A stretch of 55,084 nt of DNA from a virus. Taxonomy: Duplodnaviria > Caudoviricetes. Shown in pieces: positions 1 to 55,084 of this stretch (positions are counted from its first letter, which is position 1; the number at the start of each line of letters is the position of its first letter). The notes under the pieces are model-generated. The model ran no database searches, was not told the DNA's origin, and saw only the letters and a list, made by a program, of their open reading frames with translations. The stretch is from positions 1 through 55,084 of the IMG/VR virus record IMGVR_UViG_3300037194_000008, one strand, 5' to 3'. The translations under genes were made by a program, and so were the position numbers.

Positions 1-55
1 GATGTTCTTGATCGGCGAGTAGCGGAGCTGCTCGTCGAACACCGTGAAGCCGAAG
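1..55. repeat. 55-bp terminal overlap (identical to 55030-55084); contig is circular or circularly permuted
   Basis: gatgttcttg...ccgtgaagccgaag occurs at both ends and falls inside a continuous reading frame; 55 is a common assembler k-mer size. Confidence 0.95.
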
Positions 56-345
56 CTGCGGTGCCGCGACATCGAGTAGGTACGCCACTCGATCGGCGGG
101 ACGCCGTTCTTCCACTCGCCGGTGAACTCGCTGCCCGAGTAGTGGTCAGCGCCGATGCGCCCGATCTCGGCGTCAACGATGTAGTCGTCAACACGGATGT
201 CGGGAACTCGGATGCTGCGGGCGTTCGGGTTCGGCTTGATCTCCGAACCTGTGAACATCCCGGCCACCGGGCTCGTGATGCGAAGGTACGTGGCCAGAGC
301 GACCTGGTAGTCGGTCAGGCTGTCCTTCTGGACTGGTGCGACCAT
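1..345 (-). CDS. Major capsid protein, 5' part (continues across the junction to 53731)
   Basis: ATG at 345 after AAGGAGGAG; reads MVAPVQKDSLTDYQVALATYLRITSPVAGMFTGSEIKPNPNARSIRVPDI...SFGFTVFDEQLRYSPIKNI, in frame with ORF 53731..55071; about 547 aa when joined; directly follows the portal; missing from the ORF track. Confidence 0.75.
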   Translation of the reverse strand, partial: MVAPVQKDSLTDYQVALATYLRITSPVAGMFTGSEIKPNPNARSIRVPDIRVDDYIVDAEIGRIGADHYSGSEFTGEWKNGVPPIEWRTYSMSRHRSFGFTVFDEQLRYSPIKNI

Positions 346-427
346 GTCGCTCCTCCTTGGTTTCGGCCTGTTGCCAGGCGCTGGCGATCACAAACTACTG
401 CGTTCAACACGCCAATAGCGACACGAA

Positions 428-2416
428 TCACGCAGGAACTTCGTCTTCGACAGAAGTCAGCACAGGTTGGGCGTTTGACACACCTAGTTTCTCGAGCAAC
501 GCCTGCTGGCCTTGCACGAGCAGGCTGATCTGCTCCTGCATCTGGCCGATCACCTGGTTGTTGGCTTCGAGTTCCTGCTCGTACTGCTCGGTGACCTGGT
601 TCATCCCTTCCTTGAGCTCAAGGATCTTCGCGTCCGCAGCCTTGGCACCCTCGACGTTGCCGCTCTTCCAGAGCTCACTGATGGCGACAGCGTCAGCTGC
701 GCCGGACAGTTCGAGCTGCTTCTGGATGATGTACTGCATGGCGAGAGCAGCGTTCCCGAGGATCTCCTGGTTCTGCGTGGCGGCCATGGCCGGCAGCGCC
801 TGGCTGAGCGGGACGAACAGCTGGTTCAGGACACGCAGCTGCTTCTCGTCCTCAAGCTCCACCAGTGAGCCGGGGATACACCGGACGTAGTACTCCTGTG
901 CCAGCTCCTTGAAGTCGAAGTTCAGGGTGCCGTCCTTGTCGAAGTCACCCGTGACGAGCTCGTTGCCCTCTTCGTCGACCATCACGGTGTACGGCTGGAG
1001 CCCGGCCTTGAGCAGCTTGATCCTGGCTTCGGCTGTCGGCATGACGCTCTTGATGGCAGCCAGCTCGTGGAAGTACATCGTCAGGGCGTACGAGCAGTAG
1101 TGGCTGAAGAAGCCCTCGACCGCCTTCTGGTAGTTGTTCGTGGTCGTGTCGACCAGCTGGTTCTGGGCCTCGACTCCTTGCGGCGTCGCGCTCATTCCAC
1201 CGTTGCCAGCCTGTGTCGCCATGAGCTGATCGCTCGCGCCGAACAGGCTGATCATGTTGCCCTGGTTCTGCTCGGTGATCGCACCGAACTGCATGAGCGA
1301 CTGGGTGTTGACCTCGAACGGTTCGATCTTCGCGTTCGGGTTCGGGATCTGGGTGTACTTGCCCGGGCTCAGGTTGGGGATGGAATTGACCGTGCCGTAG
1401 CCGATGATGCTCGGGTTGATGTTCCGGTACCAGAGCTTCATCGCGCCGTTGAGCATCAGATCCTGGAAGTCCTGGCGACCGATGAGCAGCTCGACCTGGC
1501 TCTTGCCGTACGGCTGGTTGTCGTCCTTCTCCATGACGAGGAAGAACACCGGGTGGTGCTTCAGCGGGTGCTTGTTCTTCTCGATGCGCAGCAGCATCAT
1601 CGTGTTCGCGTCGAACGTCAGGAAGTTCTCACCGGTCGAGGAGTACCAGGTGATGATCTCGTAGCCCTCGGGGATGGTGTGGTGCTTCGACGACTGCTTG
1701 TCGACGGACTGCATGTCCTTGGATCGGGGCTTCTCCATCTTCAACCGGCGCAGCGCGGCGTGGTCCCAGCCGGGTACCTCGTCGTAGCAGAGCTGCCGGA
1801 CTTCACCCTCGGTCAGGTAGCGACGCACGAAGATGTTCGTGGCCTCTCGGATGTCCTTGGCGCCTGGCTCCGGGAAGACGTCCCGATAGTGGATCGAGTC
1901 GTACTTCATGTACCAGGAGCCGGCGGCGTCCTGCACCAGCGCCGGGATCACACAGGCGAAGCCGAGCGTCAGCGCCGTCTTGGTCGACGCGAAGAGCGAC
2001 TGCTGCATGTCGTTGGAGTACTGGTCCGAGCCGATGATCTTGGAGGTCAGCACGTACTTGCTGAAGATCCCCTTGGGTGTGTCGTCGTCGAAGATGCTGA
2101 TGACCTCGACGTTGGGCGTGTTCTGCACGAGGGAGCGAGCCGTCCGCCGGACCAGGCCGGCCGTCTCTCCTGAGCTGACGTTCGGCAGGTCTGCCTTCGG
2201 GTGGATGACCTCGGCGTCGGCGAGCTTCTCCAGCACGTCGTAGCCCTGCAGGCGCTTGTCGGCTTCGGTCTTGTAGCGTCGCCAAAGACCGTGAAGGGCC
2301 TGCCCGACGGGAGCGATGTTCCGATACTCGAGAGCCCCATTGCGCTCGTCGATCTCGTAGCTCGTGTACCACTGAGTGAACTCGGTGATGGGCTTGTGCC
2401 CCGTGATCATTGCCAT
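428..2416 (-). CDS. Probable portal protein
   Basis: 662 aa (alternative start 2410 overlaps the giant gene's stop); lies between giant gene and capsid; size, 'ATPQGV...Q' motif and coiled-coil C-terminus fit podoviral portals. Confidence 0.7.
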   Translation of the reverse strand: MAMITGHKPITEFTQWYTSYEIDERNGALEYRNIAPVGQALHGLWRRYKTEADKRLQGYDVLEKLADAEVIHPKADLPNVSSGETAGLVRRTARSLVQNTPNVEVISIFDDDTPKGIFSKYVLTSKIIGSDQYSNDMQQSLFASTKTALTLGFACVIPALVQDAAGSWYMKYDSIHYRDVFPEPGAKDIREATNIFVRRYLTEGEVRQLCYDEVPGWDHAALRRLKMEKPRSKDMQSVDKQSSKHHTIPEGYEIITWYSSTGENFLTFDANTMMLLRIEKNKHPLKHHPVFFLVMEKDDNQPYGKSQVELLIGRQDFQDLMLNGAMKLWYRNINPSIIGYGTVNSIPNLSPGKYTQIPNPNAKIEPFEVNTQSLMQFGAITEQNQGNMISLFGASDQLMATQAGNGGMSATPQGVEAQNQLVDTTTNNYQKAVEGFFSHYCSYALTMYFHELAAIKSVMPTAEARIKLLKAGLQPYTVMVDEEGNELVTGDFDKDGTLNFDFKELAQEYYVRCIPGSLVELEDEKQLRVLNQLFVPLSQALPAMAATQNQEILGNAALAMQYIIQKQLELSGAADAVAISELWKSGNVEGAKAADAKILELKEGMNQVTEQYEQELEANNQVIGQMQEQISLLVQGQQALLEKLGVSNAQPVLTSVEDEVPA

Positions 2417-5400
2417 TGCTTGAGCCTTCCTCGCTCAGACGAGATTCTTTCACGCCGGATGCTGGCTCGGCGGATAATCGGGTTCGACGTGTTGATGAAT
2501 GGAATGCCGTCAGCAAACGTGGCTCGCTGGAACTGGAACCCATTGAACCTGATCGGGGAGATGTGCGGGCCGTAGCCACCTCGGCCACCTCCACCACCGC
2601 CACCGCTGTAGCCGCCGTAGCCACCACCGCCATAGCCATAGCCGCCACTGGCGAATCGCTCGCCATTGTCGCTGCCGAGGTCGAGCTCACCGATCGCATC
2701 GGCCACTCGTTCGGCAGCTGCGCGGATCTCTTCCTCGGGCAGCGGGAGCTCCCAGTTCTCGCCGCGGCGCTTGATTGCGCGCATGCCCGTGTTGATGCCG
2801 GCCGGGCCGTCGACGACGTTCATGCGCTCGTCGAGCTCGAGTCCGGTGTCGGCCTCCTGGTACGGACGGTTCAGCATCTTGATGCCAAGAGCGCCCATGA
2901 TCCCGTCACGGGTGAAGCCGGTGGCACGAGGCCAACCGTCCGGACCCATCATGTAGGTCGTGTTCAGCTGGGTGTACTCCAGCGTGTCGGAGAACGGGAT
3001 CTCCTTCGACCACACGAAGTCGTACAGGCCCTTCTGCTCCGGATCGTCGAGCGGCCCGAACCACAGCCGCTTCATGCGCGAGTTGGCCATCGACTTGGTC
3101 AGGCCCATCTCGATGCCCTCTTCGACGAGCTGCTTCATCCACTTCTCCTGCAGCGCCTCGCGCATCTCGAAGGTGAGGAAGTAGCCGTTGAGCGCAGCGT
3201 CGTCGAGCTGGATCTCACCCTTGGCCAGGGCAGAGATCGTGGCGCGTGCGCCCTCGTCGGTCGGAACCTCGCGGCCCTTGTCGTTGATGATCGACATGGC
3301 GCCCAGGCCCTGTGACTCCGCGTACTGCTTGGCCGCGGCCTCGACATCACGCAGGTTGTAGCGAACGCCGGCGTCCCGAGCCTGCTGCTTCAGGACGTTG
3401 ACCGCCTCCTCCTCGGTGAGCGAGGGGGCACCGCCGAGTCCGACGAACGAGGCGAGCAAGGTCTCCTCGATCTCAGCATCGGACTTGGGCGTGAGCTCGA
3501 ACTGCCGGATCTTCGGCACCATGTTCTGGCGGAACATGTCGGAGCCGGTGAATCCGCCACCCGACACAGCCGTGAACAGCGAGCCGATCAGGGCCAGGCC
3601 GAAGCGAGTCTCGGTCAGCGACCGCACCTGCGCGTCGGCAGGGTTGCGAGACACGTAGCCAACCTGCGTCTCGCCGTCCTCGCCCGTGAACTCCTTGAGG
3701 TTGTCGGTCGGCACGAGGTTGCCCTCGGCGTCAGTGGCCATCTCGCCACGGATGCCACTCGTCTTCGGCTGCACCCACGGGTTCCGGTCGTACTGGTCGG
3801 TGCCGACGTAGATCATGTTCACCATGGCGTTCTCCATCAGCATCCGGTCGAGGATGCCAACGGCGGTGGTGAGCAGGTGCGCTGAGGCAGCCATGGATTC
3901 GGGCGTGCCCTTCTCCGCCTCGGACACAGCCTGGTTGTGGAGCTCGGCCACGGTGTCACTCCAGGCTTCCCAGAGCTGGGCGTTCACCAGCGGGTGAGAG
4001 CCGATGGCGTCCTTGAAGCCGTGGTAGACCTCCATGAAGTTGCCGGTCTCGTAGAACCGCTCGAACCCGATGACCGGGCTGAGGAAGGTACGCAAGATCC
4101 AGTTCATCTGGCCGACCGCACGAGTGCCGCCTTCACCGTCCGGCACCTTGAAGTAGGAGTCCAGACCGAAGGGCAGCCAGTCGAGGAAGATGGCGTCTCG
4201 GTTGGCGAAGTCGTTCTGCAGCTTGCGCGGGTCGTGGACGAAGCCAGCTCCCTGGAGCTCAGCCGCGCGGCGCCGGTACTTCTCCTCCTCGTCCTCACCT
4301 GACAGGCCGAGTCCGCCGGCGATGAGGCCGAACTGGAACAGCATGGTGTGGGTGATGCCTCCCCGGATGAAGGAGTCCGCCAGGTCGAGGCCCTCGAGGA
4401 CCTCGCTCATGTCGTAGTACTCCTTGTTCTCCGGATCGTAGGGCTCACCGCGCAGCGCCGACTGCATGCGCTTGACGATCTTCTTCTCGCGTCCGTCGAA
4501 GAGCGCAGCCGCGAAGTCGGCCGGCCCCTGCATGCCGGTGATGCTGATCGAATAGTTGGCCCAGAAGTTCTGGAACGCGGCCAACATCTTCATCAGGTTG
4601 CCGGTGGCGTTCCACATCGGGCTGTCGTTCTCCGACAAGGGCTCGATCACACCGCGCACGGCCAGCGACAGGATCGACGGCTTCAGGTTGCGCGTCTGCG
4701 CAATCGAGGCAATCGCCATGTTGTGGGCCTCGCGGTCCTGCTGGTAGATCCACTCCGGGTTCCGCTGCATCTGGGCGATGAGCATGTCGATGGAGTAGAT
4801 GTTCTCACCGATGGGGTCGGCAGCGATCTTGCGCATCACCGTCTCCATGTAGATCCGCGCCAGGTCGCGCGGCATCATGCCCCAGGACGGGTCCTGCAGG
4901 CGGGCGCCCCACTTGGCGTAACGCTCCAGCCACTTCTCGATCTTGCCGATGCCCGGCATCGAGGGGTACTGGTACATCAGCTCCTTGTAGACCATGGCCC
5001 GGAACTCCGACCGCGAGCTGAGCGCGTTGACCAGATCGTTGACCTGCTTCAGCTGCTCAGTCGATTCGTACGTCAACGTGAAGCCGAGCTCGTTGGCGAT
5101 GGCCGCGATGCTCGTGTCTGAGAACCGCTCGGCCAGCTTCATCTGCGCCTGTCCGACACGGCCCGTCGACTCACCGACGGCCACGTTGGCGAACATGTTG
5201 AGCGTGCGCATGACGAACGCCTGGATCGGGGCGGAGATCACGAGCGCGGCGTTGAACATCGCGTTGCCGACTCGGAGGTTGAGCAAGCTGCGGAACAGCG
5301 CGGTGGTCTTGGTGCTGTGCCCGATGAAGGTCTGGCCCGGTGCACGGACGCCGCGCATCTGACGCTGGCCGGGAACCGGTGCGTCGCCCTCAGCTCGCCA

Positions 5401-8400
5401 GTTGGCCAGCTGACGATCCTGCCAGCCCTGTGCGCTGTTCGGATCGTTCTCACCGCGGATCGAGGAGTAGATCCTCGAGCCGATGACGATGTCCTCCAGC
5501 TGAGCCTTCGACGACCCGAACAGGTCGAGCTCGGTGGTCAGCAGGTTGACGTCTGCGCTGATCGAGATGAGCATGCGGTTGGTCTCAGGGTCCATCAGCA
5601 GGTTCTGCTTGAGCAGGTCCGAGGAGACCGGCAGCGCACGCAGGTTGCTCGTGGCTCCCTGGTATCCGTGCATCAGTCCGTCGACGGCCAGCAGGTAGAC
5701 CGGATCGAAACGCGGGTTGCGATCTTCACCCCAGGCCGTGCCGAACGCCGTCTCGATCCAGGCGTCCCAGCTCGCTGCCTTCGGATCAGCCGAGGCGTCG
5801 TTGGACTTCTCGGTGCGAGGAGCCCAGCCGCCGGAGCGGTGCGCGTTCGCCATGTAGATCGCCGACACATGGTTGTTGTCCATGAGCGGGATGCGTCCGC
5901 CGGCGGTCGGGTAGTCGTTGTTCCGAATGTTGATCCGGATCTCCTGCGCGATCTCCACAGCCCGAGCACCGCTGATGATGCCGAGCTCGCCGATCTTGTC
6001 GTCCATGCCCCAGGGCTTGCCCAGCATCATCCGGACCCAGGTGTCGAACATCTGGTTCTGGTTGCCGAACAGGTTGAGCTCACCCATGACCTGGCTCATG
6101 ATCGAGCGGTAGTCACGCTTCTGTTCCTTGGTCCAGCCCTTGCGGTTGAGGCGCTTGAACAGACCGGAGATCTCTTCGCGGGCGTACATCCGGCGAGCCG
6201 ACTCAGCCTGCGTCTCCTGCCGCCACCCGGTCTGGGATGCGTCCTTGGCCGGCAGCCTGGTCAGCATCTCCCAGGCGTTGGCTCCGTCGTCGCTGAACTT
6301 CTCGACGATGGTGCCGCGCTCGAAGCTCTTGGCGAAGGCGCGCGACTTGTCCAGCCGCTTGTGCACGGTGAGGGCGCCGGTGCTCATGGCCGCGGCCAGG
6401 GCGTTGTGCGCCGACACCGCGCCGGCCTCGTTGAAGTCGTAGGCCTGGCCGTCGAGCAGCGGGTTGTCACCCGAGGAGTGGGCCTCACCGAACTGGAGGT
6501 AGACGCGGATCGGGTCCGCGCCGCCCGGCTTGAAGACCTCGACCTGCCAGTTGTTGTGCAGGCGCATGCCCGAGCCATCGGGGTTCTTCTGCAGCTGGGC
6601 GTCGAACCGGCGGATCAGCTCGGTGTGCAGCGGGCCGTCAGCCGGACCGTCAAGCAGGTCAGCGAACAAGCCAGGAACCAAGCGAGTGGTGCCGTCCTCG
6701 TTGAGGGCGTTCGGTCCTGCGAAGCCTGCCGACCGCAGGATGTTCTCCGGGTTGGCTTGCGGCGTCAGGAGGTACGTGATGACAGCCCTGGCAATCTGGG
6801 CGTTGGCCGTGTCCGCCACCTGGAGGTTGCGAGCCCAGGCAGGCTTCGGTCCGCCGGCGGAAGCTTGAGCCGCGGCGAACTGGCCGAGCAGGTCACCGAT
6901 CTCGACGTTGGCCCGAGCGATCGAGCGCGCGGTCGAGTACGGGATGCGGACGTCGTCCTGGCGGGCCAGCTTGTGCAACAGGGTGTTGGTCACCGTGACC
7001 GCACCCGGCCACTCCTTGCTGCCCTTGCTGATGCCTGGGTAGAAGAACTCAACCATGTCGTCCAGGAAGTTGAACTCGAAGAAGGCCAGCGCGTTCCGGT
7101 AGTTGTTGATCCGACCGGAGAACGCCTCCTTGCTGTCAGCCGAGAGCACGTCCGAGATCAGGTCGACCATCGTGCCGTTCGAGAACACGTCCCAGGAGTA
7201 GTCCTGCAGCAGCTCCGGCATCGGCACGACGACGTACTTCATGCCGTTCCATTCGAGCTGGATCTTGTCGCCGTACTCCTGCAGCTCGGTGTGAATCTCC
7301 AGGCGCCGGCCGAAGCCCGCCTCGTTGCGCACGTCGTGGATGACACCGCTGTGGTCGGTCGACAGCGGCTCCGCCTTCGACTGGCCGAGCGCGATGTTCA
7401 TGCCGTTGTTCTCCGACAGGAGGTCAGGCAGGTCAGCGATCCGCGGGGCCTTGAGGCCGTGGCGGTACAGGATGATCCGACCGTCACTGTGCACGAACGG
7501 GATGATGTCGCCGCGCTCGATCACGTCGCCGGTCTCCGGCCGCAGCGAGTTGCGACGAGAGATCTTGGAGTGGAAGTCATTGAGCGACTGCTCGATGGAC
7601 TTGACGCGGGGCAGGTCCGGACCGGCCATCTTCAGCAGCGCGGCCCGAGCTTCAGCATTGGCAGGGTCCAGCATCGACAGCAGGTGCGCGTGGGCTCGAG
7701 CGTGCAGCCCGTCTCGCCGCCCGTCGTCGAGCAGGATGTCGAAGCCGTTGTACATCCGGGACGGCAGGATGTCGGTGACGGCCTTGCGGTCCCGGAGCTT
7801 GACCGAGTTCGCGTTGCGGATCGCAGCGTTCTCGTCGGTGCCGATGGGGTCGATGGCCAGCGCGGTCACGATGTTCTTCACCGGAGAGATGCGCTGCGTC
7901 TCAAGGAACGTCGACTCGTAGGCCCGCTCGTTCTGCGTCAGGCCGGAGGTCTCGCTCGGCACGTAGACATGCTTGCTGCCCTTGAGCGCGATGTAGCCGC
8001 GAGCCAACAGGTAGCGCGCCGACTCCGCCCGGAGATCCGCGGCACCGTTGTTGGACCCGAGGATGATCGTGGCGCCGGAGTCGATGAGGTAGCGCAGCGA
8101 CTTCTCGACCCGCTCCTGCACCGCATCGGGATCGCGCTCCGGCTTCTGGAAGGTGTCGAGCTGGACCAGCGCGACATCGTCCTTGACCACGTTGTCGTAC
8201 TTGGCACGCTTGCCACCGGACAGCGCCTCGACGGTGATCATGCCGCCGGCGAAGTTGCTGGCCGCCTCGTCGACGACCTGCCAACCGCGGCGGTAGTCGT
8301 TGCCTGGCGTGACCGTCTGATGCAGCGCCTGGAGGATGCGCTGGGTGTGGCGCACCGCCTCCATGTTGCGAGGAGCGATGACGCCGGGGATGGCGCCGAA

Positions 8401-11400
8401 GCTGACGTCGAGACGCTCTGCGTCGACTGCCACACCTGCCAGGTCGAGGACCCGGGCGTAGCTCTGACGGAAGTCGTCACGGTGCCGAGCCTCGACACGG
8501 GCCGAGTGCACGCGAGCTCGCTGCTCCTCCAGCACACGGATGCGCTCGTCACGAGCTGACCGCTCCTTGTCGGTCATCGCCGTGCCGATGCCCAGCACCC
8601 GCTGATGGCCGACGTGGCTGAGCGGGGTGTTCTGGATACGACCAGGCTGAGAGAACCAGCCGTCGCCGAACATCCCGAGCATCGTGTCGGTGATGCCGGT
8701 GAAAGCGGGCACGAGGTCCGGGTTGATGAGCAACTCGTCCTGGAAGAACCGCTGCACGCCCTGGTTGCCGGTGTCACCGAGCATCGAGCGCAGCACGTCC
8801 ATGCTCAGCGTCCGGAGCTCGACGTTCTCGACCGGCACGAACTCGCCGTTGCGTTCGACCGACAGCGGGTCGTCCGGATGCTCGAGCTGGAAGGCGATGA
8901 CCTCTTCGGCGGTGAAAGCCACGCGCTCACCGTTGACGGTGCCGACCACGATGTGCTGGAGCTTCAGCATCTTGTAGATCGCGTTGTAGGCCGCCGGGTC
9001 GATGCCGCCGTTGCCCTGGTCCGTGGTCATCCACAGCTCAGTCTTGATGCGCAGCATCTTGGCGAAGTCCCGCTCGGTGATCCACGCCGCATGCGCCTCG
9101 GCCAGCCGCACCGGGTTCGGGTGCTTGAACCGGGACTTGGCCGGCTTGCCCGACTTGCCTGCGTCGAGCAGCGCCTGCGTGCCCTCGGCGACCAGGCCAC
9201 CGTTGTCCATCCAGATGGAGGCGATCAGCGACTCCGCCGTGTCCGGCAGGAGATCGTGGTTCATCCCCTCGAAGTAGACGTTGTGGTACCAACCCTCACC
9301 CTCAGGCTGAGAGTCGGGGTGCAGGAAGTCGAGCTCGATCTGCAGCGACTCGACCGGCACACCCAACCGAGCTGCCCGACGTTCCACTGCAGCTCGCAGT
9401 CGGGACACGGTGATGTAGGCAAGGTCGACGTTGGGACCGGACTCGAGCTCGAAGCCGAGGTTGCCGACATAGAGCGGCACCTCCTCACCGTTGATGCGGA
9501 GCTTGTGGACGAAGCGGTTGTTCAGCTGAGCCACCGGCATTGGCCGCGGCGTGGGCGAGCCGGCCGGCGTGACGATGATGTCGTTGAACTGGCTGGCGTC
9601 TTCCTTGATGTCAGCCCACGACAGGGTGGCCGTGGTTAGCAGCTGATCCAGGCCCTCGGTCTTGAACGTGCGTCGGGTGGCGAACGCCGGGATGGCCCAA
9701 CGCTTCGGTCCGTTGCCGTTGGCAGCGATGCCACCCGGCGCCGCCGAGGAGTCCATGCGCTCCTGAGTGGCAACGAGCTGAGACATCAGGCCTGGCGTCC
9801 AGGACCCGTACTGCTCAGGCCGCAGCAGCGTCGTGTTCAGCACACGCACAGCGTCGTCGAGCACCACCGGCGGAGAAGGCTGCCGAGCCATGCCGTGCAT
9901 CCACACCGCGGCTTCGGCCAGCGGGCTGGTGTCGGACAGCAGGTCCTCGGCGAGGTAGCTGAACGACGTGTCCAGGTACTTGAAGAACTGGTGGCTGCTC
10001 TCGAGCGGGTCACCCTTCGGGAACGGAGGCGTCGAGATGTGGCTGGCCACGCCAATGGCCTTGTCCGCCAACTGCACGCCCATGGCCCCGCGGCTGAGCA
10101 CGTCCCACTGCTCGGGCTTGAGGTCGATCCGGCCAGCCTTGCGCTGCTGCTGGAGCACAGCCCATGCGTCAGCCGCTTCAGGTGCACGGGTCGGGAAGCT
10201 CGTCATCGAGCTGACGTACTCGATGATGTTCGCCCGGGCCGCAGCGTCAACCTGCTCGTCGCCGGTCAGGTGGAACCGCTGCACCAGCTGGAGTGCCTGG
10301 TTGTTGTCGAGCATGCCCTGGATCAGTTCGGCGTTCAGCGCGTACTGCTCGTCGAGCGCCTCGATCCGGCGGTCGAGCTCGTCACCGGAGTAGAGCGAGG
10401 AGTAGCCGTCGATGATCGTGGCCTGCTCTGCAGCCAGCTGCGCGAGCAGACCCTGAATCCACTCCTGCACCACGGCCTTGTCGAGACCCCGGAACTCCGG
10501 CAGCTTGCGGTCGAGGGTGAACCGCTGCATCTGCTCGACCGCGTAGTCCTTGAGCTGGCTGAGCAACCCGGCACTCCGGGTGTCCACGTTGGACTGGACC
10601 TCACCGACCAGCCGCATGATCTTGGCGACCGCACGGTAGGCCTGCGCCGACAGCCGCTTGCTGTCTTCGATGGTGGCCGGGTGATCCAGCGCACTGGTCA
10701 TCGTGATGGCCAGGTCGTTGGCCAGGCGCATGGCTGAGAACGAGCCGCCTGCCTGGTTGGCACGAGCGTCCAGCGCCATCAGGTAGTTCATGTCCCTCGA
10801 CAGCGACATCTCGTCGGCGTCGTCGTACTGGTAGAACCGCTCGTACTCGGTGTTGTCCAGCAGCGTTGACAGGCTCGACTCGAACATGAGCCGCTCTTGC
10901 AGCTTGCCGGCAGCCGTCACGTCCATGGCCTTCGGCGTCATCAGCGCGAGGGCCAGCGGCTTCGACTCCCAGTCGTCGAGCATGTCCAGCATCTCGAGCA
11001 GCGAGGAATCCTGGTTCGGGTCGAAGCCCTCCCACTCGATCGGCCGGCCATAGGCGTCCATGGACTGGCCCGAGGTACGGATCAGGTTCCCGATGTCGGT
11101 GCTGAGCGAGCTCAGGCTGTGGGAGGTCAGCGACTCCTGGAGCTGCTCGAAGTTGGGCAGGAAGCCGAAGGCGTCCATCAGCATCTGCAGTTCGCCGTAC
11201 GCCTCGTACGACGTCGGGGTCTGGCCCTTGTCGGTCGAGTGGGCGTCGAAGCCGGTGACCACACCCCGTGTCAGGGCGAGCATCGCGCGAGGGCTGAAGC
11301 CGCGCGGGATGTTGATGGCCATGCTCATGGCCCGGCGGAACTTCCGCAGGTCCTCCAGGTCCTCCGAGGTCGGCGGGTCGTCCGGGTTGTTGAGCAGGGC

Positions 11401-14400
11401 GCGACGGATGTTGGTGGAGCGCACCGAGTCGGTGGCATCGGACTCAGCCTGGAACTTCATCGAGTCGCGCAGGTACTCCGCCGACTGGCGCAGCATGGCC
11501 AGGCTCTCGCGCAGATCTGCGTCGGCACGGGCCGTGACCCAGCCGCCGGCCACGTCCGCCTCGAAGGCGGAGACGTCGTCGTTGAACGGGACCAGTGGAG
11601 CGCGGTTGCCCTGCTCGCCGATGATCCGGTTGTTGCGCACACCGGGTGCGCTGTTGAGCCAGACGAAGAACTCGTCGAGGTTCTTGATCGAGTCCATCTG
11701 GCGGACCACGAGCTCGAGCGTGCGCTGGCCGGGCTCCTGGCTGAGCTCGAACAGCAGTCTCTGGAAGCGGGACTGCAGTCGGTCGTACACCCGACCCGGG
11801 GTTCCGCCGCCGTCGTCCTCACGGACGTTGACCTGGGTGGCGTTCCACTTGGCCAGCGTCAGGTTCTTCCAGTAGTACATGAGCGCCTCGTCGGCGTTCT
11901 CGATCTCGAACATGTCGTAGAGCCAGTTGCTCACGTAGAGCTGGCCGTCGCGGTACTCGAACAGCGCGTTGGCCGCGGCATCCGGGATCGCCTCAAGCAG
12001 CTGCCGCCCGACCAGCGGGTTGTTCTGCAGCATCTCCTGGGCCAGGTCGGCGTTGGACCGGCGACCGCGCTTGCGGTTGCTGATGGTGCGGAAGCTCTCC
12101 ATCGCCTCACGCAGGAGGGTGAACGCCTCCTTGAAGTCACCCTGTGCACGCTGGCTCGGCTTCACCAGATCACCAGAGAGCGCGTCGGCCGGGTCCTTGG
12201 CGTCGGGGTTGAACACGATGGAGGCGTTGCCGACTGCCAGCAGCGCGTCCATCATCGAGCGGTAGGCCGTCACCTCCTGGCGTCCCACCTCCGACAGGGA
12301 GTACGGCAGGTTGGTCGTCTCCTTGCGATCCAGGTAGGCGGGGTGGTTCGTGTAGAACCGCTTCATCTCTCGCCGGCCCTCGTCGTCCTGGGCGATGTAC
12401 GCCTGCAGCCACTGCTCGGGTGTGACGTGCGGACTCAGGTTGCCCAGGTTCAGGCCGACCGACTCCGCGAACGGAGCGGCCTTGAAGATCTCGATGAACG
12501 CGCGCTCGGCGTTGACGTCTCCGGGAAGCGTCATCGGGATGAGGCGGTTGTGTCGCGCCTGCATCGTCATGTCGTTGGCGAAGACCCGGGCCGCTTCGGT
12601 CCGCTCCGCCTCCAGCGCCCGCTTCAGCAGGAGCTGGGCCAGGCTGATCGTCTGGCCGTCCGTCTGCGGGGTGCCGTCAGCGCCCCACCACACGTCCTTG
12701 ACCTTGACGTTGGCCAGCACGCTCATCGCCGTGGACCCGTCGATCTTGCGACGGATGTCCGGGTCCTTCATCGCGTCCTTGGCCAGTCGCTCCAGCATCG
12801 TCAGTGCACGGGCAGCGATCGAGTCGTTGGCCGTGACCCGCTGCAGCTCGGACTGGGTGACGCCGCGGCTGAGCTCCGCGTAGAACTCGGCCATGTCGTA
12901 CAGGTCGACGAGCTCGGTCCCGTCGGCACTGAGCACGCTGCTGTTGAAGAACGTGTAGTGGATCGACTGGAACTTGCGGAACAGGCTGTTGCCCGGCACG
13001 AAGAGCGCCAGGGTCTGGGCCTCGGTGCTCGCAGCGGTCTTGAGGATCTGGGTACCGCGCGGGGTCTCCTCGCCGGAGACCTCGGTCTCGGTCGGACCGC
13101 CCGCAGCCAGTGGCGTGCGCAGCCGCCAGAAGGAACGCTGGAACTCCTGGAAGTTGTAGCGCACCACCTTGCTGATCCAGAGCCACTCGTTCGTCAGCTG
13201 ATCCCGGCCGAGCCGGTCGATCTGCTCGCCAGCGGTCTTGGCCAGCGCGTTGATCAGCTCGACACGGGCCTCTTCCTTGCCAGCCCGGACGCTCGTCTCG
13301 AACTGCCGGAAGATGGAGTTGAGCTGGGCCGGGCTCATGAACTGGCCGTACCGACCGATCAGGGCCAGCCGGATCTCGCGCAGCGCGCCGGCGGCCTCCA
13401 GCTCCAGCCAGGCGTTGCCGCCGTTCAGGCTGTCGCCGAGCGCCTCGGTCAGCGCCTTGTCGAAGTTGCGGGTGGCGATGTCGATGTTCTGGCCGACACC
13501 ACCGAAGTTGCTCCCGGCCCGGGACGTGGAGAACTGCTGGTCGTTCAGGATCAGCTGGTTCTCGGCCCGCAGCTTGTCACCATCGAAGTCGCCGTTGATG
13601 GACTGCAGGTAGTCCATGTTGACCTTGAGGAAGTTGTCGCTCCGGGTCCGGGTCAGCTCCCAGTCCGCCTGCGGCAGCAGGGAGTGGTAGGAGCCGGCAT
13701 CGAGCTTGGGCTCGCGGCTGTGCAGCAGGGAGACGAACTTGGCCGCGGCCATCTTCGCGTCGGCTGCACGCAGGCCGAGCTCGTTGAGTTGCTGCCCGTC
13801 GAAGTGGAAGCTCCGATCGAACATCTGCTCCAGGGTCACGTTGAACTCAGTCAGCCGCGCCTGGGCATCCTGTGCCGTGGTGGCCGGGTCGTAGATGAAG
13901 GCGACGTGCTCAGCCAGGAAGTCGAGCAGGCCCGGGGTCTGAGTCTCCTCGTTGCCGTTGATGACCAGGTTCACCATCTTGATCTGCGTCAGCAGCTCCT
14001 GGGTGTTGGCCAGCTCGCGTGCCACGTCCAGGTTCGACTGGTCCTGGTCCTGCAACTCAGCCTCGCGCCGGGTGAGGTACTGCTCTTGCAGGCCGATGCC
14101 CTTGGCCCGGTCCTCCAGGAGCTGGAGCACCTTGAGTGCCGAGCCCTCGACAGCCTCGGCACGCCCGACATCCTTCTGGTCGATGATGCCGCTGATCACC
14201 GTGTAGGAGTCGGTGCGCTCGGTGGCCTTGCGCAGTTCCTTCTCCACGATCCCGCGCCGGGCGTCCAGCGCCTTGGCCGCATCCGGCTCACTGGCGATCC
14301 GCTCAGCCGCCTGATCGCTGGCGATCCGCTTCAGCGCACCACGGGTGGTGTCGATGTCGGTCTTGTTCATCGCCGAGCGGCTGCGCTTCTCCGTCTCGGT

Positions 14401-16209
14401 CAGCCCATCCCAATCCGCCTTGGACAGGTGGGTGCCGTACCTGGCGAAGTGCATGATCTGGGCTCGGCTGTAGAGCCGCTCATCCTGAGTCGGTGCACCA
14501 CGGGTGGCGCCGGCGGTCATGCCGACACCACTGGCCGCGCCGAGCAGGAAGGAGTTGGCGACCTCGCTGAAGCTGAGCTCACCGTCCATCGAGATGGGCT
14601 CGAGGAGGGACTGCACCGCTTCCTCGTAACCTTCGCCGAAGCCGTTGAGCACCGCGGCCTTGAGCCGCTTGTCACCGGAGGCCATCCTCATGGCGGCCTG
14701 GTAGAAGTCGTCCGTCGTGACGGCCCGACCCTCCTTCAGCGCGTTGACCCGGGCTGCTCGTGTGGCACTGGCCCAAGCCACCTGCTCACTCGGAGCCAGG
14801 ATGGCCATCGTCTTCTTGGCCTTGCCCTCGACTGCCCGGCCCAGGTCGTCCACCACGAACCGATGGCCCGCAGCTTCGGCGATCTGCTCGCCCTCGTCCA
14901 GCGCAGTCCGGTTGGCCCGGGTGGCACGCGCGATGCCCGACAGCCCGCCGAGCTGCACCGCATCCACGCCGATGTTCAGGATGCCGGCCGCACCGGACAC
15001 GGGATCGAACTTGCCCTCGTCGTCCAGGAACAGGGGATCGTACGTTCCGCTTCTCGGGTTGAACGCCTCGCCGCCATTGGTCAGCAGCTCACCGACGTCA
15101 CCGCCGATGCTCAACCCCATCTCGGTGGCGTAGAGCGCCCGAGCCCGTCCGGACCCGAACTGCAGGACGCCGTCGATGACCGCCGCACCCAGGTTCAGGC
15201 CCTGCCAGAACGCACCGGGCTTGGCAGTGCCGTCCTTGTTGAGCTCGTAGAACTCAGCGGTGTCGTCCCCGATGTCACCTTCCTTGGCGTCGTACGCACC
15301 CTTGGCCAGGTTCTGGAACGGGGACCCAGCCTGCATGGCCAGCTTCCCGGCCTGCCCGATGCCGGTGAACGTCGCGCTGAGCTTGTTGTTCTCTTCGGCG
15401 TTCTGCTTGGTGATCTCGACAGCACGCGCGGCCTTGTTCTCCAGATCGTCCTGGTTCACCAGGAAGCCGACGCCACCGGCCACCGCACCGATGGCCGTAC
15501 CCCACGGCCCGAACCCGGAGCCCATCAGGGCACCCGATCCAGCCGCGGCAACTGTGCCGACTACCTCGGACCAGAGCCCCTCGTCCAGAGAGTCCTGCGT
15601 CTTCTCCACATCCTGCGCGAAGTCCTTCGCCGTCAGGGCCTTGGGGATCTCGACGTTGTTCTCATCGCGCCGGCTGGCCACCGCGTTCTTGATGGCAGTC
15701 TGCCGGTCGCTGTCCTGGAAGAGCCTGCCCTGCTCCTTGCCGTCGAACAGCAGCGGGACCATGCGCAGGTCCGCGGTCTCCCGGTCGTACAGGTCATAGA
15801 CGTTGCCGACCTTGGTGCCGTTGTCGTAGATGTCACCGAACTTGAAGGTGTTGCCGTTGCTACCTTCGTGATCCCAGGTGACGACACCTGTCGCCTTGTC
15901 GCTCTCGAAGTACGTGTTGAGAGTGCCGTCCTTCGCCGCCTTGTTCTGGCCGGCAATGAACCGCTCCATGAAGTCGGTGTCCCAGCCGTTGTTCACGCCC
16001 TCGGAATTCGCACCCGTGAACCATCGTGCCGCCGTCCCGACGTATCCCCCGCCATCGCGGGCGGGCTCGTTGGCCCATCGTCCGAGTGTGCTCTGTGATT
16101 CGGCTGGCTGAGCGGGATCGTATCGACCGCCTGCTTCAGCTACTTGCCGCTGCCCTTCGGGGGCAGATACATCCTTGGCCTGATCGCCCCAACGCTGGAG
16201 AGCTCCCAC
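2407..16209 (-). CDS. Giant virion/ejection protein with a putative double-psi-beta-barrel RNA polymerase catalytic domain
   Basis: Uninterrupted 4600-aa ORF, GTG start after GAAAGG; LLHSREPKL (R832) and NGDFDGD (aa 872-878); Gly/Ala-rich hydrophobic segments in the first ~600 aa like internal virion proteins. The ORF itself is secure; RNAP function is inferred. Confidence 0.8.
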   Translation of the reverse strand: MGALQRWGDQAKDVSAPEGQRQVAEAGGRYDPAQPAESQSTLGRWANEPARDGGGYVGTAARWFTGANSEGVNNGWDTDFMERFIAGQNKAAKDGTLNTYFESDKATGVVTWDHEGSNGNTFKFGDIYDNGTKVGNVYDLYDRETADLRMVPLLFDGKEQGRLFQDSDRQTAIKNAVASRRDENNVEIPKALTAKDFAQDVEKTQDSLDEGLWSEVVGTVAAAGSGALMGSGFGPWGTAIGAVAGGVGFLVNQDDLENKAARAVEITKQNAEENNKLSATFTGIGQAGKLAMQAGSPFQNLAKGAYDAKEGDIGDDTAEFYELNKDGTAKPGAFWQGLNLGAAVIDGVLQFGSGRARALYATEMGLSIGGDVGELLTNGGEAFNPRSGTYDPLFLDDEGKFDPVSGAAGILNIGVDAVQLGGLSGIARATRANRTALDEGEQIAEAAGHRFVVDDLGRAVEGKAKKTMAILAPSEQVAWASATRAARVNALKEGRAVTTDDFYQAAMRMASGDKRLKAAVLNGFGEGYEEAVQSLLEPISMDGELSFSEVANSFLLGAASGVGMTAGATRGAPTQDERLYSRAQIMHFARYGTHLSKADWDGLTETEKRSRSAMNKTDIDTTRGALKRIASDQAAERIASEPDAAKALDARRGIVEKELRKATERTDSYTVISGIIDQKDVGRAEAVEGSALKVLQLLEDRAKGIGLQEQYLTRREAELQDQDQSNLDVARELANTQELLTQIKMVNLVINGNEETQTPGLLDFLAEHVAFIYDPATTAQDAQARLTEFNVTLEQMFDRSFHFDGQQLNELGLRAADAKMAAAKFVSLLHSREPKLDAGSYHSLLPQADWELTRTRSDNFLKVNMDYLQSINGDFDGDKLRAENQLILNDQQFSTSRAGSNFGGVGQNIDIATRNFDKALTEALGDSLNGGNAWLELEAAGALREIRLALIGRYGQFMSPAQLNSIFRQFETSVRAGKEEARVELINALAKTAGEQIDRLGRDQLTNEWLWISKVVRYNFQEFQRSFWRLRTPLAAGGPTETEVSGEETPRGTQILKTAASTEAQTLALFVPGNSLFRKFQSIHYTFFNSSVLSADGTELVDLYDMAEFYAELSRGVTQSELQRVTANDSIAARALTMLERLAKDAMKDPDIRRKIDGSTAMSVLANVKVKDVWWGADGTPQTDGQTISLAQLLLKRALEAERTEAARVFANDMTMQARHNRLIPMTLPGDVNAERAFIEIFKAAPFAESVGLNLGNLSPHVTPEQWLQAYIAQDDEGRREMKRFYTNHPAYLDRKETTNLPYSLSEVGRQEVTAYRSMMDALLAVGNASIVFNPDAKDPADALSGDLVKPSQRAQGDFKEAFTLLREAMESFRTISNRKRGRRSNADLAQEMLQNNPLVGRQLLEAIPDAAANALFEYRDGQLYVSNWLYDMFEIENADEALMYYWKNLTLAKWNATQVNVREDDGGGTPGRVYDRLQSRFQRLLFELSQEPGQRTLELVVRQMDSIKNLDEFFVWLNSAPGVRNNRIIGEQGNRAPLVPFNDDVSAFEADVAGGWVTARADADLRESLAMLRQSAEYLRDSMKFQAESDATDSVRSTNIRRALLNNPDDPPTSEDLEDLRKFRRAMSMAINIPRGFSPRAMLALTRGVVTGFDAHSTDKGQTPTSYEAYGELQMLMDAFGFLPNFEQLQESLTSHSLSSLSTDIGNLIRTSGQSMDAYGRPIEWEGFDPNQDSSLLEMLDMLDDWESKPLALALMTPKAMDVTAAGKLQERLMFESSLSTLLDNTEYERFYQYDDADEMSLSRDMNYLMALDARANQAGGSFSAMRLANDLAITMTSALDHPATIEDSKRLSAQAYRAVAKIMRLVGEVQSNVDTRSAGLLSQLKDYAVEQMQRFTLDRKLPEFRGLDKAVVQEWIQGLLAQLAAEQATIIDGYSSLYSGDELDRRIEALDEQYALNAELIQGMLDNNQALQLVQRFHLTGDEQVDAAARANIIEYVSSMTSFPTRAPEAADAWAVLQQQRKAGRIDLKPEQWDVLSRGAMGVQLADKAIGVASHISTPPFPKGDPLESSHQFFKYLDTSFSYLAEDLLSDTSPLAEAAVWMHGMARQPSPPVVLDDAVRVLNTTLLRPEQYGSWTPGLMSQLVATQERMDSSAAPGGIAANGNGPKRWAIPAFATRRTFKTEGLDQLLTTATLSWADIKEDASQFNDIIVTPAGSPTPRPMPVAQLNNRFVHKLRINGEEVPLYVGNLGFELESGPNVDLAYITVSRLRAAVERRAARLGVPVESLQIELDFLHPDSQPEGEGWYHNVYFEGMNHDLLPDTAESLIASIWMDNGGLVAEGTQALLDAGKSGKPAKSRFKHPNPVRLAEAHAAWITERDFAKMLRIKTELWMTTDQGNGGIDPAAYNAIYKMLKLQHIVVGTVNGERVAFTAEEVIAFQLEHPDDPLSVERNGEFVPVENVELRTLSMDVLRSMLGDTGNQGVQRFFQDELLINPDLVPAFTGITDTMLGMFGDGWFSQPGRIQNTPLSHVGHQRVLGIGTAMTDKERSARDERIRVLEEQRARVHSARVEARHRDDFRQSYARVLDLAGVAVDAERLDVSFGAIPGVIAPRNMEAVRHTQRILQALHQTVTPGNDYRRGWQVVDEAASNFAGGMITVEALSGGKRAKYDNVVKDDVALVQLDTFQKPERDPDAVQERVEKSLRYLIDSGATIILGSNNGAADLRAESARYLLARGYIALKGSKHVYVPSETSGLTQNERAYESTFLETQRISPVKNIVTALAIDPIGTDENAAIRNANSVKLRDRKAVTDILPSRMYNGFDILLDDGRRDGLHARAHAHLLSMLDPANAEARAALLKMAGPDLPRVKSIEQSLNDFHSKISRRNSLRPETGDVIERGDIIPFVHSDGRIILYRHGLKAPRIADLPDLLSENNGMNIALGQSKAEPLSTDHSGVIHDVRNEAGFGRRLEIHTELQEYGDKIQLEWNGMKYVVVPMPELLQDYSWDVFSNGTMVDLISDVLSADSKEAFSGRINNYRNALAFFEFNFLDDMVEFFYPGISKGSKEWPGAVTVTNTLLHKLARQDDVRIPYSTARSIARANVEIGDLLGQFAAAQASAGGPKPAWARNLQVADTANAQIARAVITYLLTPQANPENILRSAGFAGPNALNEDGTTRLVPGLFADLLDGPADGPLHTELIRRFDAQLQKNPDGSGMRLHNNWQVEVFKPGGADPIRVYLQFGEAHSSGDNPLLDGQAYDFNEAGAVSAHNALAAAMSTGALTVHKRLDKSRAFAKSFERGTIVEKFSDDGANAWEMLTRLPAKDASQTGWRQETQAESARRMYAREEISGLFKRLNRKGWTKEQKRDYRSIMSQVMGELNLFGNQNQMFDTWVRMMLGKPWGMDDKIGELGIISGARAVEIAQEIRINIRNNDYPTAGGRIPLMDNNHVSAIYMANAHRSGGWAPRTEKSNDASADPKAASWDAWIETAFGTAWGEDRNPRFDPVYLLAVDGLMHGYQGATSNLRALPVSSDLLKQNLLMDPETNRMLISISADVNLLTTELDLFGSSKAQLEDIVIGSRIYSSIRGENDPNSAQGWQDRQLANWRAEGDAPVPGQRQMRGVRAPGQTFIGHSTKTTALFRSLLNLRVGNAMFNAALVISAPIQAFVMRTLNMFANVAVGESTGRVGQAQMKLAERFSDTSIAAIANELGFTLTYESTEQLKQVNDLVNALSSRSEFRAMVYKELMYQYPSMPGIGKIEKWLERYAKWGARLQDPSWGMMPRDLARIYMETVMRKIAADPIGENIYSIDMLIAQMQRNPEWIYQQDREAHNMAIASIAQTRNLKPSILSLAVRGVIEPLSENDSPMWNATGNLMKMLAAFQNFWANYSISITGMQGPADFAAALFDGREKKIVKRMQSALRGEPYDPENKEYYDMSEVLEGLDLADSFIRGGITHTMLFQFGLIAGGLGLSGEDEEEKYRRRAAELQGAGFVHDPRKLQNDFANRDAIFLDWLPFGLDSYFKVPDGEGGTRAVGQMNWILRTFLSPVIGFERFYETGNFMEVYHGFKDAIGSHPLVNAQLWEAWSDTVAELHNQAVSEAEKGTPESMAASAHLLTTAVGILDRMLMENAMVNMIYVGTDQYDRNPWVQPKTSGIRGEMATDAEGNLVPTDNLKEFTGEDGETQVGYVSRNPADAQVRSLTETRFGLALIGSLFTAVSGGGFTGSDMFRQNMVPKIRQFELTPKSDAEIEETLLASFVGLGGAPSLTEEEAVNVLKQQARDAGVRYNLRDVEAAAKQYAESQGLGAMSIINDKGREVPTDEGARATISALAKGEIQLDDAALNGYFLTFEMREALQEKWMKQLVEEGIEMGLTKSMANSRMKRLWFGPLDDPEQKGLYDFVWSKEIPFSDTLEYTQLNTTYMMGPDGWPRATGFTRDGIMGALGIKMLNRPYQEADTGLELDERMNVVDGPAGINTGMRAIKRRGENWELPLPEEEIRAAAERVADAIGELDLGSDNGERFASGGYGYGGGGYGGYSGGGGGGGRGGYGPHISPIRFNGFQFQRATFADGIPFINTSNPIIRRASIRRERISSERGRLKQWQ

Positions 16210-16330
16210 AGCACGACACCTTTCGTCTTGGCTTGGGCACTCCTTGCATGCCCTGACCTGCTGAAGGAATCATGGCACAGAGTCAGCGAATTCTCACGAG
16301 CGCGTGGAAACTTTTGCCGCGAGTCGTGTC

Positions 16331-16391
16331 AGCTGAAAAACTTCCCGGCAGATCGGCTCCGAGCTGAGAACTTTCCCGGAGATCGCTTCGG
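16331..16391. repeat. Imperfect tandem duplication, 2 x ~30 bp
   Basis: agctgaaaaacttcccggcagatcggctccg / agctgagaactttcccggagatcgcttcgg in the divergent intergenic region. Confidence 0.7.
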
Positions 16392-16422
16392 TTGTGGAAA
16401 GTGCGGAAATCTTTGCGTGAGG

Positions 16423-16575
16423 TTCCAATAGATACAACATAAACAAACAACACATTAGATACCCCCTATACATGTATATGTATGGATATTGGTATCTGGA
16501 TGATTACTAAGTTGAATCACCAGAGTTGGTTGTTTCTATTGTGGCAATTTTTGGAATAACTAACTACTAACCTAG
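16423..16575. promoter_or_regulatory. AT-rich island with nested inverted repeats (candidate origin, divergent promoter region or packaging site)
   Basis: Most AT-rich stretch seen; aatagatacaac (16427-38)/gttgtttctatt (16529-40), agatacc/ggtatct, perfect palindrome tatacatgtata (16467-78). Confidence 0.55.
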
Positions 16576-16584
16576 GAGTAGTCC

Positions 16585-16800
16585 ATGTCAGATCTCGCAA
16601 CCGCAATCGTTGGGCAGATCGTCGACGGTATGAACCCGCAGAACCAGATGGTCACTTCGTTCCTCGGAACCCAGTCACTCACTGCTCAGGCTCAAGCCGT
16701 CAGCACCATCGGTCCCCTTCGCCAGAAGGCTGAAGACGACTCGGCTCCACAGTCCGTCAAGGATGCATACGATCGCATCCTCAACAAGCTCGGCAAGTAA
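16585..16800 (+). CDS. Hypothetical protein, first gene of the + arm
   Basis: 71 aa, AGGAG RBS, followed by a terminator. Confidence 0.8.
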   Translation: MSDLATAIVGQIVDGMNPQNQMVTSFLGTQSLTAQAQAVSTIGPLRQKAEDDSAPQSVKDAYDRILNKLGK

Positions 16801-16805
16801 GAGCA

Positions 16806-16838
16806 AGCCTCACCTTCACAGGTGGGGCTCTCTCTTTT
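16806..16838 (+). terminator. Intrinsic terminator
   Basis: agcctcacct-tcac-aggtggggct hairpin then ctctctttt. Confidence 0.75.
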
Positions 16839-17037
16839 ACATCAGCTCTTTTTTCAGTCTCACACATCGTTGACAAGTCGACTCATCAGAACGATGAACA
16901 CTCTCATCTAGTCGCGTGACGTTTGCGCTCAGGCTACTGAGCGGCCGGCCGTCACTAGATGAGTACGGTGTGTGGACTGTTGTTTGAGCTGATGATTGGA
17001 ACTCTCACAATCGTGGCTCTCGCCACTAATTTCGCCG

Positions 17038-17239
17038 ATGCAGTCACCCTCAAGGTGACTACACATTCTTCCCATCGTTCCAGTCTTTTTCCCTGGTGTA
17101 GTCATGCAGTCACCCTAAAGTCGGTAACCCCTGTGAACTCACACTCTTTTTACAAGGTGACTGCTGACTACATTCCTAATTTCCCCTGCAATTGCAGAGG
17201 GAAACCGCAGTCACCCAGGGGGTGACTGCATGACTGCAT
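17038..17239. repeat. Palindromic cassette, copy A (nested TG(C/T)AGTCA(CCC) inverted repeats)
   Basis: Three inverted-repeat units; collinear with 39695-39906. Confidence 0.9.
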
Positions 17240-17875
17240 CTAGACACGAGCTCCCACTCGTGCTAGTCGATGCTCCTCGTTGTATATGGAGACAGCTTGA
17301 ACTCTCTGATCAGGGCGACGGCTGATGCCGTCTCTCGTCCGCTGACGACGCGCACATGCTTGTGCGCTCACACTGCTGTGTGCTCCAAAGAAGAAGGCTA
17401 TTTGGAGAAGGGAAAGGGGGAAAGAGAAAGAGAGCAAAGCTCTCAAGGTAAGTAGCTATCTCATCTAGAACTTCAGCAGTTGCAGCGCCTCACACGCTCC
17501 TGCTCACCACCACCGGTTGCGCACCTCTATCGAGTGCTGCGGTCTGCCGGTGGTCAATCTTCACAGCTCCCGAGACCAGTGCTGCAGCGAGGTCAACGGC
17601 GTGATCGGTCGCGTGAGTAACCGAGCAGGGCACCGTGTTCGCTGATGACAACACACGGATCGTTGGCCGTCCGAATAAGACGAGCAAATGCTGGAGCAGG
17701 GAGGTGCCGGTTACCGCACACTCCCTGCTCTGGCTACCGATCTTCACGATGGGAGGTGATCCGTCATGTCCCGCCGGCCAAAGACCGGCAACCAAACGAC
17801 TCAGTCGTTTCAATCCCAGCCAGGCTAGAAGGCGTTGTATAGACCTTCCTGGCTGGGACTGTGACAACTGAATAC
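17240..17875 (+). ncRNA. Candidate highly structured non-coding RNA or long leader
   Basis: No credible ORF; stems at 17240-66, 17509-54, 17694-730 (10 bp perfect), 17794-810, 17814-58 (11 bp perfect); strand inferred from context. Confidence 0.4.
17864..17874 (+). promoter_or_regulatory. ACAACTGAATA motif, copy 1 (boxA-like)
   Basis: Identical 11-mer at 19502-19512; both intergenic, after a stem-loop and before a GAAGGGA RBS. Confidence 0.5.
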
Positions 17876-17906
17876 CGCTCACACACCTACCTAGAAGGGA
17901 ACGCTG

Positions 17907-18008
17907 ATGCGTTACAACGAGCTGTACGACCTGGCACTGGACATCACCGCTGATCCGCGTGACGCACAGCTGCTGTTCGACACGATGGCAACGAACGAGG
18001 ACTGGTGA
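17907..18008 (+). CDS. Small hypothetical protein (33 aa)
   Basis: GAAGGGA RBS, MRYNELYDLALDITADPRDAQLLFDTMATNEDW, abuts next start. Confidence 0.65.
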   Translation: MRYNELYDLALDITADPRDAQLLFDTMATNEDW

Positions 18009-18009
18009 C

Positions 18010-18318
18010 ATGATCACCGTGGCCGAGGCGTGGCACATCTTCATCGGTGGAATGCTGGGTGGCTTCGTGCTCGGAGCTCTGCTCAGCATCGCCGTCTACC
18101 ACGGTGCGCTGGCCAAGGCCGAGCGCGCCTACGACGCAGTCGTTGACAAGTACAACGAGCTCGTCAAGACCATCGCCACACCTGCTGCATTGCTCTTCAA
18201 GTGCAACAGTTGTGACTTCATCACAGCTGAGCGTCGTGTAATCCACGACCATGCTGCAGTTCTCGGCCACCATGGGTGGTCACGAATGAAGCCAACTTCA
18301 ACCATCCAGGGAGGATGA
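18010..18318 (+). CDS. Membrane protein with C-terminal C2H2-like zinc finger
   Basis: ATG 18010; hydrophobic IFIGGMLGGFVLGALLSIAVY, short coiled coil, C-x2-C-x12-H-x5-H. Confidence 0.7.
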   Translation: MITVAEAWHIFIGGMLGGFVLGALLSIAVYHGALAKAERAYDAVVDKYNELVKTIATPAALLFKCNSCDFITAERRVIHDHAAVLGHHGWSRMKPTSTIQGG

Positions 18319-18319
18319 C

Positions 18320-18745
18320 ATGGGTCTTCAGACTCTGCTCAATGATCACACCGCAGCCTGCCGTGAGCTCGGCAAGGTCGAGCTTCACTTCCAGCAGGGC
18401 CATGCCTCGCAGGATGAGCTCGAAGCAGCTCGCGCCGCGGCTCACAAGACGCAGGCCGCCATGATCTTGGCGGTCAACGCCAAGCCCGCACCTCTGCCGG
18501 CCGAAGACCAGCCTGCTGGTCACGAGCACGACTCCTCGTGCGGTCACACCGCCGAGAACACGGTCAGGGTTGGTTACATCCTGATCGAGTCGTTCATCGG
18601 CGAGGACAGCGGCAACGTCCTCCACATGGAGACGCACGATGGGAGTCACAATCCCATCCAGTTCGACCTCGCCATGATGATGATGACCGAGGCAGCTGGC
18701 ATGCTCCTCGTCGAGATGTTTGGTAGCGATGGACCCGAAGTCTGA
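18320..18745 (+). CDS. Hypothetical protein
   Basis: 141 aa, GGAGG RBS, tight packing. Confidence 0.75.
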   Translation: MGLQTLLNDHTAACRELGKVELHFQQGHASQDELEAARAAAHKTQAAMILAVNAKPAPLPAEDQPAGHEHDSSCGHTAENTVRVGYILIESFIGEDSGNVLHMETHDGSHNPIQFDLAMMMMTEAAGMLLVEMFGSDGPEV

Positions 18746-18881
18746 GGTCGCCGTCGTCTCCATCCTCGTCGTGTTCGCAGCGATGTGGTTGCTGCTTCTC
18801 ATCGACTCCGGCCTACGCCGGATCGCAGCGAAGAAGCGACCACGTCACCGATCTTGGCGGTGGTACCACTACCGCTGGTAA
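18729..18881 (+). CDS. Small membrane protein (50 aa)
   Basis: MDPKSEVAVVSILVVFAAMWLLLLIDSGLRRIAAKKRPRHRSWRWYHYRW; one TM helix plus basic tail. Confidence 0.55.
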   Translation: MDPKSEVAVVSILVVFAAMWLLLLIDSGLRRIAAKKRPRHRSWRWYHYRW

Positions 18882-18952
18882 TACCTGGCCGGCCCCGCTT
18901 GCTCATACCTTGCGGGGCTGGTCAGCTCCAACCTCACACACAAGGAGTTGTC

Positions 18953-19390
18953 ATGGGCACACCTGCCCTCGTGCTGCTGATCATCACCGTGCTGCTCATC
19001 CTGGCTGCACTGTTCAGCATCAAGAAGTCCGACGAAGCGGGCATGCCCGTCGCCGGCGCACTCGCATTCGGTGCACTGTTCACGTTGGTCCTGACCTGCA
19101 TCGCAGGCTGGCTCACCTTCGCTCCCGAGTACCGCCTGTACAAGGCGAACATCGAGAAGCGGATCATCGTGACGCAGGCCATCGCCGAAGCGGACGCCGA
19201 CAAGGAGTACGCCCGCGGCGAGATCGAACGTGCCAAGGGCACAGCCTCGGCCAACAAGATCGTGGCCGGCTCGATCACCGAGCAGTACCTCAGGTACCTC
19301 TTCGTCAACAACCTCAAGCTGACCAAGAACCAGATCGTGTACATCCCGACCGAAGCCGGGTTGCCGATCCTCGAGGCAGGCAAGAGGTAA
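18953..19390 (+). CDS. Membrane protein resembling the C-terminal part of band-7/SPFH proteins
   Basis: ATG 18953 after AAGGAG; two TM helices then EIERAKGTASANKIV...YLRYL...IVYIPTEAGLPILEA. Confidence 0.7.
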   Translation: MGTPALVLLIITVLLILAALFSIKKSDEAGMPVAGALAFGALFTLVLTCIAGWLTFAPEYRLYKANIEKRIIVTQAIAEADADKEYARGEIERAKGTASANKIVAGSITEQYLRYLFVNNLKLTKNQIVYIPTEAGLPILEAGKR

Positions 19391-19501
19391 CGACCTCACG
19401 AACTCAGCCATCGTGGAAGCTGGCACCATCGACTCCACATCAGCGGCTTAGAGCCCACTGAGTCGAGCGCAACAGACTGCCACAGGCTGATGCTGTAACC
19501 C

Positions 19502-19512
19502 ACAACTGAATA
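19502..19512 (+). promoter_or_regulatory. ACAACTGAATA motif, copy 2 (boxA-like)
   Basis: Identical to 17864-17874; preceded by catcagc...gctgatg stem. Confidence 0.5.
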
Positions 19513-19551
19513 ACAATCGAATACCGAACACTCATCTCTGAAGGGAGAACC

Positions 19552-19800
19552 ATGGCCAAGGACCAGAAGTCCGAGAAGCCCAAGCGCACGGTCGCCACTC
19601 CGGCCGAGCGAGTTGCCAAGCTCGAGGCCGAGCTGGCTGCAGCGCGTGAGCGCGTGCACGCCAAGGACAACAAGCTCATCGCCGTCCTGTCCGAGCGCAT
19701 GGACAAGCGAGCCCTCAAGATCGAGGACCTCGCATCGAAGCAGGCCGAGGATCAGGTGGCGCTCGACGCCGCCCGTGCTCGCGTCGGCGCCGAGTCCTGA
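19552..19800 (+). CDS. Hypothetical coiled-coil protein
   Basis: 82 aa, GAAGGGAG RBS. Confidence 0.8.
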   Translation: MAKDQKSEKPKRTVATPAERVAKLEAELAAARERVHAKDNKLIAVLSERMDKRALKIEDLASKQAEDQVALDAARARVGAES

Positions 19801-20585
19801 TGACTGCGTCAGCGATCATCGCTGACGTACTCTCCGACCTCAAGGGAGACCGGCTGTACCTGGCCGGCTCCCTTGTGGCGGAGGAGACGTACGGTCTCAG
19901 CGATGCACACTCCGACGTGGATCTGTTCTGTCCGTCGAACAACCGCATGCTCTACACAATCGCCAAGCTCGAAGCGAAGGGCTACACCTTCGCCGACCGC
20001 TTCGATCGTGTGATCAGCAGGTGGCTGGACTACGACGACATGACCCGCAAGTGGCACACCAATAGCATGAAGATGCTGTCCCCCCATGGTGTTGAAGTCA
20101 ACCTTGTCTTCAAGAAGGTTGACGGCAACGCCACACGTAGCTTGAGCCAGGTGCTGGAGTCGTTCGACTTCGGACTCCTGGCCACGGGCTACGAGGTGGC
20201 CACCGGCGAGAAGCATGATCTGCGTCCGTACCTGTTCCCAGGTATGGATCTCAAGGGTCCGTTGCCCATGCTCCCGAACAAGCGGGACAACTGGCGCAAC
20301 GGATTCGTCAGCCAGTACAACGGGCTGCGTGAAGCCGGTCGATACGCCAAGTACTACGGCTACGGCTACGACATGTCGTTGGTCAAAGAAGATCTGGTCA
20401 CTGGGTACTGGGCAGCCAGCACCTACCTGGCCAGCACCTTCGACGAGGAGAAGAAGACGATGGCTCGGATCTACGAGGTCATCGCCGATCACATCTCCTT
20501 CGACAACATCGACCATCTCATCGAGGCGTACAAGGAGCTCGACTTCAAGGACGATCTCGATCGAATCATGGAGGCACTCGAATGA
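19800..20585 (+). CDS. Nucleotidyltransferase (Pol-beta superfamily)
   Basis: YLAGS-x-SDVDLF (hG[GS]...DxD) signature; later ESFDFGLLATGY recalls the DF motif of class II CCA/poly(A) enzymes. Confidence 0.75.
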   Translation: MTASAIIADVLSDLKGDRLYLAGSLVAEETYGLSDAHSDVDLFCPSNNRMLYTIAKLEAKGYTFADRFDRVISRWLDYDDMTRKWHTNSMKMLSPHGVEVNLVFKKVDGNATRSLSQVLESFDFGLLATGYEVATGEKHDLRPYLFPGMDLKGPLPMLPNKRDNWRNGFVSQYNGLREAGRYAKYYGYGYDMSLVKEDLVTGYWAASTYLASTFDEEKKTMARIYEVIADHISFDNIDHLIEAYKELDFKDDLDRIMEALE

Positions 20586-20719
20586 ACCCGCTTCATGAGG
20601 CACGCCTGGAATACCAGGCTGCTCTGAAGAGAGCGAAGATCCCTGAAGATACCCGGCGTTACCTCAACGACCGGATCGCTCAGAGGTTGAGCTCCCGCCA
20701 GAAGAGGCAAGCCCGATGA
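20582..20719 (+). CDS. Small basic hypothetical protein (45 aa)
   Basis: ATGA overlaps at both ends; MNPLHEARLEYQAALKRAKIPEDTRRYLNDRIAQRL... Confidence 0.6.
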   Translation: MNPLHEARLEYQAALKRAKIPEDTRRYLNDRIAQRLSSRQKRQAR

Positions 20720-20871
20720 GGGAGTTCGCCCTGGTTTACATCGTGGGCGCGCTCATCTTCACAGTCGTCCAGTCCTTGGTGACAGGCAAGCCTGATGTCT
20801 CCGAGTACACCTGGTTCTGGCTGGCTTTCGGCGCAGCCCTCGCACTTGTGCGAGTAGGTGATCGACGATGA
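20716..20871 (+). CDS. Small two-TM membrane protein (51 aa)
   Basis: MREFALVYIVGALIFTVVQSLVTGKPDVSEYTWFWLAFGAALALVRVGDRR; ATGA overlaps at both ends. Confidence 0.6.
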   Translation: MREFALVYIVGALIFTVVQSLVTGKPDVSEYTWFWLAFGAALALVRVGDRR

Positions 20872-21260
20872 CCCAGTACCACGAGTTCAAGAAACGGGTG
20901 CCGATCTTCGACACCCTGCCGAAGGCACAGCAACTCACGGTCGAGGACATCTACGCCTATTACGACCAGTTTCCGAACAATCCACGGGAGCGCCTGGCTG
21001 CTGACATTCAGCCACTCATCGCTCGGCTCACCGCCGGCGGTGGATGCAAGGTCGCAACCAAGTGGCCTCGGTTCTGGAACACCCGCAAGGGTGCCACTCC
21101 GAAGTACGGGCGATGCCGCATGCTCGTCATCCCTGGCGAGGATGTGTGCGAACTGCATGGTGGGTCGGATGCTGCTGCCTTCAAGAAGGAGCAGGCCCGA
21201 CTCAACCGCATCGCTCGTCTCAAGCGTGAGCTCGCTGAGCTCGAAGCAGAGGAGCCGTGA
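20868..21260 (+). CDS. Hypothetical protein, possibly Zn-binding
   Basis: 130 aa; C...C...CELHGG pattern, coiled-coil end. Confidence 0.75.
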   Translation: MTQYHEFKKRVPIFDTLPKAQQLTVEDIYAYYDQFPNNPRERLAADIQPLIARLTAGGGCKVATKWPRFWNTRKGATPKYGRCRMLVIPGEDVCELHGGSDAAAFKKEQARLNRIARLKRELAELEAEEP

Positions 21261-21451
21261 TGGCAGACGTCAACGAATCCATCCGTGTCACTCGTCCAAG
21301 CACAGGTCACCACATCGTCACGGTCACCGTGCGACAAGGTGTTGCCTCCTCGTCCTACAGCTACAAGACCACACAGTCTGGGCTGAAGGACGGGACGGCA
21401 CTGTGCCGGCGAGAGGCCCTGAAGAACCTGAAGTTGGTGACAGAAGCATGA
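21257..21451 (+). CDS. Hypothetical protein
   Basis: 64 aa, overlaps neighbours. Confidence 0.65.
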   Translation: MMADVNESIRVTRPSTGHHIVTVTVRQGVASSSYSYKTTQSGLKDGTALCRREALKNLKLVTEA

Positions 21452-21633
21452 CCCAGGTCAAGCACGTCAAGTCCGCTGTCCTCGTCGACGATGAGGACAG
21501 CGTGGTCACCGAGATCCCGCTTGGGGTCGACGTGCCCGAGGGCAAGACGCTCAACATCAGCTGGACCTTCCTGCCACTCACGAGTGAGCAGCTCAAGTCC
21601 ATCGCGCAACAGACGGAGGTGGATGATCTGTGA
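21448..21633 (+). CDS. Hypothetical protein (61 aa)
   Basis: ATG 21448 overlapping upstream stop; MTQVKHVKSAVLVDDEDSVVTEIPL... Confidence 0.65.
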   Translation: MTQVKHVKSAVLVDDEDSVVTEIPLGVDVPEGKTLNISWTFLPLTSEQLKSIAQQTEVDDL

Positions 21634-21770
21634 TCCTCGACCTCCGCATCGTGCTGTCTCAAGGGCAGGTCGGTCTTCTGATCGACGCACTCGACGAGAT
21701 CATCACGATCACCACCGAGCCAGGCATCGAACTCGATGTCACCCTGGCTGAGGTCAAGGTGATCGAGTGA
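21630..21770 (+). CDS. Small hypothetical protein (46 aa)
   Basis: GTGA overlap, GGAGG upstream; MILDLRIVLSQGQVGLLIDALDEII... Confidence 0.55.
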   Translation: MILDLRIVLSQGQVGLLIDALDEIITITTEPGIELDVTLAEVKVIE

Positions 21771-21967
21771 TGGAGGAATCGAACACCTGTCCTGATTGCA
21801 AGACAGAGCTCGATGGCGTCCGCTGTCCTGAGTGCGGCTGGCAGAATTTGTCGGCCGTCGAAGATAGGATGGTGGCACGAGCCTCGGTCCCCAACCTGGC
21901 CGCTCTTTACCGGCAAGGCAGGGACCAGGGGAAGATCAAGCCCACACCCAACTACGGCCAACTCTGA
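21767..21967 (+). CDS. Zinc-ribbon protein
   Basis: CPDC...CPECG. Confidence 0.7.
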   Translation: MMEESNTCPDCKTELDGVRCPECGWQNLSAVEDRMVARASVPNLAALYRQGRDQGKIKPTPNYGQL

Positions 21968-21997
21968 CCGTAGGTCCAACACAAGAAGGGAGATGCA

Positions 21998-22417
21998 ATG
22001 CCGAAGAGCAGCGCATCATTCACGCTGACCGATCTGGTCGGTGACCGCACCCTCGTCGAGGGGACGGACGCTCGTGGCAACACGGGCAGCACGGTCGTGT
22101 CGAACAAGGAGTGGCGCGAGATCGCCGGCACCTCCGAGTACAACAAGGCGACCGAGGCATTCGACGCGGCTGTCGACGAGTTCTTCAAGCCGCTGGTCGA
22201 AGCGGCCGAGGCGCTCGAACACTCCGTGGTCGCGCCGCCGTCGGACGCCGCAGCCTACGTCGTCCTCGAAGAGGGCGTCGAGGGTGTCGCAGCCAAGGAC
22301 CCGGTGATCGTCAAGCTGTCGCGCGACAGCGTGATCCTGCGCCTGATCGAGGAAGGCGGCAAGTCCGCTGATCGTCTGGCCTGGATCAACGACGAGCTCG
22401 AAGTCCTGGCGGCCTGA
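21998..22417 (+). CDS. Hypothetical acidic protein
   Basis: 139 aa, GAAGGGAG RBS, strongly biased codons. Confidence 0.85.
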   Translation: MPKSSASFTLTDLVGDRTLVEGTDARGNTGSTVVSNKEWREIAGTSEYNKATEAFDAAVDEFFKPLVEAAEALEHSVVAPPSDAAAYVVLEEGVEGVAAKDPVIVKLSRDSVILRLIEEGGKSADRLAWINDELEVLAA

Positions 22418-22424
22418 CGCAAGA

Positions 22425-22462
22425 AGAGGCCCGGTCACCTGACTCCAAGTGACCGGGCCTCT
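22425..22462 (+). promoter_or_regulatory. Intergenic 14-bp stem-loop without U-tract
   Basis: agaggcccggtcac-ctgactccaa-gtgaccgggcctct. Confidence 0.6.
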
Positions 22463-22515
22463 CGCGTCTGGAAGGGAGTCAGACGCCGCCTCACACACAG
22501 GAAGGGTAACACGCC

Positions 22516-23490
22516 GTGCTCGAGAAACTTCTCAAGCTCTACACAATGGCCATGGCTTACGACGTGCGTAGCCCTGTGCCTCACCTGTTCGGACCACCTG
22601 GATGTGGCAAGTCCACCGTGGCAGAAGAGCTCGCCGAGTTGGTCGGCAAGAAGCTGCACATCGTGAACGTCTCCCGGCTCTCGCCGTTGGAGATCGAAGG
22701 TGTGCAGATGCCATACACCGACGAGTTCGACAAGCAGAAGCTGGTGCTCCTGCTCGCCACCCTCTGGAACCAGCTCGAAGAAGGAGACATCATCCTCTGG
22801 GATGAGTTCCTCCGTGGGTTCCCCGAGGTGTACAACGCACTGCTCGACATCTTCACCTCTCGTGAGGTGGCTGGGCACAAGCTGCCCAACGTCTTCATGC
22901 TGGCCGCCAGCAACAGCACCGTGTCATACGACAAGGCGCTCGAAGACAGGCTGCTCCATCTGCCCGTGCCCGATCCTCGCAACAGCAGGATCAGGCAGAA
23001 GCAACTGGGTCAGCTGATCGTCGATGCTCTTGGCCTGATGCCGAACATGGCAGACAGCGCCGAGATGCAGGCGTTGCTCATCGCACACGTCATGCCCATG
23101 TACGACGTGCTCGATGAACTCAAGGGCAAGGGCAACTCGTCCAGCTCGAAGGGTGTCAGCGTTCGCAACATCATCGGCCAGTCGAAGCTTCGAGAGATCA
23201 AGCTTCGTGAGCTGAAGGAACTGCTGGTTGCCAACAACAACCTCGCCGTTGAGAAGTTCAAGGCACAGTATGTGTTCTTGCCCAACGGCAGAGATGTGCC
23301 CGAGGAGTACGAAGCTCAGGCCATCAAGCTTGCAGCCGAGGCGGACCAGCTCCGCGCCGACGGCAAGTTGTCCGAGATCCATGAACTCAACTTGGATCTC
23401 AACCTCCAGCTCATCGAGTTGGAGGCCGTTCGCAAGGAGAAGGGAGACGATGAGGATGACGATGTCTTCGTCGAGCCTGACCCATTCTGA
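22516..23490 (+). CDS. AAA+ ATPase (MoxR-like)
   Basis: Walker A GPPGCGKS, Walker B IILWDE, AASN, ALEDR; adjacent VWA gene. Confidence 0.85.
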   Translation: MLEKLLKLYTMAMAYDVRSPVPHLFGPPGCGKSTVAEELAELVGKKLHIVNVSRLSPLEIEGVQMPYTDEFDKQKLVLLLATLWNQLEEGDIILWDEFLRGFPEVYNALLDIFTSREVAGHKLPNVFMLAASNSTVSYDKALEDRLLHLPVPDPRNSRIRQKQLGQLIVDALGLMPNMADSAEMQALLIAHVMPMYDVLDELKGKGNSSSSKGVSVRNIIGQSKLREIKLRELKELLVANNNLAVEKFKAQYVFLPNGRDVPEEYEAQAIKLAAEADQLRADGKLSEIHELNLDLNLQLIELEAVRKEKGDDEDDDVFVEPDPF

Positions 23491-24424
23491 CCTGCGTTCC
23501 TCGCTGGATCTCATCGAGATCAAGCCGGGCGTGCGGTTCAGCAAGAAGGTCCTTCAGGATCTTCTGCCAGATGCGGAGACCGCACTGTTCTTCGGCAAGG
23601 TGTACGAGCTGGACTACTCCCAGCTCAGCAACCTGCTGGCTTCGGTGCTTCGATCCAACCTGGTCGACGTGTTGTTCCATGGCTCACACAGCACGGAGCT
23701 TCAGCACTACATCGTGGATGACCTGGATCTTCCGACCCACGTCAATCCCGGTGACATCTCCTTCGGTGACAAGGTCGAACCCAAGGGTGAGATCCTGCCG
23801 CAGATGTGGGAGCAGCTCGAAGTGGAAGTCGCTCAGTCCATCAAGGACGTGGCGGCCAAGCTCGAGAGCGTGGTCGGACTCCTGCCTGGCAAGCAGGGCA
23901 AGATGATCTTCTCGACGATGTTCAAGATGAACAAGCGTCGGCCGACCATAGGGGACTACCGGGCCAAGATCCATCACGATCCGGTGAAGGAGAACCTCCT
24001 GATCCTGGACGTGAGCGGGTCCATGTCCGAGCCCACGATCCGCGCCCTCATTGAGGACGTCGTGGCCCTGTCATACAAGGCCAACGCTCACATGGCCATC
24101 GTCTCGAACCGTGCGTTCCATTGGATCCCCGGTTCGTACTCAGTCGATGACGTGTTGCGTGAAGCCGAGTTCGGCGGCACGCAGTACGAGCAGCTGGTTC
24201 CGCTCCTCGAGCGGGACTGGGGCACGGTCATCACCATCGCAGATTACGACTCGTCGCAGTCTGCGAAGGATGCCATCGCGCGCAAGTGCGGCGGCTCCGT
24301 CGACACCGTGCTGGACATCAGCCTGGTCAACCAGCCCTCATTCCTTGCGGAGTGCGTGGGTCAGTTGGCCAGCGAGGTCCGGCCTCTGCTCATCGCTGGC
24401 GGCTACGGCGTCATGCGGTACTGA
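23450..24424 (+). CDS. von Willebrand factor A (VWA) domain protein
   Basis: MIDAS-type LILDVSGSM, GGT, ITIAD; likely start ATG 23450 after AAGGAGAAGGGAG. Confidence 0.75.
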   Translation: MRMTMSSSSLTHSDLRSSLDLIEIKPGVRFSKKVLQDLLPDAETALFFGKVYELDYSQLSNLLASVLRSNLVDVLFHGSHSTELQHYIVDDLDLPTHVNPGDISFGDKVEPKGEILPQMWEQLEVEVAQSIKDVAAKLESVVGLLPGKQGKMIFSTMFKMNKRRPTIGDYRAKIHHDPVKENLLILDVSGSMSEPTIRALIEDVVALSYKANAHMAIVSNRAFHWIPGSYSVDDVLREAEFGGTQYEQLVPLLERDWGTVITIADYDSSQSAKDAIARKCGGSVDTVLDISLVNQPSFLAECVGQLASEVRPLLIAGGYGVMRY

Positions 24425-24554
24425 GACGTGGTGGTGCCGGTGTCCTGTGGGGAAGCAGGCCCGGCACCATCACCCCCAATCCAATTGGTGAACCAGGAAA
24501 AAATTTTCCGCACTCACCAGTACCTCACAACCATCGAGATGAAGAGGAGGAAGC

Positions 24555-25226
24555 ATGGCTTCCAACCCGAAGAACGTGACCATCTACGGACGCTTGTCGT
24601 TCCCGGTGTTCACGGCGAAAGAGGCGTACGACAAGAGCCAAGGCTCCCAGTACCCGGCCAAGGAGATCTCCGAGGCGAAGCCCAACTTCATGCTGCTCGT
24701 CGAGCAGCCGCAGTTGGACAAGCTGCAGGCGCACATCCTCAACGAGTTCTTCCCGTACTGCCTTCAGCAGTCGAAGGACGGCGAGAAGAGCGACGTGCTG
24801 TCGGCGACGGAGATCAAGGACCTGACCAAGCAGGTCAAGGGTCCCGACTACGACGGTGTGTACAACACGCCGTTGAAGAACGTGCACGAGAAGTCAGCTG
24901 CGCTGGCTCCCGAGTGCGTCGCCGCGGTCAAGGTGCTCGGCACTGCCGGCACGGACATCGAGCTCAAAGCCATCGTCAATGGCGAGGACGAGCTCGTGGT
25001 TCCCGACCCGGATCTCCTGTCGTGGCCGGTCATCAAGCCGATCAGCGCAACGGTGCACTCGATGTACCCCGGCGCACTGGTCGCGGTGACCCTCAACCTG
25101 TACGCCTACCACAACGGCAAGTTGCCCGGCTTCAGCGCCGGCGCCAACGTCGCTGTGTTCAAGGCGAACGCAGATCGGTTCGGCGGTGGCGTTGCCATCG
25201 ACGAGTCGGAGATCTTCCTGGACTAG
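24555..25226 (+). CDS. Single-stranded DNA-binding protein (DUF2815/gp2.5-like)
   Basis: GRLSFP N-terminal motif, YPGA, acidic-aromatic tail DESEIFLD; SSB-nuclease-PolA synteny. Confidence 0.7.
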   Translation: MASNPKNVTIYGRLSFPVFTAKEAYDKSQGSQYPAKEISEAKPNFMLLVEQPQLDKLQAHILNEFFPYCLQQSKDGEKSDVLSATEIKDLTKQVKGPDYDGVYNTPLKNVHEKSAALAPECVAAVKVLGTAGTDIELKAIVNGEDELVVPDPDLLSWPVIKPISATVHSMYPGALVAVTLNLYAYHNGKLPGFSAGANVAVFKANADRFGGGVAIDESEIFLD

Positions 25227-25237
25227 GCCAGGTAGGG

Positions 25238-25304
25238 CGAGTGGGCAAGGTGCCGGCGCGGGCTGCAACACCCGCCGAGTCAGGTTCGAATCCTGACCAC
25301 TCAC
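25238..25304 (+). tRNA. Atypical tRNA-like element (Cys GCA-like; 8-nt anticodon loop, reduced D arm, no encoded CCA)
   Basis: T arm TCAGG-TTCGAAT-CCTGA; acceptor GAGTGG/CCACTC; anticodon arm GCGGG-CTGCAACA-CCCGC; intergenic. Confidence 0.6.
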
Positions 25305-25345
25305 GCAGCAGGGCAACAAGGCCCGACGCACAGAAGGGAGAGCGC

Positions 25346-26062
25346 ATGAAACCGGAACGGTTCAGCGCCAGCGTGGCAGGTAAGCACATGGCTTGCCACG
25401 CATCAGCCAACCTCGAGTTGGCGATACCTGGTTGGACGCCGCCGCCGGCCAAGTCCACCAAGGCAGCAGACGACGGCACCGATGTGCACTCCATCTTCGA
25501 ACAGATCTGGGAGTACAGCGCCTCGGACATCAAGCACATGGCCTCAGTCCTGGACTACGTGGCCCAGCTTCGATCGACTCGCCGCTTCAAGGTGATGGTC
25601 GAGCAGACCATCGAAGCAACGTGGTTGAAGAACCCAACCAAGACCACGCCGGACCTCGTGCTCTACACACAGGACGAGATCCATGTGCTCGACACCAAGT
25701 GGGGGAAGATCCCCGTCGAGGTAGTCGAGAACACGCAGCTCTTGTTCGGTGCGGTGACCGTCGGTCCACTGGCACCAAAGGCCAAGGGCGTGACGGGTCA
25801 CATCCTCCAGCCGAAGGCCGGGATCATGGACAGCTGGTACATGTCAGCTGATCGCCTGGCCCTGTTCATGGAGGACGCTCTCGCAGCAGAGGCAGCCATT
25901 GCCGCAGGGTCCACGCAGTTCGGACCATCGGACTACTGCACGTTCTGTCCTGCCAACCCGCACACTCGTGGTGCCAAGGGTGGCAGGCCGTGCTGTCCCG
26001 TGATGATGGAGCTCCTCTATCCAGGACGCGGTCTCGATGAGCAAGCGATTCTTGACCTCTGA
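25346..26062 (+). CDS. Cas4-like PD-(D/E)xK exonuclease
   Basis: ATG 25346 after GAAGGGAG; SAS...C, GTDVH, TPD...LDTKWG, QL, C-terminal CTFCP...C. Confidence 0.8.
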   Translation: MKPERFSASVAGKHMACHASANLELAIPGWTPPPAKSTKAADDGTDVHSIFEQIWEYSASDIKHMASVLDYVAQLRSTRRFKVMVEQTIEATWLKNPTKTTPDLVLYTQDEIHVLDTKWGKIPVEVVENTQLLFGAVTVGPLAPKAKGVTGHILQPKAGIMDSWYMSADRLALFMEDALAAEAAIAAGSTQFGPSDYCTFCPANPHTRGAKGGRPCCPVMMELLYPGRGLDEQAILDL

Positions 26063-28295
26063 GGATGGGCAGCGGTTGAAGGACTGGATCTATGACCCAG
26101 CCCGAGACCAGTACCAGAACCAGAACACCGGAGCAGTCATCACCTCACAGCAGATGATGAAGGCAGACATGGAGTTCCTCATGAACGATCAGTACAAGCC
26201 GCACATCGGTCTCGACTTCGAGACCTACGGATCGGTGGATCTCCCGAAGCACGGGCTCTACCGATACGTCGATGACGAGTACTTCCGTCCCCTGGTTGCG
26301 TGTCTCTACACACAGGAGCCGGGCCAGTTCCGAGAGACGGAGCTGGACTTCGTCAACAACCCGGTCACCGCAGAGAACGAACTGCGGTACGCCATCAAGG
26401 GCAAGATCATCATCGCTCACAACGTCCCGTTCGAGGCAGCAGTGCTGGCACGCATGGGCATTGAGCACCCGATCGAGGACTTCATTGACTCGGCGGTGGT
26501 GGCCCGAGCAGCCGGTGCCGGCAGCAAGCTGGAAGCAGCTGCGCCCCAACTCCTGGGCACCGACAAGATGGCTGAGGGTTGGCCACTCATCAAGCTGTTC
26601 TCCATGCCTGGCAAGTACCAGGAGAAGAACGGTTGCATGGACTTCGATCCTGCCATCGTGGCTGATCATCCAGATGAGTGGTTGCAGTTCATCAAGTACT
26701 GCACCCTCGATGCGAAGCTCAGCTTCGGCATCGTGTTCGAGTACCTCAAGCTGTTGTCTCCAGCCGAGCTGCAGTTCCACACCCTGACCCTGCGCATGAA
26801 TGGCACGGGTTGGAATGTGGATCTCGACTTGGTCAAGGAGATGCAGCGCCGGTACCTCGAGAACCTGGAGTACCTGGAGCAGGACTTCCGCGAGCGCACT
26901 GGTGCCAAGGACCTCAACCTCAACAGCCACCCACAACTGGTGGCGTGGTGCAAGGACCGAGGCATCATGGCCAAGAGCTTCGACGAGAAGAACTGCACCA
27001 AGTTGCGAAACCGAATCGTCGAGCGACTGCAGCAAGGCAACCTCAAGAAGGCACAGCGTGAAGCCTACGAAGAGGTAGTCATGATGCTGACCTGCAAGAA
27101 GGAGCTCGGTGGTTCCAGCTTGAAGAAGCTGCAGACCATCCTCGACACCGTCGCCAACGACGGCCGGCTCCGTGATCAGTACCTCCACTGTGGTGCAGGG
27201 CAAACGCTCCGCACCACTGGTCGGTCAGTCCAGATGCAGAACCTCAAGCGTCTCGGTGCTGAGCCCGACGAAGTGGAAGAGCTGTTCAACGATCAGTACT
27301 TCTGGAACAACGAGAAGCTGGCTCGCAATCTGAGGCAGGTCTTCTGTGCTGAAGATCCGAACGGTGTTCTCATCGTCGGTGACTTCAGCTCCGTCGAAGC
27401 ACGAGGCCTGGCTTGGATGGCGGGTGAGGAGTGGAAACTCTCAGCCTTCCGGAACAACCAGGACCTGTACAAGGTGGCGGCAGCCAGGCAGTACAGCATT
27501 GCCATCGACGCTGTGACCAAGGAGCAGCGTCAGTTCGGCAAGGTCGGTGAGCTCAGCTGCGGTTACCAGGCAGGGCCTGGTGCAGTGAAGGACTTCGCCG
27601 AGAACATGGGCGTGATCCTGTCCGAAGCTGAGGCGGCCAAGGTCGTGTCGGATTGGCGTGATGCCAACCCGAACATCGTCAAGTTCTGGTACCGACTGGA
27701 CGGCATGCTTCGCAATTGTGTGGAGTTCCACACTGCCAGCGAGCTGCATCTTCCAGACGGTTTCAAGATCGTGATCAAGCCGATGGCCACACCTGCATCA
27801 CTGCAGAAGCTGGCGCCGGACTCGGCAGTCTCCGTCTCGGTTGAGGTAGTGCACGATGTGCACGGCCTCTTCCTGCGTCGGGTGTTCCTGGGCTGCCACT
27901 TCATCGGCAAGAGCATCAGGTACTACAAGCCGAGCGAGCGGAAGACCGGAGATCTCTGGCGTCCTCAAGGCACTGACCCGAAGACGGGCAAGCCGCGGGA
28001 CTACACGATCTACGGTGGCAAGCTGGCCGGCATCCTGACGCAGTCGTTCTGCCGTGAGCTGTTCTTCCGTGTGGCCCTGAACGTACAGCGGTGGTGTGAC
28101 AGCACCATCAACGTGCGCATGATCGGCCAGTTCCACGACGAGCTGGTGCTCGAGTTCAGCACACCGGAGAGCGGTCACGCTGTTGGCCGGCGCGAAGCGG
28201 AAGTCTCGCTGAGGAAGATGATGTCGGACGCTGGCATCGTCACGTCGTTCCCATTGGCAGCCGATGTCCACTCGGACTATCGGTACATCAAGTGA
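26037..28295 (+). CDS. polA: DNA polymerase, family A
   Basis: Exo motifs LDFETY, AHN..FE, YC..D; TGR...QN, motif A DFSSVEAR, motif B RQFGKVGELSCGY, motif C HDE; alternative start 26181. Confidence 0.95.
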   Translation: MSKRFLTSEDGQRLKDWIYDPARDQYQNQNTGAVITSQQMMKADMEFLMNDQYKPHIGLDFETYGSVDLPKHGLYRYVDDEYFRPLVACLYTQEPGQFRETELDFVNNPVTAENELRYAIKGKIIIAHNVPFEAAVLARMGIEHPIEDFIDSAVVARAAGAGSKLEAAAPQLLGTDKMAEGWPLIKLFSMPGKYQEKNGCMDFDPAIVADHPDEWLQFIKYCTLDAKLSFGIVFEYLKLLSPAELQFHTLTLRMNGTGWNVDLDLVKEMQRRYLENLEYLEQDFRERTGAKDLNLNSHPQLVAWCKDRGIMAKSFDEKNCTKLRNRIVERLQQGNLKKAQREAYEEVVMMLTCKKELGGSSLKKLQTILDTVANDGRLRDQYLHCGAGQTLRTTGRSVQMQNLKRLGAEPDEVEELFNDQYFWNNEKLARNLRQVFCAEDPNGVLIVGDFSSVEARGLAWMAGEEWKLSAFRNNQDLYKVAAARQYSIAIDAVTKEQRQFGKVGELSCGYQAGPGAVKDFAENMGVILSEAEAAKVVSDWRDANPNIVKFWYRLDGMLRNCVEFHTASELHLPDGFKIVIKPMATPASLQKLAPDSAVSVSVEVVHDVHGLFLRRVFLGCHFIGKSIRYYKPSERKTGDLWRPQGTDPKTGKPRDYTIYGGKLAGILTQSFCRELFFRVALNVQRWCDSTINVRMIGQFHDELVLEFSTPESGHAVGRREAEVSLRKMMSDAGIVTSFPLAADVHSDYRYIK

Positions 28296-28349
28296 GGAAG
28301 CTGGGGGTCAGCTCATGACCTGGCCCCCAGCTCTGATCCAGGAGGTTAC

Positions 28350-28808
28350 ATGATTCTCGTGACAGGGGTAGACCCTGGCCTGGTCGACACAGGCATCGTG
28401 CACTTCTCGTTCTATCCCGAGAGCAAGGAGATCAAGGTCGCTCCGACCACTGACCTCCGTGAGCTCGTGGATCGGAACCAGAAGCGCAAGTACTTCATCG
28501 AGGGCTACCGTCCTCGCGCTCACATGAGCACCGACAAAGACATGGTCGAGCTCGTGGCTCACATCAGACAGATGTGCAAGGGCACGGTCCTCGACAACAC
28601 CGGCGTCAAGAAGATCGTCGGCCAGCCGTTGATGGAACTGTTGGGAGTGTGGCTGTTCAAGCAGACCACGCACCACCAGGACCTGAGGTCGGCCGCGCGC
28701 ATCGCCATCCTGGGCATGCTCAAGGACGAGGAGATGAACGAGCTCATCGCTGACATCGTGAGGGATCACCTGGAAGGGAAGCCCTGGCATGTCGTGGTAC
28801 TCGACTGA
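28350..28808 (+). CDS. RuvC-like Holliday junction resolvase
   Basis: GVDPGLVDTG, FIE, HQDLRSAARIA. Confidence 0.75.
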   Translation: MILVTGVDPGLVDTGIVHFSFYPESKEIKVAPTTDLRELVDRNQKRKYFIEGYRPRAHMSTDKDMVELVAHIRQMCKGTVLDNTGVKKIVGQPLMELLGVWLFKQTTHHQDLRSAARIAILGMLKDEEMNELIADIVRDHLEGKPWHVVVLD

Positions 28809-28986
28809 CGTCAACCAACAACCATGCGCTCTCACGTTGAGAGCCACCAAGGAAGATTGCGCTCGGTGTCTGTTCACCGATCGCTGCCTGGCAGACACGC
28901 TCGAGCTCGAAGAGCTGATGGGCGAGCCGCGGTCAGGTATCTTCGGAGGACTCACACAATCGGAGCGGGCTCAGCTTGCTTCGTAG
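28789..28986 (+). CDS. WhiB-like transcription factor (compact)
   Basis: C-x10-C-x2-C-x5-C and GIFGGLT..ER (canonical G[IV]WGG); points to an actinobacterial host. Confidence 0.7.
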   Translation: MSWYSTDVNQQPCALTLRATKEDCARCLFTDRCLADTLELEELMGEPRSGIFGGLTQSERAQLAS

Positions 28987-28998
28987 AAGGGAAGACTC

Positions 28999-29529
28999 AT
29001 GACCTCCGTATCTGAAGGAGATCAGCTGCCGCACGATGACGCGCCGGCAGCTCGGTGGGTGCACAAGGATGGCTCACTCTGTCCCAGCTGGGAAGAGTGC
29101 GACACCTACGAGCACACCACTCTCGATGGCAACGAGACGATCCAACGGATCAAGGCCCGGCCCTTCGACCACGAGGGCCAGGGCAACATCGACCAGGTCA
29201 TCGCTGAAGCTGAAGCTCAGCGTGACGGCGTGGTCGGTGAGCTCATCGACGGACGGGTCGACGTGTACGGTGACCCGGCTGCCGTGTTCCCTCGCCACGC
29301 TCAGGCTTGGTCTGCGATCCTCGGCTTCGAGGTACAGCCCTGGCAGGTGGCGCTGTGCATGATGCAGTACAAGCTGATCCGCACAGCGATCACGCCCGAC
29401 TACTCGGACAACTCCGACGACATCGACGGGTACAAGGACATCTTCAACACCCTCATCGGTGACGAGATGATCCATGCTCGGGACACCAAGTCGTACGTCG
29501 AGCAGGGTGGCAAAGGCCGGCGCACATGA
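28999..29529 (+). CDS. DUF6378-like domain protein
   Basis: R..VYGDP...F...AQAWSAILG...V.PWQVALCM...KL.R......D...DI.GY. Confidence 0.7.
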   Translation: MTSVSEGDQLPHDDAPAARWVHKDGSLCPSWEECDTYEHTTLDGNETIQRIKARPFDHEGQGNIDQVIAEAEAQRDGVVGELIDGRVDVYGDPAAVFPRHAQAWSAILGFEVQPWQVALCMMQYKLIRTAITPDYSDNSDDIDGYKDIFNTLIGDEMIHARDTKSYVEQGGKGRRT

Positions 29530-29621
29530 GCACCGGTGACAAGGTCATCGTCGCCGGCATCGCCAGCTATCTCCTGGGCCTGGCCTCAGGGATCAGCTGG
29601 TCGTGGTGGTGGGCGCGGTGA
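29526..29621 (+). CDS. Small membrane peptide (31 aa)
   Basis: MSTGDKVIVAGIASYLLGLASGISWSWWWAR; 4-bp overlaps at both ends. Confidence 0.55.
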   Translation: MSTGDKVIVAGIASYLLGLASGISWSWWWAR

Positions 29622-29857
29622 TCAACGCGACCAACGCAGTCTGCGTGCTCTGCAAGATCCCGCTGATTCCCGACGAGCCATACATCATGGTCTACAAGTC
29701 GGCAGCTGAGGACACTCGGCTGGCTCACGCTGATCAGCGTGAAGGGTTCATGCACCTGAGGCATCTGCTTCGGTTGTTCGAACCCGGCGGGATCATGATC
29801 ATGCCGCAACCACAGCAGGCGCCACCGCCCTTGCCTGACATCAGGGTGGTGTGGTGA
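29618..29857 (+). CDS. Hypothetical protein
   Basis: GTG 29618; CVLC...H..H, Pro-rich end. Confidence 0.6.
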   Translation: MINATNAVCVLCKIPLIPDEPYIMVYKSAAEDTRLAHADQREGFMHLRHLLRLFEPGGIMIMPQPQQAPPPLPDIRVVW

Positions 29858-31047
29858 TGAACATCTCGGAGATCGAGGAGCGCCTCGGTGCACCTCTGTT
29901 CGACAGCCAGATCGCTTGCGTACTGGAGATCAAGGAGCAGGGCGAGTACAAAGCCCAGGTCCCGAGGATGTGCATCTACTATCCGACGGGCGAGGGCAAG
30001 ACGATCGCATCGCTGGCCAGTCTGGCAGCGGAGGGTTACACCCAAGCAGTCGTCATCGCACCACCCTCGACCCACACCCAGTGGTTCGAGCAAGGTCTCA
30101 AGCTCGGCATCCACCTGCACACGATCAGCCATGCGAAGTTCCGACGCAAAGACTGCAAGCTGAGCAGGACGGTGCCGATCATCGTCGATGAGTTCCACAT
30201 GCTCGGTGGTCACACCGGCGCAGGGTGGACCAAGATGGACACGCTGGCTCTGCATCTCCAGGCACCGCTGATCATCATGTCGGCAACGCCGAACTACAAC
30301 GACGCGGAGCGGGTGTACTGCATTCAGCATGTCCTCGATCCGTTGAGCTGCAGAGGTGGCTACATCCAGTTCCTCTACCAGCACTGCGTCACCCAGCAAG
30401 ATCCGTTCAGCATGACACCCAAGGTGCTCGGCTTCCATCACTTCGCTGATGCGTCCGAGTATCTGGCTGCTCTGCCTGGCGTGGTGTATCTCCCGGATGA
30501 ATTGGTCTACGAGATCGAAGACCACTTCACCGAGAAAAAAATTCCGGATGCTCTAAAGACCTACGGGTACAACGAGCGCCGGCATCGCGTGGTGGCCAGC
30601 ACCATGGAACGTCGTCATACGATCATCGACTTGTCGCTGATCGCAGAAGACGGACTGCTCAACTCGGACATTCACTCGTGGCTTGAGGACACAATCTTCA
30701 AGGCGCAAGGTCCCGTACTCATCTACGCCACGCACTCGACTGTTGCCATGGCAACAGCTCGCACGTTGATGGCTGATGTCCGGCTCGATGTCGTGACCGG
30801 CAAGATGAGTAAGAAGGCGAAGCGAACCGTCATCGACGAGTTCATCGCGGGTGAGTTCCCGGTCCTGATTGGCACAGCAACCCTGGGCACAGGAACGGAC
30901 GGCATCGACAAGATCTGCGACACGCTCATCATCCTCGACGACACCGAGGATGATGCTGCTCGTCGACAACTGGTCGGCCGCATCATGCCTCGAGGAACCG
31001 ACAAGGACTCGAGCATGAAGCAAGTGCACCGATTGGTACTTCAGTGA
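29851..31047 (+). CDS. Superfamily 2 DNA helicase
   Basis: PTGEGKT, IIVDEFH, SAT, GTGTD, QLVGR. Confidence 0.9.
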   Translation: MVMNISEIEERLGAPLFDSQIACVLEIKEQGEYKAQVPRMCIYYPTGEGKTIASLASLAAEGYTQAVVIAPPSTHTQWFEQGLKLGIHLHTISHAKFRRKDCKLSRTVPIIVDEFHMLGGHTGAGWTKMDTLALHLQAPLIIMSATPNYNDAERVYCIQHVLDPLSCRGGYIQFLYQHCVTQQDPFSMTPKVLGFHHFADASEYLAALPGVVYLPDELVYEIEDHFTEKKIPDALKTYGYNERRHRVVASTMERRHTIIDLSLIAEDGLLNSDIHSWLEDTIFKAQGPVLIYATHSTVAMATARTLMADVRLDVVTGKMSKKAKRTVIDEFIAGEFPVLIGTATLGTGTDGIDKICDTLIILDDTEDDAARRQLVGRIMPRGTDKDSSMKQVHRLVLQ

Positions 31048-31097
31048 ACTGGGGGCGGGACAGGCATCAACGCCTGGCACTGAAGAAGGAGGACTCT

Positions 31098-31223
31098 GTG
31101 TCCAATGAAGACGAGGAACGTGTCGCGCAACTCAAGGATCAGCTGCTCAATCAGAACCTGACTGATGCAGAGATCGCGCGGATCGAACGCAAGATCGAGT
31201 TCCTTGAGAATCGGACAACGTGA
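31098..31223 (+). CDS. Small hypothetical protein (41 aa)
   Basis: AAGGAGG RBS, GTG start; SNEDEERVAQLKDQLLNQNLTDAEIARIERKIEFLE. Confidence 0.65.
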   Translation: MSNEDEERVAQLKDQLLNQNLTDAEIARIERKIEFLENRTT

Positions 31224-31287
31224 TCAACCGCTGAGCCGGGGTGGCTAACTGTCACCCCGGCTCAGCACACCAAAGAAGGGAGGCTCC

Positions 31288-32685
31288 ATGCTGGAGCTCA
31301 AGACCAAGCAGGCATTGGCAAAGGAGGCTCACTCCTTGGCCGGCAGTTGCAGCCTGGTCCGGTATCACAACCAGACCTACATGCCGGTGGACTTCGAGTC
31401 CATGGAGTACGACCCTCCGCCGGAGCCCGATCGCACCATCTGGGTACCAATGACCCAGGACAAGCTGCGGCGTGTGGCAGCGAAGCAGTACGACACCTTG
31501 TTCGGTAACGATGCTGAGCTCCGCAACTTCGAGTTCATGGTTGCTCAGAACTCCGATCACAAGGATCGACAGATCTCACACCTGTTGATCAAGACCGCCG
31601 ACGGACTCAAGCTGCTGTCCGACTCGGGTGAGCTGAAGGATGTCGATGGCCAGTTCGTTCCGAACGCCATCGTTCCTAAGCTCAACACCAAGAAGAAGGA
31701 CAAGGACCGTGTGCTCAAGGTGATCCAGGAGTGGGTCGGCTCCAAAGAGGAAGCCGAGTCATTGCTGTACCACCTGGCCACAGCACTTGCTCCTGGCTGG
31801 TCAGCCGTGAAGTACATCATCCTTCTGGGTGAGGGACGCAACGGCAAGAGCGTGTTGCTCAAGATGTTGATGGCTTTGTTCGGAAGAGAGAACGTCTCGT
31901 CCGTCACTCGCCAGCACATCAGTGAGCGCAGCCCGGTAGTCACAGATCTCAATGGCAAGCTGCTGAACATCGTCTTCGATGGTCAGTCCACGTACCTCAA
32001 GGACTCCGGTGACGAGAAGTCACTGGTGGCCGGCGAGACCGTGGCAGTGAAGAAGCTGTACGAGTCGACACCAGTCCTGGTGCAGACGACAGCACTCTTC
32101 ATCGAGGGCCTCAACCGGGAACCGAAGAGCCACGACAAGAGCTCAGCGTTGCAGAAGCGGATCGTCCGCTTCCTGTTCCCCAACACCTACGAGCTCGACC
32201 ACAAGTTCGAGCGCGAGATGTTGAGCGAGGATTCTCTCGGCGCCTTCCTGTCGATTCTCATCGACCACTACGTCAAGGAAGACGAGGCAGCTGCGAAGCT
32301 GGCACCAACGAAGCAGGCGCTCGAGCTACAGCTGGAGCACATGTTCGTCAACTCGGTCGGACTGCAGTTCCTGAAGTACGTCGAAGAGACGGACGTCGAA
32401 GGTGCTGTCGGTTTGCTGGAGATCGCCATGCCCGACCTGGTGCAACGGTTCCAGTCGTGGCGCGTGAGGGAGAACGACCTCAGTACATGGGCAGAGCCCG
32501 ACGTGCTGGCGCTGTTCAACTCACTGGTCAACACAGAGCGCAGGACGAAGGGCCGTGTCGGTGGTACACCGCGCAAGGTCCGAGTGCTGACCTCATTCAA
32601 GCCCGAAGCCCGGGCATTCCTCGACAGCCTCATGGAAGGAGCTGACGATGAGCAAGCCCTCGAAGCTGCCCTGGTGGCAGACTGA
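31288..32685 (+). CDS. Superfamily 3 (D5-like) replicative helicase
   Basis: GEGRNGKS, LNGKLLNIVFD, KSLVAGE, ALQKR. Confidence 0.85.
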   Translation: MLELKTKQALAKEAHSLAGSCSLVRYHNQTYMPVDFESMEYDPPPEPDRTIWVPMTQDKLRRVAAKQYDTLFGNDAELRNFEFMVAQNSDHKDRQISHLLIKTADGLKLLSDSGELKDVDGQFVPNAIVPKLNTKKKDKDRVLKVIQEWVGSKEEAESLLYHLATALAPGWSAVKYIILLGEGRNGKSVLLKMLMALFGRENVSSVTRQHISERSPVVTDLNGKLLNIVFDGQSTYLKDSGDEKSLVAGETVAVKKLYESTPVLVQTTALFIEGLNREPKSHDKSSALQKRIVRFLFPNTYELDHKFEREMLSEDSLGAFLSILIDHYVKEDEAAAKLAPTKQALELQLEHMFVNSVGLQFLKYVEETDVEGAVGLLEIAMPDLVQRFQSWRVRENDLSTWAEPDVLALFNSLVNTERRTKGRVGGTPRKVRVLTSFKPEARAFLDSLMEGADDEQALEAALVAD

Positions 32686-33502
32686 CGAGTACGTCTCGGA
32701 CGAGCCGGTGCCGGAAGCATTCCGTCGCCACGCTGGTCCGGAAGGTGTGGCCTTGGTCCGGGCCTGGCCGAGCGGTATCACCGACTCAGGCTGGGGTCTC
32801 ATCCCCGGCAAGGATGGTGGCACCTTCCCCGGCAAGTACAAGGACGGAGCGTTCAACGAGCGCCGCGTCGTGTACGGATTCAACCACGACCGCTGGGCCT
32901 TCGCCTTCGTGATGCGTTCGGTGTCAATGATCTGCATCGACATCGACGGCAAGAACGGTGGACTCGAGCACGCCAAGCGGCTCGGCATCCTCCCGGTCAC
33001 GTTGGCCGAGACCAGCAAGAGTGGCGATGGGTACCACCTGTTCTACACGGTGGACGAGGAGTGGACTGAGACAGGCTTCGGCTTGCTCAGCGATCGAATC
33101 GGCATCGAGCAGGGAGTGGACATCCGGGCAACCGGCTGCGTCTACCACTACCCGTCGCAACGGTGGAACGGGCGTCAGCCTGTGCCACTGCCGGAGCATC
33201 TCTACGAGCAGCTCCGTCACCGCGAACAGAAGATCGCGGCGAGCCAAGCGAGGATTCAGAAGGTCCTCGACTCCGACGATGAGATGGAGATTCTCATGAT
33301 GCACGACGAACTGATCGCCGAACTCAACAAGCCGATCCCGCAGGGCAAGCGCAACAACTCGCTGTTCGCCATCGGGTCACAGATGAAGGAGGCTCGGATC
33401 GAGAACTGGGAAACGCTGGTCACTCAGCGTGGCCTGGACCTCGGTCTCGACGCCGATGAGCTCGACAAGCTCATCAACAACATCGCGCGCTACGCGGCGT
33501 GA
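32648..33502 (+). CDS. Bifunctional primase-polymerase (AEP) with PriCT-like C-terminus
   Basis: IDID, SKSGDGYHLFY, GVDIRA, C-terminal GKRNNSLF. Confidence 0.85.
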   Translation: MSKPSKLPWWQTDEYVSDEPVPEAFRRHAGPEGVALVRAWPSGITDSGWGLIPGKDGGTFPGKYKDGAFNERRVVYGFNHDRWAFAFVMRSVSMICIDIDGKNGGLEHAKRLGILPVTLAETSKSGDGYHLFYTVDEEWTETGFGLLSDRIGIEQGVDIRATGCVYHYPSQRWNGRQPVPLPEHLYEQLRHREQKIAASQARIQKVLDSDDEMEILMMHDELIAELNKPIPQGKRNNSLFAIGSQMKEARIENWETLVTQRGLDLGLDADELDKLINNIARYAA

Positions 33503-33504
33503 GC

Positions 33505-33549
33505 AGAGGCCGGCACCCCTACTCCAGGGTGTCGGCCTCTCTCTTTTTT
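33505..33549 (+). terminator. Intrinsic terminator ending the replication operon
   Basis: agaggccggcaccc-ctactcca-gggtgtcggcctct then ctctttttt. Confidence 0.85.
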
Positions 33550-33575
33550 GCAGGGGAGAAGGGTAGGCTCCAGGC

Positions 33576-34133
33576 ATGGTTTCACACACACCTGGCGCCA
33601 AGAGGCGTATGGAGGAGAGGTTGAAGGGGCACCTCGACCGCAACCCCGAGGCGGCGTTGCGGTCGACACCTCGGCTCGCTCGCAACGACCGGACCACCCG
33701 TGCCAAGAAGGTGGTGGTGTTGCTGCCTGAACGTCGTGAGGATTATCTGATCCGCGAGGACGAGGCCCTCGTCTACTGGGAGCGCGAGGTCCGGCGTTAT
33801 GTCGACAAGGTCGTAGACCCTGTCCACGGGGACAGAATCGCCGCTCCCATGGTCTATGCCTGGAGCATGGGCCAAGAGATCGGCGCCGCGCCTGCGGAGG
33901 GCGGAGAGGGCGATTTGGCCCGCCTCAGGGGCAGCGGCGGCGTGGTCAACCCGGAGCTGCGCCGGATCAACAAGATCCTGCGCCATTACTTCGGTGCGCC
34001 GTACCGCTCGTTCATCCAGGGCCGGCAGTACCCGAACACCTATCGGGTGCACAAGGGCTACTACATCAAGTACCAGCCGCCGATGACGCTGACGCTGTAC
34101 GCCGAGTACCTGCTGAAGGTGCTCGTGCCTTAG
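33576..34133 (+). CDS. Hypothetical basic protein, possibly DNA-binding
   Basis: 185 aa Arg-rich ORF, isolated after the terminator, convergent with the late arm. Confidence 0.7.
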   Translation: MVSHTPGAKRRMEERLKGHLDRNPEAALRSTPRLARNDRTTRAKKVVVLLPERREDYLIREDEALVYWEREVRRYVDKVVDPVHGDRIAAPMVYAWSMGQEIGAAPAEGGEGDLARLRGSGGVVNPELRRINKILRHYFGAPYRSFIQGRQYPNTYRVHKGYYIKYQPPMTLTLYAEYLLKVLVP

Positions 34134-34239
34134 CGGGCTCCACCCACGAGCATGAGGATCAGCTCGACGGTGAACCAGAGAGCGCCGGCGATGTAGAACC
34201 AAGCGGACAGGAAACCTACTGCGTTGGGATTCATACTCT

Positions 34240-34554
34240 TCACAGTCGCATGCTTTCCGGCTCACGGTCAAGCTGCTCCTGATCGGAGATCGACCCTCCC
34301 TCGATGCGCTGGAAGACCAGGTTGATCGACGACAGGTCCTTGGCCATGATCGCCTGGAGGATCAGATCCGCGGCTGTGTGGTCCAGCACGTCCTTGCTGT
34401 CCTTCCAGATGGCTTGCACCTGACCGAACCGCTGGTTCCACAGCCACATGATCCTGGTGTCCAGGCTGGCCTGGTGGCTCTTGGGGATGCTGCTGCGGTA
34501 CGCCCTTCGCACCGGCACAGGCAGCGGCGCTGCGGTCGTGGCGAGCTCAGTCAT
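34240..34554 (-). CDS. Hypothetical protein (terminase small subunit candidate)
   Basis: 104 aa, GAGGAGG RBS, in terminase operon; function is a positional guess. Confidence 0.7.
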   Translation of the reverse strand: MTELATTAAPLPVPVRRAYRSSIPKSHQASLDTRIMWLWNQRFGQVQAIWKDSKDVLDHTAADLILQAIMAKDLSSINLVFQRIEGGSISDQEQLDREPESMRL

Positions 34555-34870
34555 TGACTTCCTCCTCAGAAAAATTTTCAGCCGGTGCGATCTGCTTCTC
34601 TGTGAGGTCGATGAACTCGAGCTCTACCGATTCACGGGTGGCCGGGTGGGAGCCGGCACGGCGCCGGCCGACCAGTCGATTGAAGATCATGGTGCGCGCC
34701 TTGTTCGCTCGACTCAGTGAACCACGGACGTCGGGGTCGGCACTGTTGGCGATCTCGAACAGCGTGCGGGCGATGAGCTCATGCGTGGGTACCTGCGTGA
34801 GCTCAGTCGTCTGCATCGTTGGGTAGTCGGCAGCACGCTGCAGCGCCTGCTTGATGGTGACGTGCCTCAT
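34547..34870 (-). CDS. Hypothetical protein (terminase small subunit candidate)
   Basis: ATG 34870, 107 aa, helical; function is a positional guess. Confidence 0.7.
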   Translation of the reverse strand: MRHVTIKQALQRAADYPTMQTTELTQVPTHELIARTLFEIANSADPDVRGSLSRANKARTMIFNRLVGRRRAGSHPATRESVELEFIDLTEKQIAPAENFSEEEVND

Positions 34871-34983
34871 CCCTTGTGACCTCCGCACTGCTCCTCGAAC
34901 TCCAGCAGGCCCTCGGAGCTCACCCAGGTATGCGCATCGTGCGGCTGGGTCTGGCCGCACCACTGGTTCTCGATGTCCGTCAT
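34867..34983 (-). CDS. Small Cys/His protein (38 aa)
   Basis: MTDIENQWCGQTQPHDAHTW...CGG; ATGA overlaps at both ends. Confidence 0.55.
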   Translation of the reverse strand: MTDIENQWCGQTQPHDAHTWVSSEGLLEFEEQCGGHKG

Positions 34984-35150
34984 CTTCGTCCCCTACTCGT
35001 GAGGTGCCATGCTCCGCACTTGGGGCAGCGGTAGCACCTGCATTCTCGTCTCTTCCTGTTGCCGCGGTTGGCTTTCAGTACTGCGTCGACGATAGCCATC
35101 CGTGCGCCGATCTCGTCGAACTTGACCTTCTGACACTTCTCATCGCTCAC
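34980..35150 (-). CDS. Small zinc-binding protein (56 aa)
   Basis: GTG 35150; RCYRCPKCGAWHLTS. Confidence 0.65.
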   Translation of the reverse strand: MSDEKCQKVKFDEIGARMAIVDAVLKANRGNRKRRECRCYRCPKCGAWHLTSRGRR

Positions 35151-36673
35151 CGCCAGACTCCCGTCCAATCCTCGGTGTAGTTGACCGCCTCCTGCGGAGC
35201 ACCCGATGGGTTGTCGTACAGCTGGCGCCCGAAGAAGTCGAGCTCCTTGGTGGCCTGGACCGCATAGCGGTAGGCGTCCATCATGTGCGAGTACTTGTCG
35301 TGCAGCGGCTTGCTGGTCCATTCCTGGAGCTTGGTGTTGAACTCGTACTTGTAGTTCTCCAGGCACTCCAGGAACCACTGGCAGTTGCCAGGATCGACGG
35401 CGCTGCCCGGGATCAGGAGGCCCGACTCGAGCTCGATGTCCGCCTCTGGGTTGGCGTGGATGATCGTGTTGTACAGATTCATCCGACCCTGCTGGATGTC
35501 CGTGATCAGATCGAAGTCTCCCTGCCGAGAGCCGGGGATCTTCCAGACCTTGTTGCTCTTGGCCAGCACGGCGACGTTGGGGAACTTCTTCCTCATCATG
35601 TCGGCCGGCGTGGTGTTGACCGCCTTCTCGTGGTGGTCGCCATCCCAGGGCAGGATCATCAGGGCCACCCGGTTGAACCAGTGCTTCTCGCGCAGCAGGT
35701 CCACGTACTCGGGCAGCGCACGCCCGTGGCCCTCGCCGCAGTCGTAGATGAACATGCGGTTGTTGAACCACTGGAAGGCGATCCAGGCTGTGGCGTCCGA
35801 GTGGATGCCGGAGGCGCCGATGTCGAACACCACGTAGACCGGGTAGTCGGGGTGGAGGTTGAAGATGTGCGCGCGCTTGTCCGCGAGCAGCTGCATGTAC
35901 GCCTCGCCGTAGACAGCCGCGGCGTCCATCTCCTCGAACGAGCAGTGGTACTCCTGCTCGAACATGCGGTCGTTGCCGAACCGCTTCAGGTACGTGTGGC
36001 GCAGGCGCTCGAGCTCAGCCTCGGTGAGCACCGGCGGCAGGCCGTGCTCCTTCATCATGGCGTTGATGTCGTCGATGGTCCGGATGATGACCTGGGCCTC
36101 GGGGTTGTGCTTGACCGACTCCATCAGCTGCCACAGCGGGTTCTTCCGCCGGCCACGCGGAGTGCTCACGGCCATCAGCCGCTTCTTCTCAGCTCGGTTC
36201 TCGAGGATGGGGAGCAGACGCGGGATCGGGTCTTCCTTGGAGAACAGCGCGAGCTCGGTGATCGTGTAGTCCTGGAAGGACGTGCCGACACCGGACTTGT
36301 CCTGGCCGCTCTGGAAGTAGCCCTGGAGCTTGAGCCGGCTCTTGTTCGAGAAGCGGCCCTCCATGACGGTGGCTTTCCAGTCGACGAGCTCGGGCGGCAC
36401 GTTGTCCTGCAGGCCCTGGATGTACTGCTGGGTCACCGGGTCGATGTAGGTCTTGTCCCAGAGGATGTCCCGGATCATCGGGTTGTTCAGGCTGATGTAG
36501 ACGCCTGTGGTCTTGGGCGTGCGGAGGCGGGCCTCGCACTGCTCCATGGATGCTGCGACGTCCTTGCCCGTCTGGCGTGGCAGGACGGCAATGCCGTACC
36601 TCTTCGAGCGCCACATCTGGTGGAGCTCGGCTTGGTAGGGCCGTGGCCGATAGTAAACCGGGAAGACGGCCAC
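35147..36673 (-). CDS. terL: Terminase large subunit
   Basis: PRPYQ, RQTGKD (Walker A), TITE (Walker B), STPRG, FEQEY, nuclease FDIG...DATA, HMMDAYRY. Confidence 0.9.
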   Translation of the reverse strand: MAVFPVYYRPRPYQAELHQMWRSKRYGIAVLPRQTGKDVAASMEQCEARLRTPKTTGVYISLNNPMIRDILWDKTYIDPVTQQYIQGLQDNVPPELVDWKATVMEGRFSNKSRLKLQGYFQSGQDKSGVGTSFQDYTITELALFSKEDPIPRLLPILENRAEKKRLMAVSTPRGRRKNPLWQLMESVKHNPEAQVIIRTIDDINAMMKEHGLPPVLTEAELERLRHTYLKRFGNDRMFEQEYHCSFEEMDAAAVYGEAYMQLLADKRAHIFNLHPDYPVYVVFDIGASGIHSDATAWIAFQWFNNRMFIYDCGEGHGRALPEYVDLLREKHWFNRVALMILPWDGDHHEKAVNTTPADMMRKKFPNVAVLAKSNKVWKIPGSRQGDFDLITDIQQGRMNLYNTIIHANPEADIELESGLLIPGSAVDPGNCQWFLECLENYKYEFNTKLQEWTSKPLHDKYSHMMDAYRYAVQATKELDFFGRQLYDNPSGAPQEAVNYTEDWTGVWR

Positions 36674-36688
36674 GGTCCTACCTCCTTG

Positions 36689-36793
36689 TTACTCGGGTTC
36701 GCCGTCCGTCTTGTCGTCCGCGCCATTGAGCTCGCGGAAGAGACGGGCAACCTTGGTCAGATACGCCTGACCCTCTTCGCTGATCTCAGCCAT
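36689..36793 (-). CDS. Small hypothetical protein (34 aa)
   Basis: GGAGG RBS; MAEISEEGQAYLTKVARLFRELNG... Confidence 0.55.
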   Translation of the reverse strand: MAEISEEGQAYLTKVARLFRELNGADDKTDGEPE

Positions 36794-36801
36794 GGTTCCT
36801 C

Positions 36802-37029
36802 CTACTTGAGTGTTCCCATGAATCCTAGCGACAGTCGACGCTGAAGACCGTGAATCATGGCCAACTGCGCTTCCTCAGGGATGCTGGCGCTGAGCTCGTG
36901 GGCCTGCACCAGGAGATCGCGCATGGCCACCAGCTCGGCCCGAGTCTCGACGAGCTCGGTGCGGAGCTTGATGACATCGCGCTTCGCCTGGCGCTCCTCC
37001 TTGGAGGCCTGGGACATTGGCTTGCTCAT
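36802..37029 (-). CDS. Hypothetical coiled-coil protein (75 aa)
   Basis: ATG 37029; heptad pattern. Confidence 0.65.
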   Translation of the reverse strand: MSKPMSQASKEERQAKRDVIKLRTELVETRAELVAMRDLLVQAHELSASIPEEAQLAMIHGLQRRLSLGFMGTLK

Positions 37030-37100
37030 CGCTTCACCTTGATGTCCTGGCACCCGCAGGTGGACTGGTTGCACTTGCACGCACACGTTGCTGGGCACAT
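37026..37100 (-). CDS. Cys-rich, metallothionein-like mini-protein (24 aa)
   Basis: MCPATCACKCNQSTCGCQDIKVKR; starts just after the upstream stop (TGAcATG) and overlaps the next start (ATGA). Confidence 0.55.
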   Translation of the reverse strand: MCPATCACKCNQSTCGCQDIKVKR

Positions 37101-37101
37101 G

Positions 37102-38172
37102 TCAGATCCTGATGTTCTCGTAGCCCTTGCCGATGGTGCCGAACAGGGTGGAGTAGTCCTCCTCCTGTGAGGCGGCACCGGCCTTGGAGACGACGCCGGC
37201 CTGCGGCGGGTCCTCCTTCGGCTTCGGCTCTGTCGTCTTGTCGTCGTCCGGCTTCGGCTCGTCGGCCTTGGGCGCGGGCTTGGCTGCCCGGTCCGCTGCC
37301 ACCTGCGCACGGATGTTGTTGACCAGGCCCTGGACTGGGATCGACCAGCCGTGGAGCTTGCCTTCGACCCGCATCTCGTACGGCTGTGCCATCTTGACGA
37401 AGGCATCGGCCAGCTCCTTGTCGAAGGTGGCTGAGCCGGGCACGAGATCCGGGTTGTTTTGGAACAGCTCGAGGCTGGCATGCGCCGTCTCGAACAGCGC
37501 CGAGTTCTCTTCGATCGCCTTGGTCGCACGAGACGAGACCTCTTCGACGAGGAGCTGCTTCGTGGCGTCCTGCCATTCCTTGGCGTCCGCGGAGTCCTTG
37601 AGCCGCTCCATCCCCTTGCCCGTGGTGCTGGGTACCTCGACACCGACGAGCATCCGGGGGTGGAGCTCGATGGCCTCGAAGTGCTTGGGGAATTCCTTGC
37701 GGACCTCGTCGAGTGCGTCGTCCTTGAAGGACTTGGTCACCTTCTCCTCGAAGGCCGTGCTCAGTTCCCCGAGCTCGGTCTTCAGCTGGGTAGCGTCCTT
37801 CGTCCAGTTCTCAGGTCGGTCTCCACCGGCACCCGCATCTCCAGCCGCCTGTGATCCGACTGATTCTCCGGTGTCACCGGCAGCCCCCTCAGCCGGTACC
37901 TCCGGCTTTCCGTCCTCTCCTGCAGCCGGTGCTCCAGCATCTGCTGGCTTTGGCTCAGTTCCTTCAGGAGCAGCAGCTGCCGATCCTGTTGCACCAGCAT
38001 CAGCTGCAGCCGCAGCTCCTCCCTCGGCAGCCTTCTCGTCACCCTCTTCAGCGACCAGCGTGTCCATGAGAGCAGCAAACGCTGCGTCACCCTGAGGCGG
38101 AAGAACGATGGCGTCCTTGTCGTCGTCCGCTGCCGGAGGCGCGTCAGTTGCAGCCGGAGCGTCCCCACTCAC
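37102..38172 (-). CDS. Probable capsid scaffolding protein
   Basis: 356 aa; acidic disordered N-terminus, helical core, Pro/Lys linker, short terminal helix; function inferred from composition. Confidence 0.5.
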   Translation of the reverse strand: MSGDAPAATDAPPAADDDKDAIVLPPQGDAAFAALMDTLVAEEGDEKAAEGGAAAAADAGATGSAAAAPEGTEPKPADAGAPAAGEDGKPEVPAEGAAGDTGESVGSQAAGDAGAGGDRPENWTKDATQLKTELGELSTAFEEKVTKSFKDDALDEVRKEFPKHFEAIELHPRMLVGVEVPSTTGKGMERLKDSADAKEWQDATKQLLVEEVSSRATKAIEENSALFETAHASLELFQNNPDLVPGSATFDKELADAFVKMAQPYEMRVEGKLHGWSIPVQGLVNNIRAQVAADRAAKPAPKADEPKPDDDKTTEPKPKEDPPQAGVVSKAGAASQEEDYSTLFGTIGKGYENIRI

Positions 38173-38831
38173 CGGTCACCCCTGAATTCCTGGAGCGCCT
38201 CCTGGAGCTCGAGCTGATCGTCCTCGGTGAAGACGAACCCGATCTGGTCGAGGAAGTTCACCAGGCCGGTCTGGCTGAAGAACATCTTGTGGACCTCGGA
38301 GATCGCCGCGAGTTCGATGTGGGCATGCTTGTGGGTGCAGTCCCAGTCGAGCTCCCACTGCAGAATCGCCTGCTGCCAGAGCAACAGGAGGTTCTTGTAG
38401 ACGTCGGCGTTTTGCTCCCGGTCGGCCTCGGCATCGAGGTGCGACAGCGGGTCGTTGTCCGGCGTGCGAGCGGCTTCGATCTCCGCCTCGAGGATCGCGC
38501 TGAGCTCAGCGATCTTGCCGAAGTACCGATCCCGGTAGACCTCCATCTCCTGGACCGAGATGGCCGGCCAGGTCGACGTGACCCGGGAAGCCCACTGCGG
38601 CTGGACGCGCTTGATGGCCTCGTCCTTGGCCGGAGCGATCACTTCGCGCCACACCTGCAGAAGCGTGTGGTAGGTCGGAGGCTCGGCGAGCAGCTTGGCC
38701 AGATCGTTCTGGTCCTGCTCGGTGAACTCGGTGCTCTCCTCGACCAGCCTCAGCGGAGCCGCTGTTGCTTCGGCGGTGGGGGCAGCGACAGTCGCGTTGC
38801 CCTCGTCGTCGGTGATGATGTCATCGGACAT
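38169..38831 (-). CDS. Hypothetical acidic protein (220 aa)
   Basis: ATG 38831 after GAGGGG; overlaps neighbours. Confidence 0.75.
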   Translation of the reverse strand: MSDDIITDDEGNATVAAPTAEATAAPLRLVEESTEFTEQDQNDLAKLLAEPPTYHTLLQVWREVIAPAKDEAIKRVQPQWASRVTSTWPAISVQEMEVYRDRYFGKIAELSAILEAEIEAARTPDNDPLSHLDAEADREQNADVYKNLLLLWQQAILQWELDWDCTHKHAHIELAAISEVHKMFFSQTGLVNFLDQIGFVFTEDDQLELQEALQEFRGDR

Positions 38832-39579
38832 TTGGGATTCCCCTCGCTGCGAGCATGCGCTCGCGATCTTCATCTTCGATCGCCTGGATGACGGATCGGA
38901 TGTCGTAGCACAGCACGTTCTCGACGTACTTGCGCTTGACCTGCCACGGCACCCGCTCGGGTCCACCGTAGAAGTTGTTGACCTCGAAGAAGTCGAAGCC
39001 CTCGGACCCGTTGTAGCAGACCACCTTGAAGGGGAACCGCGGGTCCTTGTAGATGCCGACCTGGTAGGACGGCAGTGTGATGCGGACTTCCGAAGGCCGG
39101 CTCTCTGAGCCAGCCACTTCGAACTCCTCGACGTAGTCGCCGTTCTGGGTCGTGACCTTCTTCACGCCCGGGTCGTTGTAGCGCAGCACGCGCCGGCCAC
39201 GAGGCTTGGCGAAGCTCGGCTTCGTCACTTCCTCCTGGTACCAGATGCGGCCGGTCTCCGGGTCTGTCCGGATCGGCTCGTCATCGGCGAGCGTGTTGAG
39301 TCGCTGACCCGCCACCTCGTTGGGATCTCGAGGTGCGACGGGCGGTGGCCGGCGCGTCGGACCCTTGTCGACCGGAGGGACCGAAGAGGACGCCTGAGAC
39401 GATGTGGGTCGCGGCGCCCTCTCCGGAGCCGGAGGTGTGGGTGCGGCTACTGGCTGTTCAGGCTGCTTGAAGCGGCGGTCATACTCACGCTGCAGGTCTT
39501 CGCCCTTGAGGTTGACGTACGGGGCATCGAACTCGAACCCGTCTTCCTTGAGCGCCTGGTAGAGCTCGTGCTTCTTCAT
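38821..39579 (-). CDS. Hypothetical protein (252 aa), first gene of the scaffold/terminase operon
   Basis: ATG 39579 after TAAGGA; Pro-rich linker. Confidence 0.75.
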   Translation of the reverse strand: MKKHELYQALKEDGFEFDAPYVNLKGEDLQREYDRRFKQPEQPVAAPTPPAPERAPRPTSSQASSSVPPVDKGPTRRPPPVAPRDPNEVAGQRLNTLADDEPIRTDPETGRIWYQEEVTKPSFAKPRGRRVLRYNDPGVKKVTTQNGDYVEEFEVAGSESRPSEVRITLPSYQVGIYKDPRFPFKVVCYNGSEGFDFFEVNNFYGGPERVPWQVKRKYVENVLCYDIRSVIQAIEDEDRERMLAARGIPNVR

Positions 39580-39616
39580 GCTGGTCCTTAGGTGAGTCAG
39601 AACTTCGTTCTGCTGC

Positions 39617-39645
39617 AATGTAGCACCAACTGAAAGCTTTGACAT
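39617..39645 (-). promoter_or_regulatory. Candidate SigA-type promoter
   Basis: ATGTCA-17 nt-TACATT with extended -10 TG, about 40 nt upstream of ATG 39579. Confidence 0.4.
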
Positions 39646-39694
39646 CAGATGCCGGCACATGGGGCGTGTCGGTTGAGCGGCGCGGTTCGGGGGC

Positions 39695-39906
39695 ATGTAG
39701 TCACCCCCGAGGGTGACTGCGCTCTGGCCCTGGAACCGCAGCAAAAAATTCAGCTGTAGTCATGCAGTCACCCCAAAGCCGGTAACCCCTGTCACTACTC
39801 ATCTATTTTTGAGGGTGACTGCTGACTACATCAACGATTTTCCCTGGAATGGCAGGGCAAAACCGCAGTCACCCCCGCCCTGACTGCAGGGTGACTGCAT
39901 GACTGC
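39695..39906. repeat. Palindromic cassette, copy B
   Basis: Collinear homolog of 17038-17239, same orientation. Confidence 0.9.
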
Positions 39907-39926
39907 GCGCAATTCGCGCGTAATTC

Positions 39927-42900
39927 CTACGGCCGCCGCGGGTCGTTGGTCGGGATCGGCACGCCGTTGTCGGTCGTGCGCATGTTCCAGTTCTCACTGG
40001 CCCTGCCGTACTCGAACGTCTCGACCGAACCGTTCTCGAAGCCCGTGTTGACGCTGACCGGCGTGTAGCGGTACTGCAGCAGGTTGACCTGACCCTCGCT
40101 GTGCAGCACCGTCTCGTCGTCCTCGTCGAGCACCGAGCCTGCGTAGGTGTACCACTGCTGCATCTGCCGGCGGACGAGCAGCTGATCCTCGAGATCGAAC
40201 GGCAGATTGTGCAGCAGGTCCGGATCGTTGAAGTCCCGGGTCAGCTTGTTCTTGTCGATGGCCTTGCCGTTGATGTCCCAGCCTCGGATGCCCCAGCGCA
40301 TGGTGCCGCGGAAGTTCCCGAGGCTCATGCCCACCTGCTGCAGGTTGCACCAAGCGTCGTGAGCTCGGTTCGCTCCCTGGGTGTTGGTCTCGAAGTACCA
40401 CGGGATGTAGCGGCTCTTGATCTTGTCGTCGTCATCCCGGTCGACGTACTCGTCATCGCTGGCTTCCGGGTCCAGGTAGAACAGGCCCTGCTCGGTGATG
40501 ACGCTCATGTAGACCTGGCCGTTGAACTCGATCTTGCGCAAGCTGACGGCCGGGATCAGGAAGCGGGACCAGGTGCCGCCCTCGCTGCCGGCGTCATGCA
40601 CCCAGATCTCGTTGCCGTTGCAACCCTCCGGCACCTGCTCCCCGTCCGGGTTGTTCACGACGTAGTAGATCCGCTTGTCCAGCTGCGAGCTGACGATCTT
40701 GCCCTTCTGCTGCAGCTGCACCCACTTGTTCTCGATCTGGTCGGTGATCGACTTGTGGTTGATGTTGTAGTTCGTCGCCGTGCTCTTCATGAGCTGGTCG
40801 TCGAGCGGGTGGTACAGCGCGTTGTTGAAGACCTCGACACCGTACGGGCTCACCGTGCCAGGTGTGGCCGTGGTCTCCTCGAAGCCCATGATCGGCGTTG
40901 CGTCCGACTGGCTGGTCACCTCTGCCGGCGCCATGTAGAAGCCGGTGCTGTGCCCATCTGTACCGACGCACAGGATCGTCAAGGTGTCCACAGACTGTGG
41001 GTTCTGCCAGAGCTTGACGACCGCCGGGATGTAGAGGTTGCCGAAGGTGAGCGTCTTGTAGCCGCCGCCTCGGCTGGCGGTGAAGTTGGTGTAGTCGCCC
41101 TGGAAGTTGGACGACCACCGGATCACCGCGGCAGCGAGCGGGTCCTTCACGATGATCATGCGATCGGCAGCGACCAGGCCCTGGCCACCGTGGCTCGGGT
41201 TCGAGTAGTTGTACCGGGTAGTCAGCGCCGGCAGGGGCGCCACATCCTCGGGCGTGATGAGCTCAGGGGTGATCCGAGCCCAGCCGCTGGTGTCGTACAG
41301 CGAGCTCGAGGAGAGCTCCTTGTGCGCCACCTTGATGGCCGTCGCCGGCACGGCAGCCTGGTCCGACCAGGTGAACACGTACAGGTTCCAGCCGGTGGCC
41401 TCGGCAGCGATGGCCGCATCGAACACAGCCTCGGGCATGTAGGCCACGAGCTGGTCGGCGCAGGCGTTCGGGTCAGACGTCGCACCGCCGGCGGGCGTCA
41501 GCCAGAGCCACTCCTCCCACGTCCGCTGCACCCGCACCACGGTGGCCTGCGAGGGCGCGCTCTCACCGACCTGGTTCTCGAAGGTGTAGAAGAAGCCGAA
41601 GCTGACGTCGTTGAGGTTGGGCGTGCCGTCCGAGATCAGCGTGGCATCGCCAGGCGTGGCCGCGGTGGGCGGCAGCGTCTGAGTGCCGGCGTACGTGCGG
41701 TGCTCCGACGTGCTGTTGTTCTGGTCACCAGACCAGATGTAGACCTCGGTGGTGGTGTCATCGCCGTCACCGTCGAAGTAGTCCGGCAGAGCGCCGACTC
41801 CGTAAGCGGCAATGCCCTCGTCGAGGAACACCGACTCGCCACGGTCGAGGCTGTAGACAATCGGGATGGCGATGGCCCGGGTCGCGCCGGCCGGCGCCGC
41901 CGCCGAGTGGGAGACACGGACCCAGGCATCTTCGGTCAGGGCAGTGGCTGCACCAGCTGCGCTCTGCGAGATGAAGGTGCCCGCTGCGTCGTACCAGTTG
42001 ATGACGACTCGAGCGGTCGAGCCAGCCTGGTTGGCATAGAACTCGAACGCCGCATAGACCGTGGCCAGCGCAGTGACCGAGATCTTCGGCGACTGGTAGA
42101 TGTAGGCGTCCACCGGCGGGTGGTAGTACGACTCACTCTTCTCCGCCGTCCCGGCCCAGAAGTAGTTGGCTCCAGAGTCCCCGGAGAAGAACGTCTTCGA
42201 CTCGGTCGACTTGCAGAAGATGATGTTGCGGAAGAGGATCGCCTGGCCACCCACGCCCTGAGCTGTGGCCTTGCCACCGAGCAGCACCTTGGCGTACGTG
42301 GCGCCAGCAGGGCTGGTGAAGACCGATGAGGTCTTGACGCCTGTGCCGACCGCGAAGTCCTGGGCGAAGGACTTGTTCGCCATGTACTTGCCGGTCGAGT
42401 CGTAGAACAGGACCTGCAGGCGCGGTGCCATCTTCGTGTAGCCGGTGACGTTGAAGGACACCTGGTACTTGGTGCTGGGCTTGATCACCGCCGACTTGTT
42501 GGCGTACGCCATGCCGATGCTGCCGACGGGAGCGTTGGGCGCGTTGACTTCGATCGTGTCGCCGGAGACCTCGCGCTTCCACCCTGCTGAGTTGGTGACA
42601 ATGCCCCAGTCGCCCAGCACCGGCGTGCCTCCAGTGGGCAGTGGCCGCGGCTGCAGGTTGGTCCGGGTCGGCGTGCCCTCGAGCTTCATCGAGGTCGTGC
42701 CGCTCTTGAAGGTGGTGGACTCCAGCGCATGGGCCGAGAGGCTGCCGTCTGTCCACGCGCCGGCATTGGTCATGGCCGGATCGGTGATCCGGTTGAAGAC
42801 GGTGCTGAGCAGGCTGCCCGTGATCCACGTCGAGTTGGGGTGCACGACGGTGAGCTTGTCCGTGGCGTCCCAGTTCGGGCGTTCGATCGAGATGATCTTC

Positions 42901-43469
42901 CTGGCCACCTTGGGCAGGCCGACCTCGAACAGGCGCATGGACTCGCCGGCGTTCGACAGCGCGAAGATCTTGTTGTCGATCTGCAGGTACTTGACGTAGG
43001 TGGTCTTCTGCTCACCGTTGTCGTCAGCCGGGAAGTTCAGCGTCGCCTCGGTCTGAGGAATGTCGAAGCCGATCTCCGGGTCGGTCAGGGCATAGACCAG
43101 GGAGCCCTCACTCTTGGGGACCAGCACTCGGAAGCCGACGCTGTTGTCATCCTCGAGCACGGCGAACAGGTAGGCCTTGTCGCCGTTGTCCAGATAGAAC
43201 GCCTCGTGCGTGCCGACCGGAGTCTCCACGATGCCGACACCTTCGGCGAACGGATCGTCGACCGGCAGCGTCTCGTAGCTCAGGTACCTCAACCCGGGCC
43301 GGATGCGTGCCGAGCCGTCCTTGTTGATCAGGACGTTCTCCATGCGACGCAGCGACGTCGGGTCGGACAGGCCAGGAGGGTACGCCGTGGACCATCCGGT
43401 GAACTCGCGCAGGTAAGCGCGGCTCAGCGGACGGTCAATGGGTGCCGGGATCTTGGCCTTGGGAGGCAT
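39927..43469 (-). CDS. Tail protein (nozzle/tubular protein B-like) with inserted carbohydrate-binding-like domains
   Basis: 1180 aa, beta-rich; two related segments (FYDSTGKYM...SPAGATYA and WYDAAGTFIS...APAGATRA); follows an adaptor-sized gene. Confidence 0.65.
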   Translation of the reverse strand: MPPKAKIPAPIDRPLSRAYLREFTGWSTAYPPGLSDPTSLRRMENVLINKDGSARIRPGLRYLSYETLPVDDPFAEGVGIVETPVGTHEAFYLDNGDKAYLFAVLEDDNSVGFRVLVPKSEGSLVYALTDPEIGFDIPQTEATLNFPADDNGEQKTTYVKYLQIDNKIFALSNAGESMRLFEVGLPKVARKIISIERPNWDATDKLTVVHPNSTWITGSLLSTVFNRITDPAMTNAGAWTDGSLSAHALESTTFKSGTTSMKLEGTPTRTNLQPRPLPTGGTPVLGDWGIVTNSAGWKREVSGDTIEVNAPNAPVGSIGMAYANKSAVIKPSTKYQVSFNVTGYTKMAPRLQVLFYDSTGKYMANKSFAQDFAVGTGVKTSSVFTSPAGATYAKVLLGGKATAQGVGGQAILFRNIIFCKSTESKTFFSGDSGANYFWAGTAEKSESYYHPPVDAYIYQSPKISVTALATVYAAFEFYANQAGSTARVVINWYDAAGTFISQSAAGAATALTEDAWVRVSHSAAAPAGATRAIAIPIVYSLDRGESVFLDEGIAAYGVGALPDYFDGDGDDTTTEVYIWSGDQNNSTSEHRTYAGTQTLPPTAATPGDATLISDGTPNLNDVSFGFFYTFENQVGESAPSQATVVRVQRTWEEWLWLTPAGGATSDPNACADQLVAYMPEAVFDAAIAAEATGWNLYVFTWSDQAAVPATAIKVAHKELSSSSLYDTSGWARITPELITPEDVAPLPALTTRYNYSNPSHGGQGLVAADRMIIVKDPLAAAVIRWSSNFQGDYTNFTASRGGGYKTLTFGNLYIPAVVKLWQNPQSVDTLTILCVGTDGHSTGFYMAPAEVTSQSDATPIMGFEETTATPGTVSPYGVEVFNNALYHPLDDQLMKSTATNYNINHKSITDQIENKWVQLQQKGKIVSSQLDKRIYYVVNNPDGEQVPEGCNGNEIWVHDAGSEGGTWSRFLIPAVSLRKIEFNGQVYMSVITEQGLFYLDPEASDDEYVDRDDDDKIKSRYIPWYFETNTQGANRAHDAWCNLQQVGMSLGNFRGTMRWGIRGWDINGKAIDKNKLTRDFNDPDLLHNLPFDLEDQLLVRRQMQQWYTYAGSVLDEDDETVLHSEGQVNLLQYRYTPVSVNTGFENGSVETFEYGRASENWNMRTTDNGVPIPTNDPRRP

Positions 43470-43471
43470 GG

Positions 43472-44263
43472 CTACCGCCGTTCGTCAGAGTGGGGGTGCC
43501 AGTGCGGAGTGAGGTCGTTGTCGTAGATCCCGCTCTGGACCGGGACGAAGAACTCGTTGAGGAACGGCGAGTCGGTCATGCGCTCGTCCCTCTCTGAGAT
43601 CTGGTAGAAGAGGTCCTTGAACTGGGCCTCCAGCGTCTGGACTCGCGGCTGCATCACCGGATCGGTCTGAGCGTAGTAGTACGCCGCCCGCAGCGTGATC
43701 AGGTCCGGGTAGGCGAAGTCAACGAGCTGGCCGCGGATCGCGTCCGATACCTCGACGAGGTCCTCTTCCTCGTTCTCGGGCTGCTGTGGCAGGCGGAACA
43801 TCTTCGGCTCTCGCATGACGGGAACCTGGATGTCGTACCCAGCCTCTGCCAACCGGAGCGGGCGAGAGAACGTGAGGATGTTGCGGGTGTACGACACCCA
43901 CAGGCCGCCGCGCTTGGGGTACTTGTGGATGGCGTCGCGCGGCAGGTAGTAGGCCCACCGGACGGTGTCGCCATCGGAATTGACCAGGCGGACCGCGTCG
44001 TCGTTGATGACCCTCGGCCGGACGCTGGACGTGAGCATGACCTCGCGCAGGCCCTCGGACGACTGGCCGACCGTCTCGAAGTCGGAGTAGTACGACCACT
44101 CCTTCTCGAGCGCGTTGGCCCGCAGCGCGCGATTCAGCTGGCGCGTGATCGACTGGTATCGGTCGAGCTCAGGTGCGTACTCGAGATCCAGGCCGGTGAG
44201 CAGACCGAGAACCTCGGCCACCGCATCGTCCAGGGTCATCCTGGTTTCCGGGTTGGTGCTCAT
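43472..44263 (-). CDS. Probable head-tail adaptor (tubular protein A-like)
   Basis: 263 aa; MTL...V...L, LNRA...W pattern and position before the large tail protein. Confidence 0.55.
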   Translation of the reverse strand: MSTNPETRMTLDDAVAEVLGLLTGLDLEYAPELDRYQSITRQLNRALRANALEKEWSYYSDFETVGQSSEGLREVMLTSSVRPRVINDDAVRLVNSDGDTVRWAYYLPRDAIHKYPKRGGLWVSYTRNILTFSRPLRLAEAGYDIQVPVMREPKMFRLPQQPENEEEDLVEVSDAIRGQLVDFAYPDLITLRAAYYYAQTDPVMQPRVQTLEAQFKDLFYQISERDERMTDSPFLNEFFVPVQSGIYDNDLTPHWHPHSDERR

Positions 44264-45240
44264 GTCTCGTCCTCATCCCACTTGCGGAGCGTCGCGCCCT
44301 CTGGCCGGCGCATCGGCTGGATGTCCGTGCTGGCGTTGGAGAACCTGCTGGTGTTGGTCCGGGTCTTGCGCTCGCCCTGACCCTTCCAGTTGCGCAGGCC
44401 CTCGGACACACCGGGGTTCTTGTACGTGACGCCGGCCCAGTTCGCGGACTGCAGGAAGTACCGGTCACCGGCCTTGATGTAGTCCTCCTGCCGGTCCTCG
44501 TACTTGTCCTTCTCGACCTGCTCGTTGGCCAGGCCGTAGAGCTCAGCCTGCTGGGCCGAGATGTTGCCCATCTGGGTGTACGCCTCGGCCATGCGGTTGG
44601 CATAGTCCGTGTAGGCCGCATCCCGGTCGGAGTTCGCCTTGATCACGGCGTTGATCCGAGCGGTGCGGGTGTCCACGTTCAGGTCGGTCTGCGACTGGTT
44701 GATCGTCCGGAGCGTGTCGAACAGCGAGCGGTTCACTTCGTTCTGATTGGCGTTCCAGTTGCGGGTCGCCATCAGTCCGGCCTTGAGCACGTCGCTCTCG
44801 CCGGCGCCATTCATGAACGCCTGCTGCAGCGCAGCCGTCCGCTCCCGGCCACGGTTGGTCTTGTTCATGAAGGACTGGTCGCCAGCCTCCTTGGAGTTGT
44901 CCTCAGCCGCAGCTGAGAGCGACGCCGTGCGCTCCTTGTAGCCGGTGACGAGATCGGCATCGGTCTGCTGGAGGTTGAGCTTGATGTTGGCGAACCGCTG
45001 CGTGAGCGCCTGCTTGAACTTGGTGTTGATCGCCAGGGCTTGTGCAGTCAGCTGCCCCTGGAGGCTCTTCGCCTGGTTCTCGTACCGCTCAGCTGCCTTC
45101 TTGGCCAGCTTCTTGGCTTCGGCCGCGGGATCGTACGACGAACCACCGCCGCCTCCACCGCCGCCGCCTCCACCGCCGCCCCCGGAGCCGCCGTCGTCGT
45201 CATCGCCGTCATCGCCGTCGTTGTTGTGTCGAGAGACCAT
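44260..45240 (-). CDS. Probable internal virion (ejection) protein
   Basis: ATG 45240 after GAAAGGGAG; poly-Gly then long Ala/Gln/Asn-rich helices. Confidence 0.55.
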   Translation of the reverse strand: MVSRHNNDGDDGDDDDGGSGGGGGGGGGGGGGGSSYDPAAEAKKLAKKAAERYENQAKSLQGQLTAQALAINTKFKQALTQRFANIKLNLQQTDADLVTGYKERTASLSAAAEDNSKEAGDQSFMNKTNRGRERTAALQQAFMNGAGESDVLKAGLMATRNWNANQNEVNRSLFDTLRTINQSQTDLNVDTRTARINAVIKANSDRDAAYTDYANRMAEAYTQMGNISAQQAELYGLANEQVEKDKYEDRQEDYIKAGDRYFLQSANWAGVTYKNPGVSEGLRNWKGQGERKTRTNTSRFSNASTDIQPMRRPEGATLRKWDEDET

Positions 45241-45241
45241 G

Positions 45242-46564
45242 TCACTCTCCCTTCTTTCCTTCGATCCCGAAGAGCTTGCGGAACTCATCCGGGGTCTTCC
45301 ACGTCACGTCGGCGTTCGGGCTGAGCTCGATGTCCATGCGTTCGGTGGACTGCAACACAGCCTCGGCGTACTGCTTGATCTTGGAGTAGTCTGCCGGATC
45401 GTTCTTGAGGATGGCCAGCATCTGGTCGGCATTGGCCGCCTCGCCACCGGTCATCAGGAGGAACTCGTCCTCGGTGGCGTCGGGCCGCGCCAGCAGATCC
45501 ACGATCTGCCGCACCTGCGCATCCTCGTTGCTCTGACCCATGCCAGCCGTGTCCAGTCCTTCGGCCCGGGCCAGCATGTTCACGCGATCCACGTTCGGAA
45601 TGAGGCTCTCGCCGACCGGCGTGCCTGGCGAAGGAGCGATGGACGACTCCGGGCTGATCAACTGCTGCAGCCTGCTGCGGTCAGCCAGCGGGGTGTACTC
45701 CCGTCCTGGCTGCACCAGTGGCAGCTCCTCGTCGTCGACCGTCGACTTGTCGATGTTGAGGAAGGCGTCCAGGTCCTGACCCTTCAGGTCCAGCTTCAGG
45801 TTCTGCAACGCACGCACGGTGTTGGGGGCGTAGCTTTCGGAGCCGCCCTTCTTCCCGAACAGCCGCTGCACCTCAGCCAGGTACTTCTTGCGCTGAGCCG
45901 GCTCGACGTCGGAGACCTGGAGGCTGGCCTTGAGGTCCTTCTCCAGGGGATTGAGGATCGCCGTGTTGAACTCGATGGCTCGCTTCTGCCGAGCAGGGAG
46001 AGCTGCGAACTCCTCGTCCGACATCTCCTCGACCTTCTCGTTGAAGCTGGTGAGGTCATCGGTCTCGATGTCTGAGCCGGGGCGGATACCCAGGAGGTCC
46101 TGCTCCCGCCGGCGCTGTGCAGCTTCCATGTCAGCTGCCGTGTCCTTGGCGACCTTGTCCTGCTGAACGAGCTGCTCGACGAACTGCGACTTCATTGGGT
46201 CTTTGCCGAACCCGGCGATCTTCTTCTCGAGCCGCTTCTTGGCACCGGGCAGGTTCTCCTTGAACCGAGCCTCGCGCTCCTCCTCGACCACCCGCTGGTT
46301 CTCAGCGATGTCAGCCTTCTGCTGATCGAGGAGCCGCTGCTTGTCCTGCTCGTCCTTCCGCCGGTCAGCCTCCGCCTTGCGCTGAGCGTCACGACGTGCG
46401 GTCATCGGATCGAAGTTGCGCGAGCTGGAACGCCGGCGGCTGCCTTCGCTCCGCTCTCGATCACGGTCGCTGGAGTAGCCCTGTCGACGGTTGTCGATGG
46501 AGCGGTCGATGTCGTCGACTACGCGGTCGAGAGCATCCTTGATGTTGTCCAGGAAGTTGGCCAT
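45242..46564 (-). CDS. Probable internal virion protein
   Basis: 440 aa, charged coiled-coil, in structural arm. Confidence 0.55.
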   Translation of the reverse strand: MANFLDNIKDALDRVVDDIDRSIDNRRQGYSSDRDRERSEGSRRRSSSRNFDPMTARRDAQRKAEADRRKDEQDKQRLLDQQKADIAENQRVVEEEREARFKENLPGAKKRLEKKIAGFGKDPMKSQFVEQLVQQDKVAKDTAADMEAAQRRREQDLLGIRPGSDIETDDLTSFNEKVEEMSDEEFAALPARQKRAIEFNTAILNPLEKDLKASLQVSDVEPAQRKKYLAEVQRLFGKKGGSESYAPNTVRALQNLKLDLKGQDLDAFLNIDKSTVDDEELPLVQPGREYTPLADRSRLQQLISPESSIAPSPGTPVGESLIPNVDRVNMLARAEGLDTAGMGQSNEDAQVRQIVDLLARPDATEDEFLLMTGGEAANADQMLAILKNDPADYSKIKQYAEAVLQSTERMDIELSPNADVTWKTPDEFRKLFGIEGKKGE

Positions 46565-46566
46565 GA

Positions 46567-46863
46567 TCAGCTCCAGAGCTCGATCTTGGGTGCGTCTTCC
46601 ACGTTGACCACAGGGTCCTCGATACAGCGGACCAGCGGTTCGACGTCGGTGAGCAGAGTGGCTCCGGTGTCCAGGGGATCGAGGCCCACAGCCACAGCAT
46701 CGAAGTCAGGCCCAGCCACCAGCCATGCCCAGTTCTCGCCCTGTGGCGTGCCGGCAACGTACGTCTCGCCGCCATCGAACGAGGCTTCCCAGGTGCCGAC
46801 CATCTCGGGCAGCACCTCGATCTCGAGGACGTAGTAATCGCGCTCGGTGCGGTGTAGTTGCAT
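46567..46863 (-). CDS. Hypothetical virion protein
   Basis: 98 aa, AAGGAG RBS, coupled to upstream gene. Confidence 0.7.
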   Translation of the reverse strand: MQLHRTERDYYVLEIEVLPEMVGTWEASFDGGETYVAGTPQGENWAWLVAGPDFDAVAVGLDPLDTGATLLTDVEPLVRCIEDPVVNVEDAPKIELWS

Positions 46864-48317
46864 CAGATCTCCTTGACCGAAATGGTACGGGGTACGAGCC
46901 TGATCGTGGTGGTTCTCCGAACCTCTCGCGCGGTGGCTCGGTGCGAGTACGGGACATAGTTGATTCGCGGCGTGTTGGCCCAGGCGGCGGCCAGCGCCGG
47001 CGACAGCAACAGGTCGGCCGACGCCGAGACGACCGGCGTCAGTCCGGAAGCCGTGGCCATGGCCCGCGGAGTCACGACTCGGGCGGTGGCTGCTACCTCC
47101 GGAGCAATGGCCAGGGCGGTGGCCTGAGCCACAGCAGCAGCGATCGAAGCGGTGGCAGAGACCGCCGGCGTCGGGTTCAGTCCGAACGCCGTGGCGGTCG
47201 GTGCGATGACCAAGCCGTTGAGCTCGAAGGTGTAGCCCGCTTCGAGTGCCTCAGCGGTGGCGGTCGCTGTGACCGCATCCACGTTGGCATCGGCGGAGAT
47301 CTCCGGCGCCCAAGCCTGGGCTACCGCCACACCCTGCGGATCGAGAACCTGGGAGTCGGCTACCACGGTGGCGAAGTAGGCCGCGGCTGTAGCCAGGGCG
47401 GTGGGTGCTGCCACCGTCCAGTCGCTGCGGTAGGTCGGCACAGGGGCCAGGGCGGTCGCCTGAGCCGCAGGTGGGAACAAGACTGCACCCCAGCTGAGAT
47501 CGGCGCTCAGAGCCTGTGCAAAGGCCGTGGCGACCGGAACTCCGGTGACGCCGTTCGAGGCCACAGGCGTAGGCACAGGGCTCAGCGCAGAAGCAGCTGC
47601 GGCCGGGGGTAGCGGGTTGGCGCTCCAGGCCAGGTCAGGCACCTTGGCTTCGGCAGAGGCCGAGGCCGCCGGCACGCCCGTCACGGTGGCATTGACCGGA
47701 GTCGGGTTGAGCGTGAACGCCACACCGGCGATGTTGTTGTTGCTGGTGTTCGTCGGGTCCCAAGTCTGGGTTCCGATGGCACCGTTCGGCACAGTCGCGT
47801 GGCCGGCGGCGTAGTTGTACGTCAGCGCGCCACCCAGCTGGCCATCGGCATCTTCAGAGATGCCACTCGGCGGCGTCCAGGTGTTCGCCGCGTTGTTCAT
47901 TTTCTCGACCATCTCGAACAGATACGCCGCGGTGGCGTTCAAGCTCGGGATGTCGACATTGCCTGGATTGGCACCCAGTGCAAGCTGAGAGAACTCTGCG
48001 ATTGGATCGCTGGTATCGACGCCGCCGAAGGCAGCAAGGATCACCGTGGCCATCGCAATTCCGGGAGTGTCCCAGAGATAGGTTGACGGCTCGCTTGCGC
48101 CAGCCACCAGGTAGGACAGACGCTGGTCAGCGCCGATCACACCTGGAACATCCACCCAATCCACAGAGGGGTTGGCAGGAGCGTTGCCCGCCCCGTTGGT
48201 GGTGAGAATCCACGCAACAAGGACGTCGCCCTGGACGGTACCCGCAGGCTTTGCAGGCTGCGGGTTACCGCCCAGGTTTCCCGATCCCGTGGTGACACCA
48301 CGGAGGACGACTGCCAT
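46863..48317 (-). CDS. Minor tail or fibre protein
   Basis: N-terminal beta domain (PAG..QGDVLVA, EPSTY.W) followed by Ala/Thr/Pro repeats (P.A.A.A.A..P). Confidence 0.6.
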   Translation of the reverse strand: MAVVLRGVTTGSGNLGGNPQPAKPAGTVQGDVLVAWILTTNGAGNAPANPSVDWVDVPGVIGADQRLSYLVAGASEPSTYLWDTPGIAMATVILAAFGGVDTSDPIAEFSQLALGANPGNVDIPSLNATAAYLFEMVEKMNNAANTWTPPSGISEDADGQLGGALTYNYAAGHATVPNGAIGTQTWDPTNTSNNNIAGVAFTLNPTPVNATVTGVPAASASAEAKVPDLAWSANPLPPAAAASALSPVPTPVASNGVTGVPVATAFAQALSADLSWGAVLFPPAAQATALAPVPTYRSDWTVAAPTALATAAAYFATVVADSQVLDPQGVAVAQAWAPEISADANVDAVTATATAEALEAGYTFELNGLVIAPTATAFGLNPTPAVSATASIAAAVAQATALAIAPEVAATARVVTPRAMATASGLTPVVSASADLLLSPALAAAWANTPRINYVPYSHRATAREVRRTTTIRLVPRTISVKEI

Positions 48318-48329
48318 GACAGCCGCCGA

Positions 48330-48770
48330 TCAGGACACAGTGATCGTTGCGATGCCCGAAGCGTTGAACGTGATCGAGAACGTGCCGTTCGTCGTCGAGA
48401 CGTCTGCACCGAAGTCGATGAAGACGAGCAGAGGACGGGTGGCGTCGGTGCCCGGGGTGGCGTCGTAGATGACCGCGTAGCGTGCGGTGATCGTTGACGA
48501 GGCCCACGACGGGTCCGTGGCGTCGAGCTTGATCGTGTTCGTGCCGGCGTCATACGTCGCTGCGAACGAAGCAAGCGTCGCACCGCCCGCCGTGTAGCCG
48601 GTGCCCGAGACCTCGTCGGCGACAACGTCGCTGAAGTAGTCGTGGGCATCCTGATCGGGCGTGTGCGTGTTGTCGAGGAGGGCGATCTTGAACGTGTCAG
48701 CGTCCGCCTCGATCTCCTTGTTGAGCATGGCGAGGAAGGCCTTGCCATACCACTTGGCTGTTACGGCCAT
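48330..48770 (-). CDS. Virion structural protein
   Basis: 146 aa, GAAAGG RBS; DTFKIAL, EVSGTGYTAGGATL, ITARYAVIY pattern typical of tail/fibre modules. Confidence 0.7.
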   Translation of the reverse strand: MAVTAKWYGKAFLAMLNKEIEADADTFKIALLDNTHTPDQDAHDYFSDVVADEVSGTGYTAGGATLASFAATYDAGTNTIKLDATDPSWASSTITARYAVIYDATPGTDATRPLLVFIDFGADVSTTNGTFSITFNASGIATITVS

Positions 48771-48817
48771 GGGGTGTTCCTTTCATCTGCGAGGGCAAGT
48801 GCCTTCATGGGGTGATC

Positions 48818-49726
48818 CTACCGACGCTCGATCTCGAGTCCGGTGTAAACGACCTCGGCGTGGCCGGAGCCGTTCGACTTGTTCGCCTGGCTGTAGCAGC
48901 CAAACTTCCAGTAGGCATCGTCGACGACCTTCTTGATGGTGTCGATCTTCTTGCCGTTGATCATGGCGTTGATGCCCATCGGACTGAACGACAGCTCGTA
49001 GTCGATCAAGCTGCCCTTCTTGTAGTTGGTGATGAGCGGGTGCTTGATCGAGCCCTTGTCCTTGCCCTTGGACTCCGAGATGAACAACTCAGAGCCGTAG
49101 CACTGCGCCATGATGATGTCGTCCAGGTCATCGTGAGCCTGGCCGAACACGAGGCTCGGCTTGCCGCCAGGCAGCTCGGTGATGCGGAGCTGGCCGCGCA
49201 TGATGAACAGCCCGGTCTCCGAATCCCACGCAGCCTTCGATCCGTCAGGCTCCAGCTCTCGGCACTCCGACCGCGAGTACGTCGTGTGCGGCGTGGTGGC
49301 GTTGAGCTTGCCGTCGATGTCCACCAGGAACACGACACCATCGCCTTCGGCGTTGGCAAAGAAGCACTCGATGTCCTCGTAGCCGGCCACCAACTTGTCC
49401 GGCATGATCTCCTTGCCATCAGGCCGGGTCAGCTTCCACCGGCTGAAGTCGAGGATGTCGGAGGGCACTTCGCCCCGCGGCTGTGGAGGCCGAGGCGGAT
49501 CAGACTTGAGCTGGCGCATCTGTGTCGGACCGAGGTAGCCGTCAGCTGCCTGGCCGGGCTCAGTGCCTTTGTAGCCACGCGCCAGCTGCCAATCCTGCAC
49601 TCGCTTCCAGAAGCTCTTGCCGTACGCCGGCGGGTGACCCCACAGCGTGAGTCGCCCGTCCAGGTAGACCAGCGCCTCCTGTGAAGCGTTGGGTCCGAAG
49701 TCCTCGTAGGTCCATCCGTTGCTCAT
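48818..49726 (-). CDS. Polysaccharide lyase family 7 (alginate-lyase-like) protein with N-terminal peptidoglycan-binding-like segment
   Basis: WKLT.P, YSRSECRE (RxELR), GQAH (QIH), YWKFGCYSQ (YFKAGxYxQ); N-terminal VQDWQ..RG...ADGYLGP.Q. Confidence 0.75.
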   Translation of the reverse strand: MSNGWTYEDFGPNASQEALVYLDGRLTLWGHPPAYGKSFWKRVQDWQLARGYKGTEPGQAADGYLGPTQMRQLKSDPPRPPQPRGEVPSDILDFSRWKLTRPDGKEIMPDKLVAGYEDIECFFANAEGDGVVFLVDIDGKLNATTPHTTYSRSECRELEPDGSKAAWDSETGLFIMRGQLRITELPGGKPSLVFGQAHDDLDDIIMAQCYGSELFISESKGKDKGSIKHPLITNYKKGSLIDYELSFSPMGINAMINGKKIDTIKKVVDDAYWKFGCYSQANKSNGSGHAEVVYTGLEIERR

Positions 49727-50847
49727 GCTGCGATCACCACCGTTGCCTCGATCCGTCGATGGTCACTCTCGAGCGAGTTCGTCGAGACGTCAACCTCGCC
49801 ACCCGAGATGCGGCCCTTGCGTGTGCGAATGTCACACAGGTCCTGCCGCTTCGGGATGAACTCTCGCGTGCTCTCGTTGGTGATCGACGCCTGCTCCTTG
49901 AAGCCGATGTATCCCGCGGCGCGGATCTCCTTCTTCGGCGAGTAGCTGTCGTCAGGCGCGTTGAAGTCCCCGGCGATGACGGTCTTGTACTGGGTCTTGG
50001 CTTCGAGGCGCACGACCCACCGACCGTATGCAGCCTTGGCCGACGAACCCTCTGCCTTGATCGGAGCATGGCAGTTGAGGAACGAGATGCGGATACCCGT
50101 GGCGATGTCCTCGAGCTCGATCTCCTGTGCCCAGCGGTTGGCGATGCCGGAGTAGTGGTCCCAGTGGTTGAGCAGCCGGAACACGCTCTTGTCGAAGAAG
50201 AACTCCAGGCCTGCACGACCCGGCACGCGGGTGCAGTTCGGCAGAACCGCAGCAACGGTTGCGATCGGTGCCGAGTCGAAGAGCTCCTGGAACATGTAGA
50301 CCTTGGCCTCGCCCTTGATCTCACGCTGGACCTCAGCCGCTCGGTCCTTCCACGGTGTGTACCAGCGGGGACGAGCGATGTTCCAGACGCAGACCGGGAT
50401 CGAGAGCGGCTTCGGGATGGGAGCCGAGGAGGCGGTGGCGCCGTAGACGATCTTCGGGTTGAGGATGTCTCGGCTGTTGTAGCCGCCGCCAGCCTTGCGA
50501 ACCTCCAGGTGCAGGTGCGAGCCTGCCTTGCCGCGCGGCCGGACGTTGCCGGTGTAGCCGGACTCGGCGATGTGCTGGCCCATGACCACGCGCTGGCCGG
50601 GCTTGACCAGCCAGCTCGTCAGGTGGCACAGGTACACGTCGAGCGGCTGTCCGTCGACGGAGACGCGCAGCAGCACGTAGTTGCCGTAGGCGTTGTCCCA
50701 GGCACACCGGATGACGTAGCCGGCCAGGGGCGCGACGACGTTGGTTCCAGCTGGGCAGGGGTAATCGACGCCGGGGTGGTAGCCGAGGCCCCAGTTCCCC
50801 TCGACTCCGTAGCCGGTCTGGATGGTGTAGCCATGAACGGGATGCAT
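49723..50847 (-). CDS. Endolysin: M23 peptidase fused to an EEP (endonuclease/exonuclease/phosphatase) domain
   Basis: ATG 50847; HPGVD, YGN, CHL, SGYTG, HLHLE (M23); then WNI, FQE, NCHA, AGDFN, SDH (EEP). Confidence 0.85.
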   Translation of the reverse strand: MHPVHGYTIQTGYGVEGNWGLGYHPGVDYPCPAGTNVVAPLAGYVIRCAWDNAYGNYVLLRVSVDGQPLDVYLCHLTSWLVKPGQRVVMGQHIAESGYTGNVRPRGKAGSHLHLEVRKAGGGYNSRDILNPKIVYGATASSAPIPKPLSIPVCVWNIARPRWYTPWKDRAAEVQREIKGEAKVYMFQELFDSAPIATVAAVLPNCTRVPGRAGLEFFFDKSVFRLLNHWDHYSGIANRWAQEIELEDIATGIRISFLNCHAPIKAEGSSAKAAYGRWVVRLEAKTQYKTVIAGDFNAPDDSYSPKKEIRAAGYIGFKEQASITNESTREFIPKRQDLCDIRTRKGRISGGEVDVSTNSLESDHRRIEATVVIAA

Positions 50848-51020
50848 TACTTGCCCCGGTACCTGTGGATGCTGGTGTTGGCCGTCGCCAAGCCGGAGCT
50901 GGCGAACAGCAGCACAATCGGCACCCACTCCTGGAAGGAGTCGGGCTGCACGATCAGCACAAACAGCAGCGTGATCAGAAGGAAGGCTCGATAGAGCAAT
51001 CCGCGGGTTGCTTCACTCAT
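50847..51020 (-). CDS. Holin (57 aa, two TM)
   Basis: MSEATRGLLYRAFLLITLLFVLIVQPDSFQEWVPIVLLFASSGLATANTSIHRYRGK; stop overlaps the endolysin start; not in the ORF track. Confidence 0.7.
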   Translation of the reverse strand: MSEATRGLLYRAFLLITLLFVLIVQPDSFQEWVPIVLLFASSGLATANTSIHRYRGK

Positions 51021-51595
51021 CAGTCGTTTCCTCTTCCTTGTCCGCCGGCGTTGTCGCCGTGAGACTTTCCGTCAGATCTTCCACGGTCTCCGTCGCTGTC
51101 TCCACTACGTCCGTTGTCAGATCCTCGATCTCCTCTGTCACTGTCGGAGTTTCCTCGGGCGTCGGGGCCGGAGTTGTTGGTTCCTCCTCCGGATCGTTTA
51201 CGCTCCTGGTTCTGCTGGACCTCACGACGGATTCGAATCTCGCGCTCTTCCGAAGTCTCAAGGCGCACGTTCTCAGGGAGAATGTACTCGTCCGGGACTC
51301 GGTAGCCCTGAGCTCGTAGCCACGCCACGAAGTCCCGGTTGATCTTCACGCTGGTGTCGTACTTGGCCTGCAGGTCTGAGAGCTGGGTCAAGATGACCCT
51401 GCGCTCGGCTCGCGCTTCCTTGCGCTCGACAGCAGCGATGTCTTCCTTGTGGGCCAGCAGGTCCAAGGCTTCGTCGCGCTGCCGGGTGGTGGTGTCCACC
51501 AGGTAGTAGACGGTCATCGCCATGATCATCAAGGTGAATACCAGGATGAACTTCCAGTCGATGAACCGGATGATTCGCATTGCTCGTTCACGCAT
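51020..51595 (-). CDS. Membrane-anchored coiled-coil protein of the lysis cassette
   Basis: ATG 51595 after GAGG; TM FILVFTLMIMAMTVYYLV, coiled coil, G/D/S/R-rich tail. Confidence 0.7.
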   Translation of the reverse strand: MRERAMRIIRFIDWKFILVFTLMIMAMTVYYLVDTTTRQRDEALDLLAHKEDIAAVERKEARAERRVILTQLSDLQAKYDTSVKINRDFVAWLRAQGYRVPDEYILPENVRLETSEEREIRIRREVQQNQERKRSGGGTNNSGPDARGNSDSDRGDRGSDNGRSGDSDGDRGRSDGKSHGDNAGGQGRGND

Positions 51596-51600
51596 GTGGG

Positions 51601-51891
51601 TCACCTCTGCCAGAGATAGCCAGCGAGCGGGGCGATGATCGCCGCGCTGATGAGTGCACGTACGACCCACGAGACAACTCCCTCAAGCTTCTCGATGGAC
51701 CGATCTTGTCGTGCATCGTTGAACGCCTCGGCACGCTGGTTCGCTTCGTAGAGCCGCAGCGAGACGTACTTGTCTGAGACGTGATCCTTGAATGCTTGGA
51801 GTTCCCGGTCGAGGTCCTTGACCGTGGCCACCAGTCCGTCATGATCGCGTCGTGTCGGGGGAGTGTCGGGCATTGGTTCATCGTCCCTCAT
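51601..51891 (-). CDS. Small membrane protein (lysis-associated)
   Basis: 96 aa, coiled coil plus C-terminal TM. Confidence 0.7.
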   Translation of the reverse strand: MRDDEPMPDTPPTRRDHDGLVATVKDLDRELQAFKDHVSDKYVSLRLYEANQRAEAFNDARQDRSIEKLEGVVSWVVRALISAAIIAPLAGYLWQR

Positions 51892-53402
51892 ACCTTGATG
51901 ATGTAGTTGAGCGTCAGGTAGGGCTGAAGGTTGTTGTGGGCCTGACCGGAGCCCTTGGCTCCCGACGACCCGCTGTACGCCGGAATGGTCACGTTGTGCG
52001 CGTGAGCTCCGTCGCTGTCAGTCGAGACCGATGCAGAACCATCCGTGGTGGCCGCGGCCCAAGAGGGATTCTGATGGTTGTTGTGGTCGTGGTCGTTGGC
52101 CTCGGCCTTGAACGTCGTGAAGGCGTGGTTGTGGGCCGGCTCGGTATCCGTAACCGCACCCGAGTGGGTGTGGTTGATGGTGTGCGTGTGGCTCGGCAGC
52201 TCGCCCTCGACCAGGGTGTGGGTCTTGGCACCGCCGGCTTCACCCAGCGCATCGAACTCGGTCTGCGCCCCGTCTCGTCCGACAGGGACTCGGCCCTTGA
52301 GGTTCGGCAGGTTGAACGTGGTGAAGCCGTCACCGATGCCGTACTGCGTGCCGTACACGGCGAACAGGTCGGCGTAGGTGGTGCGCGAGACCGCGCTGCC
52401 GTCTGCCATCAGGAAGCCCGCCGGCGCTGAGCTGCCGCCGTACGGCAGGATCACGCCTGCCGGGAAGGCAGCGGTGGAGAGGAACTCAATCGCTCCCTGA
52501 ACGGTGGTCTCGGGGACTGCCGGAGTCGAAGCGAACGACACAGCCGACGCAGCGTGAGCAGCTGTGGCGTCGGCGATGTGCGCGTCGATCGCAGCCTGCA
52601 CAGCTGAGTCGCCGGCGTTCATCGCTGAGACTCGTGCGATGGCTGAGGAGATGCGGCCGTCCGGCACGGTGCCACTGGTCAGGTTGCTCGCATTCCTGGC
52701 CAGCACAGCCTCGGCCGCCAGGGCGACGTTCGTCGCATAGGAGCCGGTGATCGAGTCGATCTGGTTCTGCAGGACTCCGTCCGCGGCGATGCGCGCGGCG
52801 ACTTCGATGCCGAGATCGTCTGCACCCTCGCCACGGGGAATCCACAGATTGAGCTTCTGCCGCGGCCAGACACCCGTGATGGTGGCCGACGCCTCTTCGG
52901 TCGATGCCACCGTGGTGACGTCACCGATGGTGAGCTCACCAGCATCGAGCGCAGCGATCTCCACCGTGACGCGGTTGTTCTGCTGCATCGTCAGCGTGAT
53001 CGACTGGCTGACCGCCGTGTTGAACACGTTCGACTTGAATGGGCTGACGTTCTCGAGGACGTGGACGTAGCCCTTGAGCACGGCGGCGCTGTAGCCATCG
53101 GCAGTCACGAGCGACACCATGTACGGGTAGTCACCCTCCGGCAGGTCGAGCTCGGCTGCCTGGAGGTTCAGCTGGGCCTGGCCCTCGGCCTCGTCGAGGA
53201 CCTCCAGCTGCTTGTTGATCAGGATGTTGCCACCCCGGTAGGACTCCTGACCCACCGTGAAGGTGATGGTGCAGTCCTCAAGATCGACAGGTCGGGCAGT
53301 CGGGTGATTGCCGCGGACCTTGAAGTAGAACGGGAGCGCGAAGCTCTTACGGGCTTCCAGCGAGATCTGCTGCTGTGCGGCCAGTACGTTGCCGAGCTGC
53401 AT
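51888..53402 (-). CDS. Tail fibre with tail-collar domain
   Basis: PAGVILPYGGSSAPAGFLMADGSAVSRTTYADLF...FNLPNLKGRVPVG, HTH repeats, HNNLQPY..LNYIIK; BppU-like N-terminus. Confidence 0.85.
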   Translation of the reverse strand: MQLGNVLAAQQQISLEARKSFALPFYFKVRGNHPTARPVDLEDCTITFTVGQESYRGGNILINKQLEVLDEAEGQAQLNLQAAELDLPEGDYPYMVSLVTADGYSAAVLKGYVHVLENVSPFKSNVFNTAVSQSITLTMQQNNRVTVEIAALDAGELTIGDVTTVASTEEASATITGVWPRQKLNLWIPRGEGADDLGIEVAARIAADGVLQNQIDSITGSYATNVALAAEAVLARNASNLTSGTVPDGRISSAIARVSAMNAGDSAVQAAIDAHIADATAAHAASAVSFASTPAVPETTVQGAIEFLSTAAFPAGVILPYGGSSAPAGFLMADGSAVSRTTYADLFAVYGTQYGIGDGFTTFNLPNLKGRVPVGRDGAQTEFDALGEAGGAKTHTLVEGELPSHTHTINHTHSGAVTDTEPAHNHAFTTFKAEANDHDHNNHQNPSWAAATTDGSASVSTDSDGAHAHNVTIPAYSGSSGAKGSGQAHNNLQPYLTLNYIIKV

Positions 53403-53472
53403 GTCGCTCTACCTTCCTACTCGTGAGAAACGCCGGGCCAGGACTACCTGACCCGGCGCTCTCGTGATGTCC

Positions 53473-53664
53473 TCAGTACTTCTCGTCCGGCTTGGGCGGA
53501 GCACCCTCACCTGCGGGCGGACCGCCCTCCGGCTTGGGCTCGCCCTCGGGCATTGGCTTCTTCTCGCCTTCGCCCTTTGCGTCTCCGGCTGCACCCTCGA
53601 GTGCATCGACCGCGACACCGGCAAGCTCCTGGATCTGCTTGAGCAGTTCGATGAGCTGTTCCAC
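53473..53664 (-). CDS. Small hypothetical protein
   Basis: 63 aa, GAGGAGG RBS, flanked by hairpins. Confidence 0.7.
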   Translation of the reverse strand: MEQLIELLKQIQELAGVAVDALEGAAGDAKGEGEKKPMPEGEPKPEGGPPAGEGAPPKPDEKY

Positions 53665-53692
53665 GATGACCTCCTCAGGTCTGGTTGGCCAG

Positions 53693-53723
53693 GAGGCGGG
53701 GCTGCTTGTGACAGCCCCGCCTT
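53693..53723 (-). terminator. Stem-loop directly after the capsid gene
   Basis: aggcggggctg-cttgtga-cagccccgcct; no clear U-tract. Confidence 0.5.
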
Positions 53724-53730
53724 ACCTGAC

Positions 53731-55084
53731 TCAGTACCGGCGGGTGACGGTCGCCGTTCCGTCGACCACGGTCTCGCCGATGTCCGTTCCGGCATCTGCC
53801 AGACCGGCCGGCGGGCTCGCTGCCGAGGTGCCGGCAGTGGTGACTTCCCATGCCCGGCCTTCGGCCTCGTAGTAGTCGCCCTCGGCGTATGCCGTGCTGT
53901 CGTCGCGCGCAGTGAGCGAGTCGACGAACGCGGCACCCAGGTCCTCGCTGGCGTCCTGCAGAGCCGCGACCTCTTCCGCGTCCAGCGGGTTGTCCGCTGC
54001 GAGGATCGGGTTGCGGTGCGCGACGTCGCCGGTCTCCTGGACATCCAGCGTTGCGTCCAGGTTGGCCGCATCGGTGCTGGTGTAGTCCGGGTGGAACCAG
54101 CCCGGGCGGGACTTGAGGGTGTCGGCGCCGCTGAGCGGGTAGACATCCGGAGCCACGCTGAGCTGGGCACGAGCGGCTGCGACGCGAGCGGCGACGTAGG
54201 TGAAGCTGTCGCCGACCACTTCGAGGTTGCTCACGACCGTCGGGAGGAAGAGCGGGACGACGCCCTCGGACAGCTGGTCGATGACCCAGCAGTCGTAGGA
54301 GAAGTCCTGCACGTACTCCGTGCCCTTGAAGCGGGTGCCGCCGTCCTGCTGGCGACGCTCGCTGAAGTGCTCGTACGTCTGGACCGCGTTGGAGTACGCG
54401 GCCAGGGCGACGACCTGGCGGAGGGTCCGGCCGACGGTGGTCGAGTCAGCAACCGGGTCAACGACCAGGTTGGTGTCCGTGTACACCTTGGGCAGGAACT
54501 CCGGGTGGATCTTGACGAGCTTCCAGGAACCCTTGAGGGTGCCGAGGTAGCCCGCCGCGTTCGCACCGGAGATGTCTCCGTCGCGGGTCAGCTTGAAGGC
54601 CGACTCGGTTCCGGCTCCAGCGTCGATGAGCGCGTTGATGAACACGAGCTCGAGGGCGCTGGTGATGAGCAGGAACCGCTCGTTGTTGCCGAAGTTGCTG
54701 TCGAACCAGTTGTCCGAGAACAACAGCGACAGCGCGTCCAGCGTTGCCAGCGGATCAGCGTCATTGAGGTACATGCCGGTGATCGTGGCGAACGAGGGCT
54801 GGATCTGGTTGTCGTAGTCCTCGCCGGGCTCCGCGATCCACTTGTAGTCCGCCGCGTTGCCGGTGCAGGCAATGCGATGGGCGTCCGTGGTGACGGGGCC
54901 GGGCGTGTCCGCCGACGTCCGAGGGACCAGCTTGCCGGTCATGTGACCCGACACGGCTGCCAGGAGGCAGTACTTGTCGTGGTCACGGAGCACCGTGGTC
55001 TGCATCTTGCGACCGGTGTACTCCTGGACGATGTTCTTGATCGGCGAGTAGCGGAGCTGCTCGTCGAACACCGTGAAGCCGAAG
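53731..55084 (-). CDS. Major capsid protein, 3' part, with C-terminal carbohydrate-binding-like extension
   Basis: Continuation of 1..345; follows portal, strong codon bias, downstream hairpin; tail STAYAEGDYYEAEGRAWEVTTAGTS. Confidence 0.7.
   Translation of the reverse strand, partial: FGFTVFDEQLRYSPIKNIVQEYTGRKMQTTVLRDHDKYCLLAAVSGHMTGKLVPRTSADTPGPVTTDAHRIACTGNAADYKWIAEPGEDYDNQIQPSFATITGMYLNDADPLATLDALSLLFSDNWFDSNFGNNERFLLITSALELVFINALIDAGAGTESAFKLTRDGDISGANAAGYLGTLKGSWKLVKIHPEFLPKVYTDTNLVVDPVADSTTVGRTLRQVVALAAYSNAVQTYEHFSERRQQDGGTRFKGTEYVQDFSYDCWVIDQLSEGVVPLFLPTVVSNLEVVGDSFTYVAARVAAARAQLSVAPDVYPLSGADTLKSRPGWFHPDYTSTDAANLDATLDVQETGDVAHRNPILAADNPLDAEEVAALQDASEDLGAAFVDSLTARDDSTAYAEGDYYEAEGRAWEVTTAGTSAASPPAGLADAGTDIGETVVDGTATVTRRY

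What the first reader, a model, noticed from the sequence alone, without database searches (positions are those of the whole stretch)
17038..39906. Twin ~200-bp cassettes of nested inverted repeats, 22.7 kb apart (17038-17239 and 39695-39906)
Seen: both copies share the same order of parts: a short hairpin (G[C/T]AGTCACC..GGTGACT), TGTAGTCATGCAGTCACCC, AAAG.CGGTAACCCCTGT, a T-run, GGTGACTGCTGACTACAT, TT.CCCTG.AAT.GCAG, AAACCGCAGTCACCC, and GGGTGACTGCATGACTGC. The repeat units are nearly invariant while spacers diverge in sequence but mostly keep their length, which implies selection rather than recent duplication. Both are intergenic: A precedes the early/replication arm, B precedes the scaffold/terminase operon. 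Inference: a multi-site protein-binding or cruciform element. Options are hairpin promoters for the putative virion RNAP (by analogy with N4 vRNAP promoters), dual iteron-type origins, packaging signals, or recombination sites that would split the circle into ~22.7 and ~32.4 kb. Together with the giant protein this is the best candidate for an undescribed system.
Basis: partly seen in the sequence, partly recalled or inferred. Interest (0 to 1): 0.85.

Follow-up and report, generated by a model that had tools for sequence, protein, structure and literature searches.

The report
Twin iteron arrays, probable replication origins
The two 200-bp cassettes are real and look like a pair of replication origins: clusters of short protein-binding repeats facing inward around an AT-rich gap, a known kind of element that has not been described for this group of soil phages.

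Summary
Cassette A (17038-17239) and B (39695-39906) share the same order of parts. All 9 exact GCAGTCACCC copies in the 55-kb circular phage genome lie in them. Repeat columns are conserved far better than spacers (77/11 against 66/60, p=3.5e-8).

The phage is an uncultured relative of the Microbacterium podophages Burro, Arete and Cluster EK. Every relative examined has an A-type cassette with its own motif. All 10 genomes with a TGTAGWCACC-type motif also have a B cassette carrying the same motif as their A, and 5 of 5 GTAAC-type genomes lack B.

The shared core is at least 2 repeats on each side, pointing inward, around a 44-90-nt AT-rich gap (23 of 24 cassettes). This is the layout described for SaPI origins (PMC9371898).

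The genome encodes a P4/SaPI-type SF3 primase-helicase whose C-terminal 135 residues model as a winged helix. That segment is the one that differs most between motif classes, out of 208 protein windows.

Best reading: dual iteron origins, confidence 0.5, with no binding or replication data. Main rival: operator or enhancer arrays, because a conserved promoter-like TGCTACNNT lies between B and the next gene. The hairpin-promoter and recombination-site readings are poorly supported.

The parts
17040..17062 (.). A, outer palindromic site: GCAGTCACCC, 4 nt, GGTGACTAC (one repeat each way)
17097..17115 (+). A, left arm of the core: two tandem repeats TGTAGTCA + TGCAGTCACCC pointing right
17116..17154. 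A, central gap. In one search it measures 45 nt between 6-nt repeat cores, GC 0.47 against 0.63 for the genome. Holds AAAGTCGGTAACCCCTGT and a T-run. Proposed unwinding region.
17155..17172 (-). A, right arm of the core: two tandem repeats pointing left (AGGTGACTGC + TGACTACA)
17180..17206 (.). A, conserved non-repeat block TTTCCCCTGCAATTGCAGAGGGAAACC (local hairpin), function unknown
17207..17237 (.). A, outer site: GCAGTCACCC, AGG, GGGTGACTGC + ATGACTGC (one repeat right, two left)
39697..39720 (.). B, outer palindromic site: GTAGTCACCC, CCGA, GGGTGACTGC
39755..39773 (+). B, left arm of the core: TGTAGTCA + TGCAGTCACCC
39774..39812. B, central gap. In one search it measures 45 nt between repeat cores, GC 0.51 against 0.63 for the genome. 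Holds AAAGCCGGTAACCCCTGT and a T-run.
39813..39830 (-). B, right arm of the core: GGGTGACTGC + TGACTACA
39838..39864 (.). B, conserved non-repeat block TTTTCCCTGGAATGGCAGGGCAAAACC
39865..39906 (.). B, outer site: GCAGTCACCC, a 14-nt gap holding an extra TGACTGC, then GGGTGACTGC + ATGACTGC
31288..32685 (+). P4/SaPI-type SF3 primase-helicase (465 aa), proposed initiator. Residues about 331-465 (32278-32682) model as a winged helix.
32648..33502 (+). Prim-Pol (AEP) primase-polymerase, partner gene next to the helicase
   Evidence: PF09250, 3.7e-8
39617..39625 (-). TGCTACATT, an extended -10-like element between B and the next gene. Conserved at this junction in relatives.
38821..39579 (-). First gene downstream of B (252 aa, unknown function). 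It heads the block that ends with the terminase (35147-36673). Its homolog is the conserved neighbour of B in relatives.

Best explanation
Each cassette is an iteron-type replication origin. It is an array of 9-10 copies of a roughly 10-bp site (G-Y-A-G-T-C-A-C-C-C here, TGTAGWCACC in close relatives).

Proposed mechanism: the sites are read by the C-terminal winged-helix domain of the phage's own P4/SaPI-type SF3 primase-helicase (31288-32685). Two tandem sites on each side point inward across a 39-45-nt AT-richer gap. Helicase rings would assemble on both arms, melt the gap, and hand over to the adjacent Prim-Pol and the family A polymerase. The outer palindromic sites would add cooperative binding.

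A is the ancestral origin at the early/late divergence point. B is a second copy acquired by one uncultured lineage, placed in the late region just upstream of the block that ends with the terminase. B would act either as a second origin or as an initiator-bound auxiliary site, as described for P4 crr (recalled) and SPP1 oriR.

Shown here: the architecture, its conservation, the matching motifs of A and B within each genome, the initiator-type gene, and its winged-helix model. Inferred: that this domain binds these sites, and that replication starts there.
For: 1. Layout. In 23 of 24 cassettes from 15 genomes there are at least 2 repeats on each side pointing inward around a 44-90-nt gap with GC 0.25-0.56, against 0.60-0.67 for the genomes. 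Tandem repeats are 8-12 bp apart in 60 of 68 neighbour pairs. The introduction of PMC9371898 (passages read) describes SaPI origins as 6-12 short iterons, an AT-rich centre, and at least two iterons on each side pointing in opposite directions, recognised by the winged helix in the Rep C-terminal domain.

2. Initiator-type gene. The 465-aa protein matches TIGR01613 'phage/plasmid primase, P4 family' (5.4e-20, below the curated cut-off), DUF5906, PHROG DNA primases (8.6e-30) and the solved SaPI5 PriRep chain 7OLA (8.4e-8).

3. Winged helix. The last 140 residues give an AF2 model with pLDDT 89.7 and a helix-turn-helix plus beta-hairpin wing. The listed structural matches are overwhelmingly winged-helix DNA-binding domains: TubR Z 7.0, MarR-type, RFX 6.2, Cdc6 5.9, Orc1 5.7, ASFV PrimPol 5.2, and the P4 origin-binding domain 1KA8 at Z 5.0, rmsd 2.6, 64 residues.

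4. Co-variation. The motif differs between genomes but is the same in A and B of each genome. Among 208 windows of 90 residues from all conserved proteins (the giant protein was left out), the two that best separate TGTAGWCACC-type from GTAAC-type genomes are residues 361-450 and 331-420 of this protein. Identity is 44.7% and 41.6% within classes and 19.3% between, a ratio of 2.31 against a median of 1.19. The N-terminal part of the same protein stays at 39-56% between classes.

5. Not base-pairing. Arms differ without compensation: position 2 gives C.A in the first hairpin of A and T.G in that of B, and G007 mixes TAGACA and TAGTCA within one cassette. All arms in a genome share one motif.

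6. Orientation is free. A and B are direct in G000 (score 143 against 53) and G003 (153 against 61), and inverted in G002 (49 against 118), G004 (45 against 162) and G001 (94 against 141).

7. Precedent for two origins. SPP1 has oriL and oriR of similar organisation, both bound by one initiator, and oriR interrupts the late genes (PMC6316719, passages read).
Against: - There is no binding, replication or read-depth evidence. The tool for sequencing runs could not be reached, so no coverage profile was obtained.
- The co-variation rests in effect on one evolutionary switch (TGTAGWCACC to GTAAC) that also follows phylogeny.
- Within the TGTAGWCACC class, no alignment column in this protein separates TAGTCA from TAGACA genomes.
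- The genome with the most deviant motif, G005 (TGTGACA), has a C-terminal domain that is no more divergent than that of G006, which has standard repeats.
- The structural Z scores are middling (below 8), so they show only the generic winged-helix fold. Foldseek found no match at E<=1e-3.
- Unlike SaPI, the origin is not next to the helicase gene: A is 14 kb upstream and B 7 kb downstream.
- GC skew shows no inflection at B.
- B always sits 40-97 nt upstream of a conserved promoter-like element, which fits a regulatory site equally well.
- A third protein segment, residues 151-240 of the 38169-38966 product, also separates the classes (ratio 1.91).
Confidence: 0.5

Rival explanations
1. The cassettes are operator or enhancer arrays for a phage DNA-binding regulator. 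The regulator could be the same winged-helix protein or another one. It would control promoters at operon boundaries: the early promoter at A and the promoter of the terminase-containing block at B. The two sites might loop together.
For: Both cassettes sit at the 5' side of transcription units. A TGnTAnnnT element lies 40-97 nt from the edge of B, between B and the next gene, in 7 of 10 genomes. The narrower TGCTA[CG]NNT occurs only 1-2 times per genome in 5 of 5 genomes searched, and one copy is always at this junction. The outer sub-sites are short-spaced palindromes of the kind dimeric regulators bind. A WhiB-like factor is encoded at 28789-28986, which suggests host RNA polymerase is used.
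Against: No regulator conserved across the group was found among the 41 proteins scanned with Pfam, the 20 scanned with PHROGs or the 10 with NCBIfam. A is inverted relative to its flanking genes in some genomes. The simple scan found no sigma-70-type promoter in 16100-18100 or 38900-40100. The inward-facing arrays around an AT-rich gap are not needed for an operator. GTAAC-type relatives express the same late block without B.
Confidence: 0.25
2. The cassettes are packaging recognition (pac) sites for the headful terminase. B is placed beside the packaging genes.
For: Relatives are circularly permuted headful packagers (PMC7302621 section 9, passage read; PMC13460095 Table 1). B adjoins the block that contains the terminase. 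Described pac and cosB sites are built from repeated small-terminase binding sites with a bend between them (recalled). A segment of the 38169-38966 product separates the motif classes (ratio 1.91).
Against: No small-terminase-like protein was found. The 38169-38966 product models as an all-helical protein with no PDB match at E<=1e-3. The Atlas gave no lead for it or for the 252-aa product. The terminase is the most conserved protein (61-80% identity), yet the repeats change between genomes. In GTAAC-type phages the only cassette lies about 20 kb or more from the terminase. Two pac sites per genome would be unusual.
Confidence: 0.08
3. The inverted repeats extrude as DNA hairpins that serve as promoters for a virion-carried RNA polymerase in the giant 4600-aa protein, as in phage N4.
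For: As single-stranded DNA the cassettes fold far better than shuffles (z -7.0 and -6.1). The simple scan found no sigma-70-type promoter nearby. The giant protein of Burro is virion-associated (PMC7302621 section 20, whole section read).
Against: The loop of the last hairpin is 3 nt in A and 14 nt in B. The arms carry uncompensated mismatches. Every arm has the same motif, which stems do not require. Cassette orientation flips between genomes. The giant protein has no Pfam match, and the paper reports no similarity or shared motifs with N4 vRNAP. A separate hairpin at 16904-16962, strictly conserved in sequence, would be a better candidate for a conserved polymerase.
Confidence: 0.05
4. The cassettes are res-like or other site-specific recombination sites that split, invert or resolve the circular genome.
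For: Each cassette has three inverted-repeat sub-sites with different spacings, which superficially resembles the three-sub-site res of Tn3/gamma-delta (recalled). In this window the two copies are direct repeats.
Against: Relative orientation is direct in some genomes and inverted in others, which would give opposite outcomes. None of the 41 proteins scanned with Pfam matched a recombinase, integrase or invertase family. GTAAC-type relatives have a single cassette. All four complete circular assemblies of twin-cassette genomes (the window, G001, G002, G007) keep both arcs in one contig.
Confidence: 0.03

Closest known systems
SaPI replication origins with Rep / PriRep (Staphylococcus aureus pathogenicity islands)
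   Same: Both have 6-12 short iterons, an AT-rich centre, and at least two iterons on each side pointing in opposite directions. Both have a self-loading SF3 helicase with a C-terminal winged helix, element-specific iterons, and a primase gene beside the helicase gene (PMC9371898, passages read). The window's helicase matches chain 7OLA at 8.4e-8.
   Different: SaPI iterons are 5-6 nt and lie immediately downstream of rep. Here the sites are about 10 bp and lie 14 kb and 7 kb from the helicase gene. There are extra outer palindromic sites and two cassettes per genome. The host element is a lytic actinophage. Binding has not been shown.
Phage P4 alpha protein with ori and crr
   Same: Alpha combines a primase, an SF3 helicase and a C-terminal winged-helix origin-binding domain (PMC2777425, passages read). 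TIGR01613 'P4 family' matches at 5.4e-20, and 1KA8 is among the structural matches at Z 5.0. That P4 has two separate iteron clusters (ori and crr, about 4.5 kb apart) bound by one protein, with crr working in either orientation, is recalled, not read here.
   Different: In P4 the primase is fused to the helicase and is DnaG-like. Here a separate Prim-Pol gene follows the helicase. P4 ori and crr differ from each other in layout, whereas A and B are colinear copies. The score is below the family's curated cut-off, and the fold match is generic.
Bacillus phage SPP1 oriL and oriR
   Same: SPP1 is a lytic phage with two origins of similar organisation (repeats plus an AT-rich unwinding element), about 13 kb apart on the circle and bound by one initiator. 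oriR sits in an intergenic segment that interrupts the late assembly genes, and it is proposed to stall forks and trigger the switch to concatemer synthesis (PMC6316719, passages read).
   Different: The SPP1 initiator gp38 is not an SF3 helicase, and a separate loader and a DnaB-type helicase are used. The SPP1 repeats are direct and oriL lies inside gene 38. Here the arrays are inverted and both cassettes are intergenic.
Phage N4 early hairpin promoters
   Same: Both are short inverted repeats in intergenic DNA of a podovirus that carries a giant virion protein.
   Different: Stem and loop geometry is not conserved between the two copies here. The motif changes between close relatives, orientation is not fixed, and no polymerase signature was found. 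The N4 promoter geometry (5-7 bp stem, 3-nt loop) is recalled.

Membership tests
Iteron origin of an SF3 (P4 alpha / SaPI Rep type) initiator | Array of 6-12 short repeated sites | tested here: met
   9 sites in A and 10 in B; 4-13 per cassette in 24 cassettes of 15 genomes
Iteron origin of an SF3 (P4 alpha / SaPI Rep type) initiator | AT-rich centre with at least two sites on each side pointing in opposite directions | tested here: met
   23 of 24 cassettes; gap 44-90 nt with GC 0.25-0.56 against genome 0.60-0.67. In the window the drop is modest (0.47 and 0.51 against 0.63).
Iteron origin of an SF3 (P4 alpha / SaPI Rep type) initiator | The same element encodes an SF3 helicase initiator with a C-terminal winged helix | tested here: met
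   TIGR01613 5.4e-20 (below cut-off), 7OLA 8.4e-8, winged-helix model with pLDDT 89.7
Iteron origin of an SF3 (P4 alpha / SaPI Rep type) initiator | Iterons and the initiator's DNA-binding domain are matched and element-specific | tested here: inconclusive
   The C-terminal domain is the top class-separating segment of 208. However, this reflects only one motif switch, and there is no finer correlation.
Iteron origin of an SF3 (P4 alpha / SaPI Rep type) initiator | Origin lies immediately downstream of the rep gene (SaPI rule) | tested here: not met
   A is 14 kb upstream and B 7 kb downstream of 31288-32685
Iteron origin of an SF3 (P4 alpha / SaPI Rep type) initiator | Initiator binds and melts the site, and the site supports replication | not testable with these tools
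   Needs gel shift or footprint, a plasmid origin assay and marker-frequency analysis
Dual origins of one phage genome (SPP1 oriL/oriR type) | Two distant sites of similar organisation carrying the same initiator-binding repeats, one of them within the late region | tested here: met
   A and B are colinear with the same motif, in 10 of 10 TGTAGWCACC-type genomes (9 show both cassettes; the G005 contig lacks the A region). B lies between late genes.
N4-type hairpin promoter | Hairpin of fixed short stem and 3-nt loop with conserved sequence, read by a virion RNA polymerase | tested here: not met
   Stems of 9-10 bp; loops of 3-5 nt in A and 4-14 nt in B; uncompensated arm differences. No polymerase signature in the giant protein. 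Absence of a Pfam match does not exclude a divergent polymerase.
res-type recombination site | Two sites in fixed (direct) orientation plus a cognate recombinase gene | tested here: not met
   Orientation is direct or inverted depending on the genome. None of the 41 proteins scanned with Pfam matched a recombinase family.
Any Rfam RNA family or tRNA | Match at the gathering score | tested here: not met
   0 Rfam matches and 0 tRNA genes in the window

The most novel reading that the evidence does not exclude
B may not be a second start site. It could be an initiator-bound control point that the uncultured lineage inserted into its late operon. Helicase rings parked on B would stall forks coming from A and trigger the switch from circle to concatemer replication, as proposed for SPP1 oriR. 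By looping to A, they could also time the adjacent TGCTACNNT promoter of the terminase block. Replication state would then directly gate packaging-gene expression.
Probability: 0.12. Interest if true: 0.7.

Novelty: new variant of a known kind. Interest (0 to 1): 0.4.

Why it matters
No origin of replication has been proposed for the Burro/Cluster EK group of actinobacterial podophages. The words 'origin of replication' and 'iteron' do not occur in PMC7302621. Searches for the group's names found only that paper, a genome announcement and an unrelated survey.

This work gives a concrete site and a candidate reader, both testable in cultured phages such as Burro or Arete. It also shows that a large uncultured lineage keeps two copies whose motif evolves in step.

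If confirmed, the natural series of matched motif and winged-helix pairs would be a useful set for studying how SF3 initiators change DNA specificity. The origins could also serve as parts for Microbacterium genetics. It does not look like a new kind of system.

Tried and rejected
- Exact search for the 18-nt arm in IMG/VR found no other contig.
- A single-protein search with the nozzle protein found no relative. Alignment-based searches were needed.
- A search of five relatives with the 71-aa small protein found nothing.
- GC and AT skew were uninformative, because AT skew simply follows gene direction.
- The TAGTCA against TAGACA partition gave no separating column in 21 of the 23 orthogroups tested. 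Prim-Pol had 1 and the giant protein had 2. This position appears to be tolerated, since G007 mixes both variants.
- Loci holding both the helicase gene and B carry only the two common motifs, so a wider motif-to-protein correlation could not be made.
- Minimum-energy folding of the cassettes is ambiguous because all arms can pair with each other.
- The protein Atlas gave no usable lead for the 252-aa and 265-aa products downstream of B.
- The model of the 265-aa product (pLDDT 91.1) has no PDB match at E<=1e-3.
- The look-up of sequencing runs was unreachable at every try, so read laying was never used and no coverage or read-end evidence exists.
- Complex prediction was not used, because it cannot model DNA.
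- Supplementary files of the papers were not opened. The supplementary figures of PMC7302621 could show repeats that I did not see.

Full report
**What is there**

The window is a complete IMG/VR phage record whose ends repeat (1-55 = 55030-55084), so it is a 55,029-bp circle or a circularly permuted genome.

Cassette A (17038-17239) and cassette B (39695-39906) align over their whole length with 78% mean column identity. Each one contains, in order:
- an outer palindromic site (one repeat each way, 4 nt apart);
- two tandem repeats pointing right;
- a 39-nt AT-richer gap;
- two tandem repeats pointing left;
- a conserved non-repeat block;
- a second outer site (one repeat right, two left).

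The repeat is G-Y-A-G-T-C-A, usually followed by CCC. All 9 exact copies of GCAGTCACCC in the record lie in the cassettes, and the pattern read backwards occurs 0 times. Repeat columns are 77 identical and 11 different between A and B. The other columns are 66 identical and 60 different (Fisher p=3.5e-8).

**Setting**

The phage is a distant relative of Microbacterium phages Burro and Arete, Cluster EK (Akoni, ArMaWen) and Arthrobacter phage MissAmericana. 58 GenBank records carry a portal homolog, all below 60% identity.

PMC7302621 (section 20 read in full) describes these as podoviruses with a gene of more than 13 kb for a virion-associated giant protein, and reports no similarity to N4 vRNAP. 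Its section 9 says they are circularly permuted headful packagers. It does not mention these repeats. 'Iteron' and 'origin of replication' occur 0 times in its main text. Its supplements were not seen.

Gene layout:
- From A leftwards run the giant gene (16209-2407), the portal and the virion genes. These wrap around the circle and end with the 1180-aa 'nozzle' gene (stop at 39927).
- From A rightwards run hypervariable early genes and the replication module: AAA ATPase, exonuclease, family A polymerase, SF2 helicase, a P4-type primase-helicase at 31288-32685, and Prim-Pol at 32648-33502.
- From B leftwards runs a six-gene block that contains the terminase (35147-36673). Its first gene starts at 39579.

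**Relatives**

In Arete, all 12 copies of GGTAACG lie within 250 bp at the spot equivalent to A. Burro, Akoni and MissAmericana likewise have one cluster there, each with its own motif (AGGTAACG, GCGTAACC, GTAACGA).

An alignment-based search with the terminase found 115 IMG/VR relatives, of which 80 loci were kept. I fetched ten contigs whole.

All ten genomes whose motif is of the TGTAGWCACC type have a B cassette with the same motif as their own A. These are the window plus G001-G008 and G010. In G003 and G006, B is reduced to the bare core of two repeats, a 44-55-nt gap and two repeats. The G005 contig lacks the A region. The five GTAAC-type genomes (G009, Arete, Burro, MissAmericana, Akoni) have zero repeat cores in the equivalent region.

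B is always just upstream of the homolog of the 39579 gene, even where 3-4 kb of other genes separate it from the nozzle gene, as in G001 and G007. Using a strict definition of the core module, 19 of 35 IMG/VR loci with at least 700 nt upstream of that homolog have it, against 0 of 216 control windows. Three further loci had clusters under a looser definition, so 19 is a lower bound.

**What the sites are**

The core common to 23 of 24 cassettes is at least two repeats on each side pointing inward around a 44-90-nt gap. Gap GC is 0.25-0.56, against 0.60-0.67 for the genomes. In G002 and G004 the gap is strikingly AT-rich. In the window the drop is modest (0.47 and 0.51 against 0.63). Tandem repeats are 8-12 bp apart in 60 of 68 cases.

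Three observations point to protein recognition rather than selected base pairing:
- All arms of a genome share one motif.
- Arms differ without compensation. The first hairpin has C.A in A and T.G in B.
- G007 mixes TAGACA and TAGTCA in one cassette.

The relative orientation of A and B is direct in some genomes and inverted in others. The function therefore does not depend on orientation.

**Who reads them**

The 465-aa product of 31288-32685 matches several primase-helicase references:
- TIGR01613, 'phage/plasmid primase, P4 family' (5.4e-20, below the curated cut-off);
- PHROG DNA primases;
- the solved SaPI5 PriRep chain 7OLA (8.4e-8).

Its last 140 residues, folded with a 51-sequence alignment, give a confident winged-helix model (pLDDT 89.7). 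Foldseek finds no match at E<=1e-3, and its weak top rows include Cdc6 and Orc1 winged helices. The exhaustive aligner lists overwhelmingly winged-helix DNA binders at Z 5-7, including the P4 origin-binding domain 1KA8 at Z 5.0. At these Z values only the generic fold is shown.

I scanned 208 windows of 90 residues from all conserved proteins, leaving out the giant protein. The two windows that best separate TGTAGWCACC-type from GTAAC-type genomes are residues 361-450 and 331-420 of this protein (ratios 2.31 and 1.96, median 1.19). The rest of the protein is ordinary in this respect. The only DNA element known to differ by class is the repeat, and the protein segment that differs most by class is this winged helix. 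This is one evolutionary switch, not a statistical series, and finer tests were negative.

**Comparison with known systems**

The introduction of PMC9371898 describes SaPI origins in terms that fit the core module almost word for word: 6-12 short iterons, an AT-rich centre, at least two iterons on each side pointing in opposite directions, read by the winged helix of a self-loading SF3 helicase. [quoted passage not shown]

P4 alpha has the same primase, SF3 helicase and winged-helix organisation (PMC2777425). That P4 uses two iteron clusters, ori and crr, is recalled.

SPP1 has two similarly built origins bound by one initiator. The second interrupts the late genes and is proposed to stall forks and trigger concatemer synthesis (PMC6316719).

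Differences here are longer sites, extra outer palindromes, cassettes far from the helicase gene, and two colinear copies.

**Main rival**

Between B and the next gene lies a TGnTAnnnT element in 7 of 10 genomes. Its narrower form TGCTA[CG]NNT occurs only 1-2 times per genome, and one copy is always at this junction (5 of 5 genomes). B therefore sits 40-97 nt upstream of a probable promoter, and an operator or enhancer role fits that placement as well. The two roles are not exclusive, because origins are often activated by neighbouring transcription and initiators often autoregulate.

I found no separate conserved regulator. The simple scan found no sigma-70-type promoter near either cassette. 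GTAAC-type phages run the same block without B.

**Other readings**

The packaging, hairpin-promoter and recombination readings each fail at least one direct test. Details are under the rival explanations.

**Verdict**

These are real, selected, lineage-wide binding arrays. They are most likely dual iteron origins for the phage's P4/SaPI-type primase-helicase (confidence 0.5), and nothing has been shown biochemically. They are a new variant of a known kind, of moderate interest.

Noticed in passing
window 16904-16962 (+): A single-copy hairpin element of about 60 nt (CTAGTCGCGTGACGYTTGCGCTCRGGCTACYGAGCGRCCGG) lies about 75 nt upstream of cassette A. It is about 92% identical to unannotated DNA of Arete and MissAmericana, although the proteins are only about 50% identical. 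It is present in 11 of 15 relatives at up to 4 mismatches of the 21-nt core. The inner stem shows compensatory changes (A-U to G-C in 3 of 11, G-C to A-U in 1 of 11). The RNA fold has z -3.4 and there is no Rfam family. It could be a structured RNA or a site for a conserved protein.
   Followed up: partly
window 16455-16490: An AT-rich block, TATACCCCCTATACATGTATATGTATGG, lies about 100 nt upstream of the small conserved gene 16585-16800 (+). It is conserved in all seven genomes checked. It is a candidate promoter region between the small gene and the giant gene.
   Followed up: partly
window 39617-39625 (-); G002 28984 (+) in my orientation: TGCTACNNT (extended -10-like) is rare, at 1-2 copies per genome. 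It is conserved at the junction between B and the next gene. In G002 a second copy follows a T-run just upstream of the homolog of the 185-aa gene.
   Followed up: partly
G003 33921-34801 and G006 27581-28121 (contigs oriented like the window): A different repeat, CAAGGGCGACA, occurs 10 and 6 times in the late region of two relatives. Whether it is coding or intergenic was not checked.
   Followed up: no
window 28789-28986 (+): A 65-aa WhiB-like factor (PHROG 472, 3.3e-6) lies within the replication module. Akoni gp07 is annotated the same way.
   Followed up: no
window 48818-49726 (-) and 49723-50928 (-): An alginate-lyase-like domain (6.7e-28) is followed by a protein that joins an M23 peptidase domain to a weak endonuclease/exonuclease/phosphatase domain. 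These are probably a depolymerase and a lysin.
   Followed up: no
window 17240-17900: About 670 nt without a convincing ORF lie between cassette A and the first early gene. The stretch includes a purine-rich tract (17395-17440) that also precedes the first early gene in MissAmericana.
   Followed up: no
window 17907-19800 (+): The first early genes after A have no homologs in the other 14 genomes at E<=1e-5, while genes from 19800 onward are shared. This looks like a hypervariable early region.
   Followed up: no
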